Translations under genes and position numbers: made by a program | The notes under the pieces: model-generated | What the model was told of the DNA's origin: nothing | The model's input: the letters and a program-made list of their open reading frames with translations, nothing else | Databases searched by the model: none | Origin: a virus | DNA length: 64,000 nt | Strand: one strand, 5' to 3' | IMG/VR virus record: IMGVR_UViG_3300009103_000004 | Coordinates: 1-64,000 of that record | Part shown: one piece after another, positions 1 through 64,000 of the stretch | Position numbering within the stretch: the stretch's first letter is position 1 | Layout: the number at the start of each line of letters is the position of its first letter

Positions 1-308
1 TTCGTTCCATAGTAGAACTCGGTGTCGGCTGAATCACCAAACGGAATGCTCTTGGCACCCTTTGAATCGGGCTCCATGTCTTCGATCATAACCGGGCGGT
101 CATGTTCTGGAACACGGTCAAGCATGTCATTTGTGACAGTCTTCGGCGCTATAATGTTTCTGGCGAAGCCATCTTCCCGGATTCTACGGCGGATCATGTT
201 TGAACCGGCAGTAGAGGCGGACTTGATGTTACCTTCGTCAGCATCGCTAATTGCATCGATGATTTCCTTATTCAGGACATCGATATTTACTTCTTGAGAA
301 TCACTCAT
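1..308 (-). CDS. Major capsid protein, N-terminal part (runs off window; not in ORF track)
   Basis: Manual translation from ATG at 308: MSDSQEVNIDVLNKEIIDAISDADEGNIKSASTAGSNMIRRRIREDGFARNIIAPKTV...EDMEPDSKGAKSIPFG. Open to the window edge; lies downstream of protease, scaffold and decoration genes. Confidence 0.7.
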   Translation of the reverse strand, partial: MSDSQEVNIDVLNKEIIDAISDADEGNIKSASTAGSNMIRRRIREDGFARNIIAPKTVTNDMLDRVPEHDRPVMIEDMEPDSKGAKSIPFGDSADTEFYYGT

Positions 309-335
309 CTTATTTGTTTTCCTGGTTTTTAATTG

Positions 336-968
336 TTACGCAATACTAGTTACGAATTGTACTACCCAGTTGGCGGTGGCTTGACCACTAGCATAATTAT
401 TAGCAGTTGAGTCTTCAGGAATAGTCCCTTGTACTCCACCACGTTGTATGCCTGAACCTGAAAGGTCAGTGTGTCCACCGACACCAAGGTCACGAATACC
501 AGTGCAGTAACCAACAACCGGTCCAGAACCGCTGGCCCCGGTTGAGACGATCCGCAACTTGCCGGAGTCGTTAATGCCCAATGCATCACCTACGGAAATA
601 GCATTGGTGTCATCAAACCATGGCGTTTCCAACTCGAACTTACCTAATACGGAGAAGCCCAAGAGCTTACCACAGGAAGTTACGTCCGTGTCGGTTGAGT
701 CATGATATGCAAAGAATATATCTTGCACATTCTTTGCGTCCGCTCCTTGTGTGTCTCCCCATCCGGTTCCAAGTAGATTGGTGAAATTGCCAGCGGCATT
801 TCTCCAAATCGGTTGTCCAGAAAAGATGGTTTTGGCAGCACTTGTGTGATCAACGGTTGCATCTACTGGTAGTGATGCGGTTATACTGGTTGGTTCATTG
901 CCTGGGTAACCTCTAAGGACATTTATCCTTGGACGATCTCTAAGCACTCCTTTTTCATAAGTAGCCAT
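336..968 (-). CDS. Putative head decoration/cement protein (paralog 1)
   Basis: Immediately upstream of the capsid gene; AGGAG RBS; Gly/Thr/beta-rich; paralogous to 1061..1954. Confidence 0.55.
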   Translation of the reverse strand: MATYEKGVLRDRPRINVLRGYPGNEPTSITASLPVDATVDHTSAAKTIFSGQPIWRNAAGNFTNLLGTGWGDTQGADAKNVQDIFFAYHDSTDTDVTSCGKLLGFSVLGKFELETPWFDDTNAISVGDALGINDSGKLRIVSTGASGSGPVVGYCTGIRDLGVGGHTDLSGSGIQRGGVQGTIPEDSTANNYASGQATANWVVQFVTSIA

Positions 969-1060
969 AATTTATAATCTCCTTGAATTAATTTTGTATG
1001 AGAGGTTATTTGGTAATGAACCTAGTACGACGATTCTCGATTTAGCGATTGAAAGTTATA

Positions 1061-1954
1061 TTATGCTCCTGAAGTTACGAACTTCACGACATAGAAAGCA
1101 GGGCCTCTGGTAAAGGCCTCGGCGTTAGCTGGCTGGTCAACGTTTGTTATAGTTCCGTTACTTCCAGTAGAAATCCCTGCTGCACCTGGTACGGTCTGCC
1201 AGACATCAACTACAGAGCCAGTTGCTACAGCTGAAAATGCATGAGCTGTAGCATTAATAGATTTGGCAATTTGAGCAGCAATATCGTCTGTAGCTGTCAG
1301 ATTCTGAATGCCAATGACGCCGCCGGCGGTGCTGGTGGAGCCATTATTAATAGTCCAAGTACGGGCGGTGGCGGTGTAGTCCACTAGTTTAAGTGTCCCG
1401 CTATTATTTGGTGTACCAGTGACAGTAAGCTGAGCACCATATGCACCATTTGCCGTGGAGTCTTCAGGAATAGTCCCTATAACACCACCACGTGGGTTAT
1501 TGGAGTCATGTCCACGAACACCAAGGTCTCTAATCTCACTAACATACCCTACTGGTACCGAGCCGGCAGCTCCGCCGCTGGTATTGCCTGCTGCGCAAAG
1601 ATCATTGTTGGCGTTTACAACAAGCTTAGTTCCAACTGAAATTCCCTTAGTATTAACCCAAGGAGTTTCAATCTCGAACTCGCCAAGAACGGAGAAGCCA
1701 AGAAGCTTACCACAAGATACAACATCAGTGTCATCCGAATCATGGTATGCAATGTAAATCTGACTCAGAGTATGACTGTTGGTAGCTTGCACCCACTCAT
1801 TACTAACTAGCGCAATAGCCTGTCCCGATTTAATAGTAGCACTACTGTTAACCGGCGCTGACTTCGTTATTGATTGAGGTTCGTTCCCTGCGTATCCGCG
1901 TGGTACGTTAACTCGTGGAAAGTCCCTAAGTACTCCTTTAGTGTAAGTTGCCAT
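1061..1954 (-). CDS. Putative head decoration/cement protein (paralog 2, with ~100 aa insertion)
   Basis: Shares MATYxKGVLRD, AYHDSxDTDVxSCGKLLGFSVLG and GTIPEDSTAN with 336..968. Confidence 0.55.
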   Translation of the reverse strand: MATYTKGVLRDFPRVNVPRGYAGNEPQSITKSAPVNSSATIKSGQAIALVSNEWVQATNSHTLSQIYIAYHDSDDTDVVSCGKLLGFSVLGEFEIETPWVNTKGISVGTKLVVNANNDLCAAGNTSGGAAGSVPVGYVSEIRDLGVRGHDSNNPRGGVIGTIPEDSTANGAYGAQLTVTGTPNNSGTLKLVDYTATARTWTINNGSTSTAGGVIGIQNLTATDDIAAQIAKSINATAHAFSAVATGSVVDVWQTVPGAAGISTGSNGTITNVDQPANAEAFTRGPAFYVVKFVTSGA

Positions 1955-1985
1955 AATGTTTTACTCCAATTGTTTTGATCTTAAA

Positions 1986-2381
1986 TTAGTAACGATTTTC
2001 TCTACGCAAAAGTCCCCAGCCATCCTCATCTTCGGAAGAATCACGTTCTTCTTTCTCTATAGATATGCCTGACTTATACGAAACACTTGCAAGTTTAGTT
2101 ATAAGATCCAAAATCTTTTCCGGATCTTCTTCTATCATACTTGCAACTTTTTCTGTGTAGTCAGGATCGACTAGATTCTGCGTAGCCAATAGCCCGATAG
2201 TCTTATCTAGTTTTTCCTTACTGAAAGTAGGAGTAGAAGCAACCTTTTCCAAAATTACCTTCTCTTCCTTTAATTCAGCGAGTTTTGTTTGCAACTCATC
2301 TCGTTGATCTTCCAAAGTCTTCAGGGCTTTGGAAGAACTTTCGATGTAGTCCAAATATTCTAGATCAGATTCAGAGCTCAT
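1986..2381 (-). CDS. Hypothetical head protein (coiled-coil)
   Basis: Acidic coiled-coil with three K-x-A-S motifs, in the head operon. Confidence 0.5.
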   Translation of the reverse strand: MSSESDLEYLDYIESSSKALKTLEDQRDELQTKLAELKEEKVILEKVASTPTFSKEKLDKTIGLLATQNLVDPDYTEKVASMIEEDPEKILDLITKLASVSYKSGISIEKEERDSSEDEDGWGLLRRENRY

Positions 2382-2385
2382 GTCA

Positions 2386-2562
2386 TCAAGAGGGTCTTGC
2401 TATTGACGGGTATCCCGAATATCCGGCTGGTTTATGGGCAGGACTGGCTTCCCTGTTGGGGCTGGTCTTTACAGCCGCTTCCTTGGTAGCTTTTTCAGCA
2501 GCTTCCTTGGCAGCAGCTTCCTCAGCAGCCTTTTTCTTAAGTGCTTGTCCTTTCTTACCCAT
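2386..2562 (-). CDS. Small Lys/Ala-rich protein
   Basis: Likely start MGKKGQALKKKAAEEAAAKEAAEK at 2562, overlapping the scaffold stop; fills the gap in the operon. Confidence 0.45.
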   Translation of the reverse strand: MGKKGQALKKKAAEEAAAKEAAEKATKEAAVKTSPNREASPAHKPAGYSGYPSIARPS

Positions 2563-3766
2563 TCTGTTGTTCCCCAGTTTGAGTTTCACCATAAAGACGA
2601 GGATCATCAAGCCAGCTAGCAGCCTTTTCGATTTCAGCTGATGCCATCTTCATTTCTTCAGCAAGCTCGGGAGGAACTTCTCCGCCGCCCATCATAGCTT
2701 CTGGTGGCATTCCACCTTCTGCACCTGGGGGCATTCCGCCTTCCATTCCGCCACCGGCACCAGCCAGCTCAGCAAGAATAGCTTCAGCAAGTTGTGGATC
2801 AAGCTCACCTGACTCAACCATGGCCATCACGATCTCAGCAATTTCTTCAATGCTAATATCTTCGCCATCGTTGCCTGGGATCATCCCGTCACCTTCGTCA
2901 GCAGCTGCAGCAGCGGCTTCAGCTCCTGCGTCGTAAGCTTGTTTTTCGAAGTCGTACTCAAAGCTGTTAATAGCTTTAGTGTGAACAGCAGCCATCTTTT
3001 CCATGCTGTTAACGTCTGCTTGTGTAGCAGTAGAAGCAATCTTTTGAACGTACTCACTCATTTCAGCTTGTTGTTGAGCTACTTGAGCTTCATGCGCACC
3101 AAGTTCTTCAGCCTCACTAATTAATTGCTCTGCAGCTTGTTTTCCAAGCTCCTTATCAGCTAGCGCGTCCAACATCTCACGACCTTCTTGATAACCTAAT
3201 ACCAAATGCGCTATCTTTCTATAAGCGTCAGGCTCAAGGTCAAAATCAGAAGCAACCTGCTCCGCAGACTTTTGCTGTTGTTGCGGAACATCAACTTCTG
3301 TGCCATGTTGCTCTACAGCATCACTTTCACTTTGTCCTACAGTTGCATCTGTAGCTTGCTTGCCCATCAAACGTGCTTTGATACGCTCTGCAAGTGAGAG
3401 ACCTTGTTGTGCAACCTTTGCAGTAACAGGATCATCAACAGATTCATCTTTCTTTTGTTGTGTCTTGTCTGCAGTCACATCAGTGGTTTCACTTTTGCCG
3501 GGAGCTTTCCCGGAAGCTTCTCCTTTATTTCCGTCGTTCTTCCCTTGTCCGGGAATATTGTTTTCGGCGGAACCGTCTGTGTTAGTAGCAGAAACTGCTT
3601 CTGGCGGGACTACCATCTTAGAAGCGTCATCCCCATCATCCTTAACAAAATCGGGTGGCGTTGTTTCCTGCGGATCTTGCTCTGATGGCATGTCCGATGC
3701 TTTCTTCTCCGTGTAGTACGAAGAGATACGAGTTTTTAGTTCATCCAAACTTAGTATGTTATCCAT
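2555..3766 (-). CDS. Putative capsid scaffolding protein
   Basis: Acidic, low-complexity and helical; between protease and capsid genes; about 10 K-x-A motifs. Confidence 0.6.
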   Translation of the reverse strand: MDNILSLDELKTRISSYYTEKKASDMPSEQDPQETTPPDFVKDDGDDASKMVVPPEAVSATNTDGSAENNIPGQGKNDGNKGEASGKAPGKSETTDVTADKTQQKKDESVDDPVTAKVAQQGLSLAERIKARLMGKQATDATVGQSESDAVEQHGTEVDVPQQQQKSAEQVASDFDLEPDAYRKIAHLVLGYQEGREMLDALADKELGKQAAEQLISEAEELGAHEAQVAQQQAEMSEYVQKIASTATQADVNSMEKMAAVHTKAINSFEYDFEKQAYDAGAEAAAAAADEGDGMIPGNDGEDISIEEIAEIVMAMVESGELDPQLAEAILAELAGAGGGMEGGMPPGAEGGMPPEAMMGGGEVPPELAEEMKMASAEIEKAASWLDDPRLYGETQTGEQQNG

Positions 3767-3804
3767 GATAAGGTTCGTGTTCGAGATTAGCGCTAATCAA
3801 AATT

Positions 3805-5280
3805 TCAAAATTTACGATTGTGACAAGTTAAAATTAATTTATCTTTTTCGTCAATATTAAAATTCCCTCGTTCTTCGCATAGGTGATTTAAGTAAGAAAC
3901 TTTATATAGCCCATACGAATCGACAAGGGTTTGTGCATAAGTTTTTTCATCATCAGATAAGTCTGCATCTGATGCAGACTTAACCCTAGGTTTAGCAGTT
4001 ATTGTTATTTTAATTATTTTAGTTAATCCTGGATTTCCTGACGGCTGTTGAAATTTTTCAGTAGCCTTGTTCATTAATTGTTCAATATCGTCATTAGCAG
4101 ATAGGTCGGAGTTAGACATAAATCTACTGGAAGGGTCAAACATTTTCGATATATCATCAGGTATAGCAGACCCTAGTAAGTTCTGAAACATATTTCCCAT
4201 ACACCCACAAGCATACTTAACCATTGGGCTGGACTCAACTTCGTCAACACTCTTGCCCGTGACATATGATACAAATGCTTTGAATGGCATAACTGATTTT
4301 TTAGAAGCAAGCTTCCTAAATAAAGTGCCGGGTTCGACGGATCGCATTGCTTCCATCTCCTCGTCCGTTACGTCTTCGTTATTAAAAATACTCTCCGATG
4401 CGTATTTAACAAAATTATATTTTTCATCTCTAGCTACATCGCTTCCACCAAAGACATCGTTTATATACTGCTCCTCGTTTGCCAGCTTTTCTAAAATTTG
4501 TTGGCGTCGAGGATTTGAAAACCCGAGAGCATTGGGTATACATACACCTTCGGCCCTAGCAAGTTCATCACTATATATAATACTAGGAGCTGAAGCAGCT
4601 TTCTTTAGATCGTCTGAAAATCCGTAGTCTAGGTAGTGCGCTATGCGGTCAGCGGGATTAGCTACTCGGGATATGTCAAAAAACGTGGGTTTGTCGTTAA
4701 TAGCATACGCGAACTTTTGAAACTCAGGTACGAACTGATTCATTCTGTTCTTGAGATGCTCGCAATAATTAGCGGACTTGGTTGCCTTGTTGTCGCAAAC
4801 GTTGCAGATATCGTATGGAACTCTTGCAGACATGCTGAAGCTTAATGCTTTACCTTCCTTAGCAAGACCATACTCCTCTTCAGCTTTTTCCTTATCCCCA
4901 TGTATTACTAACTCTATTCGTTTCATCTCCGGGTTGTAAGCCGAAGCCTTTACTATACCTAGAGCTTTTTTGGGGTCTCTGTTATTATGCTCTCTGAAGA
5001 AGTGTCCATGAGAAACAAAAGTGTTGTGGTATTTTTGATTTGCTTCCTTAGGCCAGAAGTCCCCATTTCTGTTTTGCCCATAAGTCTCGCCGTCACCCAT
5101 GGCAATCAAGTGCACCATGAAGTTCTTATCGTCAGGCATATTGTCACGAAGTAAATTTTCAGTTACACAAGAGGAAGAGGCTTCTTTGATATGAGACTCA
5201 CCCTCTACCAACGTTACTATTCTACCTGCAGCTTTTAGCAGTTCTTCTTGATCTATTTCAGGATGGTGTACTTTAATCAT
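3805..5280 (-). CDS. Prohead maturation protease (HK97/assemblin-like fold) with CxxC...CxH insert
   Basis: NRNGDFW, FREH, SFSMSARV (candidate catalytic Ser), CNVC..YCEH, FFDISRVANPAD; upstream of scaffold and capsid genes. Confidence 0.75.
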   Translation of the reverse strand: MIKVHHPEIDQEELLKAAGRIVTLVEGESHIKEASSSCVTENLLRDNMPDDKNFMVHLIAMGDGETYGQNRNGDFWPKEANQKYHNTFVSHGHFFREHNNRDPKKALGIVKASAYNPEMKRIELVIHGDKEKAEEEYGLAKEGKALSFSMSARVPYDICNVCDNKATKSANYCEHLKNRMNQFVPEFQKFAYAINDKPTFFDISRVANPADRIAHYLDYGFSDDLKKAASAPSIIYSDELARAEGVCIPNALGFSNPRRQQILEKLANEEQYINDVFGGSDVARDEKYNFVKYASESIFNNEDVTDEEMEAMRSVEPGTLFRKLASKKSVMPFKAFVSYVTGKSVDEVESSPMVKYACGCMGNMFQNLLGSAIPDDISKMFDPSSRFMSNSDLSANDDIEQLMNKATEKFQQPSGNPGLTKIIKITITAKPRVKSASDADLSDDEKTYAQTLVDSYGLYKVSYLNHLCEERGNFNIDEKDKLILTCHNRKF

Positions 5281-6788
5281 TATTTATACCCTCTTATACT
5301 CCCCTTAACTCTATTTACTATGGAGTCATCTATAACTCCTTCGTCACGAAGCGCTATAGAGGATTTCATTTCAGCTTCGCTAACACCTGTAATTTGAGCT
5401 ATATCTTCCCATGTCGGGTTGGTTTTATATCTGCTCTTCCAAGCTTCTACAGCAGCATCGTAGTTTGCCAAATTATATATGTGCATGCCACGCTTGTTAC
5501 CTGCTGTCTCTTCATAAAGATGACCAAGACCTTGTATACCAGTCATTGTTGCTACAGGTGCAATTCCTTTTCTGAGTGCTAGAAGCTTTCTCAAATTTCC
5601 AACACCGCCCAAAGCATCTCCACGATAGCCCAAGAAGTTTCGCAACCGAGCTCCGGTTGTGCTAAGTCTACCGTGACCAGCCTCGCCCATCAACCTTGCA
5701 ACATCACCATGGCTAAGTTTATTAGATCGAAGTAAACTGTACGCAGCCTGGGTGTTATTATTTAGGAGAGCGCTCGTACCAACATTATTTCTCCACCCCG
5801 TGCCAGGGATAAAGGATTCTCCTCTTTGCCCTGCTATGTTTTGCGCTAAGTGACTAAAAAATGGAAGTGGTTTAGAGATCCCGGGAAAGCCTGCTGATCT
5901 GCGTTCTAAAGGACCCATTTTACTCATAACCTTATCAAACAAAGCTGATTGTTTCCTATACCTATCAACAACATCGTTTATAGCCGCTCGTGGATCATCT
6001 CTAAAACTAGTCAAGAATTTACTCTCATTGAAGCCCATGCCCTTGGGCATAAATTTGAACTTTCCAGAAGTGGGGTCGAAACCCTGTGACTGCATCAATG
6101 CACTTGTAACCCCTCCGTGAGAACCTGCAGCATAACTATTATTAAACAACTTAGGCATATTACTTTTAGCCATATCGCCAAACCGCTCAAGCTGAGCCTT
6201 CCTCCAAGCATCACTTATGCCTGTATTCTTAAGCAGCATCAACCCCGGTATTCCAAGTGATGCAGCGTTAAACACTGGATTTAAAGCGTTACCTTGAAGC
6301 CACCGACCCTCGCCAAAAGGATTGATGTTCATATCCGTAAATTCAGCTACGGGGTTCTGGTACATGTTAACAGCGTTCCCGACACCCCCAAGTGGATCCG
6401 CTCTGTTATACTCTTTAGCGTATCCGCTTGGTCCTGACTGCAAACCTTTAATGAGTTTTGCAATACTGTCAGGCAGCCTATCATCTTTTGCCTTCCCGAG
6501 CCCCATCAAGTACTGACCTGCAGCTGGTAACGATCCGACTGCAGCACCCATGCCAGAACCTAAAAGCCCTTGCCTCAGTATCCTACTCCTACGGTCTTCT
6601 TCTGACTCCCCTTCGACATCTTTCCTGGAAGCCATATATGAGCTCAAGCCACCGCCAACTGCACCAACTCCCAACGCACCTGTAAGCCAAGTACGCAATG
6701 GATCTTGAAACCAACCGTCCTCAGCCGCTAAGGCCGAAGCTATGTCCTTGGCACCTCCTGTGGGGCCATCTTCAGCTTGCTTTTTCAT
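5280..6788 (-). CDS. Gly-rich putative virion (ejected/membrane) protein
   Basis: N-terminal MKKQA; glycine-zipper hydrophobic segments (GALGVGAVGGG, GLLGSGMGAAVG). Confidence 0.45.
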   Translation of the reverse strand: MKKQAEDGPTGGAKDIASALAAEDGWFQDPLRTWLTGALGVGAVGGGLSSYMASRKDVEGESEEDRRSRILRQGLLGSGMGAAVGSLPAAGQYLMGLGKAKDDRLPDSIAKLIKGLQSGPSGYAKEYNRADPLGGVGNAVNMYQNPVAEFTDMNINPFGEGRWLQGNALNPVFNAASLGIPGLMLLKNTGISDAWRKAQLERFGDMAKSNMPKLFNNSYAAGSHGGVTSALMQSQGFDPTSGKFKFMPKGMGFNESKFLTSFRDDPRAAINDVVDRYRKQSALFDKVMSKMGPLERRSAGFPGISKPLPFFSHLAQNIAGQRGESFIPGTGWRNNVGTSALLNNNTQAAYSLLRSNKLSHGDVARLMGEAGHGRLSTTGARLRNFLGYRGDALGGVGNLRKLLALRKGIAPVATMTGIQGLGHLYEETAGNKRGMHIYNLANYDAAVEAWKSRYKTNPTWEDIAQITGVSEAEMKSSIALRDEGVIDDSIVNRVKGSIRGYK

Positions 6789-8287
6789 TACGGAGCTATA
6801 CGCATCCCGTCAGGTCCTTTGGATCCTTCGTAGGATCTTTCTTGAACAGCCTGCGTATTCCATTTCGATTTTTGTAATGTTTTCTCGGCCTCCACAAGTT
6901 GCGCCAAGTCCGGCGCTGCAATACCGTCATATTGTACCGCACTTCTTAAAACGACACGCATAACATTTTTATCTTTTGCTAACTCGGGAGCAACTTCCTT
7001 TACTGTGTTGTAAAGATCGACTACCTTGTCTTCATCCTCTTCAGATAGTATAGGGTCTGTTATCAAAAGATCTTGTATCAAAGTTACATACTTAGCTTCG
7101 TCCAGCTCTCTGTCTATAAGCTCTTGTTCGGTGTTTCGCTTTGGTGCTATAAGGCTTAAAAAATCCTTGCCCTTTGCATGCATCTTTTCCAAAGCTTGCG
7201 GGAAACTTCCACCAGCGCCAAGACCTCTCCTGACTCCATGTAGCGCACTAGGTATTGTGTTCAGTAAGTTCCTGCCATCTTCTTTTAGTGCCCCCTCCAT
7301 TCTCTCTAAACCTATTTCTTCTCTTATCCCCGGGAGTTCGGCATCTGGGTAGGACGCATCCCATTGAGCATCCGCTATCTCACTTGCATCCAAGTCAAAC
7401 TCGCTTACTCTTTTATCTACTGGGTCCCCAGACTTTTTCTTGGGCTTCTTTTTCTTTTTTTTTTCGCTTACAGGCCTGCCAAGGTGGTCAAGTACAATAG
7501 CCTGCTTCTTCAGGTAATCTTCCTTGAAGTCCTCAGCCATGTGCTTTCCATTCAAGTTGTCTTGTATAGAAGCAAGCTTGGTAAGCAAGCTAGTGTCATC
7601 GAGTAACCTACGAGGACCTTTATCTTCAGCGCGGGACACAGGGTAACCGATGCCAGTCATGTATCCTGCTAAATAATCACAAGCTTCTTTAACGCAGTCA
7701 CCGAAATAGTATTTGGCGTCTTGCTCTAAATTCGTGTAATTAGTTTCGTTGTACGAGTCTCTGATATGATCGGAAATTTCTGAAGCTAACTTCCTATTAT
7801 CCTCGACCATGTCGAAGATAAGCTGGTCTGCCTGTTGTTCGTTTGCAAGGGCTACAGATGCTTTTTTCCAAGACTGCCGCCTATCACTTGCCATTTTAAT
7901 CTCCTGGTAGTCATCTATGGACTCGAGAGAATTAAAATCATTAAGGTCTATCTCTTTTTCAAACAAGTCTGAAAACCTTCCAGAAGATAGGCTTGAGTAA
8001 TCATTGTTTTCGTATTCGTGATCTCCCGCTTTCTTCTCTGTATAAACCTCTACCATCTTGGGTACATCCAAAACATCAAATGTTTCTCCACGCCCCTTTT
8101 CTTCAGAAGCGCACTTGTCTAGGTACGTCACTGTCTTGGCTGTGTTATAAACGTGCCCCAGCTTCTCTAGAAGCGCAGGTGCCAAGTTTTTCTTGTTGGC
8201 AAACTTAAGCATCGTATCTTTCACATTTCCAGATTTTTTAATCTCTGGCAAAAGTTCTTCAAACCAACTTACTAACTTTTCATTCAT
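6788..8287 (-). CDS. Hypothetical head-associated protein
   Basis: 499 aa helical ORF with many K-x-A motifs, in the head operon. Confidence 0.5.
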   Translation of the reverse strand: MNEKLVSWFEELLPEIKKSGNVKDTMLKFANKKNLAPALLEKLGHVYNTAKTVTYLDKCASEEKGRGETFDVLDVPKMVEVYTEKKAGDHEYENNDYSSLSSGRFSDLFEKEIDLNDFNSLESIDDYQEIKMASDRRQSWKKASVALANEQQADQLIFDMVEDNRKLASEISDHIRDSYNETNYTNLEQDAKYYFGDCVKEACDYLAGYMTGIGYPVSRAEDKGPRRLLDDTSLLTKLASIQDNLNGKHMAEDFKEDYLKKQAIVLDHLGRPVSEKKKKKKPKKKSGDPVDKRVSEFDLDASEIADAQWDASYPDAELPGIREEIGLERMEGALKEDGRNLLNTIPSALHGVRRGLGAGGSFPQALEKMHAKGKDFLSLIAPKRNTEQELIDRELDEAKYVTLIQDLLITDPILSEEDEDKVVDLYNTVKEVAPELAKDKNVMRVVLRSAVQYDGIAAPDLAQLVEAEKTLQKSKWNTQAVQERSYEGSKGPDGMRIAP

Positions 8288-8333
8288 AACGTTATAATTA
8301 TTAAGTCTTACACAATTTTAGCAAGCCAAAACA

Positions 8334-9269
8334 CTAATCCTTAACTTCTAAAATTTTTGCTTCTTCTATTTTAATGTTCAAGGCTCTCCTCCGACCTACA
8401 TCTTCAAAGTTTATAGCAGATATCTCTTCTGACATTACTTCTGCTATACCGCCCACACCCAACAAGTCACTGTTGGTCATATCAGTGTCACCACCATGCT
8501 TGGCAGCAGCAAGCAAGTTTTTAGCATTAGAGATACCAACTTGGTTTCTAGTATTCAGCATTCCTATGTTGGATAAGAATACTGCGTTAGCCATAAGTTT
8601 GTTCTCAAACTCTGCAACTAAAGCCTGCGTCGAACCCGTCATAGTGTACCCACGTAACCCAGCTAAACTTAAAACATCGTTAATACCATTCCTATACCCG
8701 GCACGTTTTAAAAGATCTATATAACTTGCTCGCAGTGCATAGTTAGGATCTAGTTCATTAGCTATACCCTCTGGCGTTACAAGAGATGCTATATACAATT
8801 GATCTTCCAGCCTGTCCCAAACATTAAAAAATAATTTCTCGTAAATTTTTATAACATTCTCTGGTATTCCCGTCTTTGCAGAGATTTCATCTGCCAAAAT
8901 GTCCTCTACCAGTAAACAGCTTTTGAGAACATTCTTAAAATAAGGACTCATAGATCTGTCTATCGATACAGCGTATATCAAGTCATCGCACCCTTTGCCA
9001 TCACGTTGGAACCAGTAAGCTTCTCTTAGTACGTCATACTCCGGAAGATCTAATAACGCCAAAGACTTGTCTATAGGAAACGGCTCTCCCGAGTCGGCGT
9101 ATAGCTTTATGATGTGCCAGCCAAATGCTGGGTTGCTGTAACACCTTGCAAACTTTTCTGTCTCAAATGATACGTCGTCTTCTGCTAGTATCTGAAACGG
9201 AGATCCTGAAAAAAAGCCAGTGTCCCTGGGGATTAACTGGGACAACGTGTATATGTCGTCCCTAGTCAT
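8334..9269 (-). CDS. Hypothetical protein
   Basis: 311 aa ORF, abutting the upstream gene. Confidence 0.55.
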   Translation of the reverse strand: MTRDDIYTLSQLIPRDTGFFSGSPFQILAEDDVSFETEKFARCYSNPAFGWHIIKLYADSGEPFPIDKSLALLDLPEYDVLREAYWFQRDGKGCDDLIYAVSIDRSMSPYFKNVLKSCLLVEDILADEISAKTGIPENVIKIYEKLFFNVWDRLEDQLYIASLVTPEGIANELDPNYALRASYIDLLKRAGYRNGINDVLSLAGLRGYTMTGSTQALVAEFENKLMANAVFLSNIGMLNTRNQVGISNAKNLLAAAKHGGDTDMTNSDLLGVGGIAEVMSEEISAINFEDVGRRRALNIKIEEAKILEVKD

Positions 9270-10037
9270 TTACAAATTATGAGTTCTCTTAAACGTGTTC
9301 AGGCTTTGGTTAGCCTGCTGTTGGCTCTGCTGTTGTCTTAGTTGCTGGCCCTGTTGTTGGTGCTCCCTCTCGCCTTGTATTTTTCTATTCCTGAAATCTT
9401 GCTCAGCCCTAGTCCTATTAGCAGCATCAGCATCAGCTTGTGCTTTTGTCTTACCATGCACAGCTAAATGCCGCTGGTTCCTTTGCTTGTTGAAGTTATC
9501 AGTAGATAATCTTTTTGCTTTTTGACGCGCCTGTTCAAACGGGGAAAGCGGAGCGCTTGGAGCACTACCACTACCCGACGCTTCTTTATACTTTAGAGGC
9601 ACCCAATTTTTTTTCTGTTCCTGGAGCCAATTGTTTCCTTTTCCCCAGCCCGTTGGTGAAGGTCGGGCCTTGCCTCCTCCACCTGGAGAATAGTGTTTAG
9701 GAATAGGATACTCCTCTGGTGGAGATGGAGATTTAGGAGGAAGGCCTTTAGGAATTCCTTTAGAGTATCCAGGAGCATCGCCTACAGGAGGACTTGTCTT
9801 TCCATTACCCAGGTTAAATTCTCCAGGTAGAGGATTTAACTTTTTAAATTCGTGCTTAGGGGCAGCTTCCGGAGGTTTAGGACTAAGTCCGCCATTCTTG
9901 CCAGGCGGTATAAGTTTACCGGTTTTTTTGTCCCAGTGACCCTTGTCGTCCACTATACGATCTCCCAAATCCCAGTTGTTAGGATCATTTGGGTTGAATG
10001 CTAGTTTAACCAAGTAATACTTCTCTTTGTTATTCAC
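9270..10037 (-). CDS. Pro/Gln-rich hypothetical virion protein
   Basis: N-terminal LVKLA motif, Pro-rich middle, Gln-rich tail. Confidence 0.5.
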   Translation of the reverse strand: MNNKEKYYLVKLAFNPNDPNNWDLGDRIVDDKGHWDKKTGKLIPPGKNGGLSPKPPEAAPKHEFKKLNPLPGEFNLGNGKTSPPVGDAPGYSKGIPKGLPPKSPSPPEEYPIPKHYSPGGGGKARPSPTGWGKGNNWLQEQKKNWVPLKYKEASGSGSAPSAPLSPFEQARQKAKRLSTDNFNKQRNQRHLAVHGKTKAQADADAANRTRAEQDFRNRKIQGEREHQQQGQQLRQQQSQQQANQSLNTFKRTHNL

Positions 10038-12415
10038 TAATAGGTCCTCCCGGTGCTTTCACTAAAGCTTTTGATTTTCTTCAATAGCTCCAGTACCAGC
10101 TCCCCAAATGACTTAAAGTTTGATACTAGCATATTCTCCAAGCCTGACTGGTCATCCGACCCGTACAAGTGACTAAAGTCTTCGGGCTTCCAATAAAATA
10201 AAAACACCATGCGACCCAGCCTGTCCAAGGCTTTTTCCAAGTCTGGGAAATACTTGTCTATTAACATACTCGAATCATATGTGTTAGCTAATGATCCTAC
10301 AACGCCATGCTCGAACAAGCTCGGTACACCAAGTTCATCTGCCATAGCAGATAACTCATTTGGCCCCTTACCCTCTAGCTCACCAGCATCATTAAATTTA
10401 ATTGAGTCACCAATCCTACTTTCGTTGGGCATATTAGGAACGGTGGAATCTGCTATTAATTGAACACTCTGTGGAGATTGTCTTGAGATATTAAAGATAT
10501 CATCCACATCTTCAGTGAAGTAAGACTCAGGATCTTCCCCGAAATTCAGGTTGTGTCCCTCTTTAGTTAGTGGAGCAAAGAAAGTAACCTTGCCATGCTT
10601 ATCAGCTGAATCCAAAAGATCTACAACTAAAGGCTCGGCCAGAGATCCATATTTCATTAAGTAGCACATAGTGGAGAGCCTACTCTGCTCACTGGTAGTA
10701 TTACTACCTGATTTGGTTATGTAACTACCGTCTCCATTGGAATATATAGAGGCTGACTTTATACCGCCGCCAAGTATCAAGTTGTGTAGATCAGCCGAAG
10801 ACGCTAGGTCTACGGACTCGGATTTATCAACCTTTACAAAAGCAACATCACCCTTCTTAAAGACCCTGTCCCTATAGTTGTTTTCCTCATAGTCGGGATT
10901 TAGAGTTAAAGTAGGCAAGTTATCGTCTTTATCGAAGCTATTCTCAGACCAGTCTATTTTATACTTGTTAACTCCTTTTGAGGAGCCAACCGAACTCTTT
11001 ACATAAAAGATATCTGAAACGGTACTGCTGTTCCCCAGAGCCTTGATGCCTTTTGACAGGTCCAAAAGTACGTAATGATTTCCCGGTGTCGGAGTGTCAG
11101 GAAACTTGTCTAGGTCCTCATCACTGGGGTCCTTCTCAGCTTCTCTTTCTGAAGTTATAATACGTTTACTGTCAACTGTGCTGACTGCATTGCTTTCTAA
11201 ATCTACAACGGTGTACTTACTAGTGTGAGACCCGTACCCACGACTACCGCCACAGATCTGTCTTTCAGACATGGCGTCATCATCATCGTCATTCCAAAAT
11301 GTAGAAGCTAGACTTTTTCCATTTGTAGGTACTACTAGGCAACGCTTGGTGGTTCCGTCCTTAAGCAGAACCTTGTATATTCCAGACTCTGATACTCCGC
11401 TGTACTCCCTTTCGTCATCCTTGAATACTTTGTACGTCAAGCCCGTCTTGTCTCTATTGTCTTCAAATAGAAACCCATGCTTGGCTAACTTTTCAGAAGC
11501 TTCTTTCACATTGTCATTCAAGAAGCCCATGTGCAACGTCAGCCCATCCTTGTTAACGGAAGCTTCTTTATTTAACTCTTCCTGTATTTCATCCAATAAG
11601 ACATTCTCTAAACCCACATGATTCAATATAGCAGTAGCAAACGTTGCATCCTTTTGCATCAAGTTCGTTAATTGTTTTATAGATGTGAGCCCACCGTCTT
11701 CAGTAATAAACTTCCTAATTAAGGAACCCTTCTTTTCTGCTACACCTTTCTCTTCGTCAATATCAACAGGCTCACCAAGTCTTTCTAAAACTTCCTGTTG
11801 TTTTTTCTTTCGCTCATCCTCTGAAGCTTTTAACTCTTCTCCTGCTACTATCTCGTCAATTATGGCGACAGCTTCTTCAGTAGATGCTGCTTTAATTTCT
11901 CTATAAATTTCCGACATTTCGGGCAGCCAATCATTTACTTTCTTAAACGACGAGTACGAAGCATTTTTTGCTCCACCTTGGCTGTAGTTGGGCGGGTTTA
12001 TTAACTTACCTATGTTAAGTCCACGAGAGTTCTCAGACTCAGACTTATCCATACCGGTACCACTCTTATTCTCTTGTATACCAACAAGGTACTGAGCCCA
12101 ATCATTTGTAAGCGGAACAAAAGTTTTATTCTTATGTCTATACAGCAAATCCGTACCCTTAATGGCTCCATTTACAAAAAAGGCAGGTGCGTATATTAAT
12201 TCATTGCCAACCTTAAACGCAAATATACCAACCATCTTGCTATTAGCGTCATTTTTATACACGATCTCGAATCCTAGCTTATAGGGATCTTTCATCAAGG
12301 GCGTAGCCTTGTTTTGTATAAACATGTAAGCCTGGTCTAGAAATGCTTTTTCAACATCCTTATCCGAATAGACCTGTGCCGCATTCTTTTTCCAATCTGA
12401 TTCAATTTCAATCAT
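10037..12415 (-). CDS. Large hypothetical head/structural protein
   Basis: 792 aa ORF with multiple K-x-A motifs; first gene of the head operon. Confidence 0.55.
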   Translation of the reverse strand: MIEIESDWKKNAAQVYSDKDVEKAFLDQAYMFIQNKATPLMKDPYKLGFEIVYKNDANSKMVGIFAFKVGNELIYAPAFFVNGAIKGTDLLYRHKNKTFVPLTNDWAQYLVGIQENKSGTGMDKSESENSRGLNIGKLINPPNYSQGGAKNASYSSFKKVNDWLPEMSEIYREIKAASTEEAVAIIDEIVAGEELKASEDERKKKQQEVLERLGEPVDIDEEKGVAEKKGSLIRKFITEDGGLTSIKQLTNLMQKDATFATAILNHVGLENVLLDEIQEELNKEASVNKDGLTLHMGFLNDNVKEASEKLAKHGFLFEDNRDKTGLTYKVFKDDEREYSGVSESGIYKVLLKDGTTKRCLVVPTNGKSLASTFWNDDDDDAMSERQICGGSRGYGSHTSKYTVVDLESNAVSTVDSKRIITSEREAEKDPSDEDLDKFPDTPTPGNHYVLLDLSKGIKALGNSSTVSDIFYVKSSVGSSKGVNKYKIDWSENSFDKDDNLPTLTLNPDYEENNYRDRVFKKGDVAFVKVDKSESVDLASSADLHNLILGGGIKSASIYSNGDGSYITKSGSNTTSEQSRLSTMCYLMKYGSLAEPLVVDLLDSADKHGKVTFFAPLTKEGHNLNFGEDPESYFTEDVDDIFNISRQSPQSVQLIADSTVPNMPNESRIGDSIKFNDAGELEGKGPNELSAMADELGVPSLFEHGVVGSLANTYDSSMLIDKYFPDLEKALDRLGRMVFLFYWKPEDFSHLYGSDDQSGLENMLVSNFKSFGELVLELLKKIKSFSESTGRTY

Positions 12416-12478
12416 GACAGTAATTTTAGTTTAAAGGTGTAATACTACAACTATTTTAAAATATATCAATAACTAACT

Positions 12479-13564
12479 TTAGCTAGTACCGAAGAGGGTC
12501 TGGTACATCTCATCGTTTTTTCCGGCGGGCCCTCTTCGGTTTACTCTTTTTCTTTCTTCTTCTTTTTCTAAGATATCCAACTTCTCCCGATACTTCTTAA
12601 ACTCGTCGTCTGTCCTGGACCAAGCTTCCGTGGCTCTAGCAGTTGTTGCTCCTATAGGCATCCCTATAACTCCACCTAATCGTCCGACAGGCCCTCCTGC
12701 TAGCCCGCCAACAAGAGCACCACTATAGCTACCGTACGATCCACCGAATATTTGGTTTAAGTAATCTATTTTCTTTTTGTCAGCTACGGTGAGTTTTTCC
12801 TTTTTGTTAATTGCCTGTAACGCTTTGTTCATAGCATTACGATTTGCCCTGTACTCAAGATACATTGTCGTTCCCGGAACAGGCAGTAATCCTAACGTGG
12901 CTTGTTCGAGAAGAGGTAACAGAGCACGGCCACCAGGAGTTCCGTCTTCGGTGAAATCTTGTGCATGCCCCAACTCATGTCTCAAAACTCCAGGATCTGC
13001 AGATTCAACATTTACTGTGTCAGAAAATGGGTTGTAATGGTTTGGTCTGTTAAACCCCGCCATCCCGGCAGCTGCTTGCAATGGGTAAACTAAGCCCCCA
13101 AATAGTTTAGAGGGCCAGCCAGTTTTCTTATTTTTAAAAATATTTATAAATTCAGTTAATGGCCTAACACCCCCTAGCGACACATTAGTCTCTGCTAATG
13201 ACGGGTCATCCTTTAATTCTTCTATAATCTCCTTGATCTGCTTGTGCTGCTCTTGACTAGGCCCATGAATAAACTCCCTAGCATTAGTCCAAGGTGTCAT
13301 ATTATACGGTGACCCAGCGAGACTTAGAGCATAGTTTAATGGCTGTATCCTTCCCATTATCTCAAACGGCTTTGAAACTGAATCTGCAAGCTCGCCAACT
13401 GCCCCTCGTGACGTAGAACCCCCAGGGCCCTCACTCCATGTCGGCTCATACACACGCATGGGCCCAAAGTCTTCGGAGTCTATGTAAGGTAAACGCCTGA
13501 GTCCCTTTTTACGCTTCTTAGCAGCACTTGAACGTTTAGCTATGCCTGCTAGTCCGTTCATCAC
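12479..13564 (-). CDS. Zinc metallopeptidase-like protein with glycine-zipper helices
   Basis: NHYNPFSDTV...LRHELGHAQD (HExxH) with downstream LEYRAN third ligand; Gly-rich hydrophobic C-terminus. Confidence 0.65.
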   Translation of the reverse strand: MMNGLAGIAKRSSAAKKRKKGLRRLPYIDSEDFGPMRVYEPTWSEGPGGSTSRGAVGELADSVSKPFEIMGRIQPLNYALSLAGSPYNMTPWTNAREFIHGPSQEQHKQIKEIIEELKDDPSLAETNVSLGGVRPLTEFINIFKNKKTGWPSKLFGGLVYPLQAAAGMAGFNRPNHYNPFSDTVNVESADPGVLRHELGHAQDFTEDGTPGGRALLPLLEQATLGLLPVPGTTMYLEYRANRNAMNKALQAINKKEKLTVADKKKIDYLNQIFGGSYGSYSGALVGGLAGGPVGRLGGVIGMPIGATTARATEAWSRTDDEFKKYREKLDILEKEEERKRVNRRGPAGKNDEMYQTLFGTS

Positions 13565-15399
13565 AATAATCCTGTCTTTTCTGAATCTTCACCGAACCCG
13601 TGTCCAATTGCTAGCCTTGGTGCAAAGTGTACGTTCCTATCTACGTTTGTCTCTGCTCCGGAATTTGCAGACTGACTAAGCCTATGTGCTTGATAGCTGG
13701 AGTGTAAGGAAGCCAGCCAGTCCTTCTCATTTAAAGTTGCAGTTCTAAGCCTGACCATCTCTGGCTCAAAATTTAGTTTGTCGTCACTTGCTATCACTTT
13801 GTTAATACCCATATCAGCAATGTTGTTTGCCATGTTGGGAGTTATCTTGGTGCCAAGAGAGTAGTGTAGAGCCGGTGCGTGTAAGTACTTACCCACAGCG
13901 CTCTGCGTATCTCTTAACACAGCACTCTTGGGCGGGACATATGAAGAAACCAAAGAATTATAGGATGCCAAGTCTTCGGGCAGGTAACCACCTATGTCAT
14001 CATCCCCAGTTACACGAACATGATCCAATGCCCCTTTTGCTAAAAATTCTAAATTCTTTTTACTAGCGTATAGTCCACTATTATCAAAGACTTCCTTTAA
14101 ATAGTTTACGTAATGCTGTCTTCCTGAGCCCAAACCTCGTAAAGCTATAACGTCCTTTACGTCAAGTATACCCTCACTAAGTCTGTCTCCCGGTTCTACT
14201 GTCTGACCACGTTTTACATTTATCTCAAATCCAGGAAGAATATAATGATCCTGCCCATCTATTGTTACATTGTTCCCACCTTGCGGAGCCTTGCTTATTT
14301 TTTCCACGCGACCACCAACCTCAGCTAGTGTAGCCTTATTCGGGTATGTAGAAGGGCTTTGCATTATTTGATTAACCACCTTGAACCCGCTAGTAGGAAC
14401 TTTACTTCCACTAAACTGCCCACCCCCATGTTTAACATTTAGAGCACCTTGCGTTAGTGGCTCGCTCAAAGCGTGTGCAGCAGTTATACCTACAGCTTCT
14501 CCAAGTTTAGGGAACTTGCCGTCATTATTTAAACCCGAGCACTTAACGCATACACCGCTGGCAGACTCACAAGTTAACGGGCTTCTTGCCAGCACTCTTT
14601 CTTTTTTTAACTTGGTTAGTGCTTTATATACACTTTTATCTACAGCTTCCCCAGCAGCTACAGGGCCATACTTTCGTTGTAATACCCTGCCTGATAATTC
14701 TTCCACATCAGAAACATCAAGAGGTATGCCATTAGTTGTACCGCAGTCATCCTCAGTAGTTATCAACCTTGTAACGGACTGTACCATTTGCTTAGCTAAA
14801 TCACCAGCGTCTGCGGTAGCTTCTTTAGTAGATATAACAGCTTTTCTGGCGCCGAACGTACTTGATAGGTATTCTGCTGGCCTCAAGCCCTCGCCATAGC
14901 TGTTCTCTATAAACAAATCTATAATATTATCTTTGTAGTCTGTGTAAACTCCGGGAGTTGTGATCATGGATTTGAGCTGCCCTTTGTTTCCTCTTGCTCC
15001 AGAGACTACGGAGTTACCGAGATTGTGCTCAGTACCCTTGATTGACTCCATTGTCATCTTTTCTAGTATGTCAGAATACTTTGCGTATACAGCAGCTCTC
15101 GCACTTCTCTTGTCTTTTGCCTTGGATTCAGCCTTTTTTACGTCTTGCTTCATCTTAGCTATGACAGCGTCCTTGTCGAACGTCGGGTACATATCTGCCA
15201 GAGTTATGGTCTCTGCCTGGTTGTACGAAGCTTCCCTACCCAAGTCAGAAATCTCTTTAGATAACTTCCTATACTTCTCGGGGTGCTTGCTGGCAATTTC
15301 GGACATTATATAACTTATACCCTTACTGTTATATTCGACACCCTCCAAATCTATATCTTCGGGCACAATATCTCGCATTATTAAATCGACTGCCTTCAT
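13561..15399 (-). CDS. rpoC: Phage RNA polymerase beta' subunit, C-terminal half
   Basis: SGARG; bridge helix GARKAVISTKEATADAGDL; EDDCGT and RSPLTC..VCVKC Zn site; GEAVGITAAHALSEPLTQGALNVKHGGG trigger loop. Confidence 0.9.
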   Translation of the reverse strand: MKAVDLIMRDIVPEDIDLEGVEYNSKGISYIMSEIASKHPEKYRKLSKEISDLGREASYNQAETITLADMYPTFDKDAVIAKMKQDVKKAESKAKDKRSARAAVYAKYSDILEKMTMESIKGTEHNLGNSVVSGARGNKGQLKSMITTPGVYTDYKDNIIDLFIENSYGEGLRPAEYLSSTFGARKAVISTKEATADAGDLAKQMVQSVTRLITTEDDCGTTNGIPLDVSDVEELSGRVLQRKYGPVAAGEAVDKSVYKALTKLKKERVLARSPLTCESASGVCVKCSGLNNDGKFPKLGEAVGITAAHALSEPLTQGALNVKHGGGQFSGSKVPTSGFKVVNQIMQSPSTYPNKATLAEVGGRVEKISKAPQGGNNVTIDGQDHYILPGFEINVKRGQTVEPGDRLSEGILDVKDVIALRGLGSGRQHYVNYLKEVFDNSGLYASKKNLEFLAKGALDHVRVTGDDDIGGYLPEDLASYNSLVSSYVPPKSAVLRDTQSAVGKYLHAPALHYSLGTKITPNMANNIADMGINKVIASDDKLNFEPEMVRLRTATLNEKDWLASLHSSYQAHRLSQSANSGAETNVDRNVHFAPRLAIGHGFGEDSEKTGLL

Positions 15400-15405
15400 A
15401 CTTAT

Positions 15406-16485
15406 TTAATCACAACATGAATTTTCTATTTCATCAACTCTATTTACTAGTGCATTAAATTGTGTGAGTGTAGTAAACCCACCAACGATAGCCATAATTT
15501 GTTCCTGACTAAACGTTATTCCAAGATCTTCTGGAGATGCATTAGCTGTAGAGATACAGGACACTAACTCTTCTGGGTTACACTCGACAGGAAAAGACGG
15601 AGGTGGAAGCTCTAACTCTCCAGTTAAAGAAGCTTGGCAGTTTTGGTTATCTATATGTAATGCTATAGAGTGCGATGGAGAAAATAGATAACCGTTAGGA
15701 GCAGTTATATCTAAATCGTTTACAACGTTAGTAATTCCATCGGGGCACCAAAAACAATCTCGAACGTCCTCACAATCAATTATAGTCCCGGGCGCTGGGG
15801 TGGTGCCGCTTCCTGAGTTTACATTTTCTGTGAAGTCCTCTGGGACTTTTACAACTTTATGTATTGTTGTTTGTGTAGAAAATGAACCCTCTATCTTTCC
15901 AGCCAGCCCGTCTTGCTTTAATACGAAGAATATACAGTCCCCGTCCTCAAGCATTGCCTCTACAACACCAGTGTACATCAGTTCAGTACTACCAGGTGTT
16001 ATGTCGTTTTTATTTATAAGCTCTAAGCTATATACTTCTTGGTCGGCTCGCTCTATCTTTGCGGTAACTACAAGGTATGTGGCATCTACAGCTGGACTGT
16101 GCTGGAATTTTAACTCCAGACCTATACCGTAAAGTCCCTCATCTGATACGCAAAACTTGTACCCGCCAGGAGGTGACTTTTGATTAAACAAGTAATTGCC
16201 GTAGTCATATACCTTCTGGTCGAATGGTATATATTGCTCGGCGTTCTTTTTTACTATTACAGTGTTGGATACAGATGCTAGTTTTGCACCGCTGAATCCA
16301 CGCTCTGCTATTAATGTGTCGGGTAGGTGCTCTACGGATATCTTTTTATCAGATCCAAAAGGTATCCTAGAGTTAAGAAGTTCTTTTAATGTACTGTCTT
16401 CGCCATCAAATTTTACTTTAGTGGTATCCGGAAATATGGACTGCCCACTAATCCGAAGATTTGCGATTTCGGTTTTACTATCCAC
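15406..16485 (-). CDS. Hypothetical (possibly structural) protein
   Basis: 359 aa ORF with GTG start; beta-rich middle and Cys-containing C-terminus. Confidence 0.45.
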   Translation of the reverse strand: MDSKTEIANLRISGQSIFPDTTKVKFDGEDSTLKELLNSRIPFGSDKKISVEHLPDTLIAERGFSGAKLASVSNTVIVKKNAEQYIPFDQKVYDYGNYLFNQKSPPGGYKFCVSDEGLYGIGLELKFQHSPAVDATYLVVTAKIERADQEVYSLELINKNDITPGSTELMYTGVVEAMLEDGDCIFFVLKQDGLAGKIEGSFSTQTTIHKVVKVPEDFTENVNSGSGTTPAPGTIIDCEDVRDCFWCPDGITNVVNDLDITAPNGYLFSPSHSIALHIDNQNCQASLTGELELPPPSFPVECNPEELVSCISTANASPEDLGITFSQEQIMAIVGGFTTLTQFNALVNRVDEIENSCCD

Positions 16486-16503
16486 GACATCGCTGATTCG
16501 TTT

Positions 16504-16884
16504 CTAGGGTCCTGCTATCCAATTGATAAGATCCCCTAGACCAGCCTTTTCAGCTCCAGCCAAGTAGACAGGGTAGGCAATCATAGCTACAACTAGTAGC
16601 AAAGCCTTTTTCCATTTTTTAGTCTTATTTTCAGCAAAGTTTTCTGCAGAAGCTTCTTGTCTAAATTTCTCCAGTTCTATTACCTTTCCATTTATATTAC
16701 TACAGTAATCGTGTACATCAGACAGATGTTCCATTTGCCAGCGTTGCTGTTGTATTAATACTGATATACGTTCCAACAAGAACTTTTGTTGATCGTCGCA
16801 ATCTTTTAGCAAGTGCTTTGGTATAGTGGGCTTAAACTCAGGAGCGTCAAAGGGCCTACGCTGCCGCTGTATACTGTCACTCAT
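16504..16884 (-). CDS. Coiled-coil protein with C-terminal TM helix (lysis cassette)
   Basis: C-terminal hydrophobic ALLLVVAMIAYPVYLAGA. Confidence 0.45.
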   Translation of the reverse strand: MSDSIQRQRRPFDAPEFKPTIPKHLLKDCDDQQKFLLERISVLIQQQRWQMEHLSDVHDYCSNINGKVIELEKFRQEASAENFAENKTKKWKKALLLVVAMIAYPVYLAGAEKAGLGDLINWIAGP

Positions 16885-16892
16885 ATTATTAT

Positions 16893-17180
16893 TTATTCTT
16901 CTACCTTCTTAGATGGCATACCACCAGCATACCACCCCTCGGGCAGGGTTACTTTACTTTTGCTCTTTACCCACTCGCCTTCATCGTAATAGTAAACGTG
17001 GCCTTTAACGTCTGGACCGAGTCTTACGAGTTCGCTGTCACTGTCCACGAAAACGACTCTTCCGCCCCCCAGGCCTAGGTTTAGGCACCCCGTCATCGTC
17101 AAACTTATCATCCCAACGCTCACGGATGTGAGAAGGAATTGGAGTAGAGTCTTTTGCTTTGATTGGTTTTTTTGCTTCAT
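16893..17180 (-). CDS. Lipoprotein, putative o-spanin
   Basis: Basic N-region, hydrophobic stretch and lipobox MTGC; overlaps the upstream gene in another frame. Confidence 0.5.
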   Translation of the reverse strand: MKQKNQSKQKTLLQFLLTSVSVGMISLTMTGCLNLGLGGGRVVFVDSDSELVRLGPDVKGHVYYYDEGEWVKSKSKVTLPEGWYAGGMPSKKVEE

Positions 17181-17241
17181 TTACTGTCCAGCCGAATAGG
17201 CCTTTTAACACGTTAACTATTATACTCCAGAGGAAGCTCAC
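17038..17241 (-). CDS. Small membrane protein, putative i-spanin
   Basis: N-terminal hydrophobic helix; between the holin and the lipoprotein, overlapping the latter by 143 nt. Confidence 0.4.
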   Translation of the reverse strand: MSFLWSIIVNVLKGLFGWTVNEAKKPIKAKDSTPIPSHIRERWDDKFDDDGVPKPRPGGRKSRFRGQ

Positions 17242-17423
17242 TTATCGCCTTTATCCTTTGCCTTTCCTACGTTAAGTGCAAGCAAGTCTACTATCTTGTA
17301 GGCTTTCTTGACCCACCCGTCATCTTTGGGTGTAGGTGTCAAAGCTGCAACAGCTGATGCTGCAGCGACAACTGCGGTTATAATGCTAAGTATGGCTTCC
17401 CAGTTTTCTTGTATATATTCCAT
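17238..17423 (-). CDS. Putative holin
   Basis: 61 aa; TM helix followed by ALTPTPKDD and a basic tail, a common small phage holin-like pattern; AGGAG RBS. Confidence 0.6.
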   Translation of the reverse strand: MEYIQENWEAILSIITAVVAAASAVAALTPTPKDDGWVKKAYKIVDLLALNVGKAKDKGDK

Positions 17424-17442
17424 GGTTTTCTCCTTAGTTAGG

Positions 17443-18798
17443 TTAGAAAATAGTTAGTTGAAAGTTTTCATCAATTGTAAATGGAGCTAGCTCTTCTGTT
17501 GTAACTCCTGTCATTATAGATTTATTAGCAGTGTTTCCAGCTAAAACGCTTATAAGACAAGTATCCGACTCTTCAGTGACAATAGAATGATCCCCTGCTG
17601 CAATCAATATATTATTTTTTATCCTGCAACCTGTACTGTTGGGGTATACAAAAATGGCCCCGCACTCGGCAGAGTCACAAGCTGTTTCCAGCTGGCAGTT
17701 ATCTATAAATGCATTTACACTCTGCCCTCTAATGCAAATAGCACAGCCGAGTTCTGATTTAACGTAACTGTTCTTTACAATTATAATATCCTCAGTGGTG
17801 CGTATTCCAGACCCAGACGATATAATTTTTCTACTCTCAACTTCAAGATTACCTGCGTTATGTGTAATTACGTTCTCGCTTACAGTTGCTGTCGTAGTCT
17901 GTATTAAGTTTGCCTGAACCTTTACCTTGGACGATGCGTCAGTAAGCTTTATAACAGACCTATTTAAATTGTTGTTGGTTATGAATGTACCATGCCCGTA
18001 AACATTAGATGTTAGACCGCCACTATCACGCATGATTATAGTGCCGACATCCAACGCAGGCGTTTGCACAACTTTAGAGCCTGGGAAGAAGAAAAAGTCT
18101 ACACCGTCCTTGAGTATATCGTACTCGTCGTTATATGTGCCCGGCCATACTATTATAGTATCACCAGCTACGGCAGCTTCCTTTGCAGCCCTTATTGTTG
18201 CAAACGGATATGAAAAATCATAATTAGTTAAGTCGGTCCTAGTATCAGTACCGCTGGTTACGTTAACATGGATTGCGTTATCCGTTTCAACCATTCCAGA
18301 AATACCACTGAAACCTAGGTTGTACGATTCGTCTACCAGCTCTCCTGTAAGCGGCGCGCTTACACTAAGCATAGCGTTAACCTTATCCTTTACCTTAGTG
18401 TCTGTGTAGTAATAATTACTATCACCCTCATCAAGGTCATCAGTAGTTGCCAAAGCTAGTAAATCTTTAACAGTTGTGTCAGAAACGCTAGAGAGGTCAA
18501 AGGTTCCAGAAAAATCTCCTGATATAGTGTTTGCAGATATATCCCCCGAAACTGTGAGGTTTCCTCCCACATTCCAATTGTTCTCAAGAGTATTTGAGTC
18601 CCAAGATATAGTAGCAGTGCCGCTACTGTTAAATAGTTTTCTAGACTCAAAGTTACCAGAGTTAACACTAGAATTATCTGTAGCTATAAGGGCTTTGAAC
18701 AAACCACCAGCGACTAAGTTATTTTTGTTACTAGTAGTTAGTAATGAAGACAGTATGACATCATTACTATCGAGAACATATTTTTGCGCGGTAGTCAT
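17443..18798 (-). CDS. Tail fibre/spike with pectin-lyase-like beta-helix
   Basis: TTDDLDEGDSNYYYTD fibre motif; PFATIRAAKEAAVAGDTIIVWPGTY beta-helix cap followed by Asn/Ile-rich repeats. Confidence 0.7.
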   Translation of the reverse strand: MTTAQKYVLDSNDVILSSLLTTSNKNNLVAGGLFKALIATDNSSVNSGNFESRKLFNSSGTATISWDSNTLENNWNVGGNLTVSGDISANTISGDFSGTFDLSSVSDTTVKDLLALATTDDLDEGDSNYYYTDTKVKDKVNAMLSVSAPLTGELVDESYNLGFSGISGMVETDNAIHVNVTSGTDTRTDLTNYDFSYPFATIRAAKEAAVAGDTIIVWPGTYNDEYDILKDGVDFFFFPGSKVVQTPALDVGTIIMRDSGGLTSNVYGHGTFITNNNLNRSVIKLTDASSKVKVQANLIQTTTATVSENVITHNAGNLEVESRKIISSGSGIRTTEDIIIVKNSYVKSELGCAICIRGQSVNAFIDNCQLETACDSAECGAIFVYPNSTGCRIKNNILIAAGDHSIVTEESDTCLISVLAGNTANKSIMTGVTTEELAPFTIDENFQLTIF

Positions 18799-18803
18799 AC
18801 TAG

Positions 18804-19244
18804 TTATATTCTATTTAAAAAGTATGTTAGTTCAGCTCCCTGAGCTAAAGTCCCGGGGGTTGTGGCCTGTACGCACTTGATGTGGTATGTGTTGTTTACT
18901 CCTAACCCTGATACAGCTGGCGTGGTAGATTGATCTCCTAGTTGTGCGTAGCTGGAACCGGCGCTTAGTGTAAACTCAATTGTGTTAACCTGCGAAGAAC
19001 CATCGTATAGCTTTAATACTATGTCTTCATCTGAGGGAGTCTGTACAAATAACGTCATGCCGTATAAAGAATACGTGCTGTACCCGTGATTGTATATGGC
19101 ACTAAAGTGTGCAAATTCAAAATCGTTATATAGAGTAGGAGCAGTGTAAGACGCCAAACTCCTAACTGGAGTCTCACTCAAGTTAGGTATGTCATAATTA
19201 CTAGCAACAGCTAGTGTTTTAGAGAACTGCCTGGTTTCACTCAT
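18804..19244 (-). CDS. Hypothetical beta-rich structural protein
   Basis: 146 aa ORF upstream of the fibre gene. Confidence 0.45.
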   Translation of the reverse strand: MSETRQFSKTLAVASNYDIPNLSETPVRSLASYTAPTLYNDFEFAHFSAIYNHGYSTYSLYGMTLFVQTPSDEDIVLKLYDGSSQVNTIEFTLSAGSSYAQLGDQSTTPAVSGLGVNNTYHIKCVQATTPGTLAQGAELTYFLNRI

Positions 19245-19529
19245 TTAGTGTATATTTAACTCCATAGGTTCGGACTTAGGCCATGTACCATGTATTTTTT
19301 TTGACCACTTAACTCCATACATCTTAGAGTAACTAGTAGCTTCATCATCTTCTGGTGCTATACAAGTTACAGCTTCGCTATCCATTATATCTTCTTTATA
19401 AAAAACCATTGCTACGTTTCCGTCACCATCCAAAATTTCAATAAACTTTAAAGGCTCCTCAACAATTATAGTCTTCCCTGACTGTGACCTAACTCTTAGC
19501 ATTTTTCTTTTTCTTTTTAGGTGAATCAT
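19245..19529 (-). CDS. Hypothetical protein
   Basis: Fills the operon; alternative start near 19502. Confidence 0.45.
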   Translation of the reverse strand: MIHLKRKRKMLRVRSQSGKTIIVEEPLKFIEILDGDGNVAMVFYKEDIMDSEAVTCIAPEDDEATSYSKMYGVKWSKKIHGTWPKSEPMELNIH

Positions 19530-19722
19530 CTATTACACCCTTACCTTGCGAGTCAGAAAGTAAATGAGCGAGTATAGCATTGATTCCATAGAGTCCAGCA
19601 AGTCCTCCAACACTACCTAAGCCCCAAGCCATAGGGTTATCACTACGCCAAAAACTTTCGTCTGGAGGTCTGTGAGGATGCGCACCATCCAGCTCTGGAG
19701 TCTGATCTGGATCTTCTTGCAT
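19489..19722 (-). CDS. Small glycine-zipper membrane protein
   Basis: FWRSDNPMAWGLGSVGGLAGL, paralogous to the C-terminus of 19722..20195. Confidence 0.5.
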   Translation of the reverse strand: MQEDPDQTPELDGAHPHRPPDESFWRSDNPMAWGLGSVGGLAGLYGINAILAHLLSDSQGKGVIDDSPKKKKKNAKS

Positions 19723-20195
19723 TATCTACGTCTCCTACGTTTCTTTTCTTCTTCGTCTTTCCCGCCGAATAATTTGCTTAGGGCCCAAAGTCCAGCAAGG
19801 CCACCTACTCCACCTGCGCCCCATGCCCAAGGATTGTCGCCACGCCAGAATCCCGATGAATGCTCTTGCCCAAACATTCCGGTTCCCTCGGGGCTAGCAC
19901 CGGGAACTGGGGCGCCAAGGGCTCCAGCCATGTCACCACGTTCAAAATTTTGAACACCTTCTTGCGGATCCAAATGTCCGGTGCCCGGGGCAATGCTGTC
20001 GACGCCTAACCCTTCAGCCGTCAGTTGATCTATAAGCGCCTGGGTCTCTGGATCTTGTACGTCATCGCTTTGCGGCGAATCTTGAGAAAACTCACTAAAT
20101 GGCTCATGCCACTCATAGTCAACTCCTGGAACTCCCTCTGGTCGGTCCCCGCCTTCTGCTTTCTTTATTAGCTTACCTATGTCTTCTAGTTTCAT
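19722..20195 (-). CDS. Glycine-zipper membrane protein
   Basis: N-terminal IKKA; FWRGDNPWAWGAGGVGGLAGL followed by a poly-basic tail. Confidence 0.5.
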   Translation of the reverse strand: MKLEDIGKLIKKAEGGDRPEGVPGVDYEWHEPFSEFSQDSPQSDDVQDPETQALIDQLTAEGLGVDSIAPGTGHLDPQEGVQNFERGDMAGALGAPVPGASPEGTGMFGQEHSSGFWRGDNPWAWGAGGVGGLAGLWALSKLFGGKDEEEKKRRRRR

Positions 20196-20197
20196 TT

Positions 20198-20761
20198 TTA
20201 ATACCCCGATGTTTCGTCTATAAGGCTCATCACCTTGTCGACTTGTGAGGCCAACCCTTGGATCTGGCCTTCTAAATTAAATACTTGTTGTGCTAGTTTT
20301 TGATTTTGTGCCTGAGATTGTTGCAGTGCCTGTGCCAGTTGTTCCACCCCAGCGTAAAGCTCTTGTACTTCTGGAGAAGGTCCTTGTTGCGGAGGTTGAC
20401 CGCCTTGTTGAGGTGGGGGCTGACCACCTGGAGGAGCACCGCCACCAGCTTGCATCTCCTGTTGTACCATTTGCATCAGCTGGTTGGGGTCAACTTGAAG
20501 TTGTTGAGCAACCTGTTGTGCCATGTTAGGATCCTGCATTAATTGATTAGGATCCACACCCATCTGACCCAGAGCATCCAGTACACCTCCACCGCCACCA
20601 CCTTGAGGAGGAGGTTGCCCACCTGGTGGTGGCTGACCACCCTGCGGGGGCGGTTGACCACCACCGCCCTGTTGTTGCGGGTCGGGCATTGGGGAAAAAG
20701 CTGATTTGTTTAGCTGTTCTTTTAATTCAGCAATTGCATCGATAGTTTTAGATAGACTCAT
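20198..20761 (-). CDS. Gln/Pro/Gly-rich coiled-coil protein
   Basis: LNKSA motif, GGQPPP repeats, C-terminal coiled coil. Confidence 0.55.
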   Translation of the reverse strand: MSLSKTIDAIAELKEQLNKSAFSPMPDPQQQGGGGQPPPQGGQPPPGGQPPPQGGGGGGVLDALGQMGVDPNQLMQDPNMAQQVAQQLQVDPNQLMQMVQQEMQAGGGAPPGGQPPPQQGGQPPQQGPSPEVQELYAGVEQLAQALQQSQAQNQKLAQQVFNLEGQIQGLASQVDKVMSLIDETSGY

Positions 20762-20807
20762 AACTAATTTTTCAGTTTACAAAAAAAAATTTATTTTACC
20801 AAGCTTT

Positions 20808-23800
20808 TTATACAATGTTTACTTCGTCATTCAAATTTATATGTCCTGCACGTATAGCTTTTAACGCATCCGCTTTACTCCTAAAAGTAAAGGGCGTGCC
20901 ACCTTTGGATTTCTGCGAAGAATATAACCCCAGTATAAATTCATGTTTTGGTTTAGGCACAATATCATTTCTCTTCTTAATTGAGAATAACATTTTAGAT
21001 GGTAAAAGTTTGTTCTTAGCATCGTCCACCGCTTCGGGTAATGCAGGTAACTGTATATTCATAGCATCCCCATCAAAGTCTGCATTGTGACCTGTAGTTA
21101 CTAACGGGGATATCATAATAGTATTACCCTCAATTAGCTTAGGGTAACCAGCAGTAATATTATATTTATGCCAAGCTGGAGACCGTGAGTATATGACTGG
21201 TCGATCCTTAGATTCTAACTTCATAGCATGCTCTGCATGAGGGGCCCTGTCCCTAATAGCTATAACAGCATCTGCAGCACTTCTTCCAGACCTAACCAAC
21301 CTGCGCTGAATGTAAGGAGCGTATAGCTTCCACGCCATCTCCTTTGGTATCCCTATTTCATCTAGGTCAAGTTCTGGGTCTACGCCAATAACTCCTCTGC
21401 CAGAAGAGTCTACTGGTTTAGATATCAACCTACGTTGAAAAAAACTAAACTTAGCTTGGTTACCAACTAGTTTTTTTAGAAACCCCGAAACTCCTCTGGA
21501 TTTAGTCTTTGGTTGTACGGGGTCGCCAAACCCGTAAACGGCTTTGACTGCGTCATAAACATTTAATCTGCTGTCACCTACAGCTTCATCTCCCAACTCG
21601 TCTCTCAAGTCACGATACGAATCCCTTACCTCGAACAAATCTTTGTACAGTTCGTTAGCATCTCCTGGGACAAAAGAATCACCTATGATGTTAAACGGCC
21701 TAAACTTAGGAGGAATAACAGGAACTCTTGTTATCAAATAATCCGAAGGTGCTATATTATTTTTGCGCATCCCATGGGCGTAACGCATAAGTTTAATAGA
21801 TGGGCCGCGAGCAGATTTCTTTTTGCTGTCCAAGCCCTCCTTAGACATTTTCTCAACATCATTTACAGAGAAGGTTCTTAGTGCAGCGGCTAGTGAATCA
21901 GGCCCAGTATGCTTCATCTGGGAAACATCTGCAGTGCTGGCTGCTTTATCAATATACTCTGGTGGTATGCCACCACTGGGGGTTATAATTTGAGCGTGTG
22001 GCACATTGCTCGCATAACGAGCACCATCCGGTTCATCGTAATGCTTCCATAATTCTTCAGGAGTTTTTGAAATATACTTTCTAACATCCTCAATACCTAT
22101 ATCCTTGTGTCTCTCATCACCTTGATGCTCAGGACCCTCAGGGTCATAAGGAACTAACTCAGACCCAACTATACGTGTGCCCGGGTGATCCTTTAGTAAT
22201 TTACTTAAGTTTATTCTGATCAATTCAGATTTAAGTTTTTTAATTGGATGCGCATCAGTTATCTTACTAGAATCGGGATCTCCGAATAGTACGCTTGGTC
22301 CCTGCAGCGATGTTCCCCAAAACTCATCCTTAAGTTCCTCACTCACTCTAGCTTTAAAATCTTCTTCCGATTCTTCCCAATCTGTCCCAGCCCTGTTGGC
22401 TAGCACTGCCTTTAGCACCTCTTTGTTATCCAGCAAAGACTTGGAAGACAACAGGCCATGCTTATTTACTAAATCCGTAGATCCTCCTGGAATTGCACTT
22501 GTGACATATACGTCGGCCTCAGTGCTGGATTTCTTAACAAACTTAGCTATCCTATCAATTAAGCTCTGTGGAAGCTCTTCCTTACCAGATAATATATTTC
22601 TATACTGCTTTTCGGTAAGCCCCAGTATTTTTCTTACCGGCTCCTCGAATGCTGGGTTTGGAACTTCAAATGGTAATCTCACAAAGCCATACTTGTTTGT
22701 GTTTGATAAGGAGTCATCAAACAAACCACCTTTAACCGGTACTACAGCGCCCTTGGACAACTGACGCATCTCAAGCAAACCAGGGTTGTTTACCTCTACA
22801 GGGTCTAGTTCCGTAAGAACTTTCTCGGTCATTGGTCCGAGTCTCATGTCGCCCTTTTTATTTATCTGCCTAGCGTGATACCCAGATCCCTGAAGCAAAG
22901 TTTTAAATTTATTATATACCAGCGGAGTATCAGGCATCTTTGGATCGTACCCGCTCCTTAGCTGTTGCCAGTAGTCATCGTTCTTTGCTCCACGCAATAA
23001 TGACATGTCTTTCAACATGCCGTAAGCGCCAGATGATAACAGCCCATGGGTTTCAAGCCCACTTAACCGCTTGCTCTGAGCTAATTCATCCCCGCCCTTA
23101 AGTGGTTGCTCGTTAATATCATACGCTCCTTGGTTTCTAGCTGAGAACCCCTTAGTAGCAGTGTGGTGAAGCTTTAGAACGTAAGCGTCACCAACAGTTG
23201 CAGGCTTTTGTAATTTCTTATCACTTTGCGGGTCAAAGATTTCCTCCACATCAGAAATCCCATGCTTATCCAACTCACCCTTAACATAACTAAACCACTT
23301 GTTTCCCGGCTGTGTAAAAGCATTTAACTTGTAAGGCTTTCCCGTAGCTTTTGCAGCTTTACCCAACAGTAACTCGTAAATCATAGAGTTATTAACACGT
23401 GACGGTATCCCAAGAGGGTTAAGTAAAAGCTCAAGCGGCTTACCATTAACAGTTCTGGGCATATGGTCGTTTGGTATTATTTTACTTATCGTTCCCTTTT
23501 GACCTGATCTAAAAACAACCTTGTCACCAGGCATGGCTGGCTCATCAGAGCGTACTGTAACCTTAACCCCACTCCGAGTTCTTACAACATCTGTAACCAC
23601 CCCGGGAGTTTCGTGCTCCCAAACTAAAGAGGCATCATTCCTGGCATTCTTCATATACGATGAGAGCTTACCAAGTTTTTGTGATGAGGAAGAAACTACA
23701 CGAGGCTTACTAGCAAGTGCAACTGGATCACCAGGTTCCAGAGTTTGGCCCGGAAGAACCACACCGTTATCATCTAATTTATCTAACTGTGATATAACAA

Positions 23801-24482
23801 ATTTCTTTGGGAAAAGACTTACGTAGTGGTTCTTACCACCCTTTACACCACGCTTATATTCCAAATCGTCAGCATACATATGCTCGCTGGTAAGACGTTT
23901 TGCAAAATCTTCAGATACCACAATAGCGTCTTCCATTGAGTGACCCTTGTAAGGTAAGAGTCCAACTCTAGCATTGAGGCCAAGCGCCAGCGTTCCCCTA
24001 TCGTCTGTGTAGTTTGATTTGGCTAATAAATCTCCAGACTTAACAACGTCACCCTTTCTTACTATAGGAGTGTTGTGTAGGCTGGTTTTTCTATTGAAGG
24101 GAAAGTTATGATAGAGTGGCTTCTTGATAAGCTCGCCATCTTCAGACTTTATAGTTATGCTCTTTTTGTTAACATTTTGAACCACACCGTTCTTGTCTGA
24201 GAACATAGCGCCTGCATTACGCCCAAGCGTTTCGTCAAAGCTTTCTCCGTTATCGCTAAGCTCGTTTATATTTTGAATGAGTGGAGCTTCAGGATTTGAA
24301 AGAGGCAAAGCCTGATTAAAATACTTAGACCCGTAAAAGAGTCTAGAGCCATGAACTGAAGATTGAAGTGGTATTAGATTTAGATGACTACCGAAGAATT
24401 GGTTTGTGGACGGCAGCTCATAATCTACTTCCTTATTATCAACCTTAGTTATAACATCATTCTTAATTGCATGTCTCATCAT
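20808..24482 (-). CDS. Phage RNA polymerase fused beta C-terminal / beta' N-terminal subunit (catalytic)
   Basis: Beta motifs: EDAIVVSE, PGDKVVFRSGQKGTISKI, LLNPLGIPSR, YVLKLHH, KRLSGLE. Beta' motifs: GGLFD, VPVIPPKFRP, KPVDSSGRGVI, RSPAWHK, NADFDGD (21066-21086). Confidence 0.93.
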   Translation of the reverse strand: MMRHAIKNDVITKVDNKEVDYELPSTNQFFGSHLNLIPLQSSVHGSRLFYGSKYFNQALPLSNPEAPLIQNINELSDNGESFDETLGRNAGAMFSDKNGVVQNVNKKSITIKSEDGELIKKPLYHNFPFNRKTSLHNTPIVRKGDVVKSGDLLAKSNYTDDRGTLALGLNARVGLLPYKGHSMEDAIVVSEDFAKRLTSEHMYADDLEYKRGVKGGKNHYVSLFPKKFVISQLDKLDDNGVVLPGQTLEPGDPVALASKPRVVSSSSQKLGKLSSYMKNARNDASLVWEHETPGVVTDVVRTRSGVKVTVRSDEPAMPGDKVVFRSGQKGTISKIIPNDHMPRTVNGKPLELLLNPLGIPSRVNNSMIYELLLGKAAKATGKPYKLNAFTQPGNKWFSYVKGELDKHGISDVEEIFDPQSDKKLQKPATVGDAYVLKLHHTATKGFSARNQGAYDINEQPLKGGDELAQSKRLSGLETHGLLSSGAYGMLKDMSLLRGAKNDDYWQQLRSGYDPKMPDTPLVYNKFKTLLQGSGYHARQINKKGDMRLGPMTEKVLTELDPVEVNNPGLLEMRQLSKGAVVPVKGGLFDDSLSNTNKYGFVRLPFEVPNPAFEEPVRKILGLTEKQYRNILSGKEELPQSLIDRIAKFVKKSSTEADVYVTSAIPGGSTDLVNKHGLLSSKSLLDNKEVLKAVLANRAGTDWEESEEDFKARVSEELKDEFWGTSLQGPSVLFGDPDSSKITDAHPIKKLKSELIRINLSKLLKDHPGTRIVGSELVPYDPEGPEHQGDERHKDIGIEDVRKYISKTPEELWKHYDEPDGARYASNVPHAQIITPSGGIPPEYIDKAASTADVSQMKHTGPDSLAAALRTFSVNDVEKMSKEGLDSKKKSARGPSIKLMRYAHGMRKNNIAPSDYLITRVPVIPPKFRPFNIIGDSFVPGDANELYKDLFEVRDSYRDLRDELGDEAVGDSRLNVYDAVKAVYGFGDPVQPKTKSRGVSGFLKKLVGNQAKFSFFQRRLISKPVDSSGRGVIGVDPELDLDEIGIPKEMAWKLYAPYIQRRLVRSGRSAADAVIAIRDRAPHAEHAMKLESKDRPVIYSRSPAWHKYNITAGYPKLIEGNTIMISPLVTTGHNADFDGDAMNIQLPALPEAVDDAKNKLLPSKMLFSIKKRNDIVPKPKHEFILGLYSSQKSKGGTPFTFRSKADALKAIRAGHINLNDEVNIV

Positions 24483-26050
24483 GCTTTAGCCTTCGTAGGC
24501 TTGTTTTCCAACGCTAGTTGTTCTTCTCCGCCAGGGATTGCTTTCTTGGGTTTTTTCTTCGGATCTTTAAATAACATATTCCTGCTTAAGTTGGTGTAAA
24601 ACCTGTCTCGCACTTCGCCCTCTGGTATCTCAACAGTCATCACTCCAGGCTTTGCTTTGTTAGGCTTCTTTAATGCATTGTAAAGGTACGCTCCCAGTAA
24701 GGAACCACCTAGGGCAGATGTAACACCCCAAGCAGTCTTTGGATTTTCGCCAAACCAATCCTTTGTATCCTTCCACCAGTTGCCTTTCAATCTTTCCTTC
24801 TCTGCAGCCAAACGAGCTTTAGCGGCATCTAGATTAGTAGCCGCATGCTCGCCGGCCTCGTCAGTGTACTTCTGCATGCTTTCTGCTAGACTTCCAGCAT
24901 CCGCTGATAAATTTTGCATCCCCATGGTTCCCAACAAACCCAGCTGCTTGTATGTCCAGCCAGATCTATTAAGTGCTCCCAGTAAACTTTGCCTATCCTT
25001 TGCTTCCGAAACAAACCTGTTCTTAAACATCTTACTGCCAGCAGAGCCACCAGTTAGTGTACCGAGAAGGAGGTTGATTTTATGGATGGCGGGATCTGCA
25101 TCAGGAATGATGTACTCATTCTCCGCTGCTGCAGTACCAAACCCACCACCAGCTCCACCAAGCCTATGGAGTGCTCCAGAATCACGCAGCCTACCAGCGC
25201 CGCTAGCTAAGGCCTCTGCCCTAGGTGCTCCAAAGATACGTTGTAACAGTCTCACGAGTTTACCTGGGTCCCTTGTGGATTCCTTTACGTGAGCCTTCTT
25301 ACTACGTGGCTTGTTAGGATCTTCAGAGTACATAGTACCCATCTCGTCATCTATAATATTAGGGTATAACCCAAAGTGATCTGGGCCCGGTCCGCGCATC
25401 AACAAACCACTGGTGGGCTTGCCTCGCCGCTTAAAGTAATCTTCGTCCATCTCCTGACCAACAATATCCCTGCCAGGAACTCGATCTGAACCAAATCCGA
25501 AATGGTACCATGGCCTTGGTTTTGAATACCTCTCAACCAAAGCCAGTAGTTTTGATCGCAAATCTTTGGATCTGGTGCTTAACTTTTCTTTTTCCTTCTT
25601 TGCAGCGGCCTTAGTTATCTGTGTCTCAACGCCATCAATATTTTTGGCTAATTCAATAGATGGCTTGTTAGTATGAGAGATTAAAGCTTTAACAACATCC
25701 ACACCTGCAGCTTTTTCAGAAAGTATTTTTGTTATAGCTTCCTTAGCAAACCCCCTACGCCTATGTTCGGGCAATATACCTATACTGTAGTACCCAACCT
25801 TATCCATCCCCTCTTCACGCTCTTGCCACCCCACAAAGCCCACGGGTACGTGACTTGCACTTTTTCTAACTAAATATAACCCGCCATCAAAATGTTTGGA
25901 GGTAAGACCATTTGGCCAGTGCGAAGGGTTCTCATTATAGATGTTGCTCATAATTTCCTCTGCCTCGGAAAAAGCAGAGGCCGTTTTTACTAAAGACCCG
26001 TAATGCATAATATTAAAAGTTAAGGTATTATCTAGAAGCAACCCCCGCAT
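24479..26050 (-). CDS. GNAT acetyltransferase domain fused to Gly-rich membrane-type region
   Basis: VGFVG...YSIGILPEHRRRGFAKEA (acetyl-CoA motif A) and NKPSIELA (motif B); probable start at MHYGSLVKTA (~26008). Confidence 0.7.
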   Translation of the reverse strand: MRGLLLDNTLTFNIMHYGSLVKTASAFSEAEEIMSNIYNENPSHWPNGLTSKHFDGGLYLVRKSASHVPVGFVGWQEREEGMDKVGYYSIGILPEHRRRGFAKEAITKILSEKAAGVDVVKALISHTNKPSIELAKNIDGVETQITKAAAKKEKEKLSTRSKDLRSKLLALVERYSKPRPWYHFGFGSDRVPGRDIVGQEMDEDYFKRRGKPTSGLLMRGPGPDHFGLYPNIIDDEMGTMYSEDPNKPRSKKAHVKESTRDPGKLVRLLQRIFGAPRAEALASGAGRLRDSGALHRLGGAGGGFGTAAAENEYIIPDADPAIHKINLLLGTLTGGSAGSKMFKNRFVSEAKDRQSLLGALNRSGWTYKQLGLLGTMGMQNLSADAGSLAESMQKYTDEAGEHAATNLDAAKARLAAEKERLKGNWWKDTKDWFGENPKTAWGVTSALGGSLLGAYLYNALKKPNKAKPGVMTVEIPEGEVRDRFYTNLSRNMLFKDPKKKPKKAIPGGEEQLALENKPTKAKA

Positions 26051-26079
26051 GTCAACGGATATATAATTAGCTAATAGCT

Positions 26080-26104
26080 AAAAAAAGGGCCCCCTGAGGG
26101 GCCC
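26080..26104 (-). terminator. Rho-independent terminator
   Basis: GGGCCCC/GGGGCCC hairpin followed by T7 on the minus strand. Confidence 0.75.
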
Positions 26105-26133
26105 ACACATAAATAAGTTAATAGAGTTAACCG

Positions 26134-26748
26134 TTATGTTTTTTTCTTAAGATAAGCAGGATGTCGCTCAAAACGTGATAGAAGCGTACCCTCATAAGAA
26201 GATCCACCATCACGTCCGTCAAGCTGAAGTTTACTACCGAAGAATGATTCGAGTTCTTCATCGTGTCCTTCCCTTATTACGGTAAATCGCGGAATTCGGC
26301 TGTTGTTCCAATCAAAAAACAATATCTTTGTTGGGACATGCCTTATTCTGCAATTATATATATTTTTGTCCGTTCTTATTTCAAACATAAGAAGCATGGA
26401 CACCTGAGCGTCTATCTTGTGCCCAAGCTGTTTACAGTCAGCCCAGGTTTTCGAATAACGCCCAGTTTCATCAGTGCCAAGATTTTGTGCTTGGACGACA
26501 TACCTATCTGTTGCATGGAACCACTCTACAAGAATGGATCCGCAGGCGTAAACGCCATCTCGTTTAGACTCAAGCGGGTAGCTATGTCTATACTTGAAAG
26601 CGCCACGTTCTTCTGAAATAAGCGAGCTTATTAAACGTTTTTTAGGATTAAGGAGCTGGTATGAAAACATACGGTGTGCTCCTGTCCTAGATTGTTTATT
26701 ACCAGTATCACTTGTTGTTTTTATATTATTATATTTGAAGCTGCTCAT
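26134..26748 (-). CDS. Hypothetical protein
   Basis: 204 aa ORF with GGGGG RBS-like sequence, ending before the terminator. Confidence 0.5.
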   Translation of the reverse strand: MSSFKYNNIKTTSDTGNKQSRTGAHRMFSYQLLNPKKRLISSLISEERGAFKYRHSYPLESKRDGVYACGSILVEWFHATDRYVVQAQNLGTDETGRYSKTWADCKQLGHKIDAQVSMLLMFEIRTDKNIYNCRIRHVPTKILFFDWNNSRIPRFTVIREGHDEELESFFGSKLQLDGRDGGSSYEGTLLSRFERHPAYLKKKT

Positions 26749-26759
26749 GGTCCCCCTAA

Positions 26760-27026
26760 CTATTTGTTGTTTACATCATCGATTAACTCTTTGCTCAATA
26801 TGAGTACCTCTTGTTTGAGACAGTAGCCTCTACTAGGGTGCTCACAAAGAACCTCTTCTGTGCCCGTCTTACGAGCAACCCAGACCTCACGTTCGCTATC
26901 ATAGCGAACGTTTGAGGCCCGAGAAATATCGGGTGCGCCCAACAAGGGGCGCAACCCGTTTAAATTATCGTTGTAAATGGCGACCACTCTAGAAGCGTCA
27001 CCACTTATTGCTAATGCATTACCCAT
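26760..27026 (-). CDS. Small conserved partner of the Ycf46/DUF1257/DUF2997 module
   Basis: Likely start MGNAL at 27026; IYND...ISRASNVRYD...W pattern recalled from genes accompanying this module. Confidence 0.5.
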   Translation of the reverse strand: MGNALAISGDASRVVAIYNDNLNGLRPLLGAPDISRASNVRYDSEREVWVARKTGTEEVLCEHPSRGYCLKQEVLILSKELIDDVNNK

Positions 27027-27237
27027 CTTCCTGAACCTCAACATTTTCCTCCATTGGAGGAAGTTCTTCAGTTTCATGGAATCTTTCCGTGTATGCAAAT
27101 GAACCTTCGTCTTGCAACGCCATGGGGCCAAATATTCCTTCCCAAGTGGAAGCACATTGAGTTGAGTCTGCCGTACAAGCATCGTCAACCTTGAACCCAT
27201 TACCATCACCGTTTATAGTCATCTTTATTCCTGCCAT
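27019..27237 (-). CDS. DUF2997-like small protein
   Basis: 72 aa, IKMTINGDG...C pattern; position downstream of the DUF1257-like gene. Confidence 0.45.
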   Translation of the reverse strand: MAGIKMTINGDGNGFKVDDACTADSTQCASTWEGIFGPMALQDEGSFAYTERFHETEELPPMEENVEVQEDG

Positions 27238-27248
27238 TTTATTCCCTC

Positions 27249-27767
27249 CTATAACATTAACGCGGTTGGATCTTCTAACGTAGACAGCAGCAAATCAGAC
27301 TGACCCTTGAGATCTTCAACAGTCATTGGATTGCCGTCAGTGTCAGTTACATATTTCCTCATGAACTCGTCAAAACCGTAACCCTGAATTATAGAGTTAT
27401 GAGCAGTTCTTACGCTTTCAATGATTACTTCTTTCTTCAACGCAACAGCACCTTTACCGAACTCGTTCTCTACAGATCCCTGATAGGAGTCGTAGACAAG
27501 TTCAGCATTCTGCCCTTCGTTAGTAACCTCAACGCCTATATCGTAAGCATTGTGTTCTGTTGACGGATTAACTAGAACCATAGGATACACAGTAGTGTTC
27601 TCATTTCCATGAGCCCGAACCATTACTGGGTCCAATCCGTTCTTTGCTCGCTCCTCATTATTTACCATCTCCCAACCGTGACGGTTGAGAACATTTTGAA
27701 GAGCAGTTCGAACATTATCGTGGTTAGCGGCAATGTTCACACTTTGATATGTTGATGTGAATGACAT
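27249..27767 (-). CDS. DUF1257/Ycf35-like protein
   Basis: MSF...ALQNV..GW...YDIGV...ELVYDSY...LKKE pattern; synteny with the AAA+ ATPase. Confidence 0.5.
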   Translation of the reverse strand: MSFTSTYQSVNIAANHDNVRTALQNVLNRHGWEMVNNEERAKNGLDPVMVRAHGNENTTVYPMVLVNPSTEHNAYDIGVEVTNEGQNAELVYDSYQGSVENEFGKGAVALKKEVIIESVRTAHNSIIQGYGFDEFMRKYVTDTDGNPMTVEDLKGQSDLLLSTLEDPTALML

Positions 27768-27785
27768 TTATTTTTTATTTTATTT

Positions 27786-29150
27786 TTACATTATACCGAC
27801 GAAGAACTCACCGGACTCTGGATCCAGACTAGAATCATCTAACGCAAGTTCGACTATCCTGTCTATATTTTCGGAAAGCATCTGACGATCTTCTACATGT
27901 TCCAGATCAATATCTTCCATGTTCAAGCTGCGCCTGAATTCGGATATAGCCTGGTAGAACTCATCAGTACTATCAAATGAACCTAGTTCTCCAGTTAGGT
28001 CGTCTATAATTGAAGTTAACTGAGTTACAGAATTTTCAGTAACGCGAGCTGGGTCTACAACCCGCTTAGCACCACTATCTTTTCTTTCCTCAATTTCATC
28101 CTCAGTCATTAGCGTCCTATCTAGTCGAATCTTAAGTTTCGAAACCTTATCAGCAATCATGCTTCTGATTCCCTTCTGAATGTCAGATACTGTGTCCAGT
28201 GTCTTATTCCTCCAGGATTCTATTTCACGTTGACGAATTGTTTCTTTCTCATGATTCAGCTCATCAGCAGCGCGTATCCTGTCAGCTATTGCTCGGTAAG
28301 AAGTGTTACCCTGCATTACGCAGGACGGTACCTCTTGTGTACGAGTCCACTCACATTTAATACGCCTAGGATTTCTTAGCGATTCTCTTGTTGGGATAAA
28401 CCCTGTGATGACATCCACTAGATCTTCGGAGAACATTCTACGATACTCTGAAATTATTTCAGCTCGCAAAACATCATATCGCTCATACATATAATCTATG
28501 TAAGAAAGATACGTTACTGGAGCTTGGTTATTAAGCTCCCACTCATTTCTCTTATCCAGCTTCCCGTCTATTATAATCTGAGCCTGACTACAAATGTCTG
28601 TACCGGCATAGGTTTCATAATCAGCATCAACAATTCCACGAGCGGCGAGCAAAGATGCTTCAACCTCCTCGAACTTGTCGAACTTTATCATGTAACCAAA
28701 GCGGATGTCGGCATTCGATGAATAACGACTCAGCGTCGAACTGATATATGAACGTATGGACGCGCCAATCTTTTTGAACCACGTCGGGAAAACATCCATC
28801 TTCCCCAGTCGCAGCTTTTCATCCTGATAGCGCTCACGCATCTCTTCGGGAAGAAGCTCTGGCGATATAGTTGCTTCCATCGAAGCAGGGAACCTAACAC
28901 TATACTTGTATCCCATGTATGACTCATTTAACTTAGCATGCATACGCAATGCTTGGTCATAATCGGAATTGATATCCTGTGCAAGGTCACCAGTAATCCG
29001 GTCGAAAGCAACATCACCGCTCCCAACCTGCACAGCAGGCTGGGAGCTTACATCTTCAGAATGCTCACTAATATCAGACTCCGTTGTTGGAGTCTCATGA
29101 TTTTCAGTTGTCATTTTCTTTTTTCTTTTTGTTAATCTTTTCGTCGCCAA
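27786..29150 (-). CDS. Hypothetical helical protein (DUF3150-like position in the AAA module)
   Basis: 454 aa ORF between the AAA+ and DUF1257-like genes; start may be MTTEN at ~29114. Confidence 0.45.
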   Translation of the reverse strand: MATKRLTKRKKKMTTENHETPTTESDISEHSEDVSSQPAVQVGSGDVAFDRITGDLAQDINSDYDQALRMHAKLNESYMGYKYSVRFPASMEATISPELLPEEMRERYQDEKLRLGKMDVFPTWFKKIGASIRSYISSTLSRYSSNADIRFGYMIKFDKFEEVEASLLAARGIVDADYETYAGTDICSQAQIIIDGKLDKRNEWELNNQAPVTYLSYIDYMYERYDVLRAEIISEYRRMFSEDLVDVITGFIPTRESLRNPRRIKCEWTRTQEVPSCVMQGNTSYRAIADRIRAADELNHEKETIRQREIESWRNKTLDTVSDIQKGIRSMIADKVSKLKIRLDRTLMTEDEIEERKDSGAKRVVDPARVTENSVTQLTSIIDDLTGELGSFDSTDEFYQAISEFRRSLNMEDIDLEHVEDRQMLSENIDRIVELALDDSSLDPESGEFFVGIM

Positions 29151-30903
29151 TCATGATCATGTTGGGAGCAGAATCGAGTATTCCTCGCTCATCGCTTGCA
29201 ACAGTATGATTGACGCATTGATCCATAAACCCAGACTCTTGAGCCCAACGTGTTTGCCTATCATACTCACTGTTTTCACGAGTACTCTGCGGGTTATGCA
29301 ATTTAGCTATACCTACAGCAAGCGAGCCTTCATCCTCTATCTTCTCAGCGTAAGCACGCTTTATAGTCTCGACGACAACATGCTCTATCTCGGCTCCAGT
29401 GAACCCGCGCGTTGAATCTACCAGCTCAGAAATAGGAAAATTATGTAATTCCCGCTTTCTCTTTTTAAGATGAACTGCGAATATCGCTGCACGAGCTTCA
29501 TCTTCTGGAAGACCAAGCCAAGCTTTGGAGTTAAACCTACCGGGCCTAAGGAGTGCATCATCAAGCATGGCTCCGTTATTAAACGTACCAACTATATATG
29601 CGTTGTCATTCTTGTTATACTGACGCTCTTGAAAGTACGTAAGTAATGTACCAAGTAAACGCAGACCGGTGCCCATAGTGGAATCATCTCCCTTACTGGA
29701 GAAGCTACCAAAGAGCTTGTCACATTCCTCAAAATAGAGGATACAACCAGCACCTTGATACAACTCTGGAAGAGCAAGAATCTTGTTCAAGTTCTCCTCA
29801 GACTTACCCAAGTGAGAATGCAATATCTTATTTGCGGAAACCAATAGTACATCCATTCCAAACTCACCACCAGTTGCTACAGCAAGAGCAGACTTACCAG
29901 TACCTGGAGGACCACCAAACAAAATACCATTTGGTTTATCCATTCCAAAGTCTTGAGCTTCCTCGTTAAGACCATTTAGATCTCTGGTTATCATAGACTT
30001 GGCATCTTCATAACCACCGATGACCTCAAAGCCACCCCTTGGTTTTACTAATTCAACCAACCCAGTCTCCCGAATATATTCTCTACGTAGACGAGCACAC
30101 TCAGCCACATACGAAGGATCGTTGTAACTAAAGTCAGACCTGACAAGAGCTAGAGTAAAAGCTTGCCGTGCCTTGTGAGTGTATAATCCCTGAGTAGCGG
30201 AAATAGATTTCTCTACAGTCTCATCAGTAGGTAAATCAAGGTTGGGCCTGCCCCTTCGAGCGGAGTTATGAATTACATCAAATGCCTTACCTAGAGCTTC
30301 CTTGCCAGGGAGCGTGTAGTGCAATCTCTGTACGTCATCCGACAATGTTTCCGGCACGGTCATAGACGGGCCGTAAAATATAAAAGAACACGTACGATGT
30401 TCAAAGAAGGGAAGACAATTAATAATCATCTCCATTACAGAATACGGTCGGCCTGGGCCCCATGCCATACCCGACCAGCACTCATTAAAATTACGCATAA
30501 GAAATACGCACTTTTGGTTGAGTTGCGGGCAGTCGGCTGGAGTCTTACCCTCCATAACCATCTCCTGAATTACACGAAGAGCTTCCACAGGATGGGTTGT
30601 ATCCCCAGTTCCCAAACTACGAGCATTCGTGCCATTGTTCGGGAAGTAGTGCAATCCTTCGTCACCATCCCAGTACACTATACTGCCGTCAATAGTAGGA
30701 CGACTTACAGCTTCCTTGATGTCCTTAACGAATTGGCGCCTGTCGTGTACGTCAACCACAAGTGCTGGCACAGCGCTTCTTACGTGTACTATTAGTTCAT
30801 TTATGAACTTTTCATTCAGTATCGTGTCTTCTTGTTCCTGAGGAAGTTGAACTGTTTCCTCGTTACCTTCTTCTGAGTTAGTCTCAGCATTATTATCTGT
30901 CAT
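29104..30903 (-). CDS. AAA+ ATPase, Ycf46-like
   Basis: Walker A GPPGTGKS; Walker B ILYFEE; SRH NNGAMLDDALLRPGRF; GFTGAEIE; degenerate N-terminal AAA domain. Confidence 0.85.
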   Translation of the reverse strand: MTDNNAETNSEEGNEETVQLPQEQEDTILNEKFINELIVHVRSAVPALVVDVHDRRQFVKDIKEAVSRPTIDGSIVYWDGDEGLHYFPNNGTNARSLGTGDTTHPVEALRVIQEMVMEGKTPADCPQLNQKCVFLMRNFNECWSGMAWGPGRPYSVMEMIINCLPFFEHRTCSFIFYGPSMTVPETLSDDVQRLHYTLPGKEALGKAFDVIHNSARRGRPNLDLPTDETVEKSISATQGLYTHKARQAFTLALVRSDFSYNDPSYVAECARLRREYIRETGLVELVKPRGGFEVIGGYEDAKSMITRDLNGLNEEAQDFGMDKPNGILFGGPPGTGKSALAVATGGEFGMDVLLVSANKILHSHLGKSEENLNKILALPELYQGAGCILYFEECDKLFGSFSSKGDDSTMGTGLRLLGTLLTYFQERQYNKNDNAYIVGTFNNGAMLDDALLRPGRFNSKAWLGLPEDEARAAIFAVHLKKRKRELHNFPISELVDSTRGFTGAEIEHVVVETIKRAYAEKIEDEGSLAVGIAKLHNPQSTRENSEYDRQTRWAQESGFMDQCVNHTVASDERGILDSAPNMIMIGDEKINKKKKENDN

Positions 30904-31022
30904 CAGTATTTTGTATTTTTTATGTGGATGAACCTAAACCTCCCGTGAATAACATCACCAGGATAAACATTACAAATAAAGCGGTTAGCATATAAAATTA
31001 ATCAATATGTAAAGAAGAAGAC

Positions 31023-31331
31023 CTATTCGGGTAGGTCTTCTTCTTCTTTTAGTAAAAGTTTAGCTTCGCTTTCCTTTCGAAAGCGTGAAGCGTTGATATT
31101 GTTGATACAACCGTAGTGGTACTCACCAAATGAGGAGAGAACCATCAACAACAAGAACAGACAGACGAAGACCCCAAAGGACTCTGCCATTACACTAATT
31201 ATTACAATCAGTGTGAATGTAACGCAGAACCCTGTTGGCCCAGCCATGTCTAACAACAGGGGCAAAATGTTCTGCCCAAAGATCTTCCGACCTTTTACCG
31301 TCCTATCACGGAGACTTTTTAGCTTGCCCAT
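31023..31331 (-). CDS. Small membrane protein (two TM helices)
   Basis: Hydrophobic FCVTFTLIVIISV and FGVFVCLFLLLMVL; start uncertain (31331 or 31412). Confidence 0.45.
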   Translation of the reverse strand: MGKLKSLRDRTVKGRKIFGQNILPLLLDMAGPTGFCVTFTLIVIISVMAESFGVFVCLFLLLMVLSSFGEYHYGCINNINASRFRKESEAKLLLKEEEDLPE

Positions 31332-32004
31332 CGTCGATATGCTCCTCCGATTGTTGGGCTTGTTCTCCATGAACGACAACGCGAGCTGCAAGCTCTTTAG
31401 CTTCCTCCGCAACCTGACCCGCCGTAGCGTCTGACTCCTTCTTCGAGGTTCGAAGATCTTCCACCGCTTCCGCTATGGAAACAGTCTCAGGATCCTCAGG
31501 CTTCTCAAGCTCCTTAGGTTTAGCTGGCGCCTGCTTATCCATCTCTTCGAGATACCCCAAAGAGAATGTGTATGCAAGGCATCCTAGGATTCCCAAGGCT
31601 GCTAGACCTGCAGCCGAAGCTGATGCTCTACCGCTCCAAACAAATGGATTGGCATACGCCTCAGCTTTAAGAGCAGCTAGGACAGCTGCTCCTTCGCCTC
31701 TGTGAGTCCACTTGGTCTCACCAACCTTCCTAGAGATATACTCTATTTCAGCTAGTGGACCGGTCCGGTATCCTACTGCCGTCAAATCAGGCAGTACGAT
31801 TACCGTCCAGTTCAAGGACGAGACGCTGGACGCGGTGGGCTGATCTGCGATCTCGATCTCTGGGAGTCCGAGTTCACTGACCCTTTGCCCACGAGCCTCT
31901 GCCAGGCTCGAAGAGTCAACCCCGTTAAGGATTGAATTCCCCCACCAACCCAGCGCGGCCAAGATGGCCGCGAGGGAGGTGAGTAAGATTAGCTTTCGCG
32001 CCAT
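31306..32004 (-). CDS. Membrane protein
   Basis: Likely start MARKLILLTSLAAILAALG at 32004; second TM segment AGLAALGILGCLAYTF. Confidence 0.5.
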   Translation of the reverse strand: MARKLILLTSLAAILAALGWWGNSILNGVDSSSLAEARGQRVSELGLPEIEIADQPTASSVSSLNWTVIVLPDLTAVGYRTGPLAEIEYISRKVGETKWTHRGEGAAVLAALKAEAYANPFVWSGRASASAAGLAALGILGCLAYTFSLGYLEEMDKQAPAKPKELEKPEDPETVSIAEAVEDLRTSKKESDATAGQVAEEAKELAARVVVHGEQAQQSEEHIDDGQAKKSP

Positions 32005-32005
32005 C

Positions 32006-32293
32006 TCAAGAGGCCTTCGATTTAGATTTCTCCGACGTTTCCAAGGTCTCCTGTACCCGGGCAAGTTGGTCGGTGATCTCCTTCACCCTGGCTTCCTTCT
32101 TGGCGATTTCTGCCTTGAGCTCAGTCCGCTCCTTTACAAGAGCTTGAACCGAGCTTTCAGCCTGGGAGGCTTTTGCAGAAGCAGAGGTTTTGGCCGGCTC
32201 AGCTGGCTCTCCCTTTTGGGGAACTGGCTTGTCTCCGCAAGAAGCGAAGAGCATGGCGATTGCGGCGAATAATGAAACGATGATTTTTTTCAT
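32006..32293 (-). CDS. Coiled-coil lipoprotein
   Basis: Signal peptide MKKIIVSLFAAIAMLFASC with lipobox; Ala/Lys/Glu coiled coil. Confidence 0.65.
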   Translation of the reverse strand: MKKIIVSLFAAIAMLFASCGDKPVPQKGEPAEPAKTSASAKASQAESSVQALVKERTELKAEIAKKEARVKEITDQLARVQETLETSEKSKSKAS

Positions 32294-32366
32294 AGTATGT
32301 TGTATTTGTTTATTTTACTTTTGGTTTATTGGAGCAGAGGACTAATGACTAATCGTACTCCAAAGA

Positions 32367-32374
32367 TATATAAC
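32367..32374 (-). promoter_or_regulatory. Putative promoter element GTTATATA
   Basis: The same 8-mer occurs in intergenic regions at 33470-33477 and 55314-55321, each upstream of a minus-strand gene. Confidence 0.4.
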
Positions 32375-32400
32375 CCGTTTTAGGTTATTATTTCATACGG

Positions 32401-32432
32401 AAAAGGCGGGCTCGAAATCAATCGAGCCCGCC
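32401..32432 (-). terminator. Rho-independent terminator
   Basis: GGCGGGCTCGA/TCGAGCCCGCC 11-bp stem followed by T4. Confidence 0.7.
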
Positions 32433-32454
32433 CAGTTCCTATACTATGAACAAA

Positions 32455-33405
32455 CTATTTAGTGACAACTGCGCGCTTGATTATACTAGCCATACTTTCT
32501 TCGCATATCTTCTCTTTGGTCTTAGCTAGTTGCCCTTCGTCAGAAGCGTATAAAATGTCCGCGTCTTCCTTAAGCAAACTGAAGTCGATGCTTGGGTCTT
32601 CATTCCTCCTAAAAAAAGAGGTTCCTTCGCCACGATCATCATTCGAAACTACTACTGACACATCATGATCATTATCATTCAGGTAGTTATTAACGTACTT
32701 AGTTGGGTTATCATCTCCGGGGATAATGCTAGTAGAGTCAAATACCTTCACGCCTTCGACGTAAAAAGTTCTGCACTGTTCTAGAACGACCTCGCGATCA
32801 GTCACATTGTTGAAAGATTCAAAAATAGACCTACCAATTTGGGCTAGTAACTCTTGAGCTTCAGCATTATGCCATGGATGCTTAATGTCGATAAACCACT
32901 GCTCGATAGGTGACTGCAGAGCAGGAGTGTACTTCTTACTTAAACGAACAGCAAAATCAAGCAACTGCGAGTTAGCCTTATTTTCTATACGCTCAGCCAT
33001 CTTTGTAGCGAACAGGGCTGGGGACCTGCCGAAGCTTAGTTCCATATACTCAACCCACGGATGTGCTTTCACTGCTACATCGTATACATCGAAGTAACGT
33101 AGTATTATACCAGTTACGGATTTTCCGTTGGCATCGTCCGAAGCTTCTTCATCGAAGCAACGTAGAGCTGCGTTATTCTTACCACCAACCCCAAGTAATG
33201 CGATTGTTGGGTTATCATAATCATCTTCGGTTATATCAGATGATTCTTTACATGTTATGTCCGCGTGACCTGCATTGGATTTAATACCTATAGCTCCCAG
33301 CAACAAACAGAGTGCCGTGAGGCTATCCCTGTTTTGTTCTGGAGAGACTATGATTTTTTCAATGCCCGGACCAGCGTCCAGGATCTTTTCAATCTTAGCT
33401 TTCAT
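32455..33405 (-). CDS. MYG1/DHH-family-like protein, catalytic residues degenerate
   Basis: Layout matches MYG1-type proteins (IIV..., DNPTIALLGVGG, RCFDEE in place of FDHH, DDRGEG..FRRNEDPSIDF, GQLAKT). Confidence 0.5.
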   Translation of the reverse strand: MKAKIEKILDAGPGIEKIIVSPEQNRDSLTALCLLLGAIGIKSNAGHADITCKESSDITEDDYDNPTIALLGVGGKNNAALRCFDEEASDDANGKSVTGIILRYFDVYDVAVKAHPWVEYMELSFGRSPALFATKMAERIENKANSQLLDFAVRLSKKYTPALQSPIEQWFIDIKHPWHNAEAQELLAQIGRSIFESFNNVTDREVVLEQCRTFYVEGVKVFDSTSIIPGDDNPTKYVNNYLNDNDHDVSVVVSNDDRGEGTSFFRRNEDPSIDFSLLKEDADILYASDEGQLAKTKEKICEESMASIIKRAVVTK

Positions 33406-33434
33406 TATTATATATGGTTAATTACGTTAGACAT

Positions 33435-33462
33435 AAAAAAGCGACGATTATTAAACCGTCGC
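33435..33462 (-). terminator. Terminator/attenuator-like hairpin
   Basis: GCGACG/CGTCGC stem followed by T6 on the minus strand. Confidence 0.5.
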
Positions 33463-33469
33463 TCAATTA

Positions 33470-33477
33470 TATATAAC
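33470..33477 (-). promoter_or_regulatory. Putative promoter element GTTATATA
   Basis: Repeated intergenic motif. Confidence 0.4.
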
Positions 33478-33494
33478 ACAAACGCGTATATAAT

Positions 33495-34508
33495 TTACTT
33501 AGCCCTAGTAACCTCGTAATTAACCCCTCGAGTGTTAGGGTCTTTTGTCTTCTTCCAAAAAAAGCGTATCCACATAGCTCCATTGGGTTTGGGAGGCCCA
33601 CCTCGTTCTATATGCCAGCCACCATAACCATCTTCATATTCTTCTTTGTATCCTGGAGTTTTTAAATGCAGCTGTTCGTCGTGATATACTGTTCCCGTAT
33701 CATGAAGCCTAATTCGGGTAATAGGAAAGATCCATTCATTATGTGTGTGGCCTGTGCATACAATGTGAGCATCAGGTACATATACGGCTTGTCGTCCGGT
33801 CTGTATAGTCCCCTTGGTTACAGGAGCATCTCCTCCATAACCATGATGATACCAAAGATTAGTTGATGCCTGGCATTTTTGACTACCGTCAATCCGCATG
33901 TTTGAACCGCCTTGGGGTTTTCCATAATTAAATTTAAACTTAACCCACCCGCTATAACCACCTGTGCGTATCTTAGAACCAGTAGACATGTTTAAACGTT
34001 CAACGAGGCGTTCAGTTAGATTAGTCTCATGATGCTTCAGCATAGCAGTCTCATGATTGCCTGGACCCATAACGGCAAAGTTATTTGCGTAAGGTGCGTA
34101 AAACTCAGTAGCTGTGGCTACGAGCTTATCTAAATAATTACCATGCTGATGCTCGGGACGTATGTCGTCTTTACTAGCTCTTCGGTCAAACTTACCCTGC
34201 ATAGCACAAAACAGATCTCCGTAATCTATAATTACGGCGTTTCGTTCTTTAGCTTCGTCAAGATGCTTTTTCTCTAGCTCTTGATTACAATGGGGGTTGT
34301 CGTGATGTCGGTCACTGGTTAACAGGACCCAGAAGTTATCAGAAGTAGAAAGAAACCTATGATTTATAAAGTGAACGTTTCTACTTATCTCTTCTAGTGT
34401 TGTGTTGCCGGGTAGGTGTTTCTTTTCCGATTCCTCGGTCTTTACTTTTTTCTTGGTGGTTGATGTTTTATTAGTTGCTACTTTTTTATTTTTTTTAGTT
34501 TCGCTCAT
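33495..34508 (-). CDS. Calcineurin-like metallophosphoesterase
   Basis: SDRH, GDLF, GNHE, HHG and GHTH motifs in the canonical order. Confidence 0.85.
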   Translation of the reverse strand: MSETKKNKKVATNKTSTTKKKVKTEESEKKHLPGNTTLEEISRNVHFINHRFLSTSDNFWVLLTSDRHHDNPHCNQELEKKHLDEAKERNAVIIDYGDLFCAMQGKFDRRASKDDIRPEHQHGNYLDKLVATATEFYAPYANNFAVMGPGNHETAMLKHHETNLTERLVERLNMSTGSKIRTGGYSGWVKFKFNYGKPQGGSNMRIDGSQKCQASTNLWYHHGYGGDAPVTKGTIQTGRQAVYVPDAHIVCTGHTHNEWIFPITRIRLHDTGTVYHDEQLHLKTPGYKEEYEDGYGGWHIERGGPPKPNGAMWIRFFWKKTKDPNTRGVNYEVTRAK

Positions 34509-34523
34509 AATGTGTTAAATGAT

Positions 34524-35411
34524 TTAAGTAGGCGGTGTGTTGTCAGGGGCGTCTTCCGCATCAAACGCTCCCCCGGCCCAGGCACCAGCAACACCGCCAG
34601 CACCTGTTCCCAAAAGCGTAAATAAAGCACGACGTTGTCTCTCTTTTCTGGCAGCTTCTTCACGAGCCTTAGAACTTCTAAAGTTAACCACGTTTGGAGT
34701 AAATAGCCCGGAAGTAATGTTTCCAATTAAACCGCCTGCAGTACCACCTGCTAAGCCACCAGCATAAGGAGCAGCTCCTTCAAGCTTTGCGCCTATTTCT
34801 GAAATAGGATCCATTGCTTTTCTTATGCCGTCAAAAAGACCCACATTGTCATCATCACCCCTGATGAGATCACCTATGCTATCTATGTTTTCTTGGAATT
34901 TAGTTCCGCCAGACTCAAGCTGAGAATGAAGCTCAGGAAGTAGGTGGTGTCCAGTACTCAACCCAATACCTCCAAGCATCTTCCCTGCAAGTGGCTTCCA
35001 ATTCGTTACGGGATTTCCGAAAATAGCTCTGCGAGCTCCTGGGTGAGCCAGTCCAACGCCATGGAGTCCACCTATAAGTTTATCAACAAAGTTCGGTTCC
35101 TCGCCTTTATTTTCCTCATCCTTCCAAATATCAGAATACCACTGACCGCCCAGGGGTATGTCAGCGTCATGCATATAGTAGCCGCCACCGGCACCTTGTA
35201 ACCCATGCGTACCCATCTGCAGACGTTTAAGTGTAGCGGGACTCCACCCACCAGCCCTGGTTGCCATATCACCCCCTCGACCAAACAAGGCATCAACATT
35301 TTTCCAGTTTCTTCCAGAACGCAAAGCAGACCAAAGCCTTGCTAGTTTACCAGGATCTGCTGCGGACTTTACAAATGGTAATCGATCCAATTTTTCAGAT
35401 AAGGTCTCCAT
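34524..35411 (-). CDS. Glycine-zipper putative virion/membrane protein
   Basis: N-terminal FVKSA; GGLAGGTAGGLIG and LLGTGAGGVAGAWAG. Confidence 0.5.
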   Translation of the reverse strand: METLSEKLDRLPFVKSAADPGKLARLWSALRSGRNWKNVDALFGRGGDMATRAGGWSPATLKRLQMGTHGLQGAGGGYYMHDADIPLGGQWYSDIWKDEENKGEEPNFVDKLIGGLHGVGLAHPGARRAIFGNPVTNWKPLAGKMLGGIGLSTGHHLLPELHSQLESGGTKFQENIDSIGDLIRGDDDNVGLFDGIRKAMDPISEIGAKLEGAAPYAGGLAGGTAGGLIGNITSGLFTPNVVNFRSSKAREEAARKERQRRALFTLLGTGAGGVAGAWAGGAFDAEDAPDNTPPT

Positions 35412-35435
35412 AATACTACAAAATACTTTACATGT

Positions 35436-36146
35436 TTACTCTGGAAGCGCAATCACTTTATTGGCCAAGTCTTTGGCTGACAACCACTCGTACTTTCCAG
35501 TGCGTGAATTTTTGAATCGTTGGTATATATTACCATCGCTTCCGAGCTTGGCTCCCCAAGCAATTCTAGTATCAACTCCAATACGTTCAGACTCAGGTCC
35601 TTCTATTGCAGAGAGGAACATAAATTCTGACGGGTGAAGGTTTTGTGCATCCTCTGTAATGGATGTAGAACTAGGTAAACCACCAGGTCCCATTTGAGAA
35701 ACCCGCCTAGCCTGCTCTGTGAGATGCATTGGGTTTATCTCCTCAAGAGCCAGGGACAATGGATTACCAGTAATTAACTTTTCCGAATACTTGTTAAAGT
35801 GGCCAGGAGCGATGCTGTTGAGATTTCCCATTCTGGATATCCTACGAACAGTGTTTCGCATCAGCTTCTCAGCATCCATGTCTATGCGCTCACGCAATAG
35901 TTTGTCAGGACCATACACCTTCCTGAACCTAAGAGAGTCGCGTTCGTCCGGGTCAACTAGGCCACGATTAATTGCCAGAACCTTTTCGGTAGCAGACAAT
36001 ATAGTGTCCACTCCACCATCTATCTCATCATCAGGGTCTTCGTCGTCGTACTTAAAGCTAGTAGTTGCAGCCTGCTTTTCATACTGAGACTCGATAGCCA
36101 TTAGCACAAAGTCATCTATGCTATCATCTTCTTCGGAATAACTCAT
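35436..36146 (-). CDS. rpoB: Phage RNA polymerase beta subunit, middle fragment (fork/rifampicin-pocket region)
   Basis: EEINPMHLTEQARRVSQMGPGGL...QNLHPSEFMFLSAIEGPESERIG aligns with the RpoB NPL...RR.SALGPGGL...[21 protein letters not shown] region. Confidence 0.85.
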   Translation of the reverse strand: MSYSEEDDSIDDFVLMAIESQYEKQAATTSFKYDDEDPDDEIDGGVDTILSATEKVLAINRGLVDPDERDSLRFRKVYGPDKLLRERIDMDAEKLMRNTVRRISRMGNLNSIAPGHFNKYSEKLITGNPLSLALEEINPMHLTEQARRVSQMGPGGLPSSTSITEDAQNLHPSEFMFLSAIEGPESERIGVDTRIAWGAKLGSDGNIYQRFKNSRTGKYEWLSAKDLANKVIALPE

Positions 36147-37516
36147 GTGATGCTCAACGATGAATCTATAAAGTCAGATTTTGCATTTGATGAACCGTAC
36201 TGGTAACCGCCTAAGCCACCAAGTGCAAGACCTCCCATACCGCCAAGTAAATAGTTTGGAGTTCCTAACTCATCTTCTGCATCCTCTTCACTTATACCAT
36301 TTCTCTTAGCATAGTTAGAAACTCTGTTCTTATGAAGTAAGTATTGACCACCAACTCCCAACCCCGATCCTAGTATACTACCGTACAGCCCGCCACGCAG
36401 TCCCTCTCTAGGTATAGCATCCAAGCCAGAATTAATAGATTTCTTCCAATCATCAGTAATTTCATTGAATGTGTTCTTTGCCATTGCAAGTGCTCGGGCA
36501 TCTAAATCTGCCTTAGCTGCATCTACATCCGCGTTATGTTGATCTGTAGCGTCAATAATTTCATTTTGTTTGTCTTGGAGGAAAAGGTTATTAGCAACGT
36601 TTACAGCCTTGTTGGCTTCGTTGATGGCGCGCCCCTGCATGACGCCTGCTGTGCCAAGTACCATACCAGTCACGGGGTTCCAAAAAGTAGTTCCCAGCTT
36701 TTTACCTAAAGCGGGAAGACCAAACTGAGGCCCACTCATAAAGCCGGGTTTTGCAAGGCGGCGAAGGAAGTTACCTACGAAGCCTGTACGACCCTCAGGA
36801 AACAATGTGTTAAAAAAACTGATGTTTGTAGGTTTGTATGTGTTAGGCCCACTAAATATTCCACCATCACCCTTGCTCTTAGTACCAATTCTAAACTCAT
36901 CAGGAAGTATCCTGAGTCCCATCTTATCCTTAATACGACCCAAGCCATGCTTTAGGTTACTATACCAACTCAGAGGGTTTGCGGTAAATTTAGGCCGAAC
37001 GGGGTTGTGTCTTACAATATTACTTGACTGGCCTGGGATAACATTGGGTGAATTAGATGAGCCAGACAATCCAGACCTATGCAATGGATCATTTGGGTTT
37101 GATTTCATTTCCCTGGGATTTTTTTTACCAGTTAGCTTACCCCCCGTTCTAGATCTAGCTGCAAATGTACCGTCATCGGCCTTCTGCAATACAACCCTAG
37201 ATCTATGGCCCATACCTGGGAAACTCCCAGGAGCTCCCATAGTTGCTGGTGTGTGAGTTTCAACACGACGAACAACCTTGGGCCCTACACGGTTCTTTGC
37301 TGCAGTCCTAAAAGTATCTATGGGATGAAGTAGACTCCTGAAACTTATTGGAGTCCTAGCTATGCCGAGAGCCCTGCGACCTAAATTGGTGTTGAAGATA
37401 ACGTCACGACTTACACGCCCTGGCTGTTTGACGAAATCCCAAATCCCGATTTTGGCCTGCTTCTCAATTCCGTAAATCGGATCTCGTAACGCAGCTATCT
37501 TCTGCTCTAGAGTCAT
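36143..37516 (-). CDS. Basic, Gly-rich putative virion/membrane protein
   Basis: QKIAA and EKQA near the N-terminus; C-terminal glycine zippers. Confidence 0.5.
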   Translation of the reverse strand: MTLEQKIAALRDPIYGIEKQAKIGIWDFVKQPGRVSRDVIFNTNLGRRALGIARTPISFRSLLHPIDTFRTAAKNRVGPKVVRRVETHTPATMGAPGSFPGMGHRSRVVLQKADDGTFAARSRTGGKLTGKKNPREMKSNPNDPLHRSGLSGSSNSPNVIPGQSSNIVRHNPVRPKFTANPLSWYSNLKHGLGRIKDKMGLRILPDEFRIGTKSKGDGGIFSGPNTYKPTNISFFNTLFPEGRTGFVGNFLRRLAKPGFMSGPQFGLPALGKKLGTTFWNPVTGMVLGTAGVMQGRAINEANKAVNVANNLFLQDKQNEIIDATDQHNADVDAAKADLDARALAMAKNTFNEITDDWKKSINSGLDAIPREGLRGGLYGSILGSGLGVGGQYLLHKNRVSNYAKRNGISEEDAEDELGTPNYLLGGMGGLALGGLGGYQYGSSNAKSDFIDSSLSIT

Positions 37517-38550
37517 TGCGGTGGCGGCGTAGGTTGAACTGGTTGAACTGGTTGGACGGGGTCAACTTCTGGTGGATCTTCATATTCCGGATCCAATACT
37601 TTATGGAATCCTACATCAGCTAAGTGCTTGGGTATATTCGACATGAAATTACTAACGGCGGGAATTGCACTAAACGCATGGTTCATGTTGTCAGTTGCAG
37701 TCTGCCTGTAATCGTCAAAGTTCCTAGCAGTTAAAATGTCTTGCTGGCTCTTTGGCATTTGGCTGAAAGCAATTGCTGCCTGCGCCTGATCTAGCTTACC
37801 AGCATCCGGTTTAATCTTGAGATAGTTTTCACGAGCATCATTATATCTATTAGCGTTAGTAAGAGCCCAATTAGCCTTACCTATTAAGGTGCTAGTATCG
37901 TGCTCAGGATATTCTGGCACATCAAGTTCTGGCATTTCCTTAAACCCAAGCGCTGTTGTTGGGTTGTCCATAAAATTAGCTAAACCAGTTCTGGCGTTAC
38001 CCACTGCGTCTGACAGCTTGGTTTTTATAGTGTTTCCAGCTGCAGCAATATTGTCTTGTTTGTTATCCAGGATTGGGTTTCCTGTAATTCTGTTAACAGT
38101 ACTGGCAAATGTGTTAGCGCTGTTGACCTTATCTGGAAAGTCAGAAGCAGCTATCATATTTTGCCTGCTGACAGGCATATTGTTAAAATCGTTAAATGCT
38201 TTCCACGCACGGCCAAAATCAAACCCCTCGTCAGGATTTAACTTTCTATAATTCTGATAGGCATCCCAGTTACGCTTTATTCCTTCGAGACCTCCGACTT
38301 TGTCTAAAAGCCATCCGCCGCCACCTAACACTCCCAATGTTCCCAATGTTCCCAACATGGAACTCTTACCACCCATTATCCTGTTTAGTAACAAAGATAA
38401 ACCGCCAGCACCAAGGCCCCCAGCTAGGTAAGGATTGTTTCCTGCCCACCCACCAAGTTGCTTAAGTAGGGAAGAGTTAGTACCCTCTAAAGCAGCACGC
38501 TTAACTATACTATCCAACACAGCACGTTCTCTGTTAGGAAGATTAGACAT
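37513..38550 (-). CDS. Glycine-zipper protein with internal duplication
   Basis: VKRAA; NNPYLAGGLGAGG; repeated NYxKxxPD...FxxMPxSxQ unit; C-terminal PVQ repeats. Confidence 0.5.
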   Translation of the reverse strand: MSNLPNRERAVLDSIVKRAALEGTNSSLLKQLGGWAGNNPYLAGGLGAGGLSLLLNRIMGGKSSMLGTLGTLGVLGGGGWLLDKVGGLEGIKRNWDAYQNYRKLNPDEGFDFGRAWKAFNDFNNMPVSRQNMIAASDFPDKVNSANTFASTVNRITGNPILDNKQDNIAAAGNTIKTKLSDAVGNARTGLANFMDNPTTALGFKEMPELDVPEYPEHDTSTLIGKANWALTNANRYNDARENYLKIKPDAGKLDQAQAAIAFSQMPKSQQDILTARNFDDYRQTATDNMNHAFSAIPAVSNFMSNIPKHLADVGFHKVLDPEYEDPPEVDPVQPVQPVQPTPPPQ

Positions 38551-38586
38551 TACTACAGATTACTTAATAATTAAATTATGTAAAGT

Positions 38587-41037
38587 TTATTGCTTTGTAC
38601 TGGATTCGGAATCAGGTTGATTATTATCCGTGTAGCACTTTGCTACATCCTCATCCGTAACGCGGATAATATTGATGCTATCCGCATCACTATCCAATAA
38701 CTTATAATACCGATGCCTACCGTCAATAATATCATTATTCTCATCAACCAATATAGGCTTAGTTGTATCAGCTTCTTCATAACGTTTTGATCCGAAGCCT
38801 GTGCGTTTGCTTCGGTTAGCCCCATTTGTAGAAAGACGTTCTAGAGCTATAGACTCAGTATCTCTACCCCCCACCAGATCAATTAATTTTATTATATCTA
38901 CTTCGTGACCGTTCTTTAGAGTCTTGGTGTGCAGGTGCACATTCTCTGCTTCTGGATTTTGGCGGTACTTACCTTTACGAGCATACTTTATTGTATTCTC
39001 TACCCACGCATCGCACGTGTTGTCTTTAACGCAACTAAAGTTAAACGCATTACAATGACCAACGTTAGTCCTATGTTGGCAAGTCCCACAAGTCTTATCT
39101 GGAGATTCAGAAGGACGATAATTAGGAGCTTCCAAGTTTATAGCAGCACCCTCTATAGAAGCCGCTGCCTTTGTGTCATCCAACCCTAGTATACCCATAG
39201 CTTGATCCCTGATATCAACTTGCGACTCATCTTTGATATCCAAGTCAGCCACAACATGCTTTGGGAGATGCAATCTAAATCCAGTGGGTGAGTGAGTAAC
39301 TCCAACAATACCTTCCTCACGAGTAGTTATAACAAAATCCTTAGGATTCTTATTCATTAAAGTACGCAACCGAACTTGCTTGTGGTGGTACTGCTTGTTG
39401 TCAGATTCATTCTTGGCCTTGATTAATTCGTCTAGAGCAGATCCCGGTTCCACTGCGGAGCTCTTCCTACGCTCCTCCTCCTCTTCAGCTTCCTGTGCAG
39501 CAAGCTCTTCCTCTTCTTCAAGACGTGCAAGCTCCTCATCAGTAAGTTCATGGGCACCATATATTTTCTTCTTATGACGAAAAGCTGCAGAGATAGGGTT
39601 GAACATAGCTTCCTTCTCATCAAATCTTTCTCTCTCTGGGTCCACTGCACCCATCTTGGGCATCATGGATTGTTCGGGCATTCCCATTTCGGGTTGCTGA
39701 GGCATTCCCATTTCGGGTTGCTGTTGCATCATGTCCTGCAACGGAGGTTGTTCAGGTATCTGCTGTTGCGGAAGACTTTGCCTTATTCTACCAAGAACAC
39801 GTTCGCGCTCTTGCTCTAAACGCTCCTGATCAGCACGATCCTTAATATCATGGAATTTATCCTGCAGCTTATCCTCTGCCTTTATCTTCTCCACATGTTT
39901 CTTGTTCTGGTGCTTTAGATCCTTTGTAACTTTCTTTGTCTTAATGGCCCTCTCAGTCTTCTGCTTATTATGCATATTTTGCATAACTTGCTTAACAACA
40001 GCATGCGGGTCGAGCTGACCACTCTCATTAAGCAAATCAGCGTTAAGTCCCTGTATCTCCAGCTTCTTCCTGCGTACCTCTAGGTCACGCTTAAACTCTG
40101 CCTGCTCTTGCTTTTTCTTAGCCTTGTCTTCCAGCTCCTGACGCTTCTGGTCCCACTTAACGAACTCCTCGGAATTTTGAGCCATTGAAAAAGGCTGTTG
40201 TGGAGCAGCAGGAGCCTGAAACCCAAACTTCCTCCAAACTGACGCAGCCTTTTCATTAAATAAATTAGGGAGTGTTCGCTCAACAGAAGACTTTGAAAGT
40301 TTAGTTAACTGTAGAGCATTCCTGACTGCAGTAACTTTATCCTCCCTGGATGCATCGGGATCCCCATTCCTAACAAGTTTACTGTATGCCTTATCCAGTA
40401 CCCTAGAGTCATACTTAGCCTTGTTAGCCTGTAGAACTTCAGGCCCCCACCTAAGCTCAAGGTCATCATCCGGTACTCCTATATCATGCAACAATGAATA
40501 CAAACGAAGAGAAGCTTGGTCTATATCCATTTTGTAAAGAGAGGTCTCTGGCTCTAATCTCAACCTGTAAGATTTACCAGTACCACGCTTTGCATTGATA
40601 TGAGCCTCGATCTCTCCAGATTCTTTTTTACGAGTGTATATGCCCGAAGATAGGCGGGCTTGATTTAATGTTACATACTCATTCCCATTATGTATCATGG
40701 TCCCACGATCTGTAACGTAGGGAACACGCATTAACGTAACTTTCTTTTTCTCTATAAGTCCGCCCTGATCTCTGTCGTAAAGGCTGAACGTTCCACGCAA
40801 CCTGTTACCAAGAAATTGATTTTTCATCAGGGCATTCTTCTGCTGTACAAGATCGTACTCTCCCTTATCAGCATAATGAACGTCATCAAGCTCCAGACGA
40901 TACTTTCCGTACTCCTGTGGAAAGCGTTTCTTAAATCCCTCAGCTACAGAGTTGAATGTGTCTTCCCTAAGTGCTGAGAAATCATCTAAGTCTCTAAGCC
41001 TAACTCCTGTAGGTACTATGTCTCCTTTTCCTATCAT
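38587..41037 (-). CDS. rpoB: Phage RNA polymerase beta N-terminal fragment fused to coiled-coil, Cys4 (HiPIP-like) and ParB-like modules
   Basis: LRGTF...LMRVPYVTDRGTMIHNGNEYVTLNQARLSSGIY (RpoB N-term) in aa 1-~260; CGTC..C..CDAW; PILVDENNDIIDGRHR. Confidence 0.8.
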   Translation of the reverse strand: MIGKGDIVPTGVRLRDLDDFSALREDTFNSVAEGFKKRFPQEYGKYRLELDDVHYADKGEYDLVQQKNALMKNQFLGNRLRGTFSLYDRDQGGLIEKKKVTLMRVPYVTDRGTMIHNGNEYVTLNQARLSSGIYTRKKESGEIEAHINAKRGTGKSYRLRLEPETSLYKMDIDQASLRLYSLLHDIGVPDDDLELRWGPEVLQANKAKYDSRVLDKAYSKLVRNGDPDASREDKVTAVRNALQLTKLSKSSVERTLPNLFNEKAASVWRKFGFQAPAAPQQPFSMAQNSEEFVKWDQKRQELEDKAKKKQEQAEFKRDLEVRRKKLEIQGLNADLLNESGQLDPHAVVKQVMQNMHNKQKTERAIKTKKVTKDLKHQNKKHVEKIKAEDKLQDKFHDIKDRADQERLEQERERVLGRIRQSLPQQQIPEQPPLQDMMQQQPEMGMPQQPEMGMPEQSMMPKMGAVDPERERFDEKEAMFNPISAAFRHKKKIYGAHELTDEELARLEEEEELAAQEAEEEEERRKSSAVEPGSALDELIKAKNESDNKQYHHKQVRLRTLMNKNPKDFVITTREEGIVGVTHSPTGFRLHLPKHVVADLDIKDESQVDIRDQAMGILGLDDTKAAASIEGAAINLEAPNYRPSESPDKTCGTCQHRTNVGHCNAFNFSCVKDNTCDAWVENTIKYARKGKYRQNPEAENVHLHTKTLKNGHEVDIIKLIDLVGGRDTESIALERLSTNGANRSKRTGFGSKRYEEADTTKPILVDENNDIIDGRHRYYKLLDSDADSINIIRVTDEDVAKCYTDNNQPDSESSTKQ
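39677..39723. repeat. 24-bp-period tandem duplication encoding QQPEMGMP
   Basis: GGCATTCCCATTTCGGGTTGCTG occurs twice. Confidence 0.8.
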
Positions 41038-41039
41038 AA

Positions 41040-44000
41040 CTAGTTTACTGGGGGAACTTCTTCGTTAACCTGACCCTGTACTTGTTCATCAAATAAATCT
41101 CCATATGCTTTTGAGTTATCGTTAGCTTCTCCTATTTCTCGTGCAAGATTGTGTATAGTATCGATTGCGCCATCCTCTTGAAGATTTACACTGGGGCTTA
41201 CAGGGTAGCTATTTTGAGGGCCGAAGCGTGGGCGCTCAAACTTTGGCTGAATCATATTCTTAGGATGGTCTTTTATATTTCCAACCGGTTTTCCGTCATT
41301 ATATTTCGGATCCCTCATCAACCTCTCGTACGGCAGAGCCATGTCATTAGACATGCCAACCCCGCTACTACCACCAGCGTCTACGGAAAAGTTAGCACCT
41401 TCCGGATTCCAGGTGCGATTTTTGTGCAGCTCTGCTCGGGCGTTCGCTTCATCCTCGGCTTTATACTTAGCTTTTTGTGCCTGAGATACGAAGTCAACAC
41501 CTCTGTGATCAGTTTGAAACGTTTCATACGGGAAAAATTGCCCACCTTGAACCATACCAGTGTTTGGGTCCCAAGGAGCAGCAAAGTTATACGTGTTCAA
41601 CTGCTCGTCAGAAAACCCTTCAACATTTTTAAGGTATTCGTATTCTTGTGGGCCCATAAAGTAGCCAGTTCGAGAGTGAGGCTTAAGATCGACATACCTA
41701 CCATCCTCACCGTACGGTACTTTCGTAGGATAAAATTGGTCACGCAGATCGGTGTACTTGAACGTGTGACCTCCGCCCATCGTCGCGCCAGTAGAAATGC
41801 TGCCATCAGCTTCCCTATACTGATAGGGAAAATGCCCTCCCTGATATGCTGAGTCATTCCCACCAGGAAGTTCGCTAAGTGGAAGGGTTCCACGTCCACC
41901 AGGATCGTAATCAGTAAGTGGATGCCCTTGCTCGATAGTATCGCGCCCAGAATCGGTTAAGTTACCGTCTGCATCCAAAAAGCCTCGTTGGATAGAGTCC
42001 TCAGGGTTACTACGCATATATTCCTCCGTCCACACTGGTGTCTCAGTATCTATACCAATACTGTTAGCTCCACCGCCCAGTCTCCCGCCACCCTGAAGTG
42101 CTCCTATTGCACTAGGACCACGGGATATATAATTACCGCTACCGTCTGGTATGGGAGTACCAACGGCCATATTAAAACCGTCGTCATTTCCATAAGCCTG
42201 TATGTGTTGGGCTCTATATCGCTCAACATCCGCTGGAGTAGCAGAAGAATAGCCACTGCTATGACCAGCGTGAATGTTAAACATTTTTCTTAATCCTTGT
42301 GTAAGAAGTGGATCCCTCATGGTACCATCCGAAGTAAACGTGGGGGAGGCAGCGGGGGTACCCACTTGATCTGCCCAAAAAGTACCTATGGCCCCTTTTT
42401 GTAAATTGCTCATGGGAACTCTAGTGCCAGATGAAGGTAGCCAACTCTGAGGAATGACCTTCCCACCACCTCTTTTGATGGCCTGTGTAAATGCACCACC
42501 GGCGATGGTTGCGTCCACCAGACCCAATCCAATATCCATACTTCCCTGCAACGCAGCTTCGCCAGGAGTGTATACGGCAGTAGTGCCATCTGGATACACC
42601 ACTATTTGCGGGTGTAAATCCCCGGTCTCCTTGCCGCCTCTAAAAAAGTTCCTACCTGGAGCGCCCCAGCTTTCATTAACCTTAGTAGCACCTCCCCAAA
42701 CACCAGCGTTTATAGCCTGGGCCATACCCCCCACGGTGTTTCTGATTCTGTTACCACCACCAATCCTGGGGGCACGCCCAAGAAGGTTGGATTTTTGGTG
42801 AGAAAAAAGACCATTGCCGCCATGTGTGTCACCTGCCAAGGTGAAGAAGTTTGGCGTGCCTTCATTTTTACCCCAAGTATAATTCTCCCACCTTTCCTGC
42901 GGAGTGCGAACAGTTATGGGATCATCCATACTCTCGATCACACCATCTTTAAGAAGTCGCTGCTTTAACGCATAGTGTGGGTTCCAAGCATTTTCAGTAG
43001 GGGCATTAGCCCAAGTCCCGGTCTCATGATCGTACTTTGGCTGTATATAAGGAAGTAAACTTTCTTCCAACGCTTGTCTCTCTTGTACCTTAGCAGCAAT
43101 TTGTTGGTCGATGCCAGCTGCATCGGTAGGGCCCCCGCTTTGTTTGAGGGTTTGCAGCTGAGCTATCTCTTCTGATATCTTGTCAAGTTCCCCACCAGCC
43201 CCCTGCAAAAGCTTCTGGTAATCTTTTTTCCAATAAGAAGGATACATTTTTGTACCTGACGAGCGTTCCCCTGATGGAGCTGGTAAACCATGCTCATCTA
43301 GATTCCAATATTTACCTGGGTCTATTTCTGTTGTGTTGCCTATATTGGCATGACGCCAGCCGCCAGGCTGATTCATCATAGCTGGGTCTAGGTGTCGAAG
43401 TGGTTTACCTTCCCCGTCTAACCTTACATATTCACCGGGTACAATGCTGTTGTGCTCGCCTTGTGTCTTATGGGTCCAGCCATATGGCTGGCCGTATTGC
43501 TCTTGAGGAGGAGTTGCACCACCGCTAAATGTGAGGTCTGCATATTCACCTGTAGGGTTGCCTTCAGCATCAGTGGGTACACCTGAAAACGGGAGCCACT
43601 CACGAAACCTATAAGGTGCACCATCTTTACCCGTAGGTACTATATGTTTGTTCGCTATAGGATAGTAGTCAGGAGACAGCTGCTCTAATATGTGTTTCTG
43701 GATATCGGTTGTACGCATGGGGTCGTAATACCCACCCCCGCCTGGTAAACCAGCCGTAGATTGCATAAAATCTATATCTTCTTCTCCAGGAGTTCCAGTC
43801 GCACCGTACCACGCTGCCGAAGCTGCGTCGTCTATCATATTGGGAATGGAGAATAGCTCCTTATTCCTTTCCTTCCAGTACGCGTCATCTTCTTTTTCCT
43901 TAGCAAGCAGTTGTTTATACTCCCGGTCACCTGCCTCATTAAGCTGTACGTATGTTGGCTTACCCATCTGCTGCGTACTTAATTTCCATAACTTTTCCTT

Positions 44001-44393
44001 GTAGGCAAAGTCCTTAGCAGACATCTTGTCTGGCCAGTCAGGAGGGAAGTTACCAACCTGTATACCATTCTCAGTTGTGATTTCCCTTTGGGGATAAGCT
44101 GGAAGCTTGCCGCCATGGGAGTAGTCTATTTTTGATTTCAGTATTGGTAGTTCTTTTTCTTTTGGAAAGTCCGCTTCTATAGTCTCCTCGCTTACTGGCA
44201 GCATCTCCTTCATAGCTTTTTCATACGAAGGCCACTTTTTTTGTGGGTGTATAACTCTTAGCCGGTCTACCCAGGCAAACTCTTTAGGTGACATGGTGTC
44301 TGGATAACTGTCGTCGTCAACCCATTCACGCGTGTACACTGTACCATTTGGGCGTGTGATCCCAACCATCTTGCCGGCCTTCTTGGTGAGCAT
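41040..44393 (-). CDS. Large Gly/Pro-rich hypothetical virion protein
   Basis: Long ORF; likely start MLTKKAG at 44393 (track starts at 44474); short internal repeat PDxMSxKxFA. Confidence 0.55.
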   Translation of the reverse strand: MLTKKAGKMVGITRPNGTVYTREWVDDDSYPDTMSPKEFAWVDRLRVIHPQKKWPSYEKAMKEMLPVSEETIEADFPKEKELPILKSKIDYSHGGKLPAYPQREITTENGIQVGNFPPDWPDKMSAKDFAYKEKLWKLSTQQMGKPTYVQLNEAGDREYKQLLAKEKEDDAYWKERNKELFSIPNMIDDAASAAWYGATGTPGEEDIDFMQSTAGLPGGGGYYDPMRTTDIQKHILEQLSPDYYPIANKHIVPTGKDGAPYRFREWLPFSGVPTDAEGNPTGEYADLTFSGGATPPQEQYGQPYGWTHKTQGEHNSIVPGEYVRLDGEGKPLRHLDPAMMNQPGGWRHANIGNTTEIDPGKYWNLDEHGLPAPSGERSSGTKMYPSYWKKDYQKLLQGAGGELDKISEEIAQLQTLKQSGGPTDAAGIDQQIAAKVQERQALEESLLPYIQPKYDHETGTWANAPTENAWNPHYALKQRLLKDGVIESMDDPITVRTPQERWENYTWGKNEGTPNFFTLAGDTHGGNGLFSHQKSNLLGRAPRIGGGNRIRNTVGGMAQAINAGVWGGATKVNESWGAPGRNFFRGGKETGDLHPQIVVYPDGTTAVYTPGEAALQGSMDIGLGLVDATIAGGAFTQAIKRGGGKVIPQSWLPSSGTRVPMSNLQKGAIGTFWADQVGTPAASPTFTSDGTMRDPLLTQGLRKMFNIHAGHSSGYSSATPADVERYRAQHIQAYGNDDGFNMAVGTPIPDGSGNYISRGPSAIGALQGGGRLGGGANSIGIDTETPVWTEEYMRSNPEDSIQRGFLDADGNLTDSGRDTIEQGHPLTDYDPGGRGTLPLSELPGGNDSAYQGGHFPYQYREADGSISTGATMGGGHTFKYTDLRDQFYPTKVPYGEDGRYVDLKPHSRTGYFMGPQEYEYLKNVEGFSDEQLNTYNFAAPWDPNTGMVQGGQFFPYETFQTDHRGVDFVSQAQKAKYKAEDEANARAELHKNRTWNPEGANFSVDAGGSSGVGMSNDMALPYERLMRDPKYNDGKPVGNIKDHPKNMIQPKFERPRFGPQNSYPVSPSVNLQEDGAIDTIHNLAREIGEANDNSKAYGDLFDEQVQGQVNEEVPPVN

Positions 44394-44479
44394 GGGGGTA
44401 CCAACTTTAAATAAATTGTACTTATCCTTATTAGTCACGTAGGAAATTAAATACCAAACGATAAAGTTATGCAACAGAT

Positions 44480-44529
44480 AAAAAAAATCGCGGGGGCAAA
44501 AAGCTGAGGGGCTTTCGCGATTTTTTTTT
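44480..44529. terminator. Bidirectional rho-independent terminator
   Basis: A8-TCGCG...CGCGA-T9 inverted repeat. Confidence 0.7.
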
Positions 44530-44557
44530 GATATACTAAATGATATGTTTATATTTA

Positions 44558-46270
44558 TTATTCACTTAAACCCGTGGGAGGGGTCAACTCATATACGCCG
44601 GCTTGGGAGCTATTATGCCAGGTAACATGATCTATCGCGTAGTATATGTACCCGATCTCCTGCATTGAATCTCGAAGTATATGAGAAAAGAATCCCGGGC
44701 ATTTGCTTAACAGGAAACTTTCTATAATCTCTAGAGACAACAGTAATACCTCTTCTACATGTTTTTGGTTCCTTACTCTAGAGAGCTCTGCCCATTCTTT
44801 ACGAATAGCGTTTACTATATAACTCTTTGGCAGAAGCCTGCTCTCGCAGTAGGAATCAAGCATTAAGAAGAACAAGAGGCGTGGGCAGGGGTTCTGCCAG
44901 AAATCAAACCTAACACTGTCAGCATTACCCGACACTTCTTGATTAGATACAGTGTTGTTAACTATAGAGTTGTAGTCATACCAGCGATGATTCCTATAAG
45001 TTTTAGCATCCAGATCTATGTAGGTACCAGTAGCACCGAATAGATTGGAACTAGCTCTAGTATTATCATCTCTGCCAGAGCCACCGCGTAGTACAGCTTT
45101 AGCAGGACCTCCAGATGATAGAAGTAACATATGCATCAGATATGATTTTATTAGCCCATACCGCAATGTATACGTACATTTTACATAAGGGTCCATAAGG
45201 CTCTCGACTGCAGAATACCTGTTCCTAGAATACCAATCATTAAAATCAAACTCTGATAGGTGGTCAGTTGGAACAGAAGGGTCTATTACACCATGATCTG
45301 CATCATAAGGAAAAAACGCATTTCCTCTTAAAGCAAGTATTGCCTGCAGAAGAATACCGTAACGTAGTATATGTTTATCCTTGGTTCGCAATAAAGCATC
45401 AGATGAATATAAATCTCCAGTAAGGAAATCACCATCTGGACCTCTCCAGCCCGCGTCTAGCCTATCTACTAGATGTTCTTGTGTTACGCCAGTATCGGAA
45501 TCTTCGTACCTAGCGTTCCTGTGAGAAAAGGGAACTTCCTCGTCTGAACAAAAAGAACAAAACGAAAGCCCGTAACCCAAGCTTTGTGTATATGCTTTAA
45601 GATAATCAATAGCGTAATTACGTATGACCTCCTTTAAAAACCGGATGCGATTGGTGTGAGTTCCGAATATAGAGTACATCCTACCATAACCACCCTCGAC
45701 GGTCCACCAACCACGTCGGTGTTCCATCCTGCCGTTTATATTGGTGTTGCCGTTCCTAACCATCCTGTAAGAGTAATACTGCGTATACTTATTGTTATGG
45801 GAATAATCTATAGTGTATGTATCCCTCACAAACTTGTTGTTGTCAGCGCCAACGCAGAGAATACCGGAGTTCTCAGACCTGTAGATACGAGAGCCAGTGT
45901 AGGAGAGAATACGATTCTTATAACCATTCGTTAGGTAGTAATTATTTCTTTGCTTGTGCAAAACCCAATGCGTGGTATGAATATCTATAATAGGCTCGCC
46001 GTAATACGACACCCTGTAGTATGACACCGGCGCACTGTTTTGGTTAGCTTTGGAAGCACATGCCATAGGGTAAAGGTACGTACTATCACATAGTTTCTTT
46101 CGACGTGATCCATATGGTCGTCGCCTATGTACCTGACGGCACTTATCGAAAGTCAGCAAACCATGGGCCCGTAATGTATAATTACCGCCAGGAGTGTCTC
46201 TGTAATCCCTACTAACTTTATGATCAATCTTGGGTAACTCTGTATTAGCATAATTAATTATATCAGTCAT
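44558..46270 (-). CDS. Hypothetical protein (Tyr/Arg-rich)
   Basis: 570 aa ORF; no recognisable motif. Confidence 0.5.
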   Translation of the reverse strand: MTDIINYANTELPKIDHKVSRDYRDTPGGNYTLRAHGLLTFDKCRQVHRRRPYGSRRKKLCDSTYLYPMACASKANQNSAPVSYYRVSYYGEPIIDIHTTHWVLHKQRNNYYLTNGYKNRILSYTGSRIYRSENSGILCVGADNNKFVRDTYTIDYSHNNKYTQYYSYRMVRNGNTNINGRMEHRRGWWTVEGGYGRMYSIFGTHTNRIRFLKEVIRNYAIDYLKAYTQSLGYGLSFCSFCSDEEVPFSHRNARYEDSDTGVTQEHLVDRLDAGWRGPDGDFLTGDLYSSDALLRTKDKHILRYGILLQAILALRGNAFFPYDADHGVIDPSVPTDHLSEFDFNDWYSRNRYSAVESLMDPYVKCTYTLRYGLIKSYLMHMLLLSSGGPAKAVLRGGSGRDDNTRASSNLFGATGTYIDLDAKTYRNHRWYDYNSIVNNTVSNQEVSGNADSVRFDFWQNPCPRLLFFLMLDSYCESRLLPKSYIVNAIRKEWAELSRVRNQKHVEEVLLLSLEIIESFLLSKCPGFFSHILRDSMQEIGYIYYAIDHVTWHNSSQAGVYELTPPTGLSE

Positions 46271-46478
46271 TGTTGTTATTTCCTTCTGTTAAACACTTAT
46301 CCTCCACATCCACAAAACTACAAGAATGTACAAGGTCTGAATCGCCTAGAGAAGCTAAACGCTTTTTTATTGCAGATCGCAAAACCCTGCCGTCTATCTC
46401 ATCCCAAAGTATTAAGTTATTATTCTCTGGATCAGTAGGTACCTCGGCTGCGAAACAAATGTCTAGTACTACAAACAT
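46263..46478 (-). CDS. Hypothetical protein
   Basis: GGAGGA RBS; overlaps the start of the next gene. Confidence 0.5.
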   Translation of the reverse strand: MFVVLDICFAAEVPTDPENNNLILWDEIDGRVLRSAIKKRLASLGDSDLVHSCSFVDVEDKCLTEGNNNND

Positions 46479-46553
46479 TGTTAATCCTCCTCCCTATTCT
46501 TACTGCGAAGCCAAAGCGGCACAAGGCCCACTGCTATAAGTGCACCCCAAACT

Positions 46554-46599
46554 AAAAAACCGCCGTTCTGCAGAAATATACCCAAAAGCAAAACGGCGG
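46554..46599 (-). terminator. Rho-independent terminator
   Basis: CCGCCGTT/AACGGCGG stem followed by T6. Confidence 0.6.
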
Positions 46600-46620
46600 C
46601 TACCATCAAAAATAAACTAT

Positions 46621-47286
46621 TCATTGTTTAATGTAACCATGTAATATTCTAACTCTTTCTTTATCAGGAACTTTTATGAGATGACGTATGAATGTACCAT
46701 CCAGACCATTAAGCTCCTTATAACTTTTTACAAACCGAAAACTCCTGGTGTTGGATTCCCACAAAAACCACAAAGCAAGTTGCTCATAAGGATGATGATA
46801 GAGAGAATCAGAGTTATCCAAGTAGCGATACGTGTCATAGAATGTTCCACCATAAGAAGGATCTTCGGGGACGTTCCACCACTTGTCCGCTAACTCAATA
46901 CCATTATTACCTCTGCTAAACAAAAATACTCCAGCGTTTGCTCTATCCGAATGGAAGACTGAGGACTCCAGCATTTGATCTCTGGCAAATAGCCCACAAA
47001 CATTGGGATCTTTAATATACCCTGTAAGCGGGCCTAAGTTCATTGATTGGTTTACTACGAAAGCATCGCCATCAACATACAAAACGTAATCATAATTTGG
47101 AAGCTGCTCACGCAAGTGCCAAACCCTGCCCCAGGCTGGGTGCCTGGGAAAGGATTCATCTAGCTTAAACTCCTTATAATCATAGCCATGCGAAGCTGCA
47201 TACTGCTTGTTTATTTTAGAAGATAGGCTAACGTACTCGGGTTCTGGAGCACCATATGATACCTGATATATAAGAATGTTACTCAT
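46621..47286 (-). CDS. Glycosyltransferase, GT34/galactosyltransferase-like
   Basis: KQYAASHGYDY, HPAWGRV, YVDGDA (DxD), NAGVFL, YEQ. Confidence 0.75.
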   Translation of the reverse strand: MSNILIYQVSYGAPEPEYVSLSSKINKQYAASHGYDYKEFKLDESFPRHPAWGRVWHLREQLPNYDYVLYVDGDAFVVNQSMNLGPLTGYIKDPNVCGLFARDQMLESSVFHSDRANAGVFLFSRGNNGIELADKWWNVPEDPSYGGTFYDTYRYLDNSDSLYHHPYEQLALWFLWESNTRSFRFVKSYKELNGLDGTFIRHLIKVPDKERVRILHGYIKQ

Positions 47287-47292
47287 TCCAAC

Positions 47293-48363
47293 CTACCACT
47301 GTGCCGTCTTACAACCTGTCTCTGTAGTAACTTCGGGCCTATAGTCTACAACGCATTTTAATGGATACCCTGTTAAAGGGCAGTAACACACATCATCCAT
47401 ATCTGCGTAAATCTCACCCTTACCTCGCTTGGTCTCATCTGATGTGATCTTATAACTATATATATCATTCTTTACATTCAACTCCCCGGATTCGCTGTGA
47501 ACGTCACCTAGGAACTTTGTGATTGAAGAATTAAAAACACACACTGACCACAAGGATGAAGTTCTACGTATCAGAGTAGATTGTAAAGCAGTGTGCATGT
47601 TCTCACTACTCATTGTAAGTGGAAGCCACATTTGATTGTTAAATGAATCATCTATGTCTTCCGGAAGGTCTGCCTTAATATATAGTAAATCTTTAAAGGC
47701 ACTAGTGGGGTTAGAACCCTGACCGAACCTGGCGGATAATATCTGATCCTTGAGCCTAAAGATAAAGTGACTGTCGCTGCGTGGAGTTGATGGCCTATCA
47801 TCAAAGTTGTACTGCACTGGATAGATTTCACGCGATACATCGGTGTTAGTAAAATCGCTAGTATTTTCAAAATTGATAACCATGTAGCTACCAGGGCCAT
47901 GTCGAAGATAAGCCCTGTTAACAGTATTAGGACCATCAATGTTTCTAAGTTCGAAAAAACTAAGATTAAATTGATTGCCCAAGACTTCCCTAGCAACCGT
48001 GTCCCTGAATACTAGCGGCCTTGCGGCAAACCTATTACCTGAATTTCCAGAATTTATGTAATCTATAAAGGGATCCACATTATTCCGTTGGTCACTTGCG
48101 AATCGCGAATCTAACCCAACTCGTTTCCAGCTATTGAACCAGCTGGTAAGTTGGTGGCTATAATCATCTATAACTAAATCGAGCCAGTCATAGACATTAA
48201 ACAATGGTTGTAACTTTCTCTTCTTGTTAAATTTTCCATTATCTACCAACTCAGCTTTAAGGTAGGGGGGCCCCATAGATTTGAACTTCCGCCAAATCTT
48301 GTTACCCATGCCCATACCCTGCTGCAGCATACCAGCTTTACTTTTGTATAATATGTTATCCAT
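47293..48363 (-). CDS. Hypothetical protein
   Basis: 356 aa ORF. Confidence 0.5.
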   Translation of the reverse strand: MDNILYKSKAGMLQQGMGMGNKIWRKFKSMGPPYLKAELVDNGKFNKKRKLQPLFNVYDWLDLVIDDYSHQLTSWFNSWKRVGLDSRFASDQRNNVDPFIDYINSGNSGNRFAARPLVFRDTVAREVLGNQFNLSFFELRNIDGPNTVNRAYLRHGPGSYMVINFENTSDFTNTDVSREIYPVQYNFDDRPSTPRSDSHFIFRLKDQILSARFGQGSNPTSAFKDLLYIKADLPEDIDDSFNNQMWLPLTMSSENMHTALQSTLIRRTSSLWSVCVFNSSITKFLGDVHSESGELNVKNDIYSYKITSDETKRGKGEIYADMDDVCYCPLTGYPLKCVVDYRPEVTTETGCKTAQW

Positions 48364-49168
48364 TATTCTTTTTTATTTGTTTCTTGAAATGATCTATCGC
48401 GTTTCCGCGAAATACAAATGTTCCTCTATGGTGTAGCGGGCACATAAGATCAGCCCACACCTCCCCGCCAGCTTCAATCCAACGCTGACAAAATGCATAA
48501 TCCTCAGAAAGATAACGCTTAGATTCAGGGTGTAGCCAAGTGTCAAAGAAAGCCCACATGTTTTCTGCCAAAGGAGTGCCAGCAAAAGATTTAATATCAT
48601 TACGATACTGTAACTCAGGATGCTTCTCCATTAACACAGTAAAGGCTTGTTTCTTTACTAGCATAAATCCCGTACCTATGTTTGCAACTCGAGCAAATCC
48701 GTCTTTTATCTTACCTACAGATTCCCGGTCAACTTCGGTACTATGAACATTGATTACATACCGTGCAGAGCTATGTATAAGTTCGTCGTTAGACAGGTCC
48801 GGGTTTTGCTTTATAGAATCCTTTACTGCATCCCAGTTAACCGTCTTCATAGGGTACACACCGCCAACAACATCCTTGTCAGCAGATAATAACCGATAAA
48901 TGGATTTTGGGTTAAACGTAATGTCTGCGTCTATGAACATAAGATGCGTTGCATCTTTGTCTGCTAAAAATGTAGCTAGTAAACAAGCACGGGCACGTGT
49001 GACCAAACTGTCGTTTGATATTGTTTGAATACTGTATTTTATACCAGTGTCGGATAACTCACTTATTAAGTTACACATACTGCGCATATACTCCACGCTA
49101 ACCATACCGCCGTAACACGGCGTAGCTAGATGTAGGTTAACGCCATCGAAATCATATGATTCGGACAT
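48356..49168 (-). CDS. GT-A fold glycosyltransferase-like protein
   Basis: ATPCYGG, SLVTRAR, HLMFIDAD, GTGFML, LSEDYAFC. Confidence 0.75.
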   Translation of the reverse strand: MSESYDFDGVNLHLATPCYGGMVSVEYMRSMCNLISELSDTGIKYSIQTISNDSLVTRARACLLATFLADKDATHLMFIDADITFNPKSIYRLLSADKDVVGGVYPMKTVNWDAVKDSIKQNPDLSNDELIHSSARYVINVHSTEVDRESVGKIKDGFARVANIGTGFMLVKKQAFTVLMEKHPELQYRNDIKSFAGTPLAENMWAFFDTWLHPESKRYLSEDYAFCQRWIEAGGEVWADLMCPLHHRGTFVFRGNAIDHFKKQIKKNNG

Positions 49169-49183
49169 AATAAATATTAATGC

Positions 49184-49651
49184 TTAGGTTATTGTACGGG
49201 TTAAAGAATCTTCCGATATTGCTCGAGATGCCGGAGAGTTTGTATTGCTGCTCAACGAAACGTTGTAGTTGGTAGATCCAGACGATGAAAACAAATCTTC
49301 CCAGTATACATAGTAACGTTGTTTCTTATAGTAATGGTCGAAATGCCCAACATACTGCATGTTTGAATCCGCTGTAGGTTGCATATTAAAAACACTTCGC
49401 AATGCAACATCGGTATTATAAAAGGTGTCGTAAAGACCTTCTAACGAACGTGGAGCAGGAATCGAATAAACCGTAACGTCAACTAAGTCAGATGCAACCG
49501 GGTCATCTGCATCATTAAAAGTCTGTAAAACAATTTGAGGGGCGACAATGTTACCACTAGGCGCTGGGTTTACAACATCTACAATCCTAGCATTGCTGGA
49601 AATAGTCACAACTTGCGGGCTACATTCTAATATAATCGAGTATAGTTTCAT
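49184..49651 (-). CDS. Hypothetical protein
   Basis: 155 aa ORF. Confidence 0.45.
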   Translation of the reverse strand: MKLYSIILECSPQVVTISSNARIVDVVNPAPSGNIVAPQIVLQTFNDADDPVASDLVDVTVYSIPAPRSLEGLYDTFYNTDVALRSVFNMQPTADSNMQYVGHFDHYYKKQRYYVYWEDLFSSSGSTNYNVSLSSNTNSPASRAISEDSLTRTIT

Positions 49652-49656
49652 AAAAT

Positions 49657-49679
49657 AAAAAACCCTGCCTGGGCAGGGT
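49657..49679 (-). terminator. Rho-independent terminator
   Basis: ACCCTGC/GCAGGGT stem followed by a T-tract. Confidence 0.6.
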
Positions 49680-49724
49680 CGTGTTAATAGTTAGATAATA
49701 AAACGTCACACGACGTTTTATTTA

Positions 49725-50351
49725 TTAATTTAAGTTCAAATCATCGAGATCAATATCATCATCAAACTTTAAGCCAAACCTATCCGAATAATCGTGCGGG
49801 GGTGGCTTTTTCTTCTTATAAAATAATTTAGGATTTGCGGGTTGTATCTCACTGTTGCTGACATGTGACAACTTACTAACTGGAACAACACAAAATTTAC
49901 CGTTTGATACAACTATAACATTATGGTCACTGTCTACAGCTGGTACTAAAAGCCTAACCATCTTTCCCCTGTACATAGCTGCGCCACCCTGCAGCATACA
50001 AAGGAAAAAATCAAACTCACCTTGTGGCATACCTGTAGGTGGTTTTAGAACAGGGGAGTCGGAAATACTCTTAAGTATAATGTGCTGTGCCTTGACATCG
50101 CCCGTGGCACGATACACTACTACTCGCTCTTCCTCAACAAGGGCAGAAACATCTAGGAAAAAATCACCAGGGTTTGGAGTTCTTATAGTGCCAGTCATAA
50201 CATAGCCGTCTGGAAGATTAACCAGGTTGTCTAACTCATGAAGTGCCCAGTCACTAAGACAAAGAGAGTTATTACCTCGATCGTTAAGGACCGAGTCAGG
50301 GGATAATCCCAAAAGGCTAGAAAATGCTTCTCGTAATTCGCCTCTATCCAT
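49725..50351 (-). CDS. Hypothetical protein
   Basis: 208 aa ORF; GTTATAAT lies a few nt upstream of the ATG (possibly a leaderless transcript). Confidence 0.5.
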   Translation of the reverse strand: MDRGELREAFSSLLGLSPDSVLNDRGNNSLCLSDWALHELDNLVNLPDGYVMTGTIRTPNPGDFFLDVSALVEEERVVVYRATGDVKAQHIILKSISDSPVLKPPTGMPQGEFDFFLCMLQGGAAMYRGKMVRLLVPAVDSDHNVIVVSNGKFCVVPVSKLSHVSNSEIQPANPKLFYKKKKPPPHDYSDRFGLKFDDDIDLDDLNLN

Positions 50352-50396
50352 AGCAGCTATTATAACCCCTACGACACCTAAATAAAAGGAAAAACA

Positions 50397-50633
50397 CTAA
50401 AGTGGGCGCGACACAATCTTTACTAACTTACACTTATTATACGGCCTAGCACACACTAGTACCTTCATGCCTACCTGTATGTCATACTTCCACGCATCTT
50501 CTCCTGAAATTAAGCGAATATTCTGTGCACCCTTGGTGTCTGAGTATACCGCAACCCAATGTTTGTGCCTAACTAGGTCAACCTCGGCTTCGTATGTCGT
50601 AGTATACTTTTCTGTAAGTTTAGACTTGGCCAT
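50397..50633 (-). CDS. Hypothetical protein
   Basis: Tightly packed minus-strand ORF. Confidence 0.45.
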   Translation of the reverse strand: MAKSKLTEKYTTTYEAEVDLVRHKHWVAVYSDTKGAQNIRLISGEDAWKYDIQVGMKVLVCARPYNKCKLVKIVSRPL

Positions 50634-50634
50634 G

Positions 50635-50934
50635 TCACTTCAGTGTTTGTTCTGCAAGATCTGGTATACGATCAAAAGCACAACTAAGACAATGCTCTAA
50701 TAATTTAGGATCTTTCAACACAGTATCTTTCATACCCTCTGTTATAAATGCTGTCAGTGCAAGCAAAACACCATTTGCTATACTCCTTTCGACAATACTC
50801 TCATCTGAAGGTATCGGAGTGCTGACATCGGTTAGAACATCTCCTGTATCGTTGGTCTTGATCGAAATACTTATACCGAGAGAGTCGAAATTTATACGCT
50901 CTTCATCACCAGGCTTTAATAAACTGTAAGGCAT
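50635..50934 (-). CDS. Hypothetical protein
   Basis: Tightly packed minus-strand ORF. Confidence 0.45.
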   Translation of the reverse strand: MPYSLLKPGDEERINFDSLGISISIKTNDTGDVLTDVSTPIPSDESIVERSIANGVLLALTAFITEGMKDTVLKDPKLLEHCLSCAFDRIPDLAEQTLK

Positions 50935-50944
50935 AGTAGGTATG

Positions 50945-51451
50945 TTATTTGACTATTTTCCTAAAACGGTCAAGTAACAAGTTACCATACATATCAGCAT
51001 TTTTCTCAGTGTCTTCTGCATCTATCTGTTCTTCAGCGACTAAGTAATGATGAAGTTCATGACCAAATAAAAAAACCAAAGCTTCGCCGGGAGTGTTGAC
51101 CATCAGGGAACTCTCGAGTTTTACAGACACGGTTTGCTCCTTAAGGCAAACATTCCTAGACGTTATAACCTGGCCACTAGGAATTGACTTTTTTAAACCA
51201 GGGAGCGGGAGTACAAGCGGGGGTTCTTTTGTGGCGACCCTAAACGGGTACGGGCCTGGTATGTGAAGGACCATCTCATACGGACGATTTGCACCGTCTA
51301 TATGGTCCAGCCAGCCGTATACACCAAACCCGTACTTACCCCGCTTAACCTTAACATGAGACATGGAGTCACAGTCAAACTTGTATAACCAGACCTTGCA
51401 AAAATCCAATGCAGACTCGTCACATAGCTTGGTACTGATTCTCCAGTTCAT
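50945..51451 (-). CDS. HExxH metallopeptidase-like protein
   Basis: FLFGHELHHY...TEKNAD. Confidence 0.5.
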   Translation of the reverse strand: MNWRISTKLCDESALDFCKVWLYKFDCDSMSHVKVKRGKYGFGVYGWLDHIDGANRPYEMVLHIPGPYPFRVATKEPPLVLPLPGLKKSIPSGQVITSRNVCLKEQTVSVKLESSLMVNTPGEALVFLFGHELHHYLVAEEQIDAEDTEKNADMYGNLLLDRFRKIVK

Positions 51452-51945
51452 GCCTCTAATTCAAACTCTCCCTGAATTTCTCTAAACCCACCGCTGGTTA
51501 ACTTAATAGTTAGGTCAGCTAAGTTAGCCTGCTCCCTCGGGTGAAGGCAAGTCTCGGGATACTTTATGTTAATCCTAAGCTTGCCCTGCTTCCACAGTTC
51601 AGCGTTTTGAACTATAGAGTTAAGAATCTGCATAACAAGTACGAACACGCACTTAACACCAGAACCTTCAGACCGGAAATCCTCCAGTGTCTTTGGTAAG
51701 TTTATAGCATCATCTTTAAACACAGTGTTGAAGCACGCCCGGAAAATACCAGAACCATTCGCAACTCTAATATCTTGCTCGTTTATACCGTCAGCTATCT
51801 GCAGAGATCTGGTAGTATCTATGACTACAGCATTCGGGACGTGAAGCGTAAAGCTATACCCGTAAAACAAAGTTATGGGTGCTAACTCTACCTCCTCCTC
51901 CTGCCCGTCTATTATAACAATCTCCTTCTCATTCTTATCAGACAT
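51448..51945 (-). CDS. Hypothetical protein resembling a degenerate ABC/AAA_21 ATPase core
   Basis: EGSGVK signature-like motif and INIKYPETCLHPREQ (compare IEEPExxLHPxxQ); no intact Walker A. Confidence 0.35.
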   Translation of the reverse strand: MSDKNEKEIVIIDGQEEEVELAPITLFYGYSFTLHVPNAVVIDTTRSLQIADGINEQDIRVANGSGIFRACFNTVFKDDAINLPKTLEDFRSEGSGVKCVFVLVMQILNSIVQNAELWKQGKLRINIKYPETCLHPREQANLADLTIKLTSGGFREIQGEFELEA

Positions 51946-51957
51946 ATATGTTCCTTT

Positions 51958-52329
51958 CTATATAGGTTTTATAGGTTCCCAGTCACGTATACCGCACTGA
52001 GATCGTAGTTTATCAGAAAATAATAAAAGCTGTCTTAGCCACTCAGTTATAGCAACTACATCCTTAGACTCATCAGTCATACCTGCAAGCAGACATGATA
52101 AACGTAAAATAATCAATACCCTGAACTTAACCTCATCCTTTACACCAACATCAAACGGGTAGAGCTCCTTACGTAGCTCATCTGTAAGATGTATACTAGA
52201 TCCAGCATCAAGGAAGTTGGCATCAAATACAGGAGGGCGAACCCACTTGGGGGTTAGCTTTCCTCGTCCTGCAATGTACTTTTCAGACTTCTGTTTATAC
52301 TTTTCCTTATCTTTTTTTTCAATCTTCAT
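51958..52329 (-). CDS. Hypothetical protein
   Basis: 123 aa ORF. Confidence 0.45.
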   Translation of the reverse strand: MKIEKKDKEKYKQKSEKYIAGRGKLTPKWVRPPVFDANFLDAGSSIHLTDELRKELYPFDVGVKDEVKFRVLIILRLSCLLAGMTDESKDVVAITEWLRQLLLFSDKLRSQCGIRDWEPIKPI

Positions 52330-52375
52330 AATAAAGTTCTTGTAACCGAAAACTAAACTGCGTATTTATGCAACC

Positions 52376-52609
52376 ATGAATAAAGAAGAATTAGTAGTAG
52401 CGTATGACGAGTGTCAGGAACTTACTTCAGACTACCAGAATATGGTTGTAGACTATTGCAACAGGTTAGAACTTGCAAAACGCGCAAAGACGGATGAGGA
52501 GTTTACTATGGACATGCAGACGATGGAGTTCATGGAGAACAAACTGCAGGAAGCAGCAACTACGCTGGAAGACAAGATCCAGCGTCTAGAAATCTGCGTT
52601 GGGATGTAA
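52376..52609 (+). CDS. Small acidic coiled-coil protein (only clear plus-strand gene)
   Basis: Fills a gap between minus-strand genes without overlap. Confidence 0.5.
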   Translation: MNKEELVVAYDECQELTSDYQNMVVDYCNRLELAKRAKTDEEFTMDMQTMEFMENKLQEAATTLEDKIQRLEICVGM

Positions 52610-52610
52610 G

Positions 52611-52838
52611 CTAGTATACTTCTTCGTCCAGGAACTTGGTAAGCCTTACTTTAAGCTTACCGAGATCTCCTAGAGTCATATCTAACTCATCAGATAGCTC
52701 TATCGGCCAGTTAACTATAGAGCGCTCGGCAATTTGAACTATGAGTAATGTGTCCTCATAATCAAATTCTGAGTTTAGCCCATGGTGTTTTCTAACCGGG
52801 TGATTCGACTGTTGGTTTTTGTTCATTGTTGTCGCCAA
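52611..52838 (-). CDS. Hypothetical protein
   Basis: Small ORF in a packed array. Confidence 0.4.
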   Translation of the reverse strand: MATTMNKNQQSNHPVRKHHGLNSEFDYEDTLLIVQIAERSIVNWPIELSDELDMTLGDLGKLKVRLTKFLDEEVY

Positions 52839-53049
52839 AATGCTTCCTTAGCGTGTCGAGCTTTGCTTCTGTAGCTGATAACTCATCTAGCTTAGACATT
52901 ACTTTAGAACTGCATGTGTTTCGCTCAGCCATGAGCTGTAGGTCTGCTAATATAATTTCTTTCTCACCAACTAATTTGTTGTGGTACCCAGCAACTGCCC
53001 TAAAGAAAGGACTTGGTGCTTCGTGACTATCTTCTTTTGATTCTGACAT
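52792..53049 (-). CDS. Hypothetical protein
   Basis: Likely start MSESKED at 53049. Confidence 0.4.
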   Translation of the reverse strand: MSESKEDSHEAPSPFFRAVAGYHNKLVGEKEIILADLQLMAERNTCSSKVMSKLDELSATEAKLDTLRKHFGDNNEQKPTVESPG

Positions 53050-53095
53050 AACTTGTGGTTGTAAGTTGTTTATTAAATAATAGTTGTCAAGCGTG

Positions 53096-53467
53096 TTATT
53101 CTGGAAACAGTTCAAACTCAGCTTGATGCACTCTAACATTGTGAGATTCGCCAGCACTAACTACATGAGATATGCGAACTTCTTTAGTATCGTAATCATA
53201 CGTTATAGATATGGGAACAACGGCGCTAGTACCGGGATTGTTTAAAAGCCCAGAGCTGTCACCCCTAGGCATGACCTGCACGAAAAAGACATCGCGTGCA
53301 GACTTTACTGAACCGTTAGGATCCATCTCGCCCTCATGTATGTGCCTACCAATAACTGTTACACGAACGTGATGGGATTGGGCTTCAGAAGTTATCCCCG
53401 TAGTTTTATGACCGCACCTAGTTGCAGAACCTCTACCACCTAATACTTTACTGTAAAAATGACTCAT
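53096..53467 (-). CDS. Hypothetical phage protein
   Basis: Likely start MSHFY at 53467 (the upstream start lies inside a terminator); GGRGSATRCGHK. Confidence 0.5.
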   Translation of the reverse strand: MSHFYSKVLGGRGSATRCGHKTTGITSEAQSHHVRVTVIGRHIHEGEMDPNGSVKSARDVFFVQVMPRGDSSGLLNNPGTSAVVPISITYDYDTKEVRISHVVSAGESHNVRVHQAEFELFPE

Positions 53468-53475
53468 AGTTTTAT

Positions 53476-53504
53476 AAAAAAAACGCTCCCCACTATGGGG
53501 AGCG
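53476..53504 (-). terminator. Rho-independent terminator
   Basis: CGCTCCCCA/TGGGGAGCG stem followed by T8. Confidence 0.75.
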
Positions 53505-53569
53505 CTCAACACCACCGAACAGAAACAGCCGGGCGTTATGGCCCGATGTTTTTGTTTAGTAAATTTTAA

Positions 53570-53914
53570 TTAAAAAGAAGTCCTGGTAACATTGCCAGAA
53601 CGAAATTTTTTGTATTCTTCTTCTGTCATATCCACTATACCTTCTGGTGTGGATACCACATACGTCTTACCTCCGGACTTATACTTTATACGAACAAGAT
53701 TTTCATCGCGCTCATACTTGCCAAAAACTTTCTCGTAGTTATCTAAAAATAACTTACTGACAGGCTTGTCTACATCGCCCTTGCCCTGACCGCTCCACCT
53801 AGAAGGGTCGTCAACACTATGGCCTGGATGTGTGGGCTCTATGCCTGCCGCCCTATCGAGCTTCTCATCCTTTAGCCAGTTACCAAGTGAAGTTACCTTT
53901 TCTTCTTCGCTCAT
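53570..53914 (-). CDS. Hypothetical phage protein
   Basis: GKGD..KP..KLFLDNYEKVFG small-phage-protein pattern. Confidence 0.5.
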   Translation of the reverse strand: MSEEEKVTSLGNWLKDEKLDRAAGIEPTHPGHSVDDPSRWSGQGKGDVDKPVSKLFLDNYEKVFGKYERDENLVRIKYKSGGKTYVVSTPEGIVDMTEEEYKKFRSGNVTRTSF

Positions 53915-54105
53915 AATACTTTTTCAAAAACATTGTCACTTAAAACCCAGTAGCATCCCTTTGGTACGCCAACCCCCTTGGGCCTAAAGAACGTCCCCAT
54001 AATGTCTTCCTTTACCTCAAGTACTTCAAACTCATCACCCACTTCGAGGATGTGATGGTTTATTCGCATCGGCTTTACCACTCTTACTTTCTTTGCATCT
54101 TTCAT
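53911..54105 (-). CDS. Hypothetical protein
   Basis: ATGA overlap with the next gene. Confidence 0.45.
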   Translation of the reverse strand: MKDAKKVRVVKPMRINHHILEVGDEFEVLEVKEDIMGTFFRPKGVGVPKGCYWVLSDNVFEKVL

Positions 54106-54194
54106 TTTCTTTTAAAGGTATATCGCATGACTGTCTAACACAACCCATGAATATCTCAGAAGATTCATTCCAAGATTTTGGCTTAACTAATAGA

Positions 54195-54425
54195 TCAGTC
54201 CTCTTTCTCCAATATTTTCTTATTTTTTTCAACATCATTATCTAACGCAGCAAGACTCTCTTCGAGCATACTGGTAAGTCCTATTTTAAAATAATCATTT
54301 CTAGTAATTTCTTCTTCCCCAATTTTTACAATCATATCGTATGTTTCGTCCTCCATCTCCAAATCTACAGCACAAGACTCAACATCCCTAACCTCTAATA
54401 CTTTTATAACCGGCAAATCTAACAT
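54195..54425 (-). CDS. Hypothetical protein
   Basis: Likely start MLDLPVIKV at 54425. Confidence 0.4.
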   Translation of the reverse strand: MLDLPVIKVLEVRDVESCAVDLEMEDETYDMIVKIGEEEITRNDYFKIGLTSMLEESLAALDNDVEKNKKILEKED

Positions 54426-54461
54426 AAAATTAAATAGTAACACTGTTGCGTTACAGATAAA

Positions 54462-54710
54462 GAAAAAAAAGGTCGGACCACCTCGCCCTGAAACCAAGGC
54501 GAGGCTGCAAAATAAACTCGATAAAGAATTTTAAACTTTAATGCAGGAGGTTTAACTAATGAACATTCAATTTTGAATCTTAATGGCTAGTTACTCCGGG
54601 CCTTCAGCCCTTGTCGGCATCAATAGTTGGATTTCTTTATTCCTTGCATAGGAATGTTATAGCACGTTATTAGCGCGCAGTGAGTTTGTGTTTGCTGGTC
54701 ACGACCTTAA
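54462..54710 (-). ncRNA. Putative structured ncRNA/3'-UTR element with nine 7-nt repeats
   Basis: Closing stem AAGGUCG(U)GACCA / UGGUCCGACCUU; internal hairpins; 63-nt heptamer array at 54523-54585; ends in a U-tract. Confidence 0.6.
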
Positions 54711-54717
54711 AGTCTCT

Positions 54718-55239
54718 TCAAACAGAGATGAAGGTTGTCGCGTTAATGCGATCTATTTCATCCTGAAGATCGGCAAGTTCTCGGTTGATGTCCTGCTCTT
54801 GCCTGTCCACATGCTCCTGGTTGAAGTGAGCTGTGTACTTAAGCTCGACAGGATTCTCAGACCTGTAACTTAGCATCTCTTCAAAATGCTTTCCGTCTTT
54901 TGTTTCGAGCCCACGAAAGAAGGATAAAGTATCCTTCATCTCCGAAAGGCGGTAAATCTTTTCCTGGACTCCAGTTTCAGAGTTGGCCCGCTGGATTGCA
55001 GACTTCAAAGAAACGAGCCTTTGCTTTGTTGTGGTGTATTCGTCAAACACCAAAGCACAATCCACGGTGGACGTGCTCTTTTCGCTCTTGGAGTTTTCAC
55101 GCTCCATTATTCCCCTTAAACGGGAAATTTCCTTAACTAGGAGGTTCTTTTCCTTCAAGGCTCTCGCGAGTGACATTTTGCCCTCGCCCACTTTTTCTGC
55201 ATTACTTGTATCAAGTATACCGTCACCAATATCTGTCAT
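54718..55239 (-). CDS. DIP1984/DUF6847-like alpha-helical protein
   Basis: MSLARALKEKN...LKSAIQRAN...LQDEIDRINATT pattern; start may be MSLARA at ~55176. Confidence 0.55.
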   Translation of the reverse strand: MTDIGDGILDTSNAEKVGEGKMSLARALKEKNLLVKEISRLRGIMERENSKSEKSTSTVDCALVFDEYTTTKQRLVSLKSAIQRANSETGVQEKIYRLSEMKDTLSFFRGLETKDGKHFEEMLSYRSENPVELKYTAHFNQEHVDRQEQDINRELADLQDEIDRINATTFISV

Positions 55240-55266
55240 GATTTATTTTAGTTTTGAGTTTTATAT

Positions 55267-55292
55267 AAAAAAAGCTCTCTAGGAAAGAGAGC
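55267..55292 (-). terminator. Terminator/attenuator-like hairpin in the leader of the DIP1984-like gene
   Basis: GCTCTCT/AGAGAGC stem followed by T7. Confidence 0.55.
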
Positions 55293-55313
55293 TAGCTAAT
55301 AAGCGTTCATGTA

Positions 55314-55321
55314 TATATAAC
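55314..55321 (-). promoter_or_regulatory. Putative promoter element GTTATATA
   Basis: Repeated intergenic motif. Confidence 0.4.
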
Positions 55322-55331
55322 GCAATTATGG

Positions 55332-55370
55332 ACAAGGTTGCACTTTACCCGAAAGCTGGGGCAACCTTGT
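55332..55370. repeat. Perfect 10-bp inverted repeat after the glycan cluster
   Basis: ACAAGGTTGC...GCAACCTTGT directly after the methyltransferase stop. Confidence 0.65.
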
Positions 55371-55939
55371 TATAGATTAAATACCATAACAGAATCTCTA
55401 AACCAACTACAATTTGTGCTAGATTTTTGTAGAGTTTCAGATAATTCATTGTCGTGGGTTAGGCCATACTCGTCCATAACGTCTATAACGTAATCTTGAT
55501 TTTGTTCATTAACATGACCACATCCTCTTTGCCCAATTTTAGCCCAACTAATTATTAGTAAATTGCTGCAATGCCTTAATAAGTTTTCAATATATATTTT
55601 TTCATATTCTTTAGGAATGTGTTCAGCAACTTCTAATGAACAGACCACATCGTACTTTTTATTAAGATCAAATGTTTTAGATAAATCTAAAACCTTACCA
55701 AATCCATCAGTCACTAATTCAACTTCTGGATTGCCGTCGTATGCTTCAACTGCAATTAATGGATTATTCTCTTTTATGTACTTTGCATACTTTGCATCAC
55801 CACATCCAAAGTCTACATATGTATTATAGTTAGAAACTATAGTATTAAGAGTTTTTGAGAAAGATTCATCGTAATGATGATTAATACACGCTCCTTCCCA
55901 GAATCCTCTAGAATTTATTTTTTGTCTATATCGTTTCAC
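55370..55939 (-). CDS. Class I SAM-dependent methyltransferase
   Basis: VDFGCG, YDVVCSLEVAEHI, GHVNEQ. Confidence 0.85.
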   Translation of the reverse strand: MKRYRQKINSRGFWEGACINHHYDESFSKTLNTIVSNYNTYVDFGCGDAKYAKYIKENNPLIAVEAYDGNPEVELVTDGFGKVLDLSKTFDLNKKYDVVCSLEVAEHIPKEYEKIYIENLLRHCSNLLIISWAKIGQRGCGHVNEQNQDYVIDVMDEYGLTHDNELSETLQKSSTNCSWFRDSVMVFNL

Positions 55940-55940
55940 T

Positions 55941-56528
55941 TTAAAAGGGGCTTTTCAAGTGCCTCTTGTAGGGAGTAATGTAATTATCTCCGTACTGATC
56001 GGCCAGTACCTTTACCGTGTCCTTCTTGCTTGGCGCATACGTATCAACACCATACAGTTTGATTTTACGCAACTTATTGTAATCTATTTTGTAATCCATC
56101 CAGAAATCCGACTCTATGATATTAAGTACCAGGTCGCAATGTATGTTCATTTGGGGGAAAGATTTAGGACTGCCGGCAGTGTCAAACGTTAACAGCCATG
56201 CCTGTATTCCATTTATCTTCTGCTTGTCCATGTCGTGAAATCTTTTGTCGAAGGACAAATTGTATTTCGGGTTCTCTATATTGTTATCGTCGCTACAATA
56301 TATTTCCCATTGTGTAAGGTCGTCCACACAAAACCTGAGATCTATGTCATCATCGTGATAGATTGGCTTGCCACGCTCGTACTCTATCAAGTTACCATGC
56401 GAAATTACATATCGCACACCGACATCATCTAACAAAGCGGACATACCCTCCATCAACTGTCTTTTGTAAGACAATACGTATTTGTAAGTCTCCTCGGTTA
56501 CTACGACTTTGTTATGTTTGTATTTCAT
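55941..56528 (-). CDS. licD: LicD-family phosphotransferase
   Basis: GNLI..ERG...HDDDIDL; LADQYGDNYITP. Confidence 0.7.
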   Translation of the reverse strand: MKYKHNKVVVTEETYKYVLSYKRQLMEGMSALLDDVGVRYVISHGNLIEYERGKPIYHDDDIDLRFCVDDLTQWEIYCSDDNNIENPKYNLSFDKRFHDMDKQKINGIQAWLLTFDTAGSPKSFPQMNIHCDLVLNIIESDFWMDYKIDYNKLRKIKLYGVDTYAPSKKDTVKVLADQYGDNYITPYKRHLKSPF

Positions 56529-56533
56529 TTTTA

Positions 56534-57334
56534 TTAGAAAAGTTCTTCACAATATATCCCACTGTTAATACCTTCCCATCTATGCCCATCAACGTTAAAA
56601 TCTTTTAAATCCTCTATTGGGATAGTAAGCCTTGAATCTCCCTCATCATACATCTCCGCAAATGCATCACGCTTTAACTTATGGTTGAATTGAATTTTAC
56701 ATGATTTAAAAACATCCTCACCATACTGACGTTTTAATAAATCTACGGAACAGTTTGGCACAGGGACAGTAAGTCCTTCGTAATCGGCCTTTAGAAGTGG
56801 GAATATATTGTCCACTGGATCCGAAAAAGATTTAATGTGGCCGGAGACCATTTGACGTTTGGGAATTGTCAGCATGCCATCTTTAATATCATAAGTATAA
56901 AAATCGATGAATGGGTAAGCCCTACCCCTGACATAAGTCTTAAATGGAACTCCCCAATCTTTTTTCCATAGAGTCAAGTCCCCTGGCCACAATCCATCTT
57001 CGGTATGTTTGTTTTCCTTTGTCTGCCCGGGAACATATTTTTCTGACCCGTGAATTATCCATTTAGTATATCCCTTTTCTATGTCCTTTGGTGAAGGAAC
57101 ATGTTTCTTTAAATTAGACGTTAATTTGGGTATGTCGTCAGCACTTATGACAATATCAATATCATCATCCCAAGGCATTCGTCTACCATGTCGCAAAGCT
57201 CCTATAAGTGTGCCAAAGGCCAGAAAAAATTTAATATCCTGACTGACTAGAAAGTTAAATGTTTGCTCAAATAAATAAACCAACCTAGCCTCCTGCTCTC
57301 GGCTGAGGTCCATTTCTTTAGATATGCTGTTCAT
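56534..57334 (-). CDS. licD: LicD-family phosphotransferase
   Basis: FGTLIGALRHG..MPWDDDIDI; IFPL; LKRQYG. Confidence 0.85.
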   Translation of the reverse strand: MNSISKEMDLSREQEARLVYLFEQTFNFLVSQDIKFFLAFGTLIGALRHGRRMPWDDDIDIVISADDIPKLTSNLKKHVPSPKDIEKGYTKWIIHGSEKYVPGQTKENKHTEDGLWPGDLTLWKKDWGVPFKTYVRGRAYPFIDFYTYDIKDGMLTIPKRQMVSGHIKSFSDPVDNIFPLLKADYEGLTVPVPNCSVDLLKRQYGEDVFKSCKIQFNHKLKRDAFAEMYDEGDSRLTIPIEDLKDFNVDGHRWEGINSGIYCEELF

Positions 57335-57352
57335 GAATAGACTAGTTTAGAT

Positions 57353-58261
57353 TTATGCAATTCTTTCCATGAAGGGGCACGCATCCATGATATCTTCGTA
57401 ATTAAAATTAATGGGCCTATCATCAAAGTTAAAATGTTTTTCCAGATTAGACGCGTCAAGAGCACCAGGGACATTTTTGATTTTATACATATGCCGGTCA
57501 CGGATCTTATCTACTGACATAAAATAATCCAGATATTTAAATCGCCCAGAGGCAGAGCAAGAGGCCCCGGTAACTTTTGGTGTCCAAAGCCATGCATTAG
57601 GAATATTAAATGCATCGGATATGATCAACCCATGCAGGGCTGAAGATACGATCTTCTCGCATGACAGTATATCTATAAGAGTTTTCTCAACATCCGTTGT
57701 TTTAAGGTCAATTAACTTTACATTATCTCCCGGTACAGCATCTTTCCAGGCCCAGTCATTACACCGTATAATTACTCCTATCTTATGTGTTTTTGGTATA
57801 TCTTCCCGGGTTTTATCAAATAAGTAAGGTACTAAAAGCGCTGGGTCTCCATATACTTCTGGGCAGTGGCCGCCGGCAGATGCTATTAAGCTCCGTGTTA
57901 ACGGTCCACGTACTGAATGATATTTAGCTTGTTCTGAATGATGTCCGGCACCTAGGGTCTTCATCTTTCTAAACGGCTCGGTACTATTTGCACCAGTTCC
58001 CCATACTATACTTGTCGGCCTGACATACAGTAGCATAGATCCTATAGCTATATAGTGCGGTTGTTTAATCAATTTAGTACATGTAGACGGGGGCTCAACA
58101 ACACTCCTGGCATTTATACCTGTCAATTTATGTATTAACCATGGTGATATAGCATCTCCCCAATTGTCGATCCGCCTCCACCACGTAAGTGGGACTTCAC
58201 CATCCCTTAAGATAATATCTTTTCTAGGCCTGTATTTAGAAGTAATTTCATTAACACCCAT
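57353..58261 (-). CDS. Polysaccharide pyruvyltransferase
   Basis: NWGDAISP, IGSML, VWGTG, VRGPLT, GDPALL, SSALHGLIISDAFNIP. Confidence 0.85.
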   Translation of the reverse strand: MGVNEITSKYRPRKDIILRDGEVPLTWWRRIDNWGDAISPWLIHKLTGINARSVVEPPSTCTKLIKQPHYIAIGSMLLYVRPTSIVWGTGANSTEPFRKMKTLGAGHHSEQAKYHSVRGPLTRSLIASAGGHCPEVYGDPALLVPYLFDKTREDIPKTHKIGVIIRCNDWAWKDAVPGDNVKLIDLKTTDVEKTLIDILSCEKIVSSALHGLIISDAFNIPNAWLWTPKVTGASCSASGRFKYLDYFMSVDKIRDRHMYKIKNVPGALDASNLEKHFNFDDRPINFNYEDIMDACPFMERIA

Positions 58262-58283
58262 ACTGTCATCTCCTCTATTTAAT

Positions 58284-58760
58284 CTATCTAACTATCTTCT
58301 CAATTAACATTGTTGTAGATATCGAAGGTGTCCGGGGCAGGTACACTACTTCACATATATCCTTAAACTCGTCGAACTTACCCTTCCAGTCATCCCCCAT
58401 AACAAGGACATGCGCCTCATATTCTTTTATATATTCCCTTTTCTGCTCCATTGATTCCTCAAGAAATACTTTATCAACTACGCTTAAGGCCCCGACAATA
58501 GCCATCCTATCCTCTTGATTAACCACAGGATATTTCTTTTTTTTATCATAGTTCATCTTATCACTAGACACTCCAACTATTAGAGTAGGCTCTGGTCCAA
58601 ACCAACCTAGTTTTCTAATTTTTGGATTTTCAGTTTCCTTGTATGGGTATACCATAACTCGGCCAGCTTCATTCGCCCCATTAAGAATATTCAAATGCCC
58701 TATGTGAAATAGATCGAATGTGCCGAATGTGATTACATTACTAGTGGTCCTCTCTGTCAT
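58284..58760 (-). CDS. tagD: Glycerol-3-phosphate cytidylyltransferase
   Basis: TFGTFDLFHIGH, VGVSSD, MGDDWKGKFD, LPRTPSISTT; likely start MTER at 58760. Confidence 0.88.
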   Translation of the reverse strand: MTERTTSNVITFGTFDLFHIGHLNILNGANEAGRVMVYPYKETENPKIRKLGWFGPEPTLIVGVSSDKMNYDKKKKYPVVNQEDRMAIVGALSVVDKVFLEESMEQKREYIKEYEAHVLVMGDDWKGKFDEFKDICEVVYLPRTPSISTTMLIEKIVR

Positions 58761-58770
58761 GCCTTTGTTG

Positions 58771-59328
58771 TTACATATTACATTCGAAAATCTTATAATT
58801 CGTATCCCAATATTTTGAGTACTCACTTTCGACTAATCCCCTATTCCTATGAAATGTGGTATCGGCATGTGAGCCAGAAGGAACTTTCCAATTACCATAT
58901 AGTTGATCTAGATATAGCTCGCTTTCAATTGGTATTGTGTAAATTTCTTCATTCATTTTGACCTCCTCTAATTTCGGGAATGCTGGATTTGCGTAAACGT
59001 CACAATATAATTCAGCCCATTTAGTTTTAATACTAATCATGTTACCCCATTTTTTTTTAGGATAATGCTCATGCGCTTTAATTTTTATTAAGTCATATTT
59101 TTCAAAATTAATTTTCTTCAATTTGCCCCACTGAGATAGGTGAGTAGTTATATCGACGTCAGTATCACTTATTATTAAATCTTTATCTCTCACACAACCT
59201 ATCAGTGTACCACAATCCAAATAATATTTTATACCCTTAGCATTTAATATATGTACAACCTTTTTTAAAAGATAATTCATTAACTCCAATTTATGTCGAG
59301 CTACCTCATTCCAATATGCAAAATCCAT
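58771..59328 (-). CDS. licD: LicD-family phosphotransferase
   Basis: CGTLIGCVRD...DTDVDI; YLDQLYGNWKVP. Confidence 0.75.
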   Translation of the reverse strand: MDFAYWNEVARHKLELMNYLLKKVVHILNAKGIKYYLDCGTLIGCVRDKDLIISDTDVDITTHLSQWGKLKKINFEKYDLIKIKAHEHYPKKKWGNMISIKTKWAELYCDVYANPAFPKLEEVKMNEEIYTIPIESELYLDQLYGNWKVPSGSHADTTFHRNRGLVESEYSKYWDTNYKIFECNM

Positions 59329-59341
59329 TGAACATTATCAT

Positions 59342-61108
59342 TTATTGTTTATTTTTTTGGCTAACCAAATAATCAAAACACCCTTGATATTTGTAAGCGT
59401 TAACGCCATCCGGGCGTATCCATTTCTTTTCCTTGAACTCTGGGAGGCCGCTAGCTTTGAAAATAGCATCCTCTCCAAAACCATATGTAAACTGCGTTAC
59501 TAATTTAAGATTATAAAACTCATTATTTAACACCTCTGTGCCAATACCCTGTTCAGACAAAAGAAAGGAGTGCACCATATCATCAGAAAACCTACAAGTA
59601 CTGCATTCGTTAGATACGGAAACCATTTTATTTATTGTATCCTCGTGTATGTCCGAAACCTTGTATGCTACACCTGAAAACCCTTCAGAAACAACTTTGT
59701 TCTCATGCGGCCAGTCTTTATCGTCAATGTCCCAAAAGGACAAGGTTGGCGCAGAAGCAGTAACCACCTTGTTATTGAGTTTAGACATTGCTAGGGCCAT
59801 TTCATTAACCATCCCAAACGGGTAAGCAGTGTCGTCATCGATTGTAATTAAAATAGCACTAGGGTCATGTTCCTTTAGGTACCTCAATGCGGGAATCAGT
59901 TTATTTATGGGTCCTAGATCATGCTCACCCCTAATAAGAGTTACCTTCTCATTAGAAGTTAAATCTTTGGGTATAATATAATCTTCCTCATCTCTGTACT
60001 TATCGGGCAACGATAATAGTATGGCATTAACAAACTCTAAATCCAATGTGTTTAAGGGGTAGTAGATTTTATCAAGCCTGGAAGGAGAAGAAGTCAACGA
60101 CACGTAAACGTTATGTTCTGAAAGATACGCAGAAAGCTCATCAGATACCACTCTTCGTTTTTGTTTAAGGCAAGCCTGTACGATACCGCGAAATTTATAA
60201 ATTGATTTATCACAAACATCACCGCCTGGGTATGGGAAATTAACAGTTGTAAGTTCACCGAACGAGGGGGTGACGCGGCCTTGCCAATTTTGCTCTATCT
60301 CTCCAAGGTGTACTACACGTACGCTTTTTAACGTAGTTTTCTTTTTAAACTTACCACTAAATAGTAGGTCTGAGTGTGAGGCATCACGATGGTGCTCGGG
60401 GTATGGCTGGTTGCCTATTTTACTACTCTTGAAGTTTAAAGAATTAAAAAGTTGAAAGTAACCTATAGGCATTCCGCGCGGGCTGTATGCTTTGGGTAGA
60501 GCTGTAAAGTCGCGTCCAGAAGACTTGTAGCTATCAAACTCCTCAGGCGTTTCCGCGAAATGACGTATTGCTCCGTATAAAGTCGTAGTATTCAAACTAC
60601 GAGTGTCCATGTAACGCTTGAAATATGGTGGAAACACAATATCTGCATCAAATATCAAAACCCAATTAGATTTATTAGTACCGATTTTCGAAAGACCCAA
60701 ATTAATACCTGCGCCCTTGTCAAAGAAAGAACCACCCCGGTAAAACACGTCAGTCTTTATCAACTCTACGAAATCATATTTTCGGCAAAGCTCCTCAGTA
60801 GCTTTATCGTTAGTGTCTGTTACTACATATAACTTTGTAAACACACCGACTGCAGACTCCAAACTATACTTAAAATAATCAGCATAGTTAACACAACAAA
60901 CAACTCCATACAACTTAGCAACAGGAACGGATGTATCTGGTACCCAAAGACCAGAACCAGAATCAGATGTCTTAGCAGCCTTAACCTCAAGCATAGGGTC
61001 TAAATCCTGACCGCCGCCGCGTCTGGGGTTGTCACCAATATAATTAATACTTTTCTTTATAGGAACGTTCCTCTTCTTTACATTTAAGTTAAAATTTATA
61101 TCCATCAC
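59342..61108 (-). CDS. Two-domain GT-A glycosyltransferase
   Basis: N-domain VCCVNYADY, KGAGIN, IFDAD; C-domain VSLTSSPSR, DLGPINK, ITIDDD, FSDD. Confidence 0.75.
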   Translation of the reverse strand: MMDINFNLNVKKRNVPIKKSINYIGDNPRRGGGQDLDPMLEVKAAKTSDSGSGLWVPDTSVPVAKLYGVVCCVNYADYFKYSLESAVGVFTKLYVVTDTNDKATEELCRKYDFVELIKTDVFYRGGSFFDKGAGINLGLSKIGTNKSNWVLIFDADIVFPPYFKRYMDTRSLNTTTLYGAIRHFAETPEEFDSYKSSGRDFTALPKAYSPRGMPIGYFQLFNSLNFKSSKIGNQPYPEHHRDASHSDLLFSGKFKKKTTLKSVRVVHLGEIEQNWQGRVTPSFGELTTVNFPYPGGDVCDKSIYKFRGIVQACLKQKRRVVSDELSAYLSEHNVYVSLTSSPSRLDKIYYPLNTLDLEFVNAILLSLPDKYRDEEDYIIPKDLTSNEKVTLIRGEHDLGPINKLIPALRYLKEHDPSAILITIDDDTAYPFGMVNEMALAMSKLNNKVVTASAPTLSFWDIDDKDWPHENKVVSEGFSGVAYKVSDIHEDTINKMVSVSNECSTCRFSDDMVHSFLLSEQGIGTEVLNNEFYNLKLVTQFTYGFGEDAIFKASGLPEFKEKKWIRPDGVNAYKYQGCFDYLVSQKNKQ

Positions 61109-61953
61109 TCATCACAGTTTACAGCTATTGTGTCAGCAGACCACTTCGCGTAAAGATAAAAATTAGAATTATTAGAACCAACTACGTACGGGCACAATGA
61201 CATTATAATAGCATTCATTAATTCAGAACGTATAGGGTCTGTGTCGTGTTCTCTGAAGGTGAGTCTGTCACTGTACCTGTTTACAATATACTCAGCGTAT
61301 AAACTGTTACTCCCTATGGCAAATAACCTTATATTTATTTTCTTACAAACAAAAGAATCTACCGCATCTATAAAACTAGATAAGTTGCTTTCGTTAATGC
61401 AATTAAGATCTACGCCAATAACCGTACTGTCCTTAAATTTGTCTCGAAAATAACCCCGGGCTGCTTTGCTCTGAAACCACCTCGGGACTACCTTGTCCGC
61501 ACAGGCATTCCATAAAAAAGACCCTCGTGCCAAATCATCCGTAAAATACTCGTGCTCAAAAAAAGAATCATATGTAAATAGGCTGTAATTACCAACAGCG
61601 GAAGGGCCCCGCAACAAAGCGTCCCGATCTATGTTTTGTGGAGCAGCATTATCACGTATGACTTCAGGTATGTCTGAAAGAGAGTAAGCATACTGCTCTT
61701 TTATCTTTAGCTTAAAACAATCGTGAAAAACATTACTACCGTCCGTAGATACCTTTGAATCTGACCAATCGACAAAAATATTATACCCGCGCCAATGCCT
61801 GAGTGAAACCAAAACATCCACAACGGTAAGAACCCTGTTTATTACAGAAGAAGTCTCTGACCCGCGAATAACAATATATTTGTTAAACGCCTGAGGTATA
61901 AGACGCTCGGCAACGTAGTGTTTGTTATCAGTCATCTTCTTTCCTGGAAGCAA
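61105..61953 (-). CDS. Fucosyltransferase (NodZ/GT23)-like protein, divergent
   Basis: NRVL...VDW; VIGV; MSLCPYVVGSNNSNF resembles the GT-B fucosyltransferase C-terminal motif. Confidence 0.4.
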   Translation of the reverse strand: MLPGKKMTDNKHYVAERLIPQAFNKYIVIRGSETSSVINRVLTVVDVLVSLRHWRGYNIFVDWSDSKVSTDGSNVFHDCFKLKIKEQYAYSLSDIPEVIRDNAAPQNIDRDALLRGPSAVGNYSLFTYDSFFEHEYFTDDLARGSFLWNACADKVVPRWFQSKAARGYFRDKFKDSTVIGVDLNCINESNLSSFIDAVDSFVCKKINIRLFAIGSNSLYAEYIVNRYSDRLTFREHDTDPIRSELMNAIIMSLCPYVVGSNNSNFYLYAKWSADTIAVNCDE

Positions 61954-62797
61954 AGTAATCTCTTATATCCGAATGCATAGTGCCTTTGTCTGAATCCCAA
62001 GTTAAAACACCGGACTCGTCAGAACCAAGATCAGTAGCAGGGTCAAACTGCGCCTTAAGCAAAACCTCGTGTCTATCAAGATAATTTCTATTCTTGAGAT
62101 TACCATGAAAGAAAGTATCGATCTTGTTTTCAGCGTAACCTATGTCGCCAGCAACCTTCGAATACCACTCATTTGACCAAGCTATAATGTCGTATATATG
62201 CTGCAAGGAATATGATCTCTTGCTAAACCAATCACGCAATTCGTTAAAAGCAGCAGCATATATAAGAGTATCGCCACCACCCACAACTAGGTTAGTGTAT
62301 AGCCCAAACCCGTCTGCAAATAAAGAAGAGGGGCAAGCCCACCCAAAACCCGTGGCAGGCGAGCATTGACCCATAGACGCCACAGTACTCTTCATTACCT
62401 TAAAGGCATCATCATCATCGTAACGTTTTATAACTTCAAATACCTGAACCAGAGTGCTCTCTAACAAAGCTTCTATAATCTTATCGTACCAACCATCATT
62501 TATAAAAATTATATCAGCATCAAGCCACGAGACATACTCGTACCCGCGAGATAAAACATCCCTTATGCCAATGTTAAGCAAAGCTTCCTTCTGCCACATC
62601 AAATGCTGTGTCCTAAACGACAAACGGTTTGGGAGTTCATCTAGATGAAAATCAGCGTCATCAAAAGCCAGCTCAACAGTAGTGAGTTGTTCAGCGTAGT
62701 CGCCAAGGCCTTCGTAAAACCTAAAGTAGTTATCCCTACGTCGTGAGTATCCGCACGGATTAAAGTAACAAGCAGTTAAGCCTAAATCAAAACTCAT
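61928..62797 (-). CDS. Glycosyltransferase-like protein (GT-A)
   Basis: LMWQKEALLNIG, WLDADI, GFGWA, GGGD, HG...NRNY. Confidence 0.65.
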   Translation of the reverse strand: MSFDLGLTACYFNPCGYSRRRDNYFRFYEGLGDYAEQLTTVELAFDDADFHLDELPNRLSFRTQHLMWQKEALLNIGIRDVLSRGYEYVSWLDADIIFINDGWYDKIIEALLESTLVQVFEVIKRYDDDDAFKVMKSTVASMGQCSPATGFGWACPSSLFADGFGLYTNLVVGGGDTLIYAAAFNELRDWFSKRSYSLQHIYDIIAWSNEWYSKVAGDIGYAENKIDTFFHGNLKNRNYLDRHEVLLKAQFDPATDLGSDESGVLTWDSDKGTMHSDIRDYFASRKEDD

Positions 62798-63645
62798 GAC
62801 ACTATATCAAAATTATGTAAGGACTTGGCGCAATGTATAAATTCAGCAGCCTCAAACTCTGGATCATGAGAAGAATGTAAACGCTCAGACCCATGGTAGT
62901 GACGCCTGGATTTTCCAAGATCAAAACCGTAAAGCGTTACTCCCCCGAAGACCCTGATGCCAAACGCAGCTGCAGCATACCCTATAGATGGCTTCTTGGT
63001 AGAATGTAAAGAGCTAAGACATGCACGAAAAGAAGGCTTAAGCACTAACATAGCTGAAGGGTCTCCGCCAGAATCTAAGTAACGAGCATACTCTAGTAAA
63101 GCTGCAGTTTCATTAGTCGTGCCTATAGCTATGTTTAAAACACCGAGTAGCTGGAAATCATCTCTGGTTATATCGCGCGTGTAGTCATAAATCCTACGTT
63201 CATTAAATAAATGTATGGTAGTCTTAGTGCCTATATCTTCAGAATGCTCTGTTATAAAAGGATGATTAAGCCTACACACCACTTTGTTGGAATCTATATG
63301 CTTACCGTACTTTGAGTTAAGCAAACAACTACCCCCACCGACTATGGTTATATGACCACCATAGATAGAAAAATTAGATATATCGGAAAGACTGGGAAGT
63401 TTATCAGAAAAAACCGAACATATGTATGGAGCTGAATTGGGATCAGGCCAATCTTCTTCTAGCCAGTGCGTAGGCATATTCTCGCGAAGTAAGTCGCTAC
63501 TATTGTCTGATATAACGCCACGCTCGAAATCAGTGAAAGCTTCTTTATACAGAACAACTGACGATAGGTCAGATGTTACTGGGATATGACTTAGTCTCTC
63601 AAGCGTTGGGAATTCAGGTATGTTAACTAGTAAGTCCTCATTCAT
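62794..63645 (-). CDS. GT29 sialyltransferase-like protein
   Basis: Sialylmotif L-like IVGGG..LLNSKYGKHIDSNKVVCRLN...DIGTKTT; motif S-like PSIG...VTLYGFD; HYH; HDPEFE (VS-like). Confidence 0.75.
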   Translation of the reverse strand: MNEDLLVNIPEFPTLERLSHIPVTSDLSSVVLYKEAFTDFERGVISDNSSDLLRENMPTHWLEEDWPDPNSAPYICSVFSDKLPSLSDISNFSIYGGHITIVGGGSCLLNSKYGKHIDSNKVVCRLNHPFITEHSEDIGTKTTIHLFNERRIYDYTRDITRDDFQLLGVLNIAIGTTNETAALLEYARYLDSGGDPSAMLVLKPSFRACLSSLHSTKKPSIGYAAAAFGIRVFGGVTLYGFDLGKSRRHYHGSERLHSSHDPEFEAAEFIHCAKSLHNFDIVS

Positions 63646-64000
63646 TTAGGAGAACTGAAGTAACCTGATTTCATTAGAAAGGTCAACTCTTCAAAGTCTG
63701 CTGGCTCGTCTATCTCAAAGCTACGTTGCCTAGGCATTACATAGAGTCCAACATTACCACTAGCTCTATCCTTAGACGCTTCAAGCAAGCCCTTGCTGGT
63801 TATATAAAAAGCGCCGTTTTCTCTATAGACCTCGGGCCTGTCTTGTCGCTGATGATGATACTGGTTTGATCGTATAGCGCCATGCTTGCCATATGACCAC
63901 ATGAACCCCCCGCACAACCACCCGCCACTGTCTAGACAAACAGAGACCACAGAATCGTATGGATTGTATTTTAAAACGTCCAAGCCACCCTCTATATCTT
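63642..64000 (-). CDS. neuA: CMP-N-acetylneuraminate (acylneuraminate) cytidylyltransferase, C-terminal part (5' end off window)
   Basis: DSVVSV, QRQD...YRENGAFYI, SFEIDEPADF. Confidence 0.8.
   Translation of the reverse strand, partial: DIEGGLDVLKYNPYDSVVSVCLDSGGWLCGGFMWSYGKHGAIRSNQYHHQRQDRPEVYRENGAFYITSKGLLEASKDRASGNVGLYVMPRQRSFEIDEPADFEELTFLMKSGYFSSPK

What the first reader, a model, noticed from the sequence alone, without database searches (positions are those of the whole stretch)
13561..41037. Phage multisubunit RNA polymerase split in an unusual four-gene pattern with a beta/beta' fusion
Seen: beta N-term (38587-41037), beta middle/fork region (35436-36146), a single chain joining beta C-term to beta' N-term including NADFDGD (20808-24482), and beta' C-term (13561-15399). 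The genes are colinear on the minus strand but spread over 27 kb among putative virion genes. No alpha or sigma gene is recognisable in the window. Knowledge: phiKZ/AR9-type jumbo-phage RNAPs split beta and beta' into separate halves, and Helicobacter/Wolbachia have full RpoBC fusions. Here both double-psi barrels sit on one chain while the flanking parts are shed. Inference: this is a virion-packaged, alpha-less RNAP whose pieces are small enough to be ejected.
Basis: partly seen in the sequence, partly recalled or inferred. Interest (0 to 1): 0.8.

Follow-up and report, generated by a model that had tools for sequence, protein, structure and literature searches.

The report
Four-piece phage RNA polymerase with fused core
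This 167-kb marine phage encodes one complete bacterial-type RNA polymerase as four scattered genes, the most fragmented form yet seen of a large, apparently undescribed phage family whose ancestral enzyme is a single beta-beta' chain.

Summary
Four colinear minus-strand genes together give one complete RNA polymerase core. They are an 816-aa protein whose first 260 residues are the beta N-terminus, a 236-aa beta fork piece, a 1224-aa beta-C/beta'-N fusion carrying both catalytic barrels, and a 612-aa beta' C-half. The genome holds only this one set. No alpha or sigma homologue was detected.

The fusion is not peculiar to this phage. At least 447 IMG/VR contigs and over 100 protein clusters share it. 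In an outgroup-rooted tree the basal relatives encode all four parts as one chain of about 2050 aa. One clade, including Salmonella phage Arash, split off the beta' C-half. One nested clade (100% support), including this phage, also split off the two beta N-terminal pieces.

So "small enough to be ejected" is not supported. Virion packaging is plausible only by analogy with Arash proteomics.

New here: the beta N-terminal piece carries a conserved ParB/Srx-fold tail. In relatives it additionally carries a cell-wall hydrolase domain, or has a 2H-phosphoesterase domain in place of the tail.

The scan had already found and followed up the two-gene layout on other genomes (e1-5340750). I found no paper describing the fusion.

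The parts
38587..41037 (-). Piece A, 816 aa. It holds the beta N-terminus (protrusion/lobe, aa 1-260) and a 556-aa C-terminal extension.
   Evidence: tblastn to Arash gp206 aa 7-262. PDB beta hits E 3e-4. Foldseek hit to Mtb beta B1-B2 E 5e-5. Matches aa ~15-256 of unsplit relatives. Family alignment A2.
40258..41037 (-). The beta-homologous part of piece A (aa 1-260).
   Evidence: Predicted to bind piece B: ipSAE 0.79 against best control 0.28.
38605..38877 (-). ParB/Srx-fold domain at the C-terminus of piece A (aa ~721-811). The G-R-H-R motif is nearly invariant.
   Evidence: VIA-align Z 8.9 sulfiredoxin, 8.1 serine kinase, 7.9 KorB, also ParB-N, PadC and SbnI; the next unrelated row is at 4.8 or below. 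Foldseek finds the same family at E 2.6e-3 upward. H775, R776 and G773 are conserved. No Pfam hit.
35436..36146 (-). Piece B, 236 aa. It is the middle of beta, with the rest of the protrusion and the fork (Rpb2_3). Aa 1-44 are an acidic add-on.
   Evidence: Pfam Rpb2_3 E 2.7e-7. Matches E. coli beta 402-617 and Arash gp206 aa 263-469. 248 stand-alone homologue clusters.
20808..24482 (-). Piece C, 1224 aa. The beta C-terminal half (hybrid-binding barrel, flap, clamp anchor) runs without a stop into the beta' N-terminal half (clamp, catalytic barrel).
   Evidence: Pfam Rpb2_6 plus Rpb1_2. PDB: aa 8-509 match beta and aa 860-1223 match beta' 174-538. Junction read.
21066..21086 (-). NADFDGD Mg-binding motif (aa 1133-1139 of piece C).
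   Evidence: Translation. D1135, D1137 and D1139 are invariant in 14 relatives.
21909..22571 (-). Lineage-specific, hypervariable insertion in the beta' clamp (aa ~638-858 of piece C).
   Evidence: Absent from most relatives, which go from C637 to C859. One relative (L008) is split into two genes exactly here. No Pfam hit. Atlas gave no lead.
13561..15399 (-). Piece D, 612 aa. It is the beta' C-terminal half (Rpb1_5, the region that holds the bridge helix and trigger loop in cellular beta').
   Evidence: Pfam Rpb1_5 E 1.6e-20. Matches B. subtilis beta' 622-1090 and cyanobacterial RpoC2 125-354. Matches Arash gp216 at E 6e-60.

Best explanation
The four genes encode the only RNA polymerase of this phage. 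It is a complete two-barrel catalytic core equivalent to bacterial beta plus beta', cut into four polypeptides that assemble non-covalently. Piece A is beta 1-260 plus a cargo tail. Piece B is the beta fork. Piece C is beta-C fused to beta'-N. Piece D is beta'-C.

The covalent link between beta and beta' at the clamp is inherited from an ancestor in which the whole enzyme was one chain of about 2050 aa. The lineage then lost continuity stepwise. The beta' C-half came off first, at the same place where cyanobacteria split rpoC1 from rpoC2. The two beta N-terminal pieces came off next. At each break, blocks of other genes now separate the pieces.

Shown:
- the homology, completeness and colinearity of the pieces;
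- that the genome has a single set;
- that the split is conserved across a broad clade;
- the polarity on a rooted tree;
- a predicted A-B interface.

Inferred:
- that the enzyme is active and transcribes phage genes without alpha or a sigma-70-type factor;
- that it is packaged in the virion and injected, as proteomics of Salmonella phage Arash suggest (my odds about 55%);
- that the permanent beta-beta' link substitutes for the alpha-dimer assembly platform.
For: Domains and motifs.

The pieces tile unsplit relatives end to end. A 6-260, B 44-236 and C 18-1223 map on Arash gp206 aa 7-1524. They tile ~1460-aa and ~2050-aa single ORFs in the same way.

There is one Rpb2_6 and one Rpb1_2 in the genome.

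The catalytic Asp triad and the beta lysines are invariant in relatives.

In a relative whose piece C is 81% identical, the order A..B..AAA..GNAT..C..D is kept. The RNAP pieces are 73-85% identical, while many neighbouring genes are 27-67% identical.

Stand-alone B occurs in 248 clusters at 52-88% identity. Stand-alone A occurs in 32 clusters.

Trees: the 'C-alone' clade has 100% support in both trees. The ABC|D clade has 95% support and is nested among single-chain forms when rooted on bacteria.

A(1-265) with B: ipSAE 0.79 (three runs 0.83, 0.78, 0.79) against a best control of 0.28. That mark was reached by 58 of 80 solved complexes and 2 of 110 mismatched pairs. The runs share at least 89% of contacts and the partner's pLDDT is at least 88. 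This pass may be memory of solved beta structures.

Virion packaging: Arash Gp206 (3516 spectra) and Gp216 (1210 spectra) are among the top virion proteins (PMC10585845). Piece D lies directly upstream of homologues of Arash virion proteins Gp218 and Gp222, the latter prohead-protease-like. One piece-A orthologue carries a cell-wall hydrolase domain.
Against: There are no experimental data for this phage or any member of the four-gene clade.

Arash is distant. Its RNAP is 26-35% identical, and only about six genes are shared. Its authors note that abundant enzymes may contaminate virion preparations.

Arash and Vibrio phage D69 have sigma-70-like genes, and this genome has none detectable. The initiation factor is therefore unknown, and the biology may differ.

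The trees are FastTree and a quick IQ-TREE search with SH-like supports only. Architectures of database proteins without context are inferred from the protein alone.

Most genes between the pieces have no annotation, so the setting 'among virion genes' is weakly founded.
Confidence: 0.72

Rival explanations
1. The enzyme is functional but not packaged. Host RNAP transcribes the early genes, including the RNAP genes. The phage enzyme then takes over middle and late transcription, on the T7 model.
For: There is a single RNAP set, whereas phiKZ-type phages have separate virion and non-virion sets. A promoter-like motif, TGTTATATA, resembles a host extended -10 element. It lies 28-75 nt upstream of about 11 mostly small genes outside the RNAP block. 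That fits host sigma-70 recognition of an early class.
Against: The two RNAP proteins top the Arash virion proteome. The RNAP genes sit in a long co-directional block that runs into head genes, which suggests late expression. The same motif could equally be read by an injected phage enzyme.
Confidence: 0.25
2. The four genes are remnants of a decaying RNAP, or of a captured host rpoBC, and no longer form an enzyme.
For: The arrangement is scattered, with kilobases of unrelated genes between the pieces. No Pfam model sees piece A.
Against: All ORFs are intact and together cover beta and beta' without gaps or overlaps. The catalytic residues are invariant. The same split is kept over a clade down to ~50% identity. 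The family is separated from bacterial rpoB/rpoC with 100% support.
Confidence: 0.02
3. The pieces are rejoined after translation or transcription, by split inteins or trans-splicing, to restore one chain.
For: Inteins (PF14528, PF14890) are common in relatives. Group II intron reverse transcriptases are fused in frame to some piece-A homologues.
Against: B ends, and C and D begin, within a few residues of the matching positions in unsplit relatives. That leaves no room for intein halves. The intein sites in relatives (C133, C324-333, C361, C456, C1015, C1139, B167-186) do not coincide with the split sites. Piece A ends in a conserved folded ParB/Srx domain, not an intein.
Confidence: 0.02

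Closest known systems
Salmonella phage Arash Gp206 (1525 aa) plus Gp216 (606 aa), and Vibrio phages D69, D148 and D181 (1527 aa plus 609 aa)
   Same: They have the same beta-C/beta'-N fusion junction and the same beta' split site. They have one RNAP set and no alpha. The beta'-C gene lies upstream of the same virion genes, Gp218-like and Gp222-like. The Arash proteins are abundant in virions.
   Different: There the whole of beta is on the fused chain, giving two genes, whereas here beta 1-260 and the fork are separate genes, giving four. They encode sigma-70-like proteins, which were not found here. They lack the ParB/Srx-tailed piece. Identity is only 26-35%. The Arash paper annotates Gp206 simply as 'beta subunit' and does not mention the fusion.
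Uncultured single-chain relatives of ~2050 aa (for example IMG/VR loci L016, L017, L024, L038)
   Same: They are homologous over all four pieces, in the same order. They lie basal in the rooted tree.
   Different: They have one ORF and no breaks. They lack the cargo tail on the beta lobe and the clamp insertion.
mReC, the multi-subunit RNAP-encoding Caudovirales (Weinheimer & Aylward 2020, PMC7481178)
   Same: They are environmental tailed phages of 100-300 kb with a bacterial-like but deep-branching beta and beta'. Some come from the same metagenomes as my relatives.
   Different: Their tables list separate beta (986-1521 aa) and beta' (899-1391 aa) proteins, and sometimes two sets per contig. 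The text mentions no fusion, split, intein or virion packaging. The sequence relationship to this family was not tested.
phiKZ/AR9-type jumbo-phage RNAPs
   Same: They are alpha-less and lack a canonical sigma. Beta and beta' are each cut into pieces. One set is virion-packaged (PMC7598289 and PMC7824862).
   Different: They have two paralogous sets (virion and non-virion), no beta-beta' fusion and different cut points. Their sequences are far more divergent; only weak PHROG matches were found here.
Helicobacter and Wolbachia RpoBC fusions, the cyanobacterial/plastid rpoC1|rpoC2 split and the archaeal B''|B' split (from my own knowledge of these systems)
   Same: The beta C-terminus is joined directly to the beta' N-terminus through a short linker. 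The C|D cut aligns with the start of cyanobacterial RpoC2. The B|C cut lies near E. coli beta 617-648.
   Different: Those are cellular enzymes with alpha, omega and sigma. None combines the fusion with three cuts. The genes of a cellular split stay adjacent, whereas here 2.4, 11 and 5.4 kb of other genes intervene.

Membership tests
Two-barrel multisubunit RNA polymerase (cellular beta/beta' type) | A beta' catalytic double-psi barrel with the NADFDGD Mg site | tested here: met
   Rpb1_2 E 5e-22. The motif is at aa 1133-1139 and is invariant in relatives.
Two-barrel multisubunit RNA polymerase (cellular beta/beta' type) | A beta hybrid-binding barrel with the conserved lysines | tested here: met
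   Rpb2_6 E 1.9e-57. K321 and K329 are invariant.
Two-barrel multisubunit RNA polymerase (cellular beta/beta' type) | A complete set of flanking modules: beta protrusion/lobe, fork, and the beta' C-half (Rpb1_5) | tested here: met
   The pieces tile unsplit homologues.
Two-barrel multisubunit RNA polymerase (cellular beta/beta' type) | Alpha dimer, omega and a sigma-70 factor | tested here: not met
   No PF01000, PF01193, PF04542, PF04545 or TIGR02937 match anywhere in the 167-kb record. Omega was not searched. Divergent analogues cannot be excluded.
Fused beta-beta' phage RNAP family (Arash Gp206/Gp216 type and single-chain relatives) | The beta C-terminus is continuous with the beta' N-terminus in one ORF | tested here: met
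   The same junction is seen in 80 of 80 fetched IMG/VR loci apart from a few secondarily split ones.
Fused beta-beta' phage RNAP family (Arash Gp206/Gp216 type and single-chain relatives) | Groups with the family, away from bacterial rpoB/rpoC, in a tree | tested here: met
   The family is monophyletic at 100% SH-aLRT against three bacterial outgroups.
Fused beta-beta' phage RNAP family (Arash Gp206/Gp216 type and single-chain relatives) | The whole of beta lies on the fused chain | tested here: not met
   Here beta 1-260 and the fork are separate genes. This state defines a nested clade of 58 rows.
Fused beta-beta' phage RNAP family (Arash Gp206/Gp216 type and single-chain relatives) | The proteins are present in virions | not testable with these tools
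   Known only for Arash, by mass spectrometry.
phiKZ/AR9-type jumbo-phage RNAP | Two paralogous sets (virion and non-virion), with unfused, split beta and beta' | tested here: not met
   One set only, and beta-beta' are fused.
mReC (Weinheimer & Aylward 2020) | Separate full-length beta and beta' genes that cluster in their deep-branching clade | tested here: inconclusive
   The architecture differs. No mReC sequence was available to place in my tree.
ParB/Srx superfamily (C-terminal domain of piece A) | The ParB N-domain/sulfiredoxin fold with a conserved G-x-H/R-R box | tested here: met
   The top eight VIA-align rows all belong to the superfamily, with Z 6.0-8.9. Foldseek agrees weakly. G773, H775 and R776 are conserved. 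There is no Pfam hit, and activity is unknown.

The most novel reading that the evidence does not exclude
Fragmentation turned the dispensable beta-lobe piece into an injected carrier of swappable effector domains. These are ParB/Srx here, and cell-wall hydrolase or 2H phosphoesterase in orthologues. On this reading the polymerase enters the cell together with, and physically tethered to, take-over or entry enzymes. It would be a 'polyvalent' virion RNA polymerase that needs neither alpha nor a sigma-70-type factor.
Probability: 0.2. Interest if true: 0.8.

Novelty: new variant of a known kind. Interest (0 to 1): 0.6.

Why it matters
The family is a natural series of the same enzyme as one, two, four and five polypeptides. 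It shows where a two-barrel RNA polymerase tolerates cuts and joins. It also bears on how such an enzyme assembles without the alpha dimer.

The single-chain and few-chain forms (about 2050 aa in total, with no alpha and possibly no sigma) are candidates for a compact, orthogonal, bacterial-type transcription system.

For phage biology, the family marks a very large and mostly marine or environmental group of 130-220-kb phages whose transcription is probably host-independent. It has one cultured Salmonella member in which this can be tested.

The variable tail on the beta-lobe piece suggests a new way of delivering effectors.

Tried and rejected
- PHROGs and Pfam on about 30 neighbouring genes. 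Almost nothing was annotated: an AAA ATPase, a GNAT-like gene directly upstream of piece C, a metallophosphatase and a prohead-protease-like gene. 'Virion genes between the pieces' could therefore not be shown.
- megablast of 24.5 kb against phages: no match.
- The search for related loci with the single protein: nothing. The alignment query was needed.
- The genome search on ENA/JGI loci: those records are not held.
- Sigma search with Arash and D69 sigma-like proteins by phmmer --max: nothing below E 0.1.
- Idea that a group II intron caused the A|B split: rejected. The reverse transcriptases sit after aa 317-441 of piece A, inside the tail and not at the break. One such protein lies on a bacterial-looking contig, possibly a chimeric assembly.
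- Idea that inteins caused the splits: rejected, because their sites differ from the split sites.
- L086 as an 'unfused family member': rejected. It groups with Staphylococcus rpoB/rpoC.
- Equating the family with the published mReC: not sustained.
No Pfam hit and no atlas lead.
- Domain A529-608: confident model, but no clear structural match.
- Literature searches for a phage beta-beta' fusion found nothing. The library lacks most subscription journals.
Full report
WHAT IS THERE

The window is the first 64 kb of a 167,189-bp IMG/VR virus record estimated to be 94% complete. Nearly all of its genes are on the minus strand.

Pfam places the domains as follows:
- The 1224-aa product of 20808-24482 has Rpb2_6 (aa 96-463, E 1.9e-57) and Rpb1_2 (aa 1022-1156, E 5e-22).
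- The 612-aa product of 13561-15399 has Rpb1_5.
- The 236-aa product of 35436-36146 has Rpb2_3.

The translation shows NADFDGD at aa 1133-1139. It also shows the beta C-terminus running through a short linker into the beta' N-terminus, whose zinc ribbon is missing.

Against PDB sequences the pieces map as follows:
- Piece C aa 8-509 match beta from about E. coli residue 648 towards the C-terminal region, and aa 860-1223 match B. subtilis beta' 174-538.
- Piece B aa 30-233 match E. coli beta 402-617.
- Piece D aa 30-474 match B. subtilis beta' 622-1090. Its aa 130-342 match cyanobacterial RpoC2 125-354.

The C|D cut therefore coincides, within a few residues, with the rpoC1|rpoC2 cut of cyanobacteria.

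THE 816-AA PROTEIN

Pfam sees nothing in it. Only its first ~260 residues are beta, on four lines of evidence:
- They match bacterial beta N-termini weakly (E 3e-4).
- They match the N-terminus of Salmonella phage Arash Gp206 (E 1e-23).
- They match the first ~260 residues of dozens of unsplit relatives.
- An AlphaFold model built on 18 homologues hits the M. tuberculosis beta B1-B2 domains and 40 other beta chains. The model is only moderate, with pLDDT 60.

The remaining 556 residues are a conserved add-on. They comprise a long charged and Gln-rich helical stretch, a small folded module (aa ~529-608) without a clear structural match, a four-Cys stretch found only in close relatives, and a C-terminal domain (aa ~721-811).

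A second model, with pLDDT 75, assigns that C-terminal domain to the ParB/Srx fold. The top eight VIA-align rows are sulfiredoxin, serine kinase SerK, KorB, SbnI, PadC, ParB-N and Atu1540, with Z 6.0-8.9. Unrelated rows score 4.8 or lower. Foldseek agrees weakly. A G-R-H-R box is nearly invariant.

THE PIECES TILE UNSPLIT RELATIVES

On Arash Gp206 (1525 aa), A 6-260, B 44-236 and C 18-1223 map end to end on residues 7-262, 263-469 and 493-1524. Piece D maps on Gp216. Vibrio phages D69, D148 and D181 have the same two-gene form.

A search of 5.8 billion proteins returned 1171 clusters at E ≤ 0.001. The 120 listed fall into four groups: ~1460-1500-aa A+B+C chains, ~930-1220-aa C-only chains, ~700-aa chains that stop at the clamp insertion, and longer ones with inteins.

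In IMG/VR, at least 447 contigs encode a relative. Of the 80 loci fetched, 43 carry A+B+C+D in one open frame of about 2020-2190 aa, or longer where inteins are present.

The fusion is therefore family-wide, and the complete single chain is common.

POLARITY

A FastTree of 182 rows and an IQ-TREE quick tree of 65 rows were built on profile-match columns of piece C. The second was rooted on Salmonella, Acinetobacter and Staphylococcus rpoB+rpoC. They agree on four points:
- The phage family is monophyletic (100).
- The basal grades are all single-chain.
- The forms without piece D make one clade (95). Its sister, L045, is single-chain.
- Inside that clade, all C-only forms make one clade (100, 58 rows in the large tree). 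It includes this phage. Its sister is a group of A+B+C forms.

Rows labelled A+B+C inside the single-chain grade are ORFs cut by contig ends. One C-only row, P0067, lies outside the C-only clade. It is nearly identical to an A+B+C protein and is probably a truncated gene call.

The most economical reading is stepwise fragmentation: one chain, then two, then four. One relative (L008) has gone to five by splitting piece C exactly at the hypervariable clamp insertion that this phage carries at aa ~638-858.

The supports are SH-like only and the searches were short. A careful analysis is still needed.

THE SPLIT IS MAINTAINED, NOT DECAY

Stand-alone fork pieces of ~230 aa form 248 clusters at 52-88% identity, on contigs of up to 206 kb. 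Stand-alone piece-A homologues form 32 clusters.

In a 175-kb relative whose piece C is 81% identical, the order A - two genes - B - ... - AAA ATPase - ... - GNAT-like gene - C - ... - D is the same. A, B, C and D are 76, 85, 81/75 and 73% identical, while many genes between them are 27-67% identical.

A more distant 183-kb relative keeps A, B, the AAA gene, the GNAT-like gene and C1|C2, but with different fillers. A sister A+B+C phage has none of these fillers within 10 kb of its gene. The gene blocks therefore entered at the breaks, or the pieces moved.

The catalytic Asp triad and the beta lysines are invariant.

B ends, and C and D begin, at the positions expected from unsplit forms. There is no room for split inteins, and the intein sites of relatives lie elsewhere.

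ASSEMBLY

A complex prediction of piece A (1-265) with piece B gave ipSAE 0.79 (three runs 0.83, 0.78, 0.79) against a best control of 0.28. That mark was reached by 58 of 80 solved complexes and 2 of 110 mismatched pairs. The runs share at least 89% of their contacts, and the partner's pLDDT is at least 88.

These are halves of a domain with many solved structures. The pass therefore shows likeness to beta, not independent proof of binding. The full four-chain complex exceeds the size limit here.

PARTNERS AND TIMING

The genome has one Rpb2_6 and one Rpb1_2. It has no alpha (PF01000, PF01193). It has no sigma-70 region 2 or 4 and no TIGR02937 match.

Arash Gp10, Arash Gp196 and D69_0246 are sigma-70-like by Pfam, but they have no homologue here. 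The specificity factor of this enzyme is unknown.

A promoter-like motif, TGTTATATA, reads as an extended -10 (TG-n-TATATA). It lies 28-75 nt upstream of about 11 genes, mostly small ones at 86-141 kb. It does not precede any RNAP gene. It fits either host sigma-70 or an injected enzyme, so it does not decide the timing.

VIRION PACKAGING

The only direct evidence is from Arash. There, Gp206 (3516 spectra) was the most detected virion protein and Gp216 (1210 spectra) was fifth. Sigma-like Gp10 was also present. The authors caution that abundant enzymes might carry over (PMC10585845).

Three observations here are consistent with packaging:
- Piece D is followed by homologues of Arash virion proteins Gp218 and Gp222, as in Arash and in the sister phage. 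The Gp222 homologue is prohead-protease-like.
- The RNAP genes sit in a 46-kb co-directional block of large genes.
- One orthologue of piece A has a SleB-type cell-wall hydrolase domain inserted in its tail.

I put packaging at about 55%.

Relatives encode 1525-aa and ~2050-aa chains.

CARGO TAIL

Orthologues of piece A end differently:
- a ParB/Srx tail, in this phage and about 20 clusters;
- the same tail with an added cell-wall hydrolase domain (P0261);
- a 2H phosphoesterase domain directly after the beta part (P0280-P0284);
- an unknown ~220-aa domain (P0286, P0287);
- in-frame group II intron reverse transcriptases (P0272-P0275);
- fusion to piece B (P0285).

The small module A533-590 recurs at the C-terminus of a piece-C protein (P0017) and in a separate gene next to another RNAP (L012).

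The break in the beta lobe lies at or near the region where bacterial beta carries lineage-specific insertions (my own knowledge). It has thus become a docking site for variable domains. Whether these are injected effectors is speculation.

COMPARISON WITH WHAT IS KNOWN

Jumbo-phage RNAPs of the phiKZ/AR9 type are alpha-less and split. They come as two unfused sets (PMC7598289 and PMC7824862).

The 'mReC' phages of Weinheimer and Aylward (PMC7481178) have separate beta and beta' genes in the authors' own tables. The text mentions no fusion. I could not place mReC sequences in my tree.

Bacterial RpoBC fusions (Helicobacter, Wolbachia) share the junction but nothing else.

I found no paper that describes a phage beta-beta' fusion of this kind. 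The library searched is incomplete.

Within this scan, the two-gene layout had already been found on other genomes and followed up, with the same conclusion (e1-5340750). A three-piece beta on another genome was also noted (e1-5817335).

This window adds four things: the four-gene form, its single origin, the rooted fragmentation series, and the cargo-bearing beta-lobe piece.

VERDICT

This is a new variant within an apparently undescribed but very widespread family of phage RNA polymerases. Interest is moderate to high for RNA polymerase and phage specialists. It is lowered because the family layout is already on record in this scan and no function has been measured.

Noticed in passing
genome-wide; in the window at 33470-33478, 32367-32374 and 55314-55321 (minus strand): A promoter-like motif, (T/C)GTGTTATATA, reads as an extended -10 (TG-n-TATATA). 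It lies 28-75 nt upstream of about 11 genes and is often just after a hairpin plus T-run. GTGTTATATA occurs in 7 of 52 upstream intergenic regions and only 8 times in the genome in that sense.
   Followed up: partly
L057:8819-14593 and L082:8624-14683: In two sister IMG/VR relatives the single-chain RNAP frame is interrupted three times. Every interruption is TGA, which suggests TGA recoding in those phages.
   Followed up: partly
proteins P0272-P0275; locus L092:10001-12598: Group II intron reverse transcriptase (RVT_N, RVT_1, GIIM) is fused in frame after aa 317-441 of piece-A homologues. One copy lies on a contig with planctomycete-like genes, an integrase and a transposase, and may be a chimeric assembly at the intron.
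   Followed up: partly
relatives P0020-P0036, P0087, P0101, P0107, L019, L056, L080, L083 and others: Inteins (PF14528, PF14890) interrupt the RNAP at many conserved sites (C133, C324-333, C361-368, C456, C1015, C1139-1150, B167-186), with up to four in one gene. None is at a split site.
   Followed up: partly
window 24479-26050 and 29104-30903 (minus strand): A GNAT-like gene (523 aa) has a stop that overlaps the start of piece C. An AAA ATPase (599 aa) lies nearby. Both keep their place next to the RNAP pieces in relatives of the split clade but are absent near the unsplit gene of a sister phage. Their role is unknown.
   Followed up: partly
window 3805-5280 and 10037-12415 (minus strand): These are a prohead-protease-like protein (phrog_18299, E 1e-7; homologue of Arash virion protein Gp222) and a 792-aa protein whose C-terminus matches Arash virion protein Gp218. 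The latter follows the beta'-C gene in Arash, in the sister phage and here.
   Followed up: partly
L086 (IMGVR_UViG_3300029491_000146): An IMG/VR 'viral' contig carries classical adjacent rpoB (1280 aa) and rpoC (1191 aa) that group with Staphylococcus in the tree. This is either host DNA or a recent capture, not a member of the phage family.
   Followed up: partly
window 21909-22571 (minus strand): The ~220-aa clamp insertion of piece C differs in length even among relatives 80% identical. It marks the place where one relative split the gene. I found no Pfam hit and no atlas lead, and could not fold it.
   Followed up: partly

Follow-up and report, generated by a model that had tools for sequence, protein, structure and literature searches.

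A gene encoding a DIP1984-like protein and a structured non-coding RNA lying directly behind it form a pair which is present in the phage DNA analysed here and recurs in many other phages and in bacteria. The RNA belongs to a family that is strictly linked to the gene, that occurs in a characteristic genomic company and that is uncatalogued, Rfam 15 containing no model of it. As it is so widespread in phages and bacteria and is often found beside RNA-repair ligases, the pair probably gives rise to an undescribed protein-RNA particle linked to RNA damage. For the complete reading, in which gene and RNA constitute a ribonucleoprotein module serving an RNA-damage response, we see an even chance.

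The window, i.e. the whole stretch of 64,000 nucleotides under study, corresponds to the initial 64 kb of an IMG/VR virus record of 167 kb which is about 94% complete. All long open reading frames of the window are located on the minus strand. Since split multisubunit RNA-polymerase beta-like proteins are encoded in the 167-kb record, the virus is a large phage that brings its own transcription machinery. GenBank phages gave no match to it at DNA level, and its only relatives among them at protein level were two uncultured jumbo-phage records. The DIP1984-like gene is flanked by a block of polysaccharide-modification genes and by a run of small unknown ORFs. A terminator-like hairpin with a T-run (55273-55293, minus strand) follows the methyltransferase gene upstream of it. 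The first-pass annotation had taken this hairpin for a leader belonging to a gene with its own promoter. With its T-run, however, it looks more likely to be the terminator of the preceding methyltransferase gene, and no sigma-70-like promoter was found when sought on the minus strand by the hairpin. A second terminator-like hairpin (54437-54454, minus strand) lies ahead of the next ORF, which encodes an acidic protein of 77 aa without family, starts at the ATG at 54425 (54195-54425, minus strand) and is outside the module.

The reading frame of the DIP1984-like gene extends to an ATG at 55239, and a product of 173 aa had initially been assigned to it. An exhaustive search yielded 981 homologues at E<=1e-3, with a length of about 145-155 aa, all of which align from query residue 21 or 22. 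Because the homologues begin at this position and a Shine-Dalgarno-like GAGGG, read from the sequence (55181-55185, minus strand), is located 4 nt ahead of the ATG at 55176, Met22 is most likely the true start. The coding sequence would accordingly comprise 152 aa (54718-55176, minus strand).

The nearest non-identical relative of the protein, encoded in locus L128, shows 46% identity. Both family profiles were hit below their curated cut-offs, i.e. with 35.9 bits compared to 70 for NF038048 (DIP1984 family, NCBIfam) and with 23.7 bits compared to 27 for PF20935 (DUF6847, Pfam). Residues 24-168 align to positions 2-146 of the 149 positions of NF038048, thus end-to-end as a single domain, and the alignment to PF20935 is likewise full-length. 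The AlphaFold2 model (pLDDT 93) consists of a helical bundle and a small beta element. Only one structural relative stands out clearly, namely 3KDQ, a functionally uncharacterised protein from Corynebacterium diphtheriae, which was matched by VIA-align with a Z of 13.6 and an rmsd of 2.9 Å over 144 of the 152 residues (next unrelated row: Z 8.8) and by Foldseek with a TM of 0.61-0.68 and a probability of 1.00, at a sequence identity of 15-18%. As its scores are under both curated cut-offs and the rule of the curators thus excludes membership, the protein is filed as DIP1984-like, on a distant branch of the family. The assignment to this family made from the sequence pattern hence holds at the level of the fold, where the match to 3KDQ is clear, while the sequence scores are sub-threshold.

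In the literature, DIP1984, DUF6847 and PF20935 were encountered only in an Acinetobacter surveillance study, and no paper studying the family was found. On Acinetobacter plasmids the family is often mislabelled as septicolysin, and the papers using this name merely list the annotation on plasmids. A plasmid search with one homologue gave no match, and a survey of jumbo phages does not mention the pair.

When four copies of the protein were modelled together, a symmetric interface was predicted with an ipSAE of 0.65, whereas the best control reached 0.00. Among proteins solved as pairs, 20 of 30 attained this mark, compared to one of 23 solved as single chains. In the self-association runs at least 62% of the contacts agreed, with a partner pLDDT of at least 82. 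For the protein alone, the modelling therefore supports the oligomer suggested earlier, with a predicted self-association through a symmetric interface, in which the model may remember the solved 3KDQ crystal. It counts against the ribonucleoprotein proposed below that the proteins of the family are not basic (median pI 6.4; 5.7 for the copy in the window) and that no known RNA-binding motif was found in them. Two motifs are conserved, ALKxKN at the N-terminus and LQDExDxxNATT at the C-terminus; both are located outside the predicted interface and may represent a candidate functional patch.

The RNA begins 10 nt past the stop codon on the strand of the gene, with no terminator in between, and forms the 3' part of the transcript of the gene. 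As a whole it extends from the stop codon to the end of a U-tract (54463-54717, minus strand). These roughly 255 nt fold with -85.8 kcal/mol compared to -55.6 +/- 4.5 kcal/mol for 200 dinucleotide shuffles, none of which was as good (z -6.77). In the minimum-free-energy fold the element is closed by the helix P1, whose 5' arm AAGGUCGUGACCA (54696-54708, minus strand) pairs with the 3' arm UGGUCCGACCUU (54469-54480, minus strand). A run of eight U (54463-54470, minus strand) overlaps the end of the 3' arm, and P1 and the U-run together probably end the transcript. Between the arms the fold contains, all on the minus strand, a hairpin GCGCG/CGUGC in a variable region (54662-54678), a hairpin UUCCU/AGGAA (54640-54654), a hairpin GGGC-UGAAG-GCCC immediately 5' of an array of heptamers (54598-54610), to which a GC hairpin at the equivalent position corresponds in relatives, and a GC hairpin CCUCGCC/GGCGAGG adjoining the 3' arm of P1 (54481-54504). 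The closing stem, the hairpins and the U-tract are located exactly where the first-pass annotation had placed them.

On the strand of the RNA there is no ORF of 40 aa or more except a TTG frame starting at 54497, and a tRNA/tmRNA search gave no match to the RNA. Rfam 15 produced no match at gathering score in the 64-kb window, only chance-level rows (E of 3 or higher) for 54350-54800 when searched at E<=10, and nothing on the RNA in the loci of 29 relatives. The stretch downstream of the gene is a real structured non-coding RNA.

Nine heptamers with the family consensus A-Y-U-Y-A-A-A follow one another in register over 63 nt (54523-54585, minus strand), and U is found at position 3 in all nine of them, as had been noticed in the sequence before. 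If period 7 alone is tested, none of 300 shuffles reaches the register found in the window; if any period from 3 to 12 is allowed, 26 of 300 do so. TRF called no tandem repeat on the window. Judged from the window alone the 7-nt register is borderline, and it becomes decisive across the relatives. The array had moreover been described as apparently unpaired. This does not apply to the single-sequence fold, in which it is partly paired, but the family shows no conserved pairing there: RNAalifold found zero conserved pairs on the heptamer core of the relatives, a result to which misalignment by MAFFT may contribute. It is plausible that the array forms an unpaired rail. With 8-9 in-phase units the rail of the window is among the longest of the family, compared to a median of 4. 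The closest relative, L128, has a short array and a weak match to the sequence model of the RNA core described below (E 0.034), and a long rail is therefore not obligatory.

For a comparison across relatives, 80 viral and 31 bacterial loci encoding relatives of the protein were collected, which contain 79 distinct downstream regions; two near-identical contigs, L003 and L004, break off 30-50 nt past the gene and are silent on the RNA. In most of the loci the gene is followed by 200-400 nt free of ORFs. Inspection by eye revealed a common plan, in which an arm past the stop codon, hairpins of variable kind, an A/U-rich stretch with U[CU]AAA units and a complementary arm follow one another. Many relatives show a U-rich tract after the 3' arm, and in many of them a separate canonical terminator follows the RNA. 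The distances between pairs of U[CU]AA in the 79 regions accumulate at 7 nt (93 pairs), 14 nt (71), 21-22 nt (42-44) and 28-29 nt (25-33), with a further peak at 36 nt, whereas 147 control segments taken from these loci show flat counts (3-19). The unit logo of the family reads A-Y-U-Y-A-A-A.

A single structure-aware model for the phage and bacterial copies was tried and rejected because MAFFT leaves the closing arms out of register across the groups. For this reason the helix was tested for each sequence against shuffles, and base pairs were counted in the bacterial subgroup only. In 45 of the 79 loci the duplex of the 5' arm with the 3' region is more stable than all 60 shuffles, and uninterrupted closing stems of 10-19 bp, mutually unrelated in sequence, are present in 22 of the 79. 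An unfitted MAFFT alignment of 14 Verrucomicrobiota copies comprises 50 consensus pairs with 96.3% of the cells paired, compared to 25-47% in slid controls of this alignment. Cells with a double change number 36 in these 14 copies and 13.7 in shuffles, none of 500 of which reaches the observed value, and the closing helix holds six compensatory pairs. A K-turn or box C/D element was also considered, as several relatives carry UGAUGA after the 5' arm and UGA before the 3' arm; it was rejected, these motifs being absent from the window. What had been noticed in one phage, a closing stem together with a 7-nt periodicity, thus recurs in the downstream regions of homologues, with covariation in the alignable bacterial subgroup. 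Both are conserved hallmarks of an RNA family always accompanying the gene family. The comparison of homologues which the first-pass annotation had named as a possible refutation hence turned out in its favour.

The linkage of this RNA to the gene was followed with two models, R1, a sequence-only model of the RNA core, and R2, a structure model of the bacterial subgroup. R1 gave one match per locus, on the strand of the gene and just 3' of it, in 47 of 55 viral sources and in 15 of 31 bacterial loci. The sole match in the 167-kb genome is the one behind the DIP1984-like gene (54532-54641, minus strand; 40 bits, E 8e-11), and when other large phages were searched over their entire genomes, the top R1 match always adjoined the gene. 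A search of phage T5 (AY543070) with a protein profile from a different branch (A1) gave no match, which speaks neither for nor against the pair in T5. In bacterial genomes of 4-9 Mb the number of R2 matches equals the number of gene copies. Out of 151 genomes in a phylum sample R2 matched two, both of them among the seven with the gene, and R1 found the gene-adjacent RNA in three more. Some genomes without the gene gave weak R1 matches. As these are perfect heptanucleotide microsatellites, e.g. (GACTCAA)n, they are considered false positives, and confidence is placed only in full-length R1 matches that reach about 30 bits.

The genes in the neighbourhood of the pair point to RNA repair. In 14 loci of Opitutae and Akkermansia, RtcB begins about 25 nt past the RNA; the Opitutae loci come from close kin and hence represent one or few independent events. 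RtcB is also encoded next door in L119 and L117. In L100 and L101 the pair is located behind a divergent RtcR and ahead of RtcA and RtcB, and L122 shows the order Ro60, DIP1984-like gene, RNA, RtcB. Bacterial rtc operons with the pair therefore occur in three architectures (RtcB; RtcR/RtcA/RtcB; Ro60/RtcB). In Salmonella the operon rsr-yrlBA-rtcBA encodes Ro60 (Rsr) and Y RNAs under control of RtcR (PMC4201824, PMC7790460). In the cyanobacterium Anabaena, all4315, a candidate DIP1984 homologue, is reported to be co-regulated with rtcB and the tRNA operon (PMC8421152). No Rfam Y RNA was found in the rtc loci carrying the pair, and it is for this reason that we see our RNA in the slot of the Salmonella Y RNAs. 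Among the viral loci, RNA ligases of the Rnl type (PF09414) are encoded within 2.5 kb in 17 of 80, belonging to several sequence groups, and 13 of the 49 distinct loci hold same-strand tRNAs at a distance of up to 2.5 kb. This functional context, formed in bacteria by the operons with RtcB, RtcA, RtcR and Ro60 and in phages by RNA ligases and tRNA arrays, had been missed by the first-pass annotation. PARP-like and NAD-salvage genes recur near the pair as well. GOLLD RNA was seen in one viral locus and tmRNA in one.

Neither RtcB nor a PF09414 ligase was found in the phage of the window, and RtcB is absent from five other large phages carrying the pair. A search of the phage for PF09511 carries no weight, because the control gave no match either. 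The sole tRNA of the phage is located 69 kb from the module. Since the phage lacks matches to RtcB and PF09414, the tRNA is distant and the neighbouring genes concern polysaccharide modification or are of unknown function, the link to repair is borrowed from the relatives in the case of the window copy.

We propose the following mechanism, for which we infer the binding of the protein to the RNA, the stoichiometry, the role of P1 as terminator and the function in repair. Transcription of the DIP1984-like mRNA would yield the RNA as its 3' end, the long closing helix and the U-tract setting the 3' end of the transcript. The helix would hold out an A/U-rich single-stranded rail with UYAAA units at exact 7-nt spacing, on which the helical proteins, probably in the form of symmetric dimers, may dock to yield a ribonucleoprotein. 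For the idea of the first-pass annotation that an oligomer may bind one heptamer per subunit in the manner of TRAP, the evidence consists of the one-to-one co-occurrence of gene and RNA and of the predicted self-association. A symmetric dimer alone does not account for the head-to-tail 7-nt register. The particle would assist RNA ligases in the response to RNA damage, i.e. to cut tRNA or rRNA. Bacteria would encode it within the rtc repair operons, at the slot of the Salmonella Y RNAs. In phages the pair, often together with tRNAs and RNA ligases, most likely would keep translation running under host defences that cut RNA. A more specific version regards the pair as a widespread, undescribed ribonucleoprotein and non-homologous counterpart of Ro60-Y RNA, with dimers every 7 nt, which either gates RtcB or Rnl ligases or passes cleaved tRNA or rRNA on to them and which large phages such as the present one would carry as a counter-defence against RNA-cutting immunity of the host. 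In this full form the proposal is tentative and rather unlikely.

Alternatively the RNA might be a cis-acting 3'-UTR element. Helix and U-tract would then be an elaborate terminator or stabiliser, the protein would at most feed back on its own mRNA, and there would be no particle acting in trans. The short distance of the RNA from the stop codon without an intervening terminator fits this explanation, and so do the U-tract directly after the 3' arm of P1, in the window and in many relatives, and the fact that gene and RNA are always found on the same strand and in the same order. A terminator or stabiliser, however, needs no conserved single-stranded rail of 60-70 nt in strict 7-nt phase, a rail which moreover is kept across phyla and viruses though its flanks diverge completely. 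The additional canonical terminators after the RNA in many relatives likewise speak against it, and the RNA takes the place of a trans-acting Y RNA within rtc operons, which speaks for it as a product. We consider a purely cis-acting element unlikely.

According to another explanation the RNA acts independently of the protein as a decoy or sponge, whose repeated single-stranded UYAAA units sequester a ribonuclease or another factor of the host, e.g. an anticodon nuclease or a HEPN/toxin RNase, and whose cut form signals or feeds the ligase pathway. The outline of an anticodon loop is U, then YAA, then a purine, and the heptamers with their invariant U, YAA and purine in the unit logo resemble it. 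However, the units are not displayed in stem-loops, and we know of no nuclease with a specificity for such heptamer units. The company of tRNAs, RtcB/RtcA/RtcR and RNA ligases would suit a decoy, too, the more so as RtcR is reported to respond to damaged tRNAs (PMC7790460). A decoy nevertheless leaves unexplained why the DIP1984-like gene is its invariant partner in Verrucomicrobiota and in many phages, and is in our opinion somewhat less probable still than the cis-acting element. A type III-like toxin-antitoxin or abortive-infection pair, with the protein as toxin neutralised by the repeat RNA, has in its favour only the analogy to type III systems drawn in the first-pass annotation, a protein gene lying beside a repeat-bearing RNA on mobile elements. 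It is very improbable, since neither a ToxN/AbiQ-type nor any other RNase was matched in Pfam, NCBIfam, PHROGs and PADLOC, the units are imperfect and of 7 nt instead of full-length tandem repeats, the RNA is located downstream and not upstream behind a terminator, and the pair is found inside repair operons of housekeeping type.

If the ribonucleoprotein module serving an RNA-damage response is real, a protein family with a structure solved in 2009 (3KDQ) but no function gains an obligate RNA partner and a pathway. The RNA would represent a new and large class of structured RNAs of unusual design, with a strictly 7-nt-phased single-stranded rail on a closing helix. To our knowledge clear substrates and specificity factors are still lacking for bacterial RNA repair by RtcB/RtcA/RtcR, and with a second Y-RNA-like module in rtc operons this question of substrate and specificity would become testable. 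In phages the pair would amount to a novel accessory system that accompanies tRNA arrays and RNA ligases and is relevant to the resistance of large phages to tRNA-cutting defences.

Among the systems known so far, the DIP1984/DUF6847 family with 3KDQ shares length class and fold with the window protein, which differs by its scores below the cut-offs and its low sequence identity. Type III toxin-antitoxin systems (ToxIN, CptIN, TenpIN) likewise combine a protein gene with a repeat RNA on mobile elements. Their antitoxins, however, are built from tandem units of about 34-36 nt and are encoded ahead of the toxin gene, in contrast to the imperfect 7-nt repeats downstream of the gene described here, and the scans named above revealed no CptN- or TenpN-type RNase either. 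TRAP with the trp leader and HutP with the hut leader in Bacillus subtilis also recognise short single-stranded units at fixed spacing, and HutP sites repeat every 7 nt. The units of TRAP are NAG triplets instead of UYAAA, and both proteins act on a 5' leader switching a terminator, while we find a 3' trailer closed by a helix and no conserved regulated gene downstream of the pair. No homology to TRAP or HutP was detected, the Pfam scan giving only DUF6847 and a chance-level flagellin row and the fold search being dominated by 3KDQ. In the translational operator of gene 32 of phage T4 a pseudoknot is followed by unstructured UUAAA/UAAA repeats, which gp32 coats cooperatively with a site of about 7 nt. 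Both elements have a structured anchor beside an A/U-rich unstructured (U)UAAA run with a 7-nt footprint, and here, too, a phage protein would act on its own transcript. The T4 element is the 5' operator of a single-strand binding protein with OB fold, whereas ours belongs to a helical-bundle protein, is located on the 3' side and is conserved far beyond phages.

The comparison with Ro60 and Y RNA has its limits as well. The DIP1984-like protein is non-homologous to Ro60. The RNA has no Rfam match to Y RNA or YrlA and carries the heptamer rail instead of a tRNA-like module. Most copies of the pair, including that of the window, have no Ro60 or RtcB nearby; no Ro60 domain was detected in the ORFs neighbouring the gene of the window, and no Y RNA family in the 64 kb. 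In both cases, however, a non-coding RNA closed by a long stem of its 5' and 3' ends is encoded in rtc operons beside its presumed protein partner.

In several phages carrying the module, i.e. the DIP1984-like gene together with the structured RNA 3' of it, the pair lies close to genes for tRNAs and other non-coding RNAs. On the IMG/VR contig 3300011268_001667 (L016), gene and RNA (3637-4071 and flanks) are located within a dense tRNA array on the same strand; GOLLD RNA (241 bits) and freshwater-1 RNA are encoded in this array as well. In the locus L055, a phage-encoded tmRNA (3907-4252, detected by ARAGORN) is found downstream of the module at a distance of about 1 kb, adjoining tRNA-Ser and tRNA-Met. 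One group of phages possesses genes for WGR-PARP-type ADP-ribosyltransferases after the module (L009, 3851-5140; L011, 3543-4820; L015, 3927-5198; L012, 4819-5463), and in another group a NAD-salvage gene of the NAMPT/NAPRTase type precedes it (L013, 539-2227).

Upstream of the module, the window contains a cell-surface polysaccharide-type gene block on the minus strand (55370-61108) comprising a pair of LicD-like genes along with genes for a pyruvyl transferase, a CTP transferase and a glycosyltransferase. The gene of a 189-aa methyltransferase (55370-55939, minus strand) is absent from the metagenome contig L003, which is near-identical apart from this, indicating an indel between close relatives. 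Two large minus-strand ORFs (13561-15399 and 20808-24482) match phage PHROGs for the beta subunit of multisubunit RNA polymerases. Judging from these sequences, the phage probably uses its own polymerase for transcription, so that scans for sigma-70 promoters would be of little meaning in the window.

A deltaproteobacterial copy of the module (L092) is preceded directly at its 5' side by a group II intron domain and a SAM-alpha riboswitch (965-1104 and 1478-1553), and a SAM synthetase gene follows downstream. The intergenic DNA of Verrucomicrobiota genomes contains long perfect heptanucleotide microsatellites, (GACTCAA)n, (CTCAACA)n and (CTTAAAA)n, at the loci L125 (G047:C78), L126 (G149:C15) and L127 (G131:C28). 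These resemble the model of the heptamer-array core but are unrelated to the module's RNA and were rejected as copies of it.

A cyanobacterial homologue of the DIP1984-like gene may be all4315 of Anabaena sp. PCC 7120. This hypothetical gene is reported to be co-regulated with the RNA-repair ligase gene rtcB and the stress tRNA operon, and to have homologues associated with tRNA arrays (PMC8421152).
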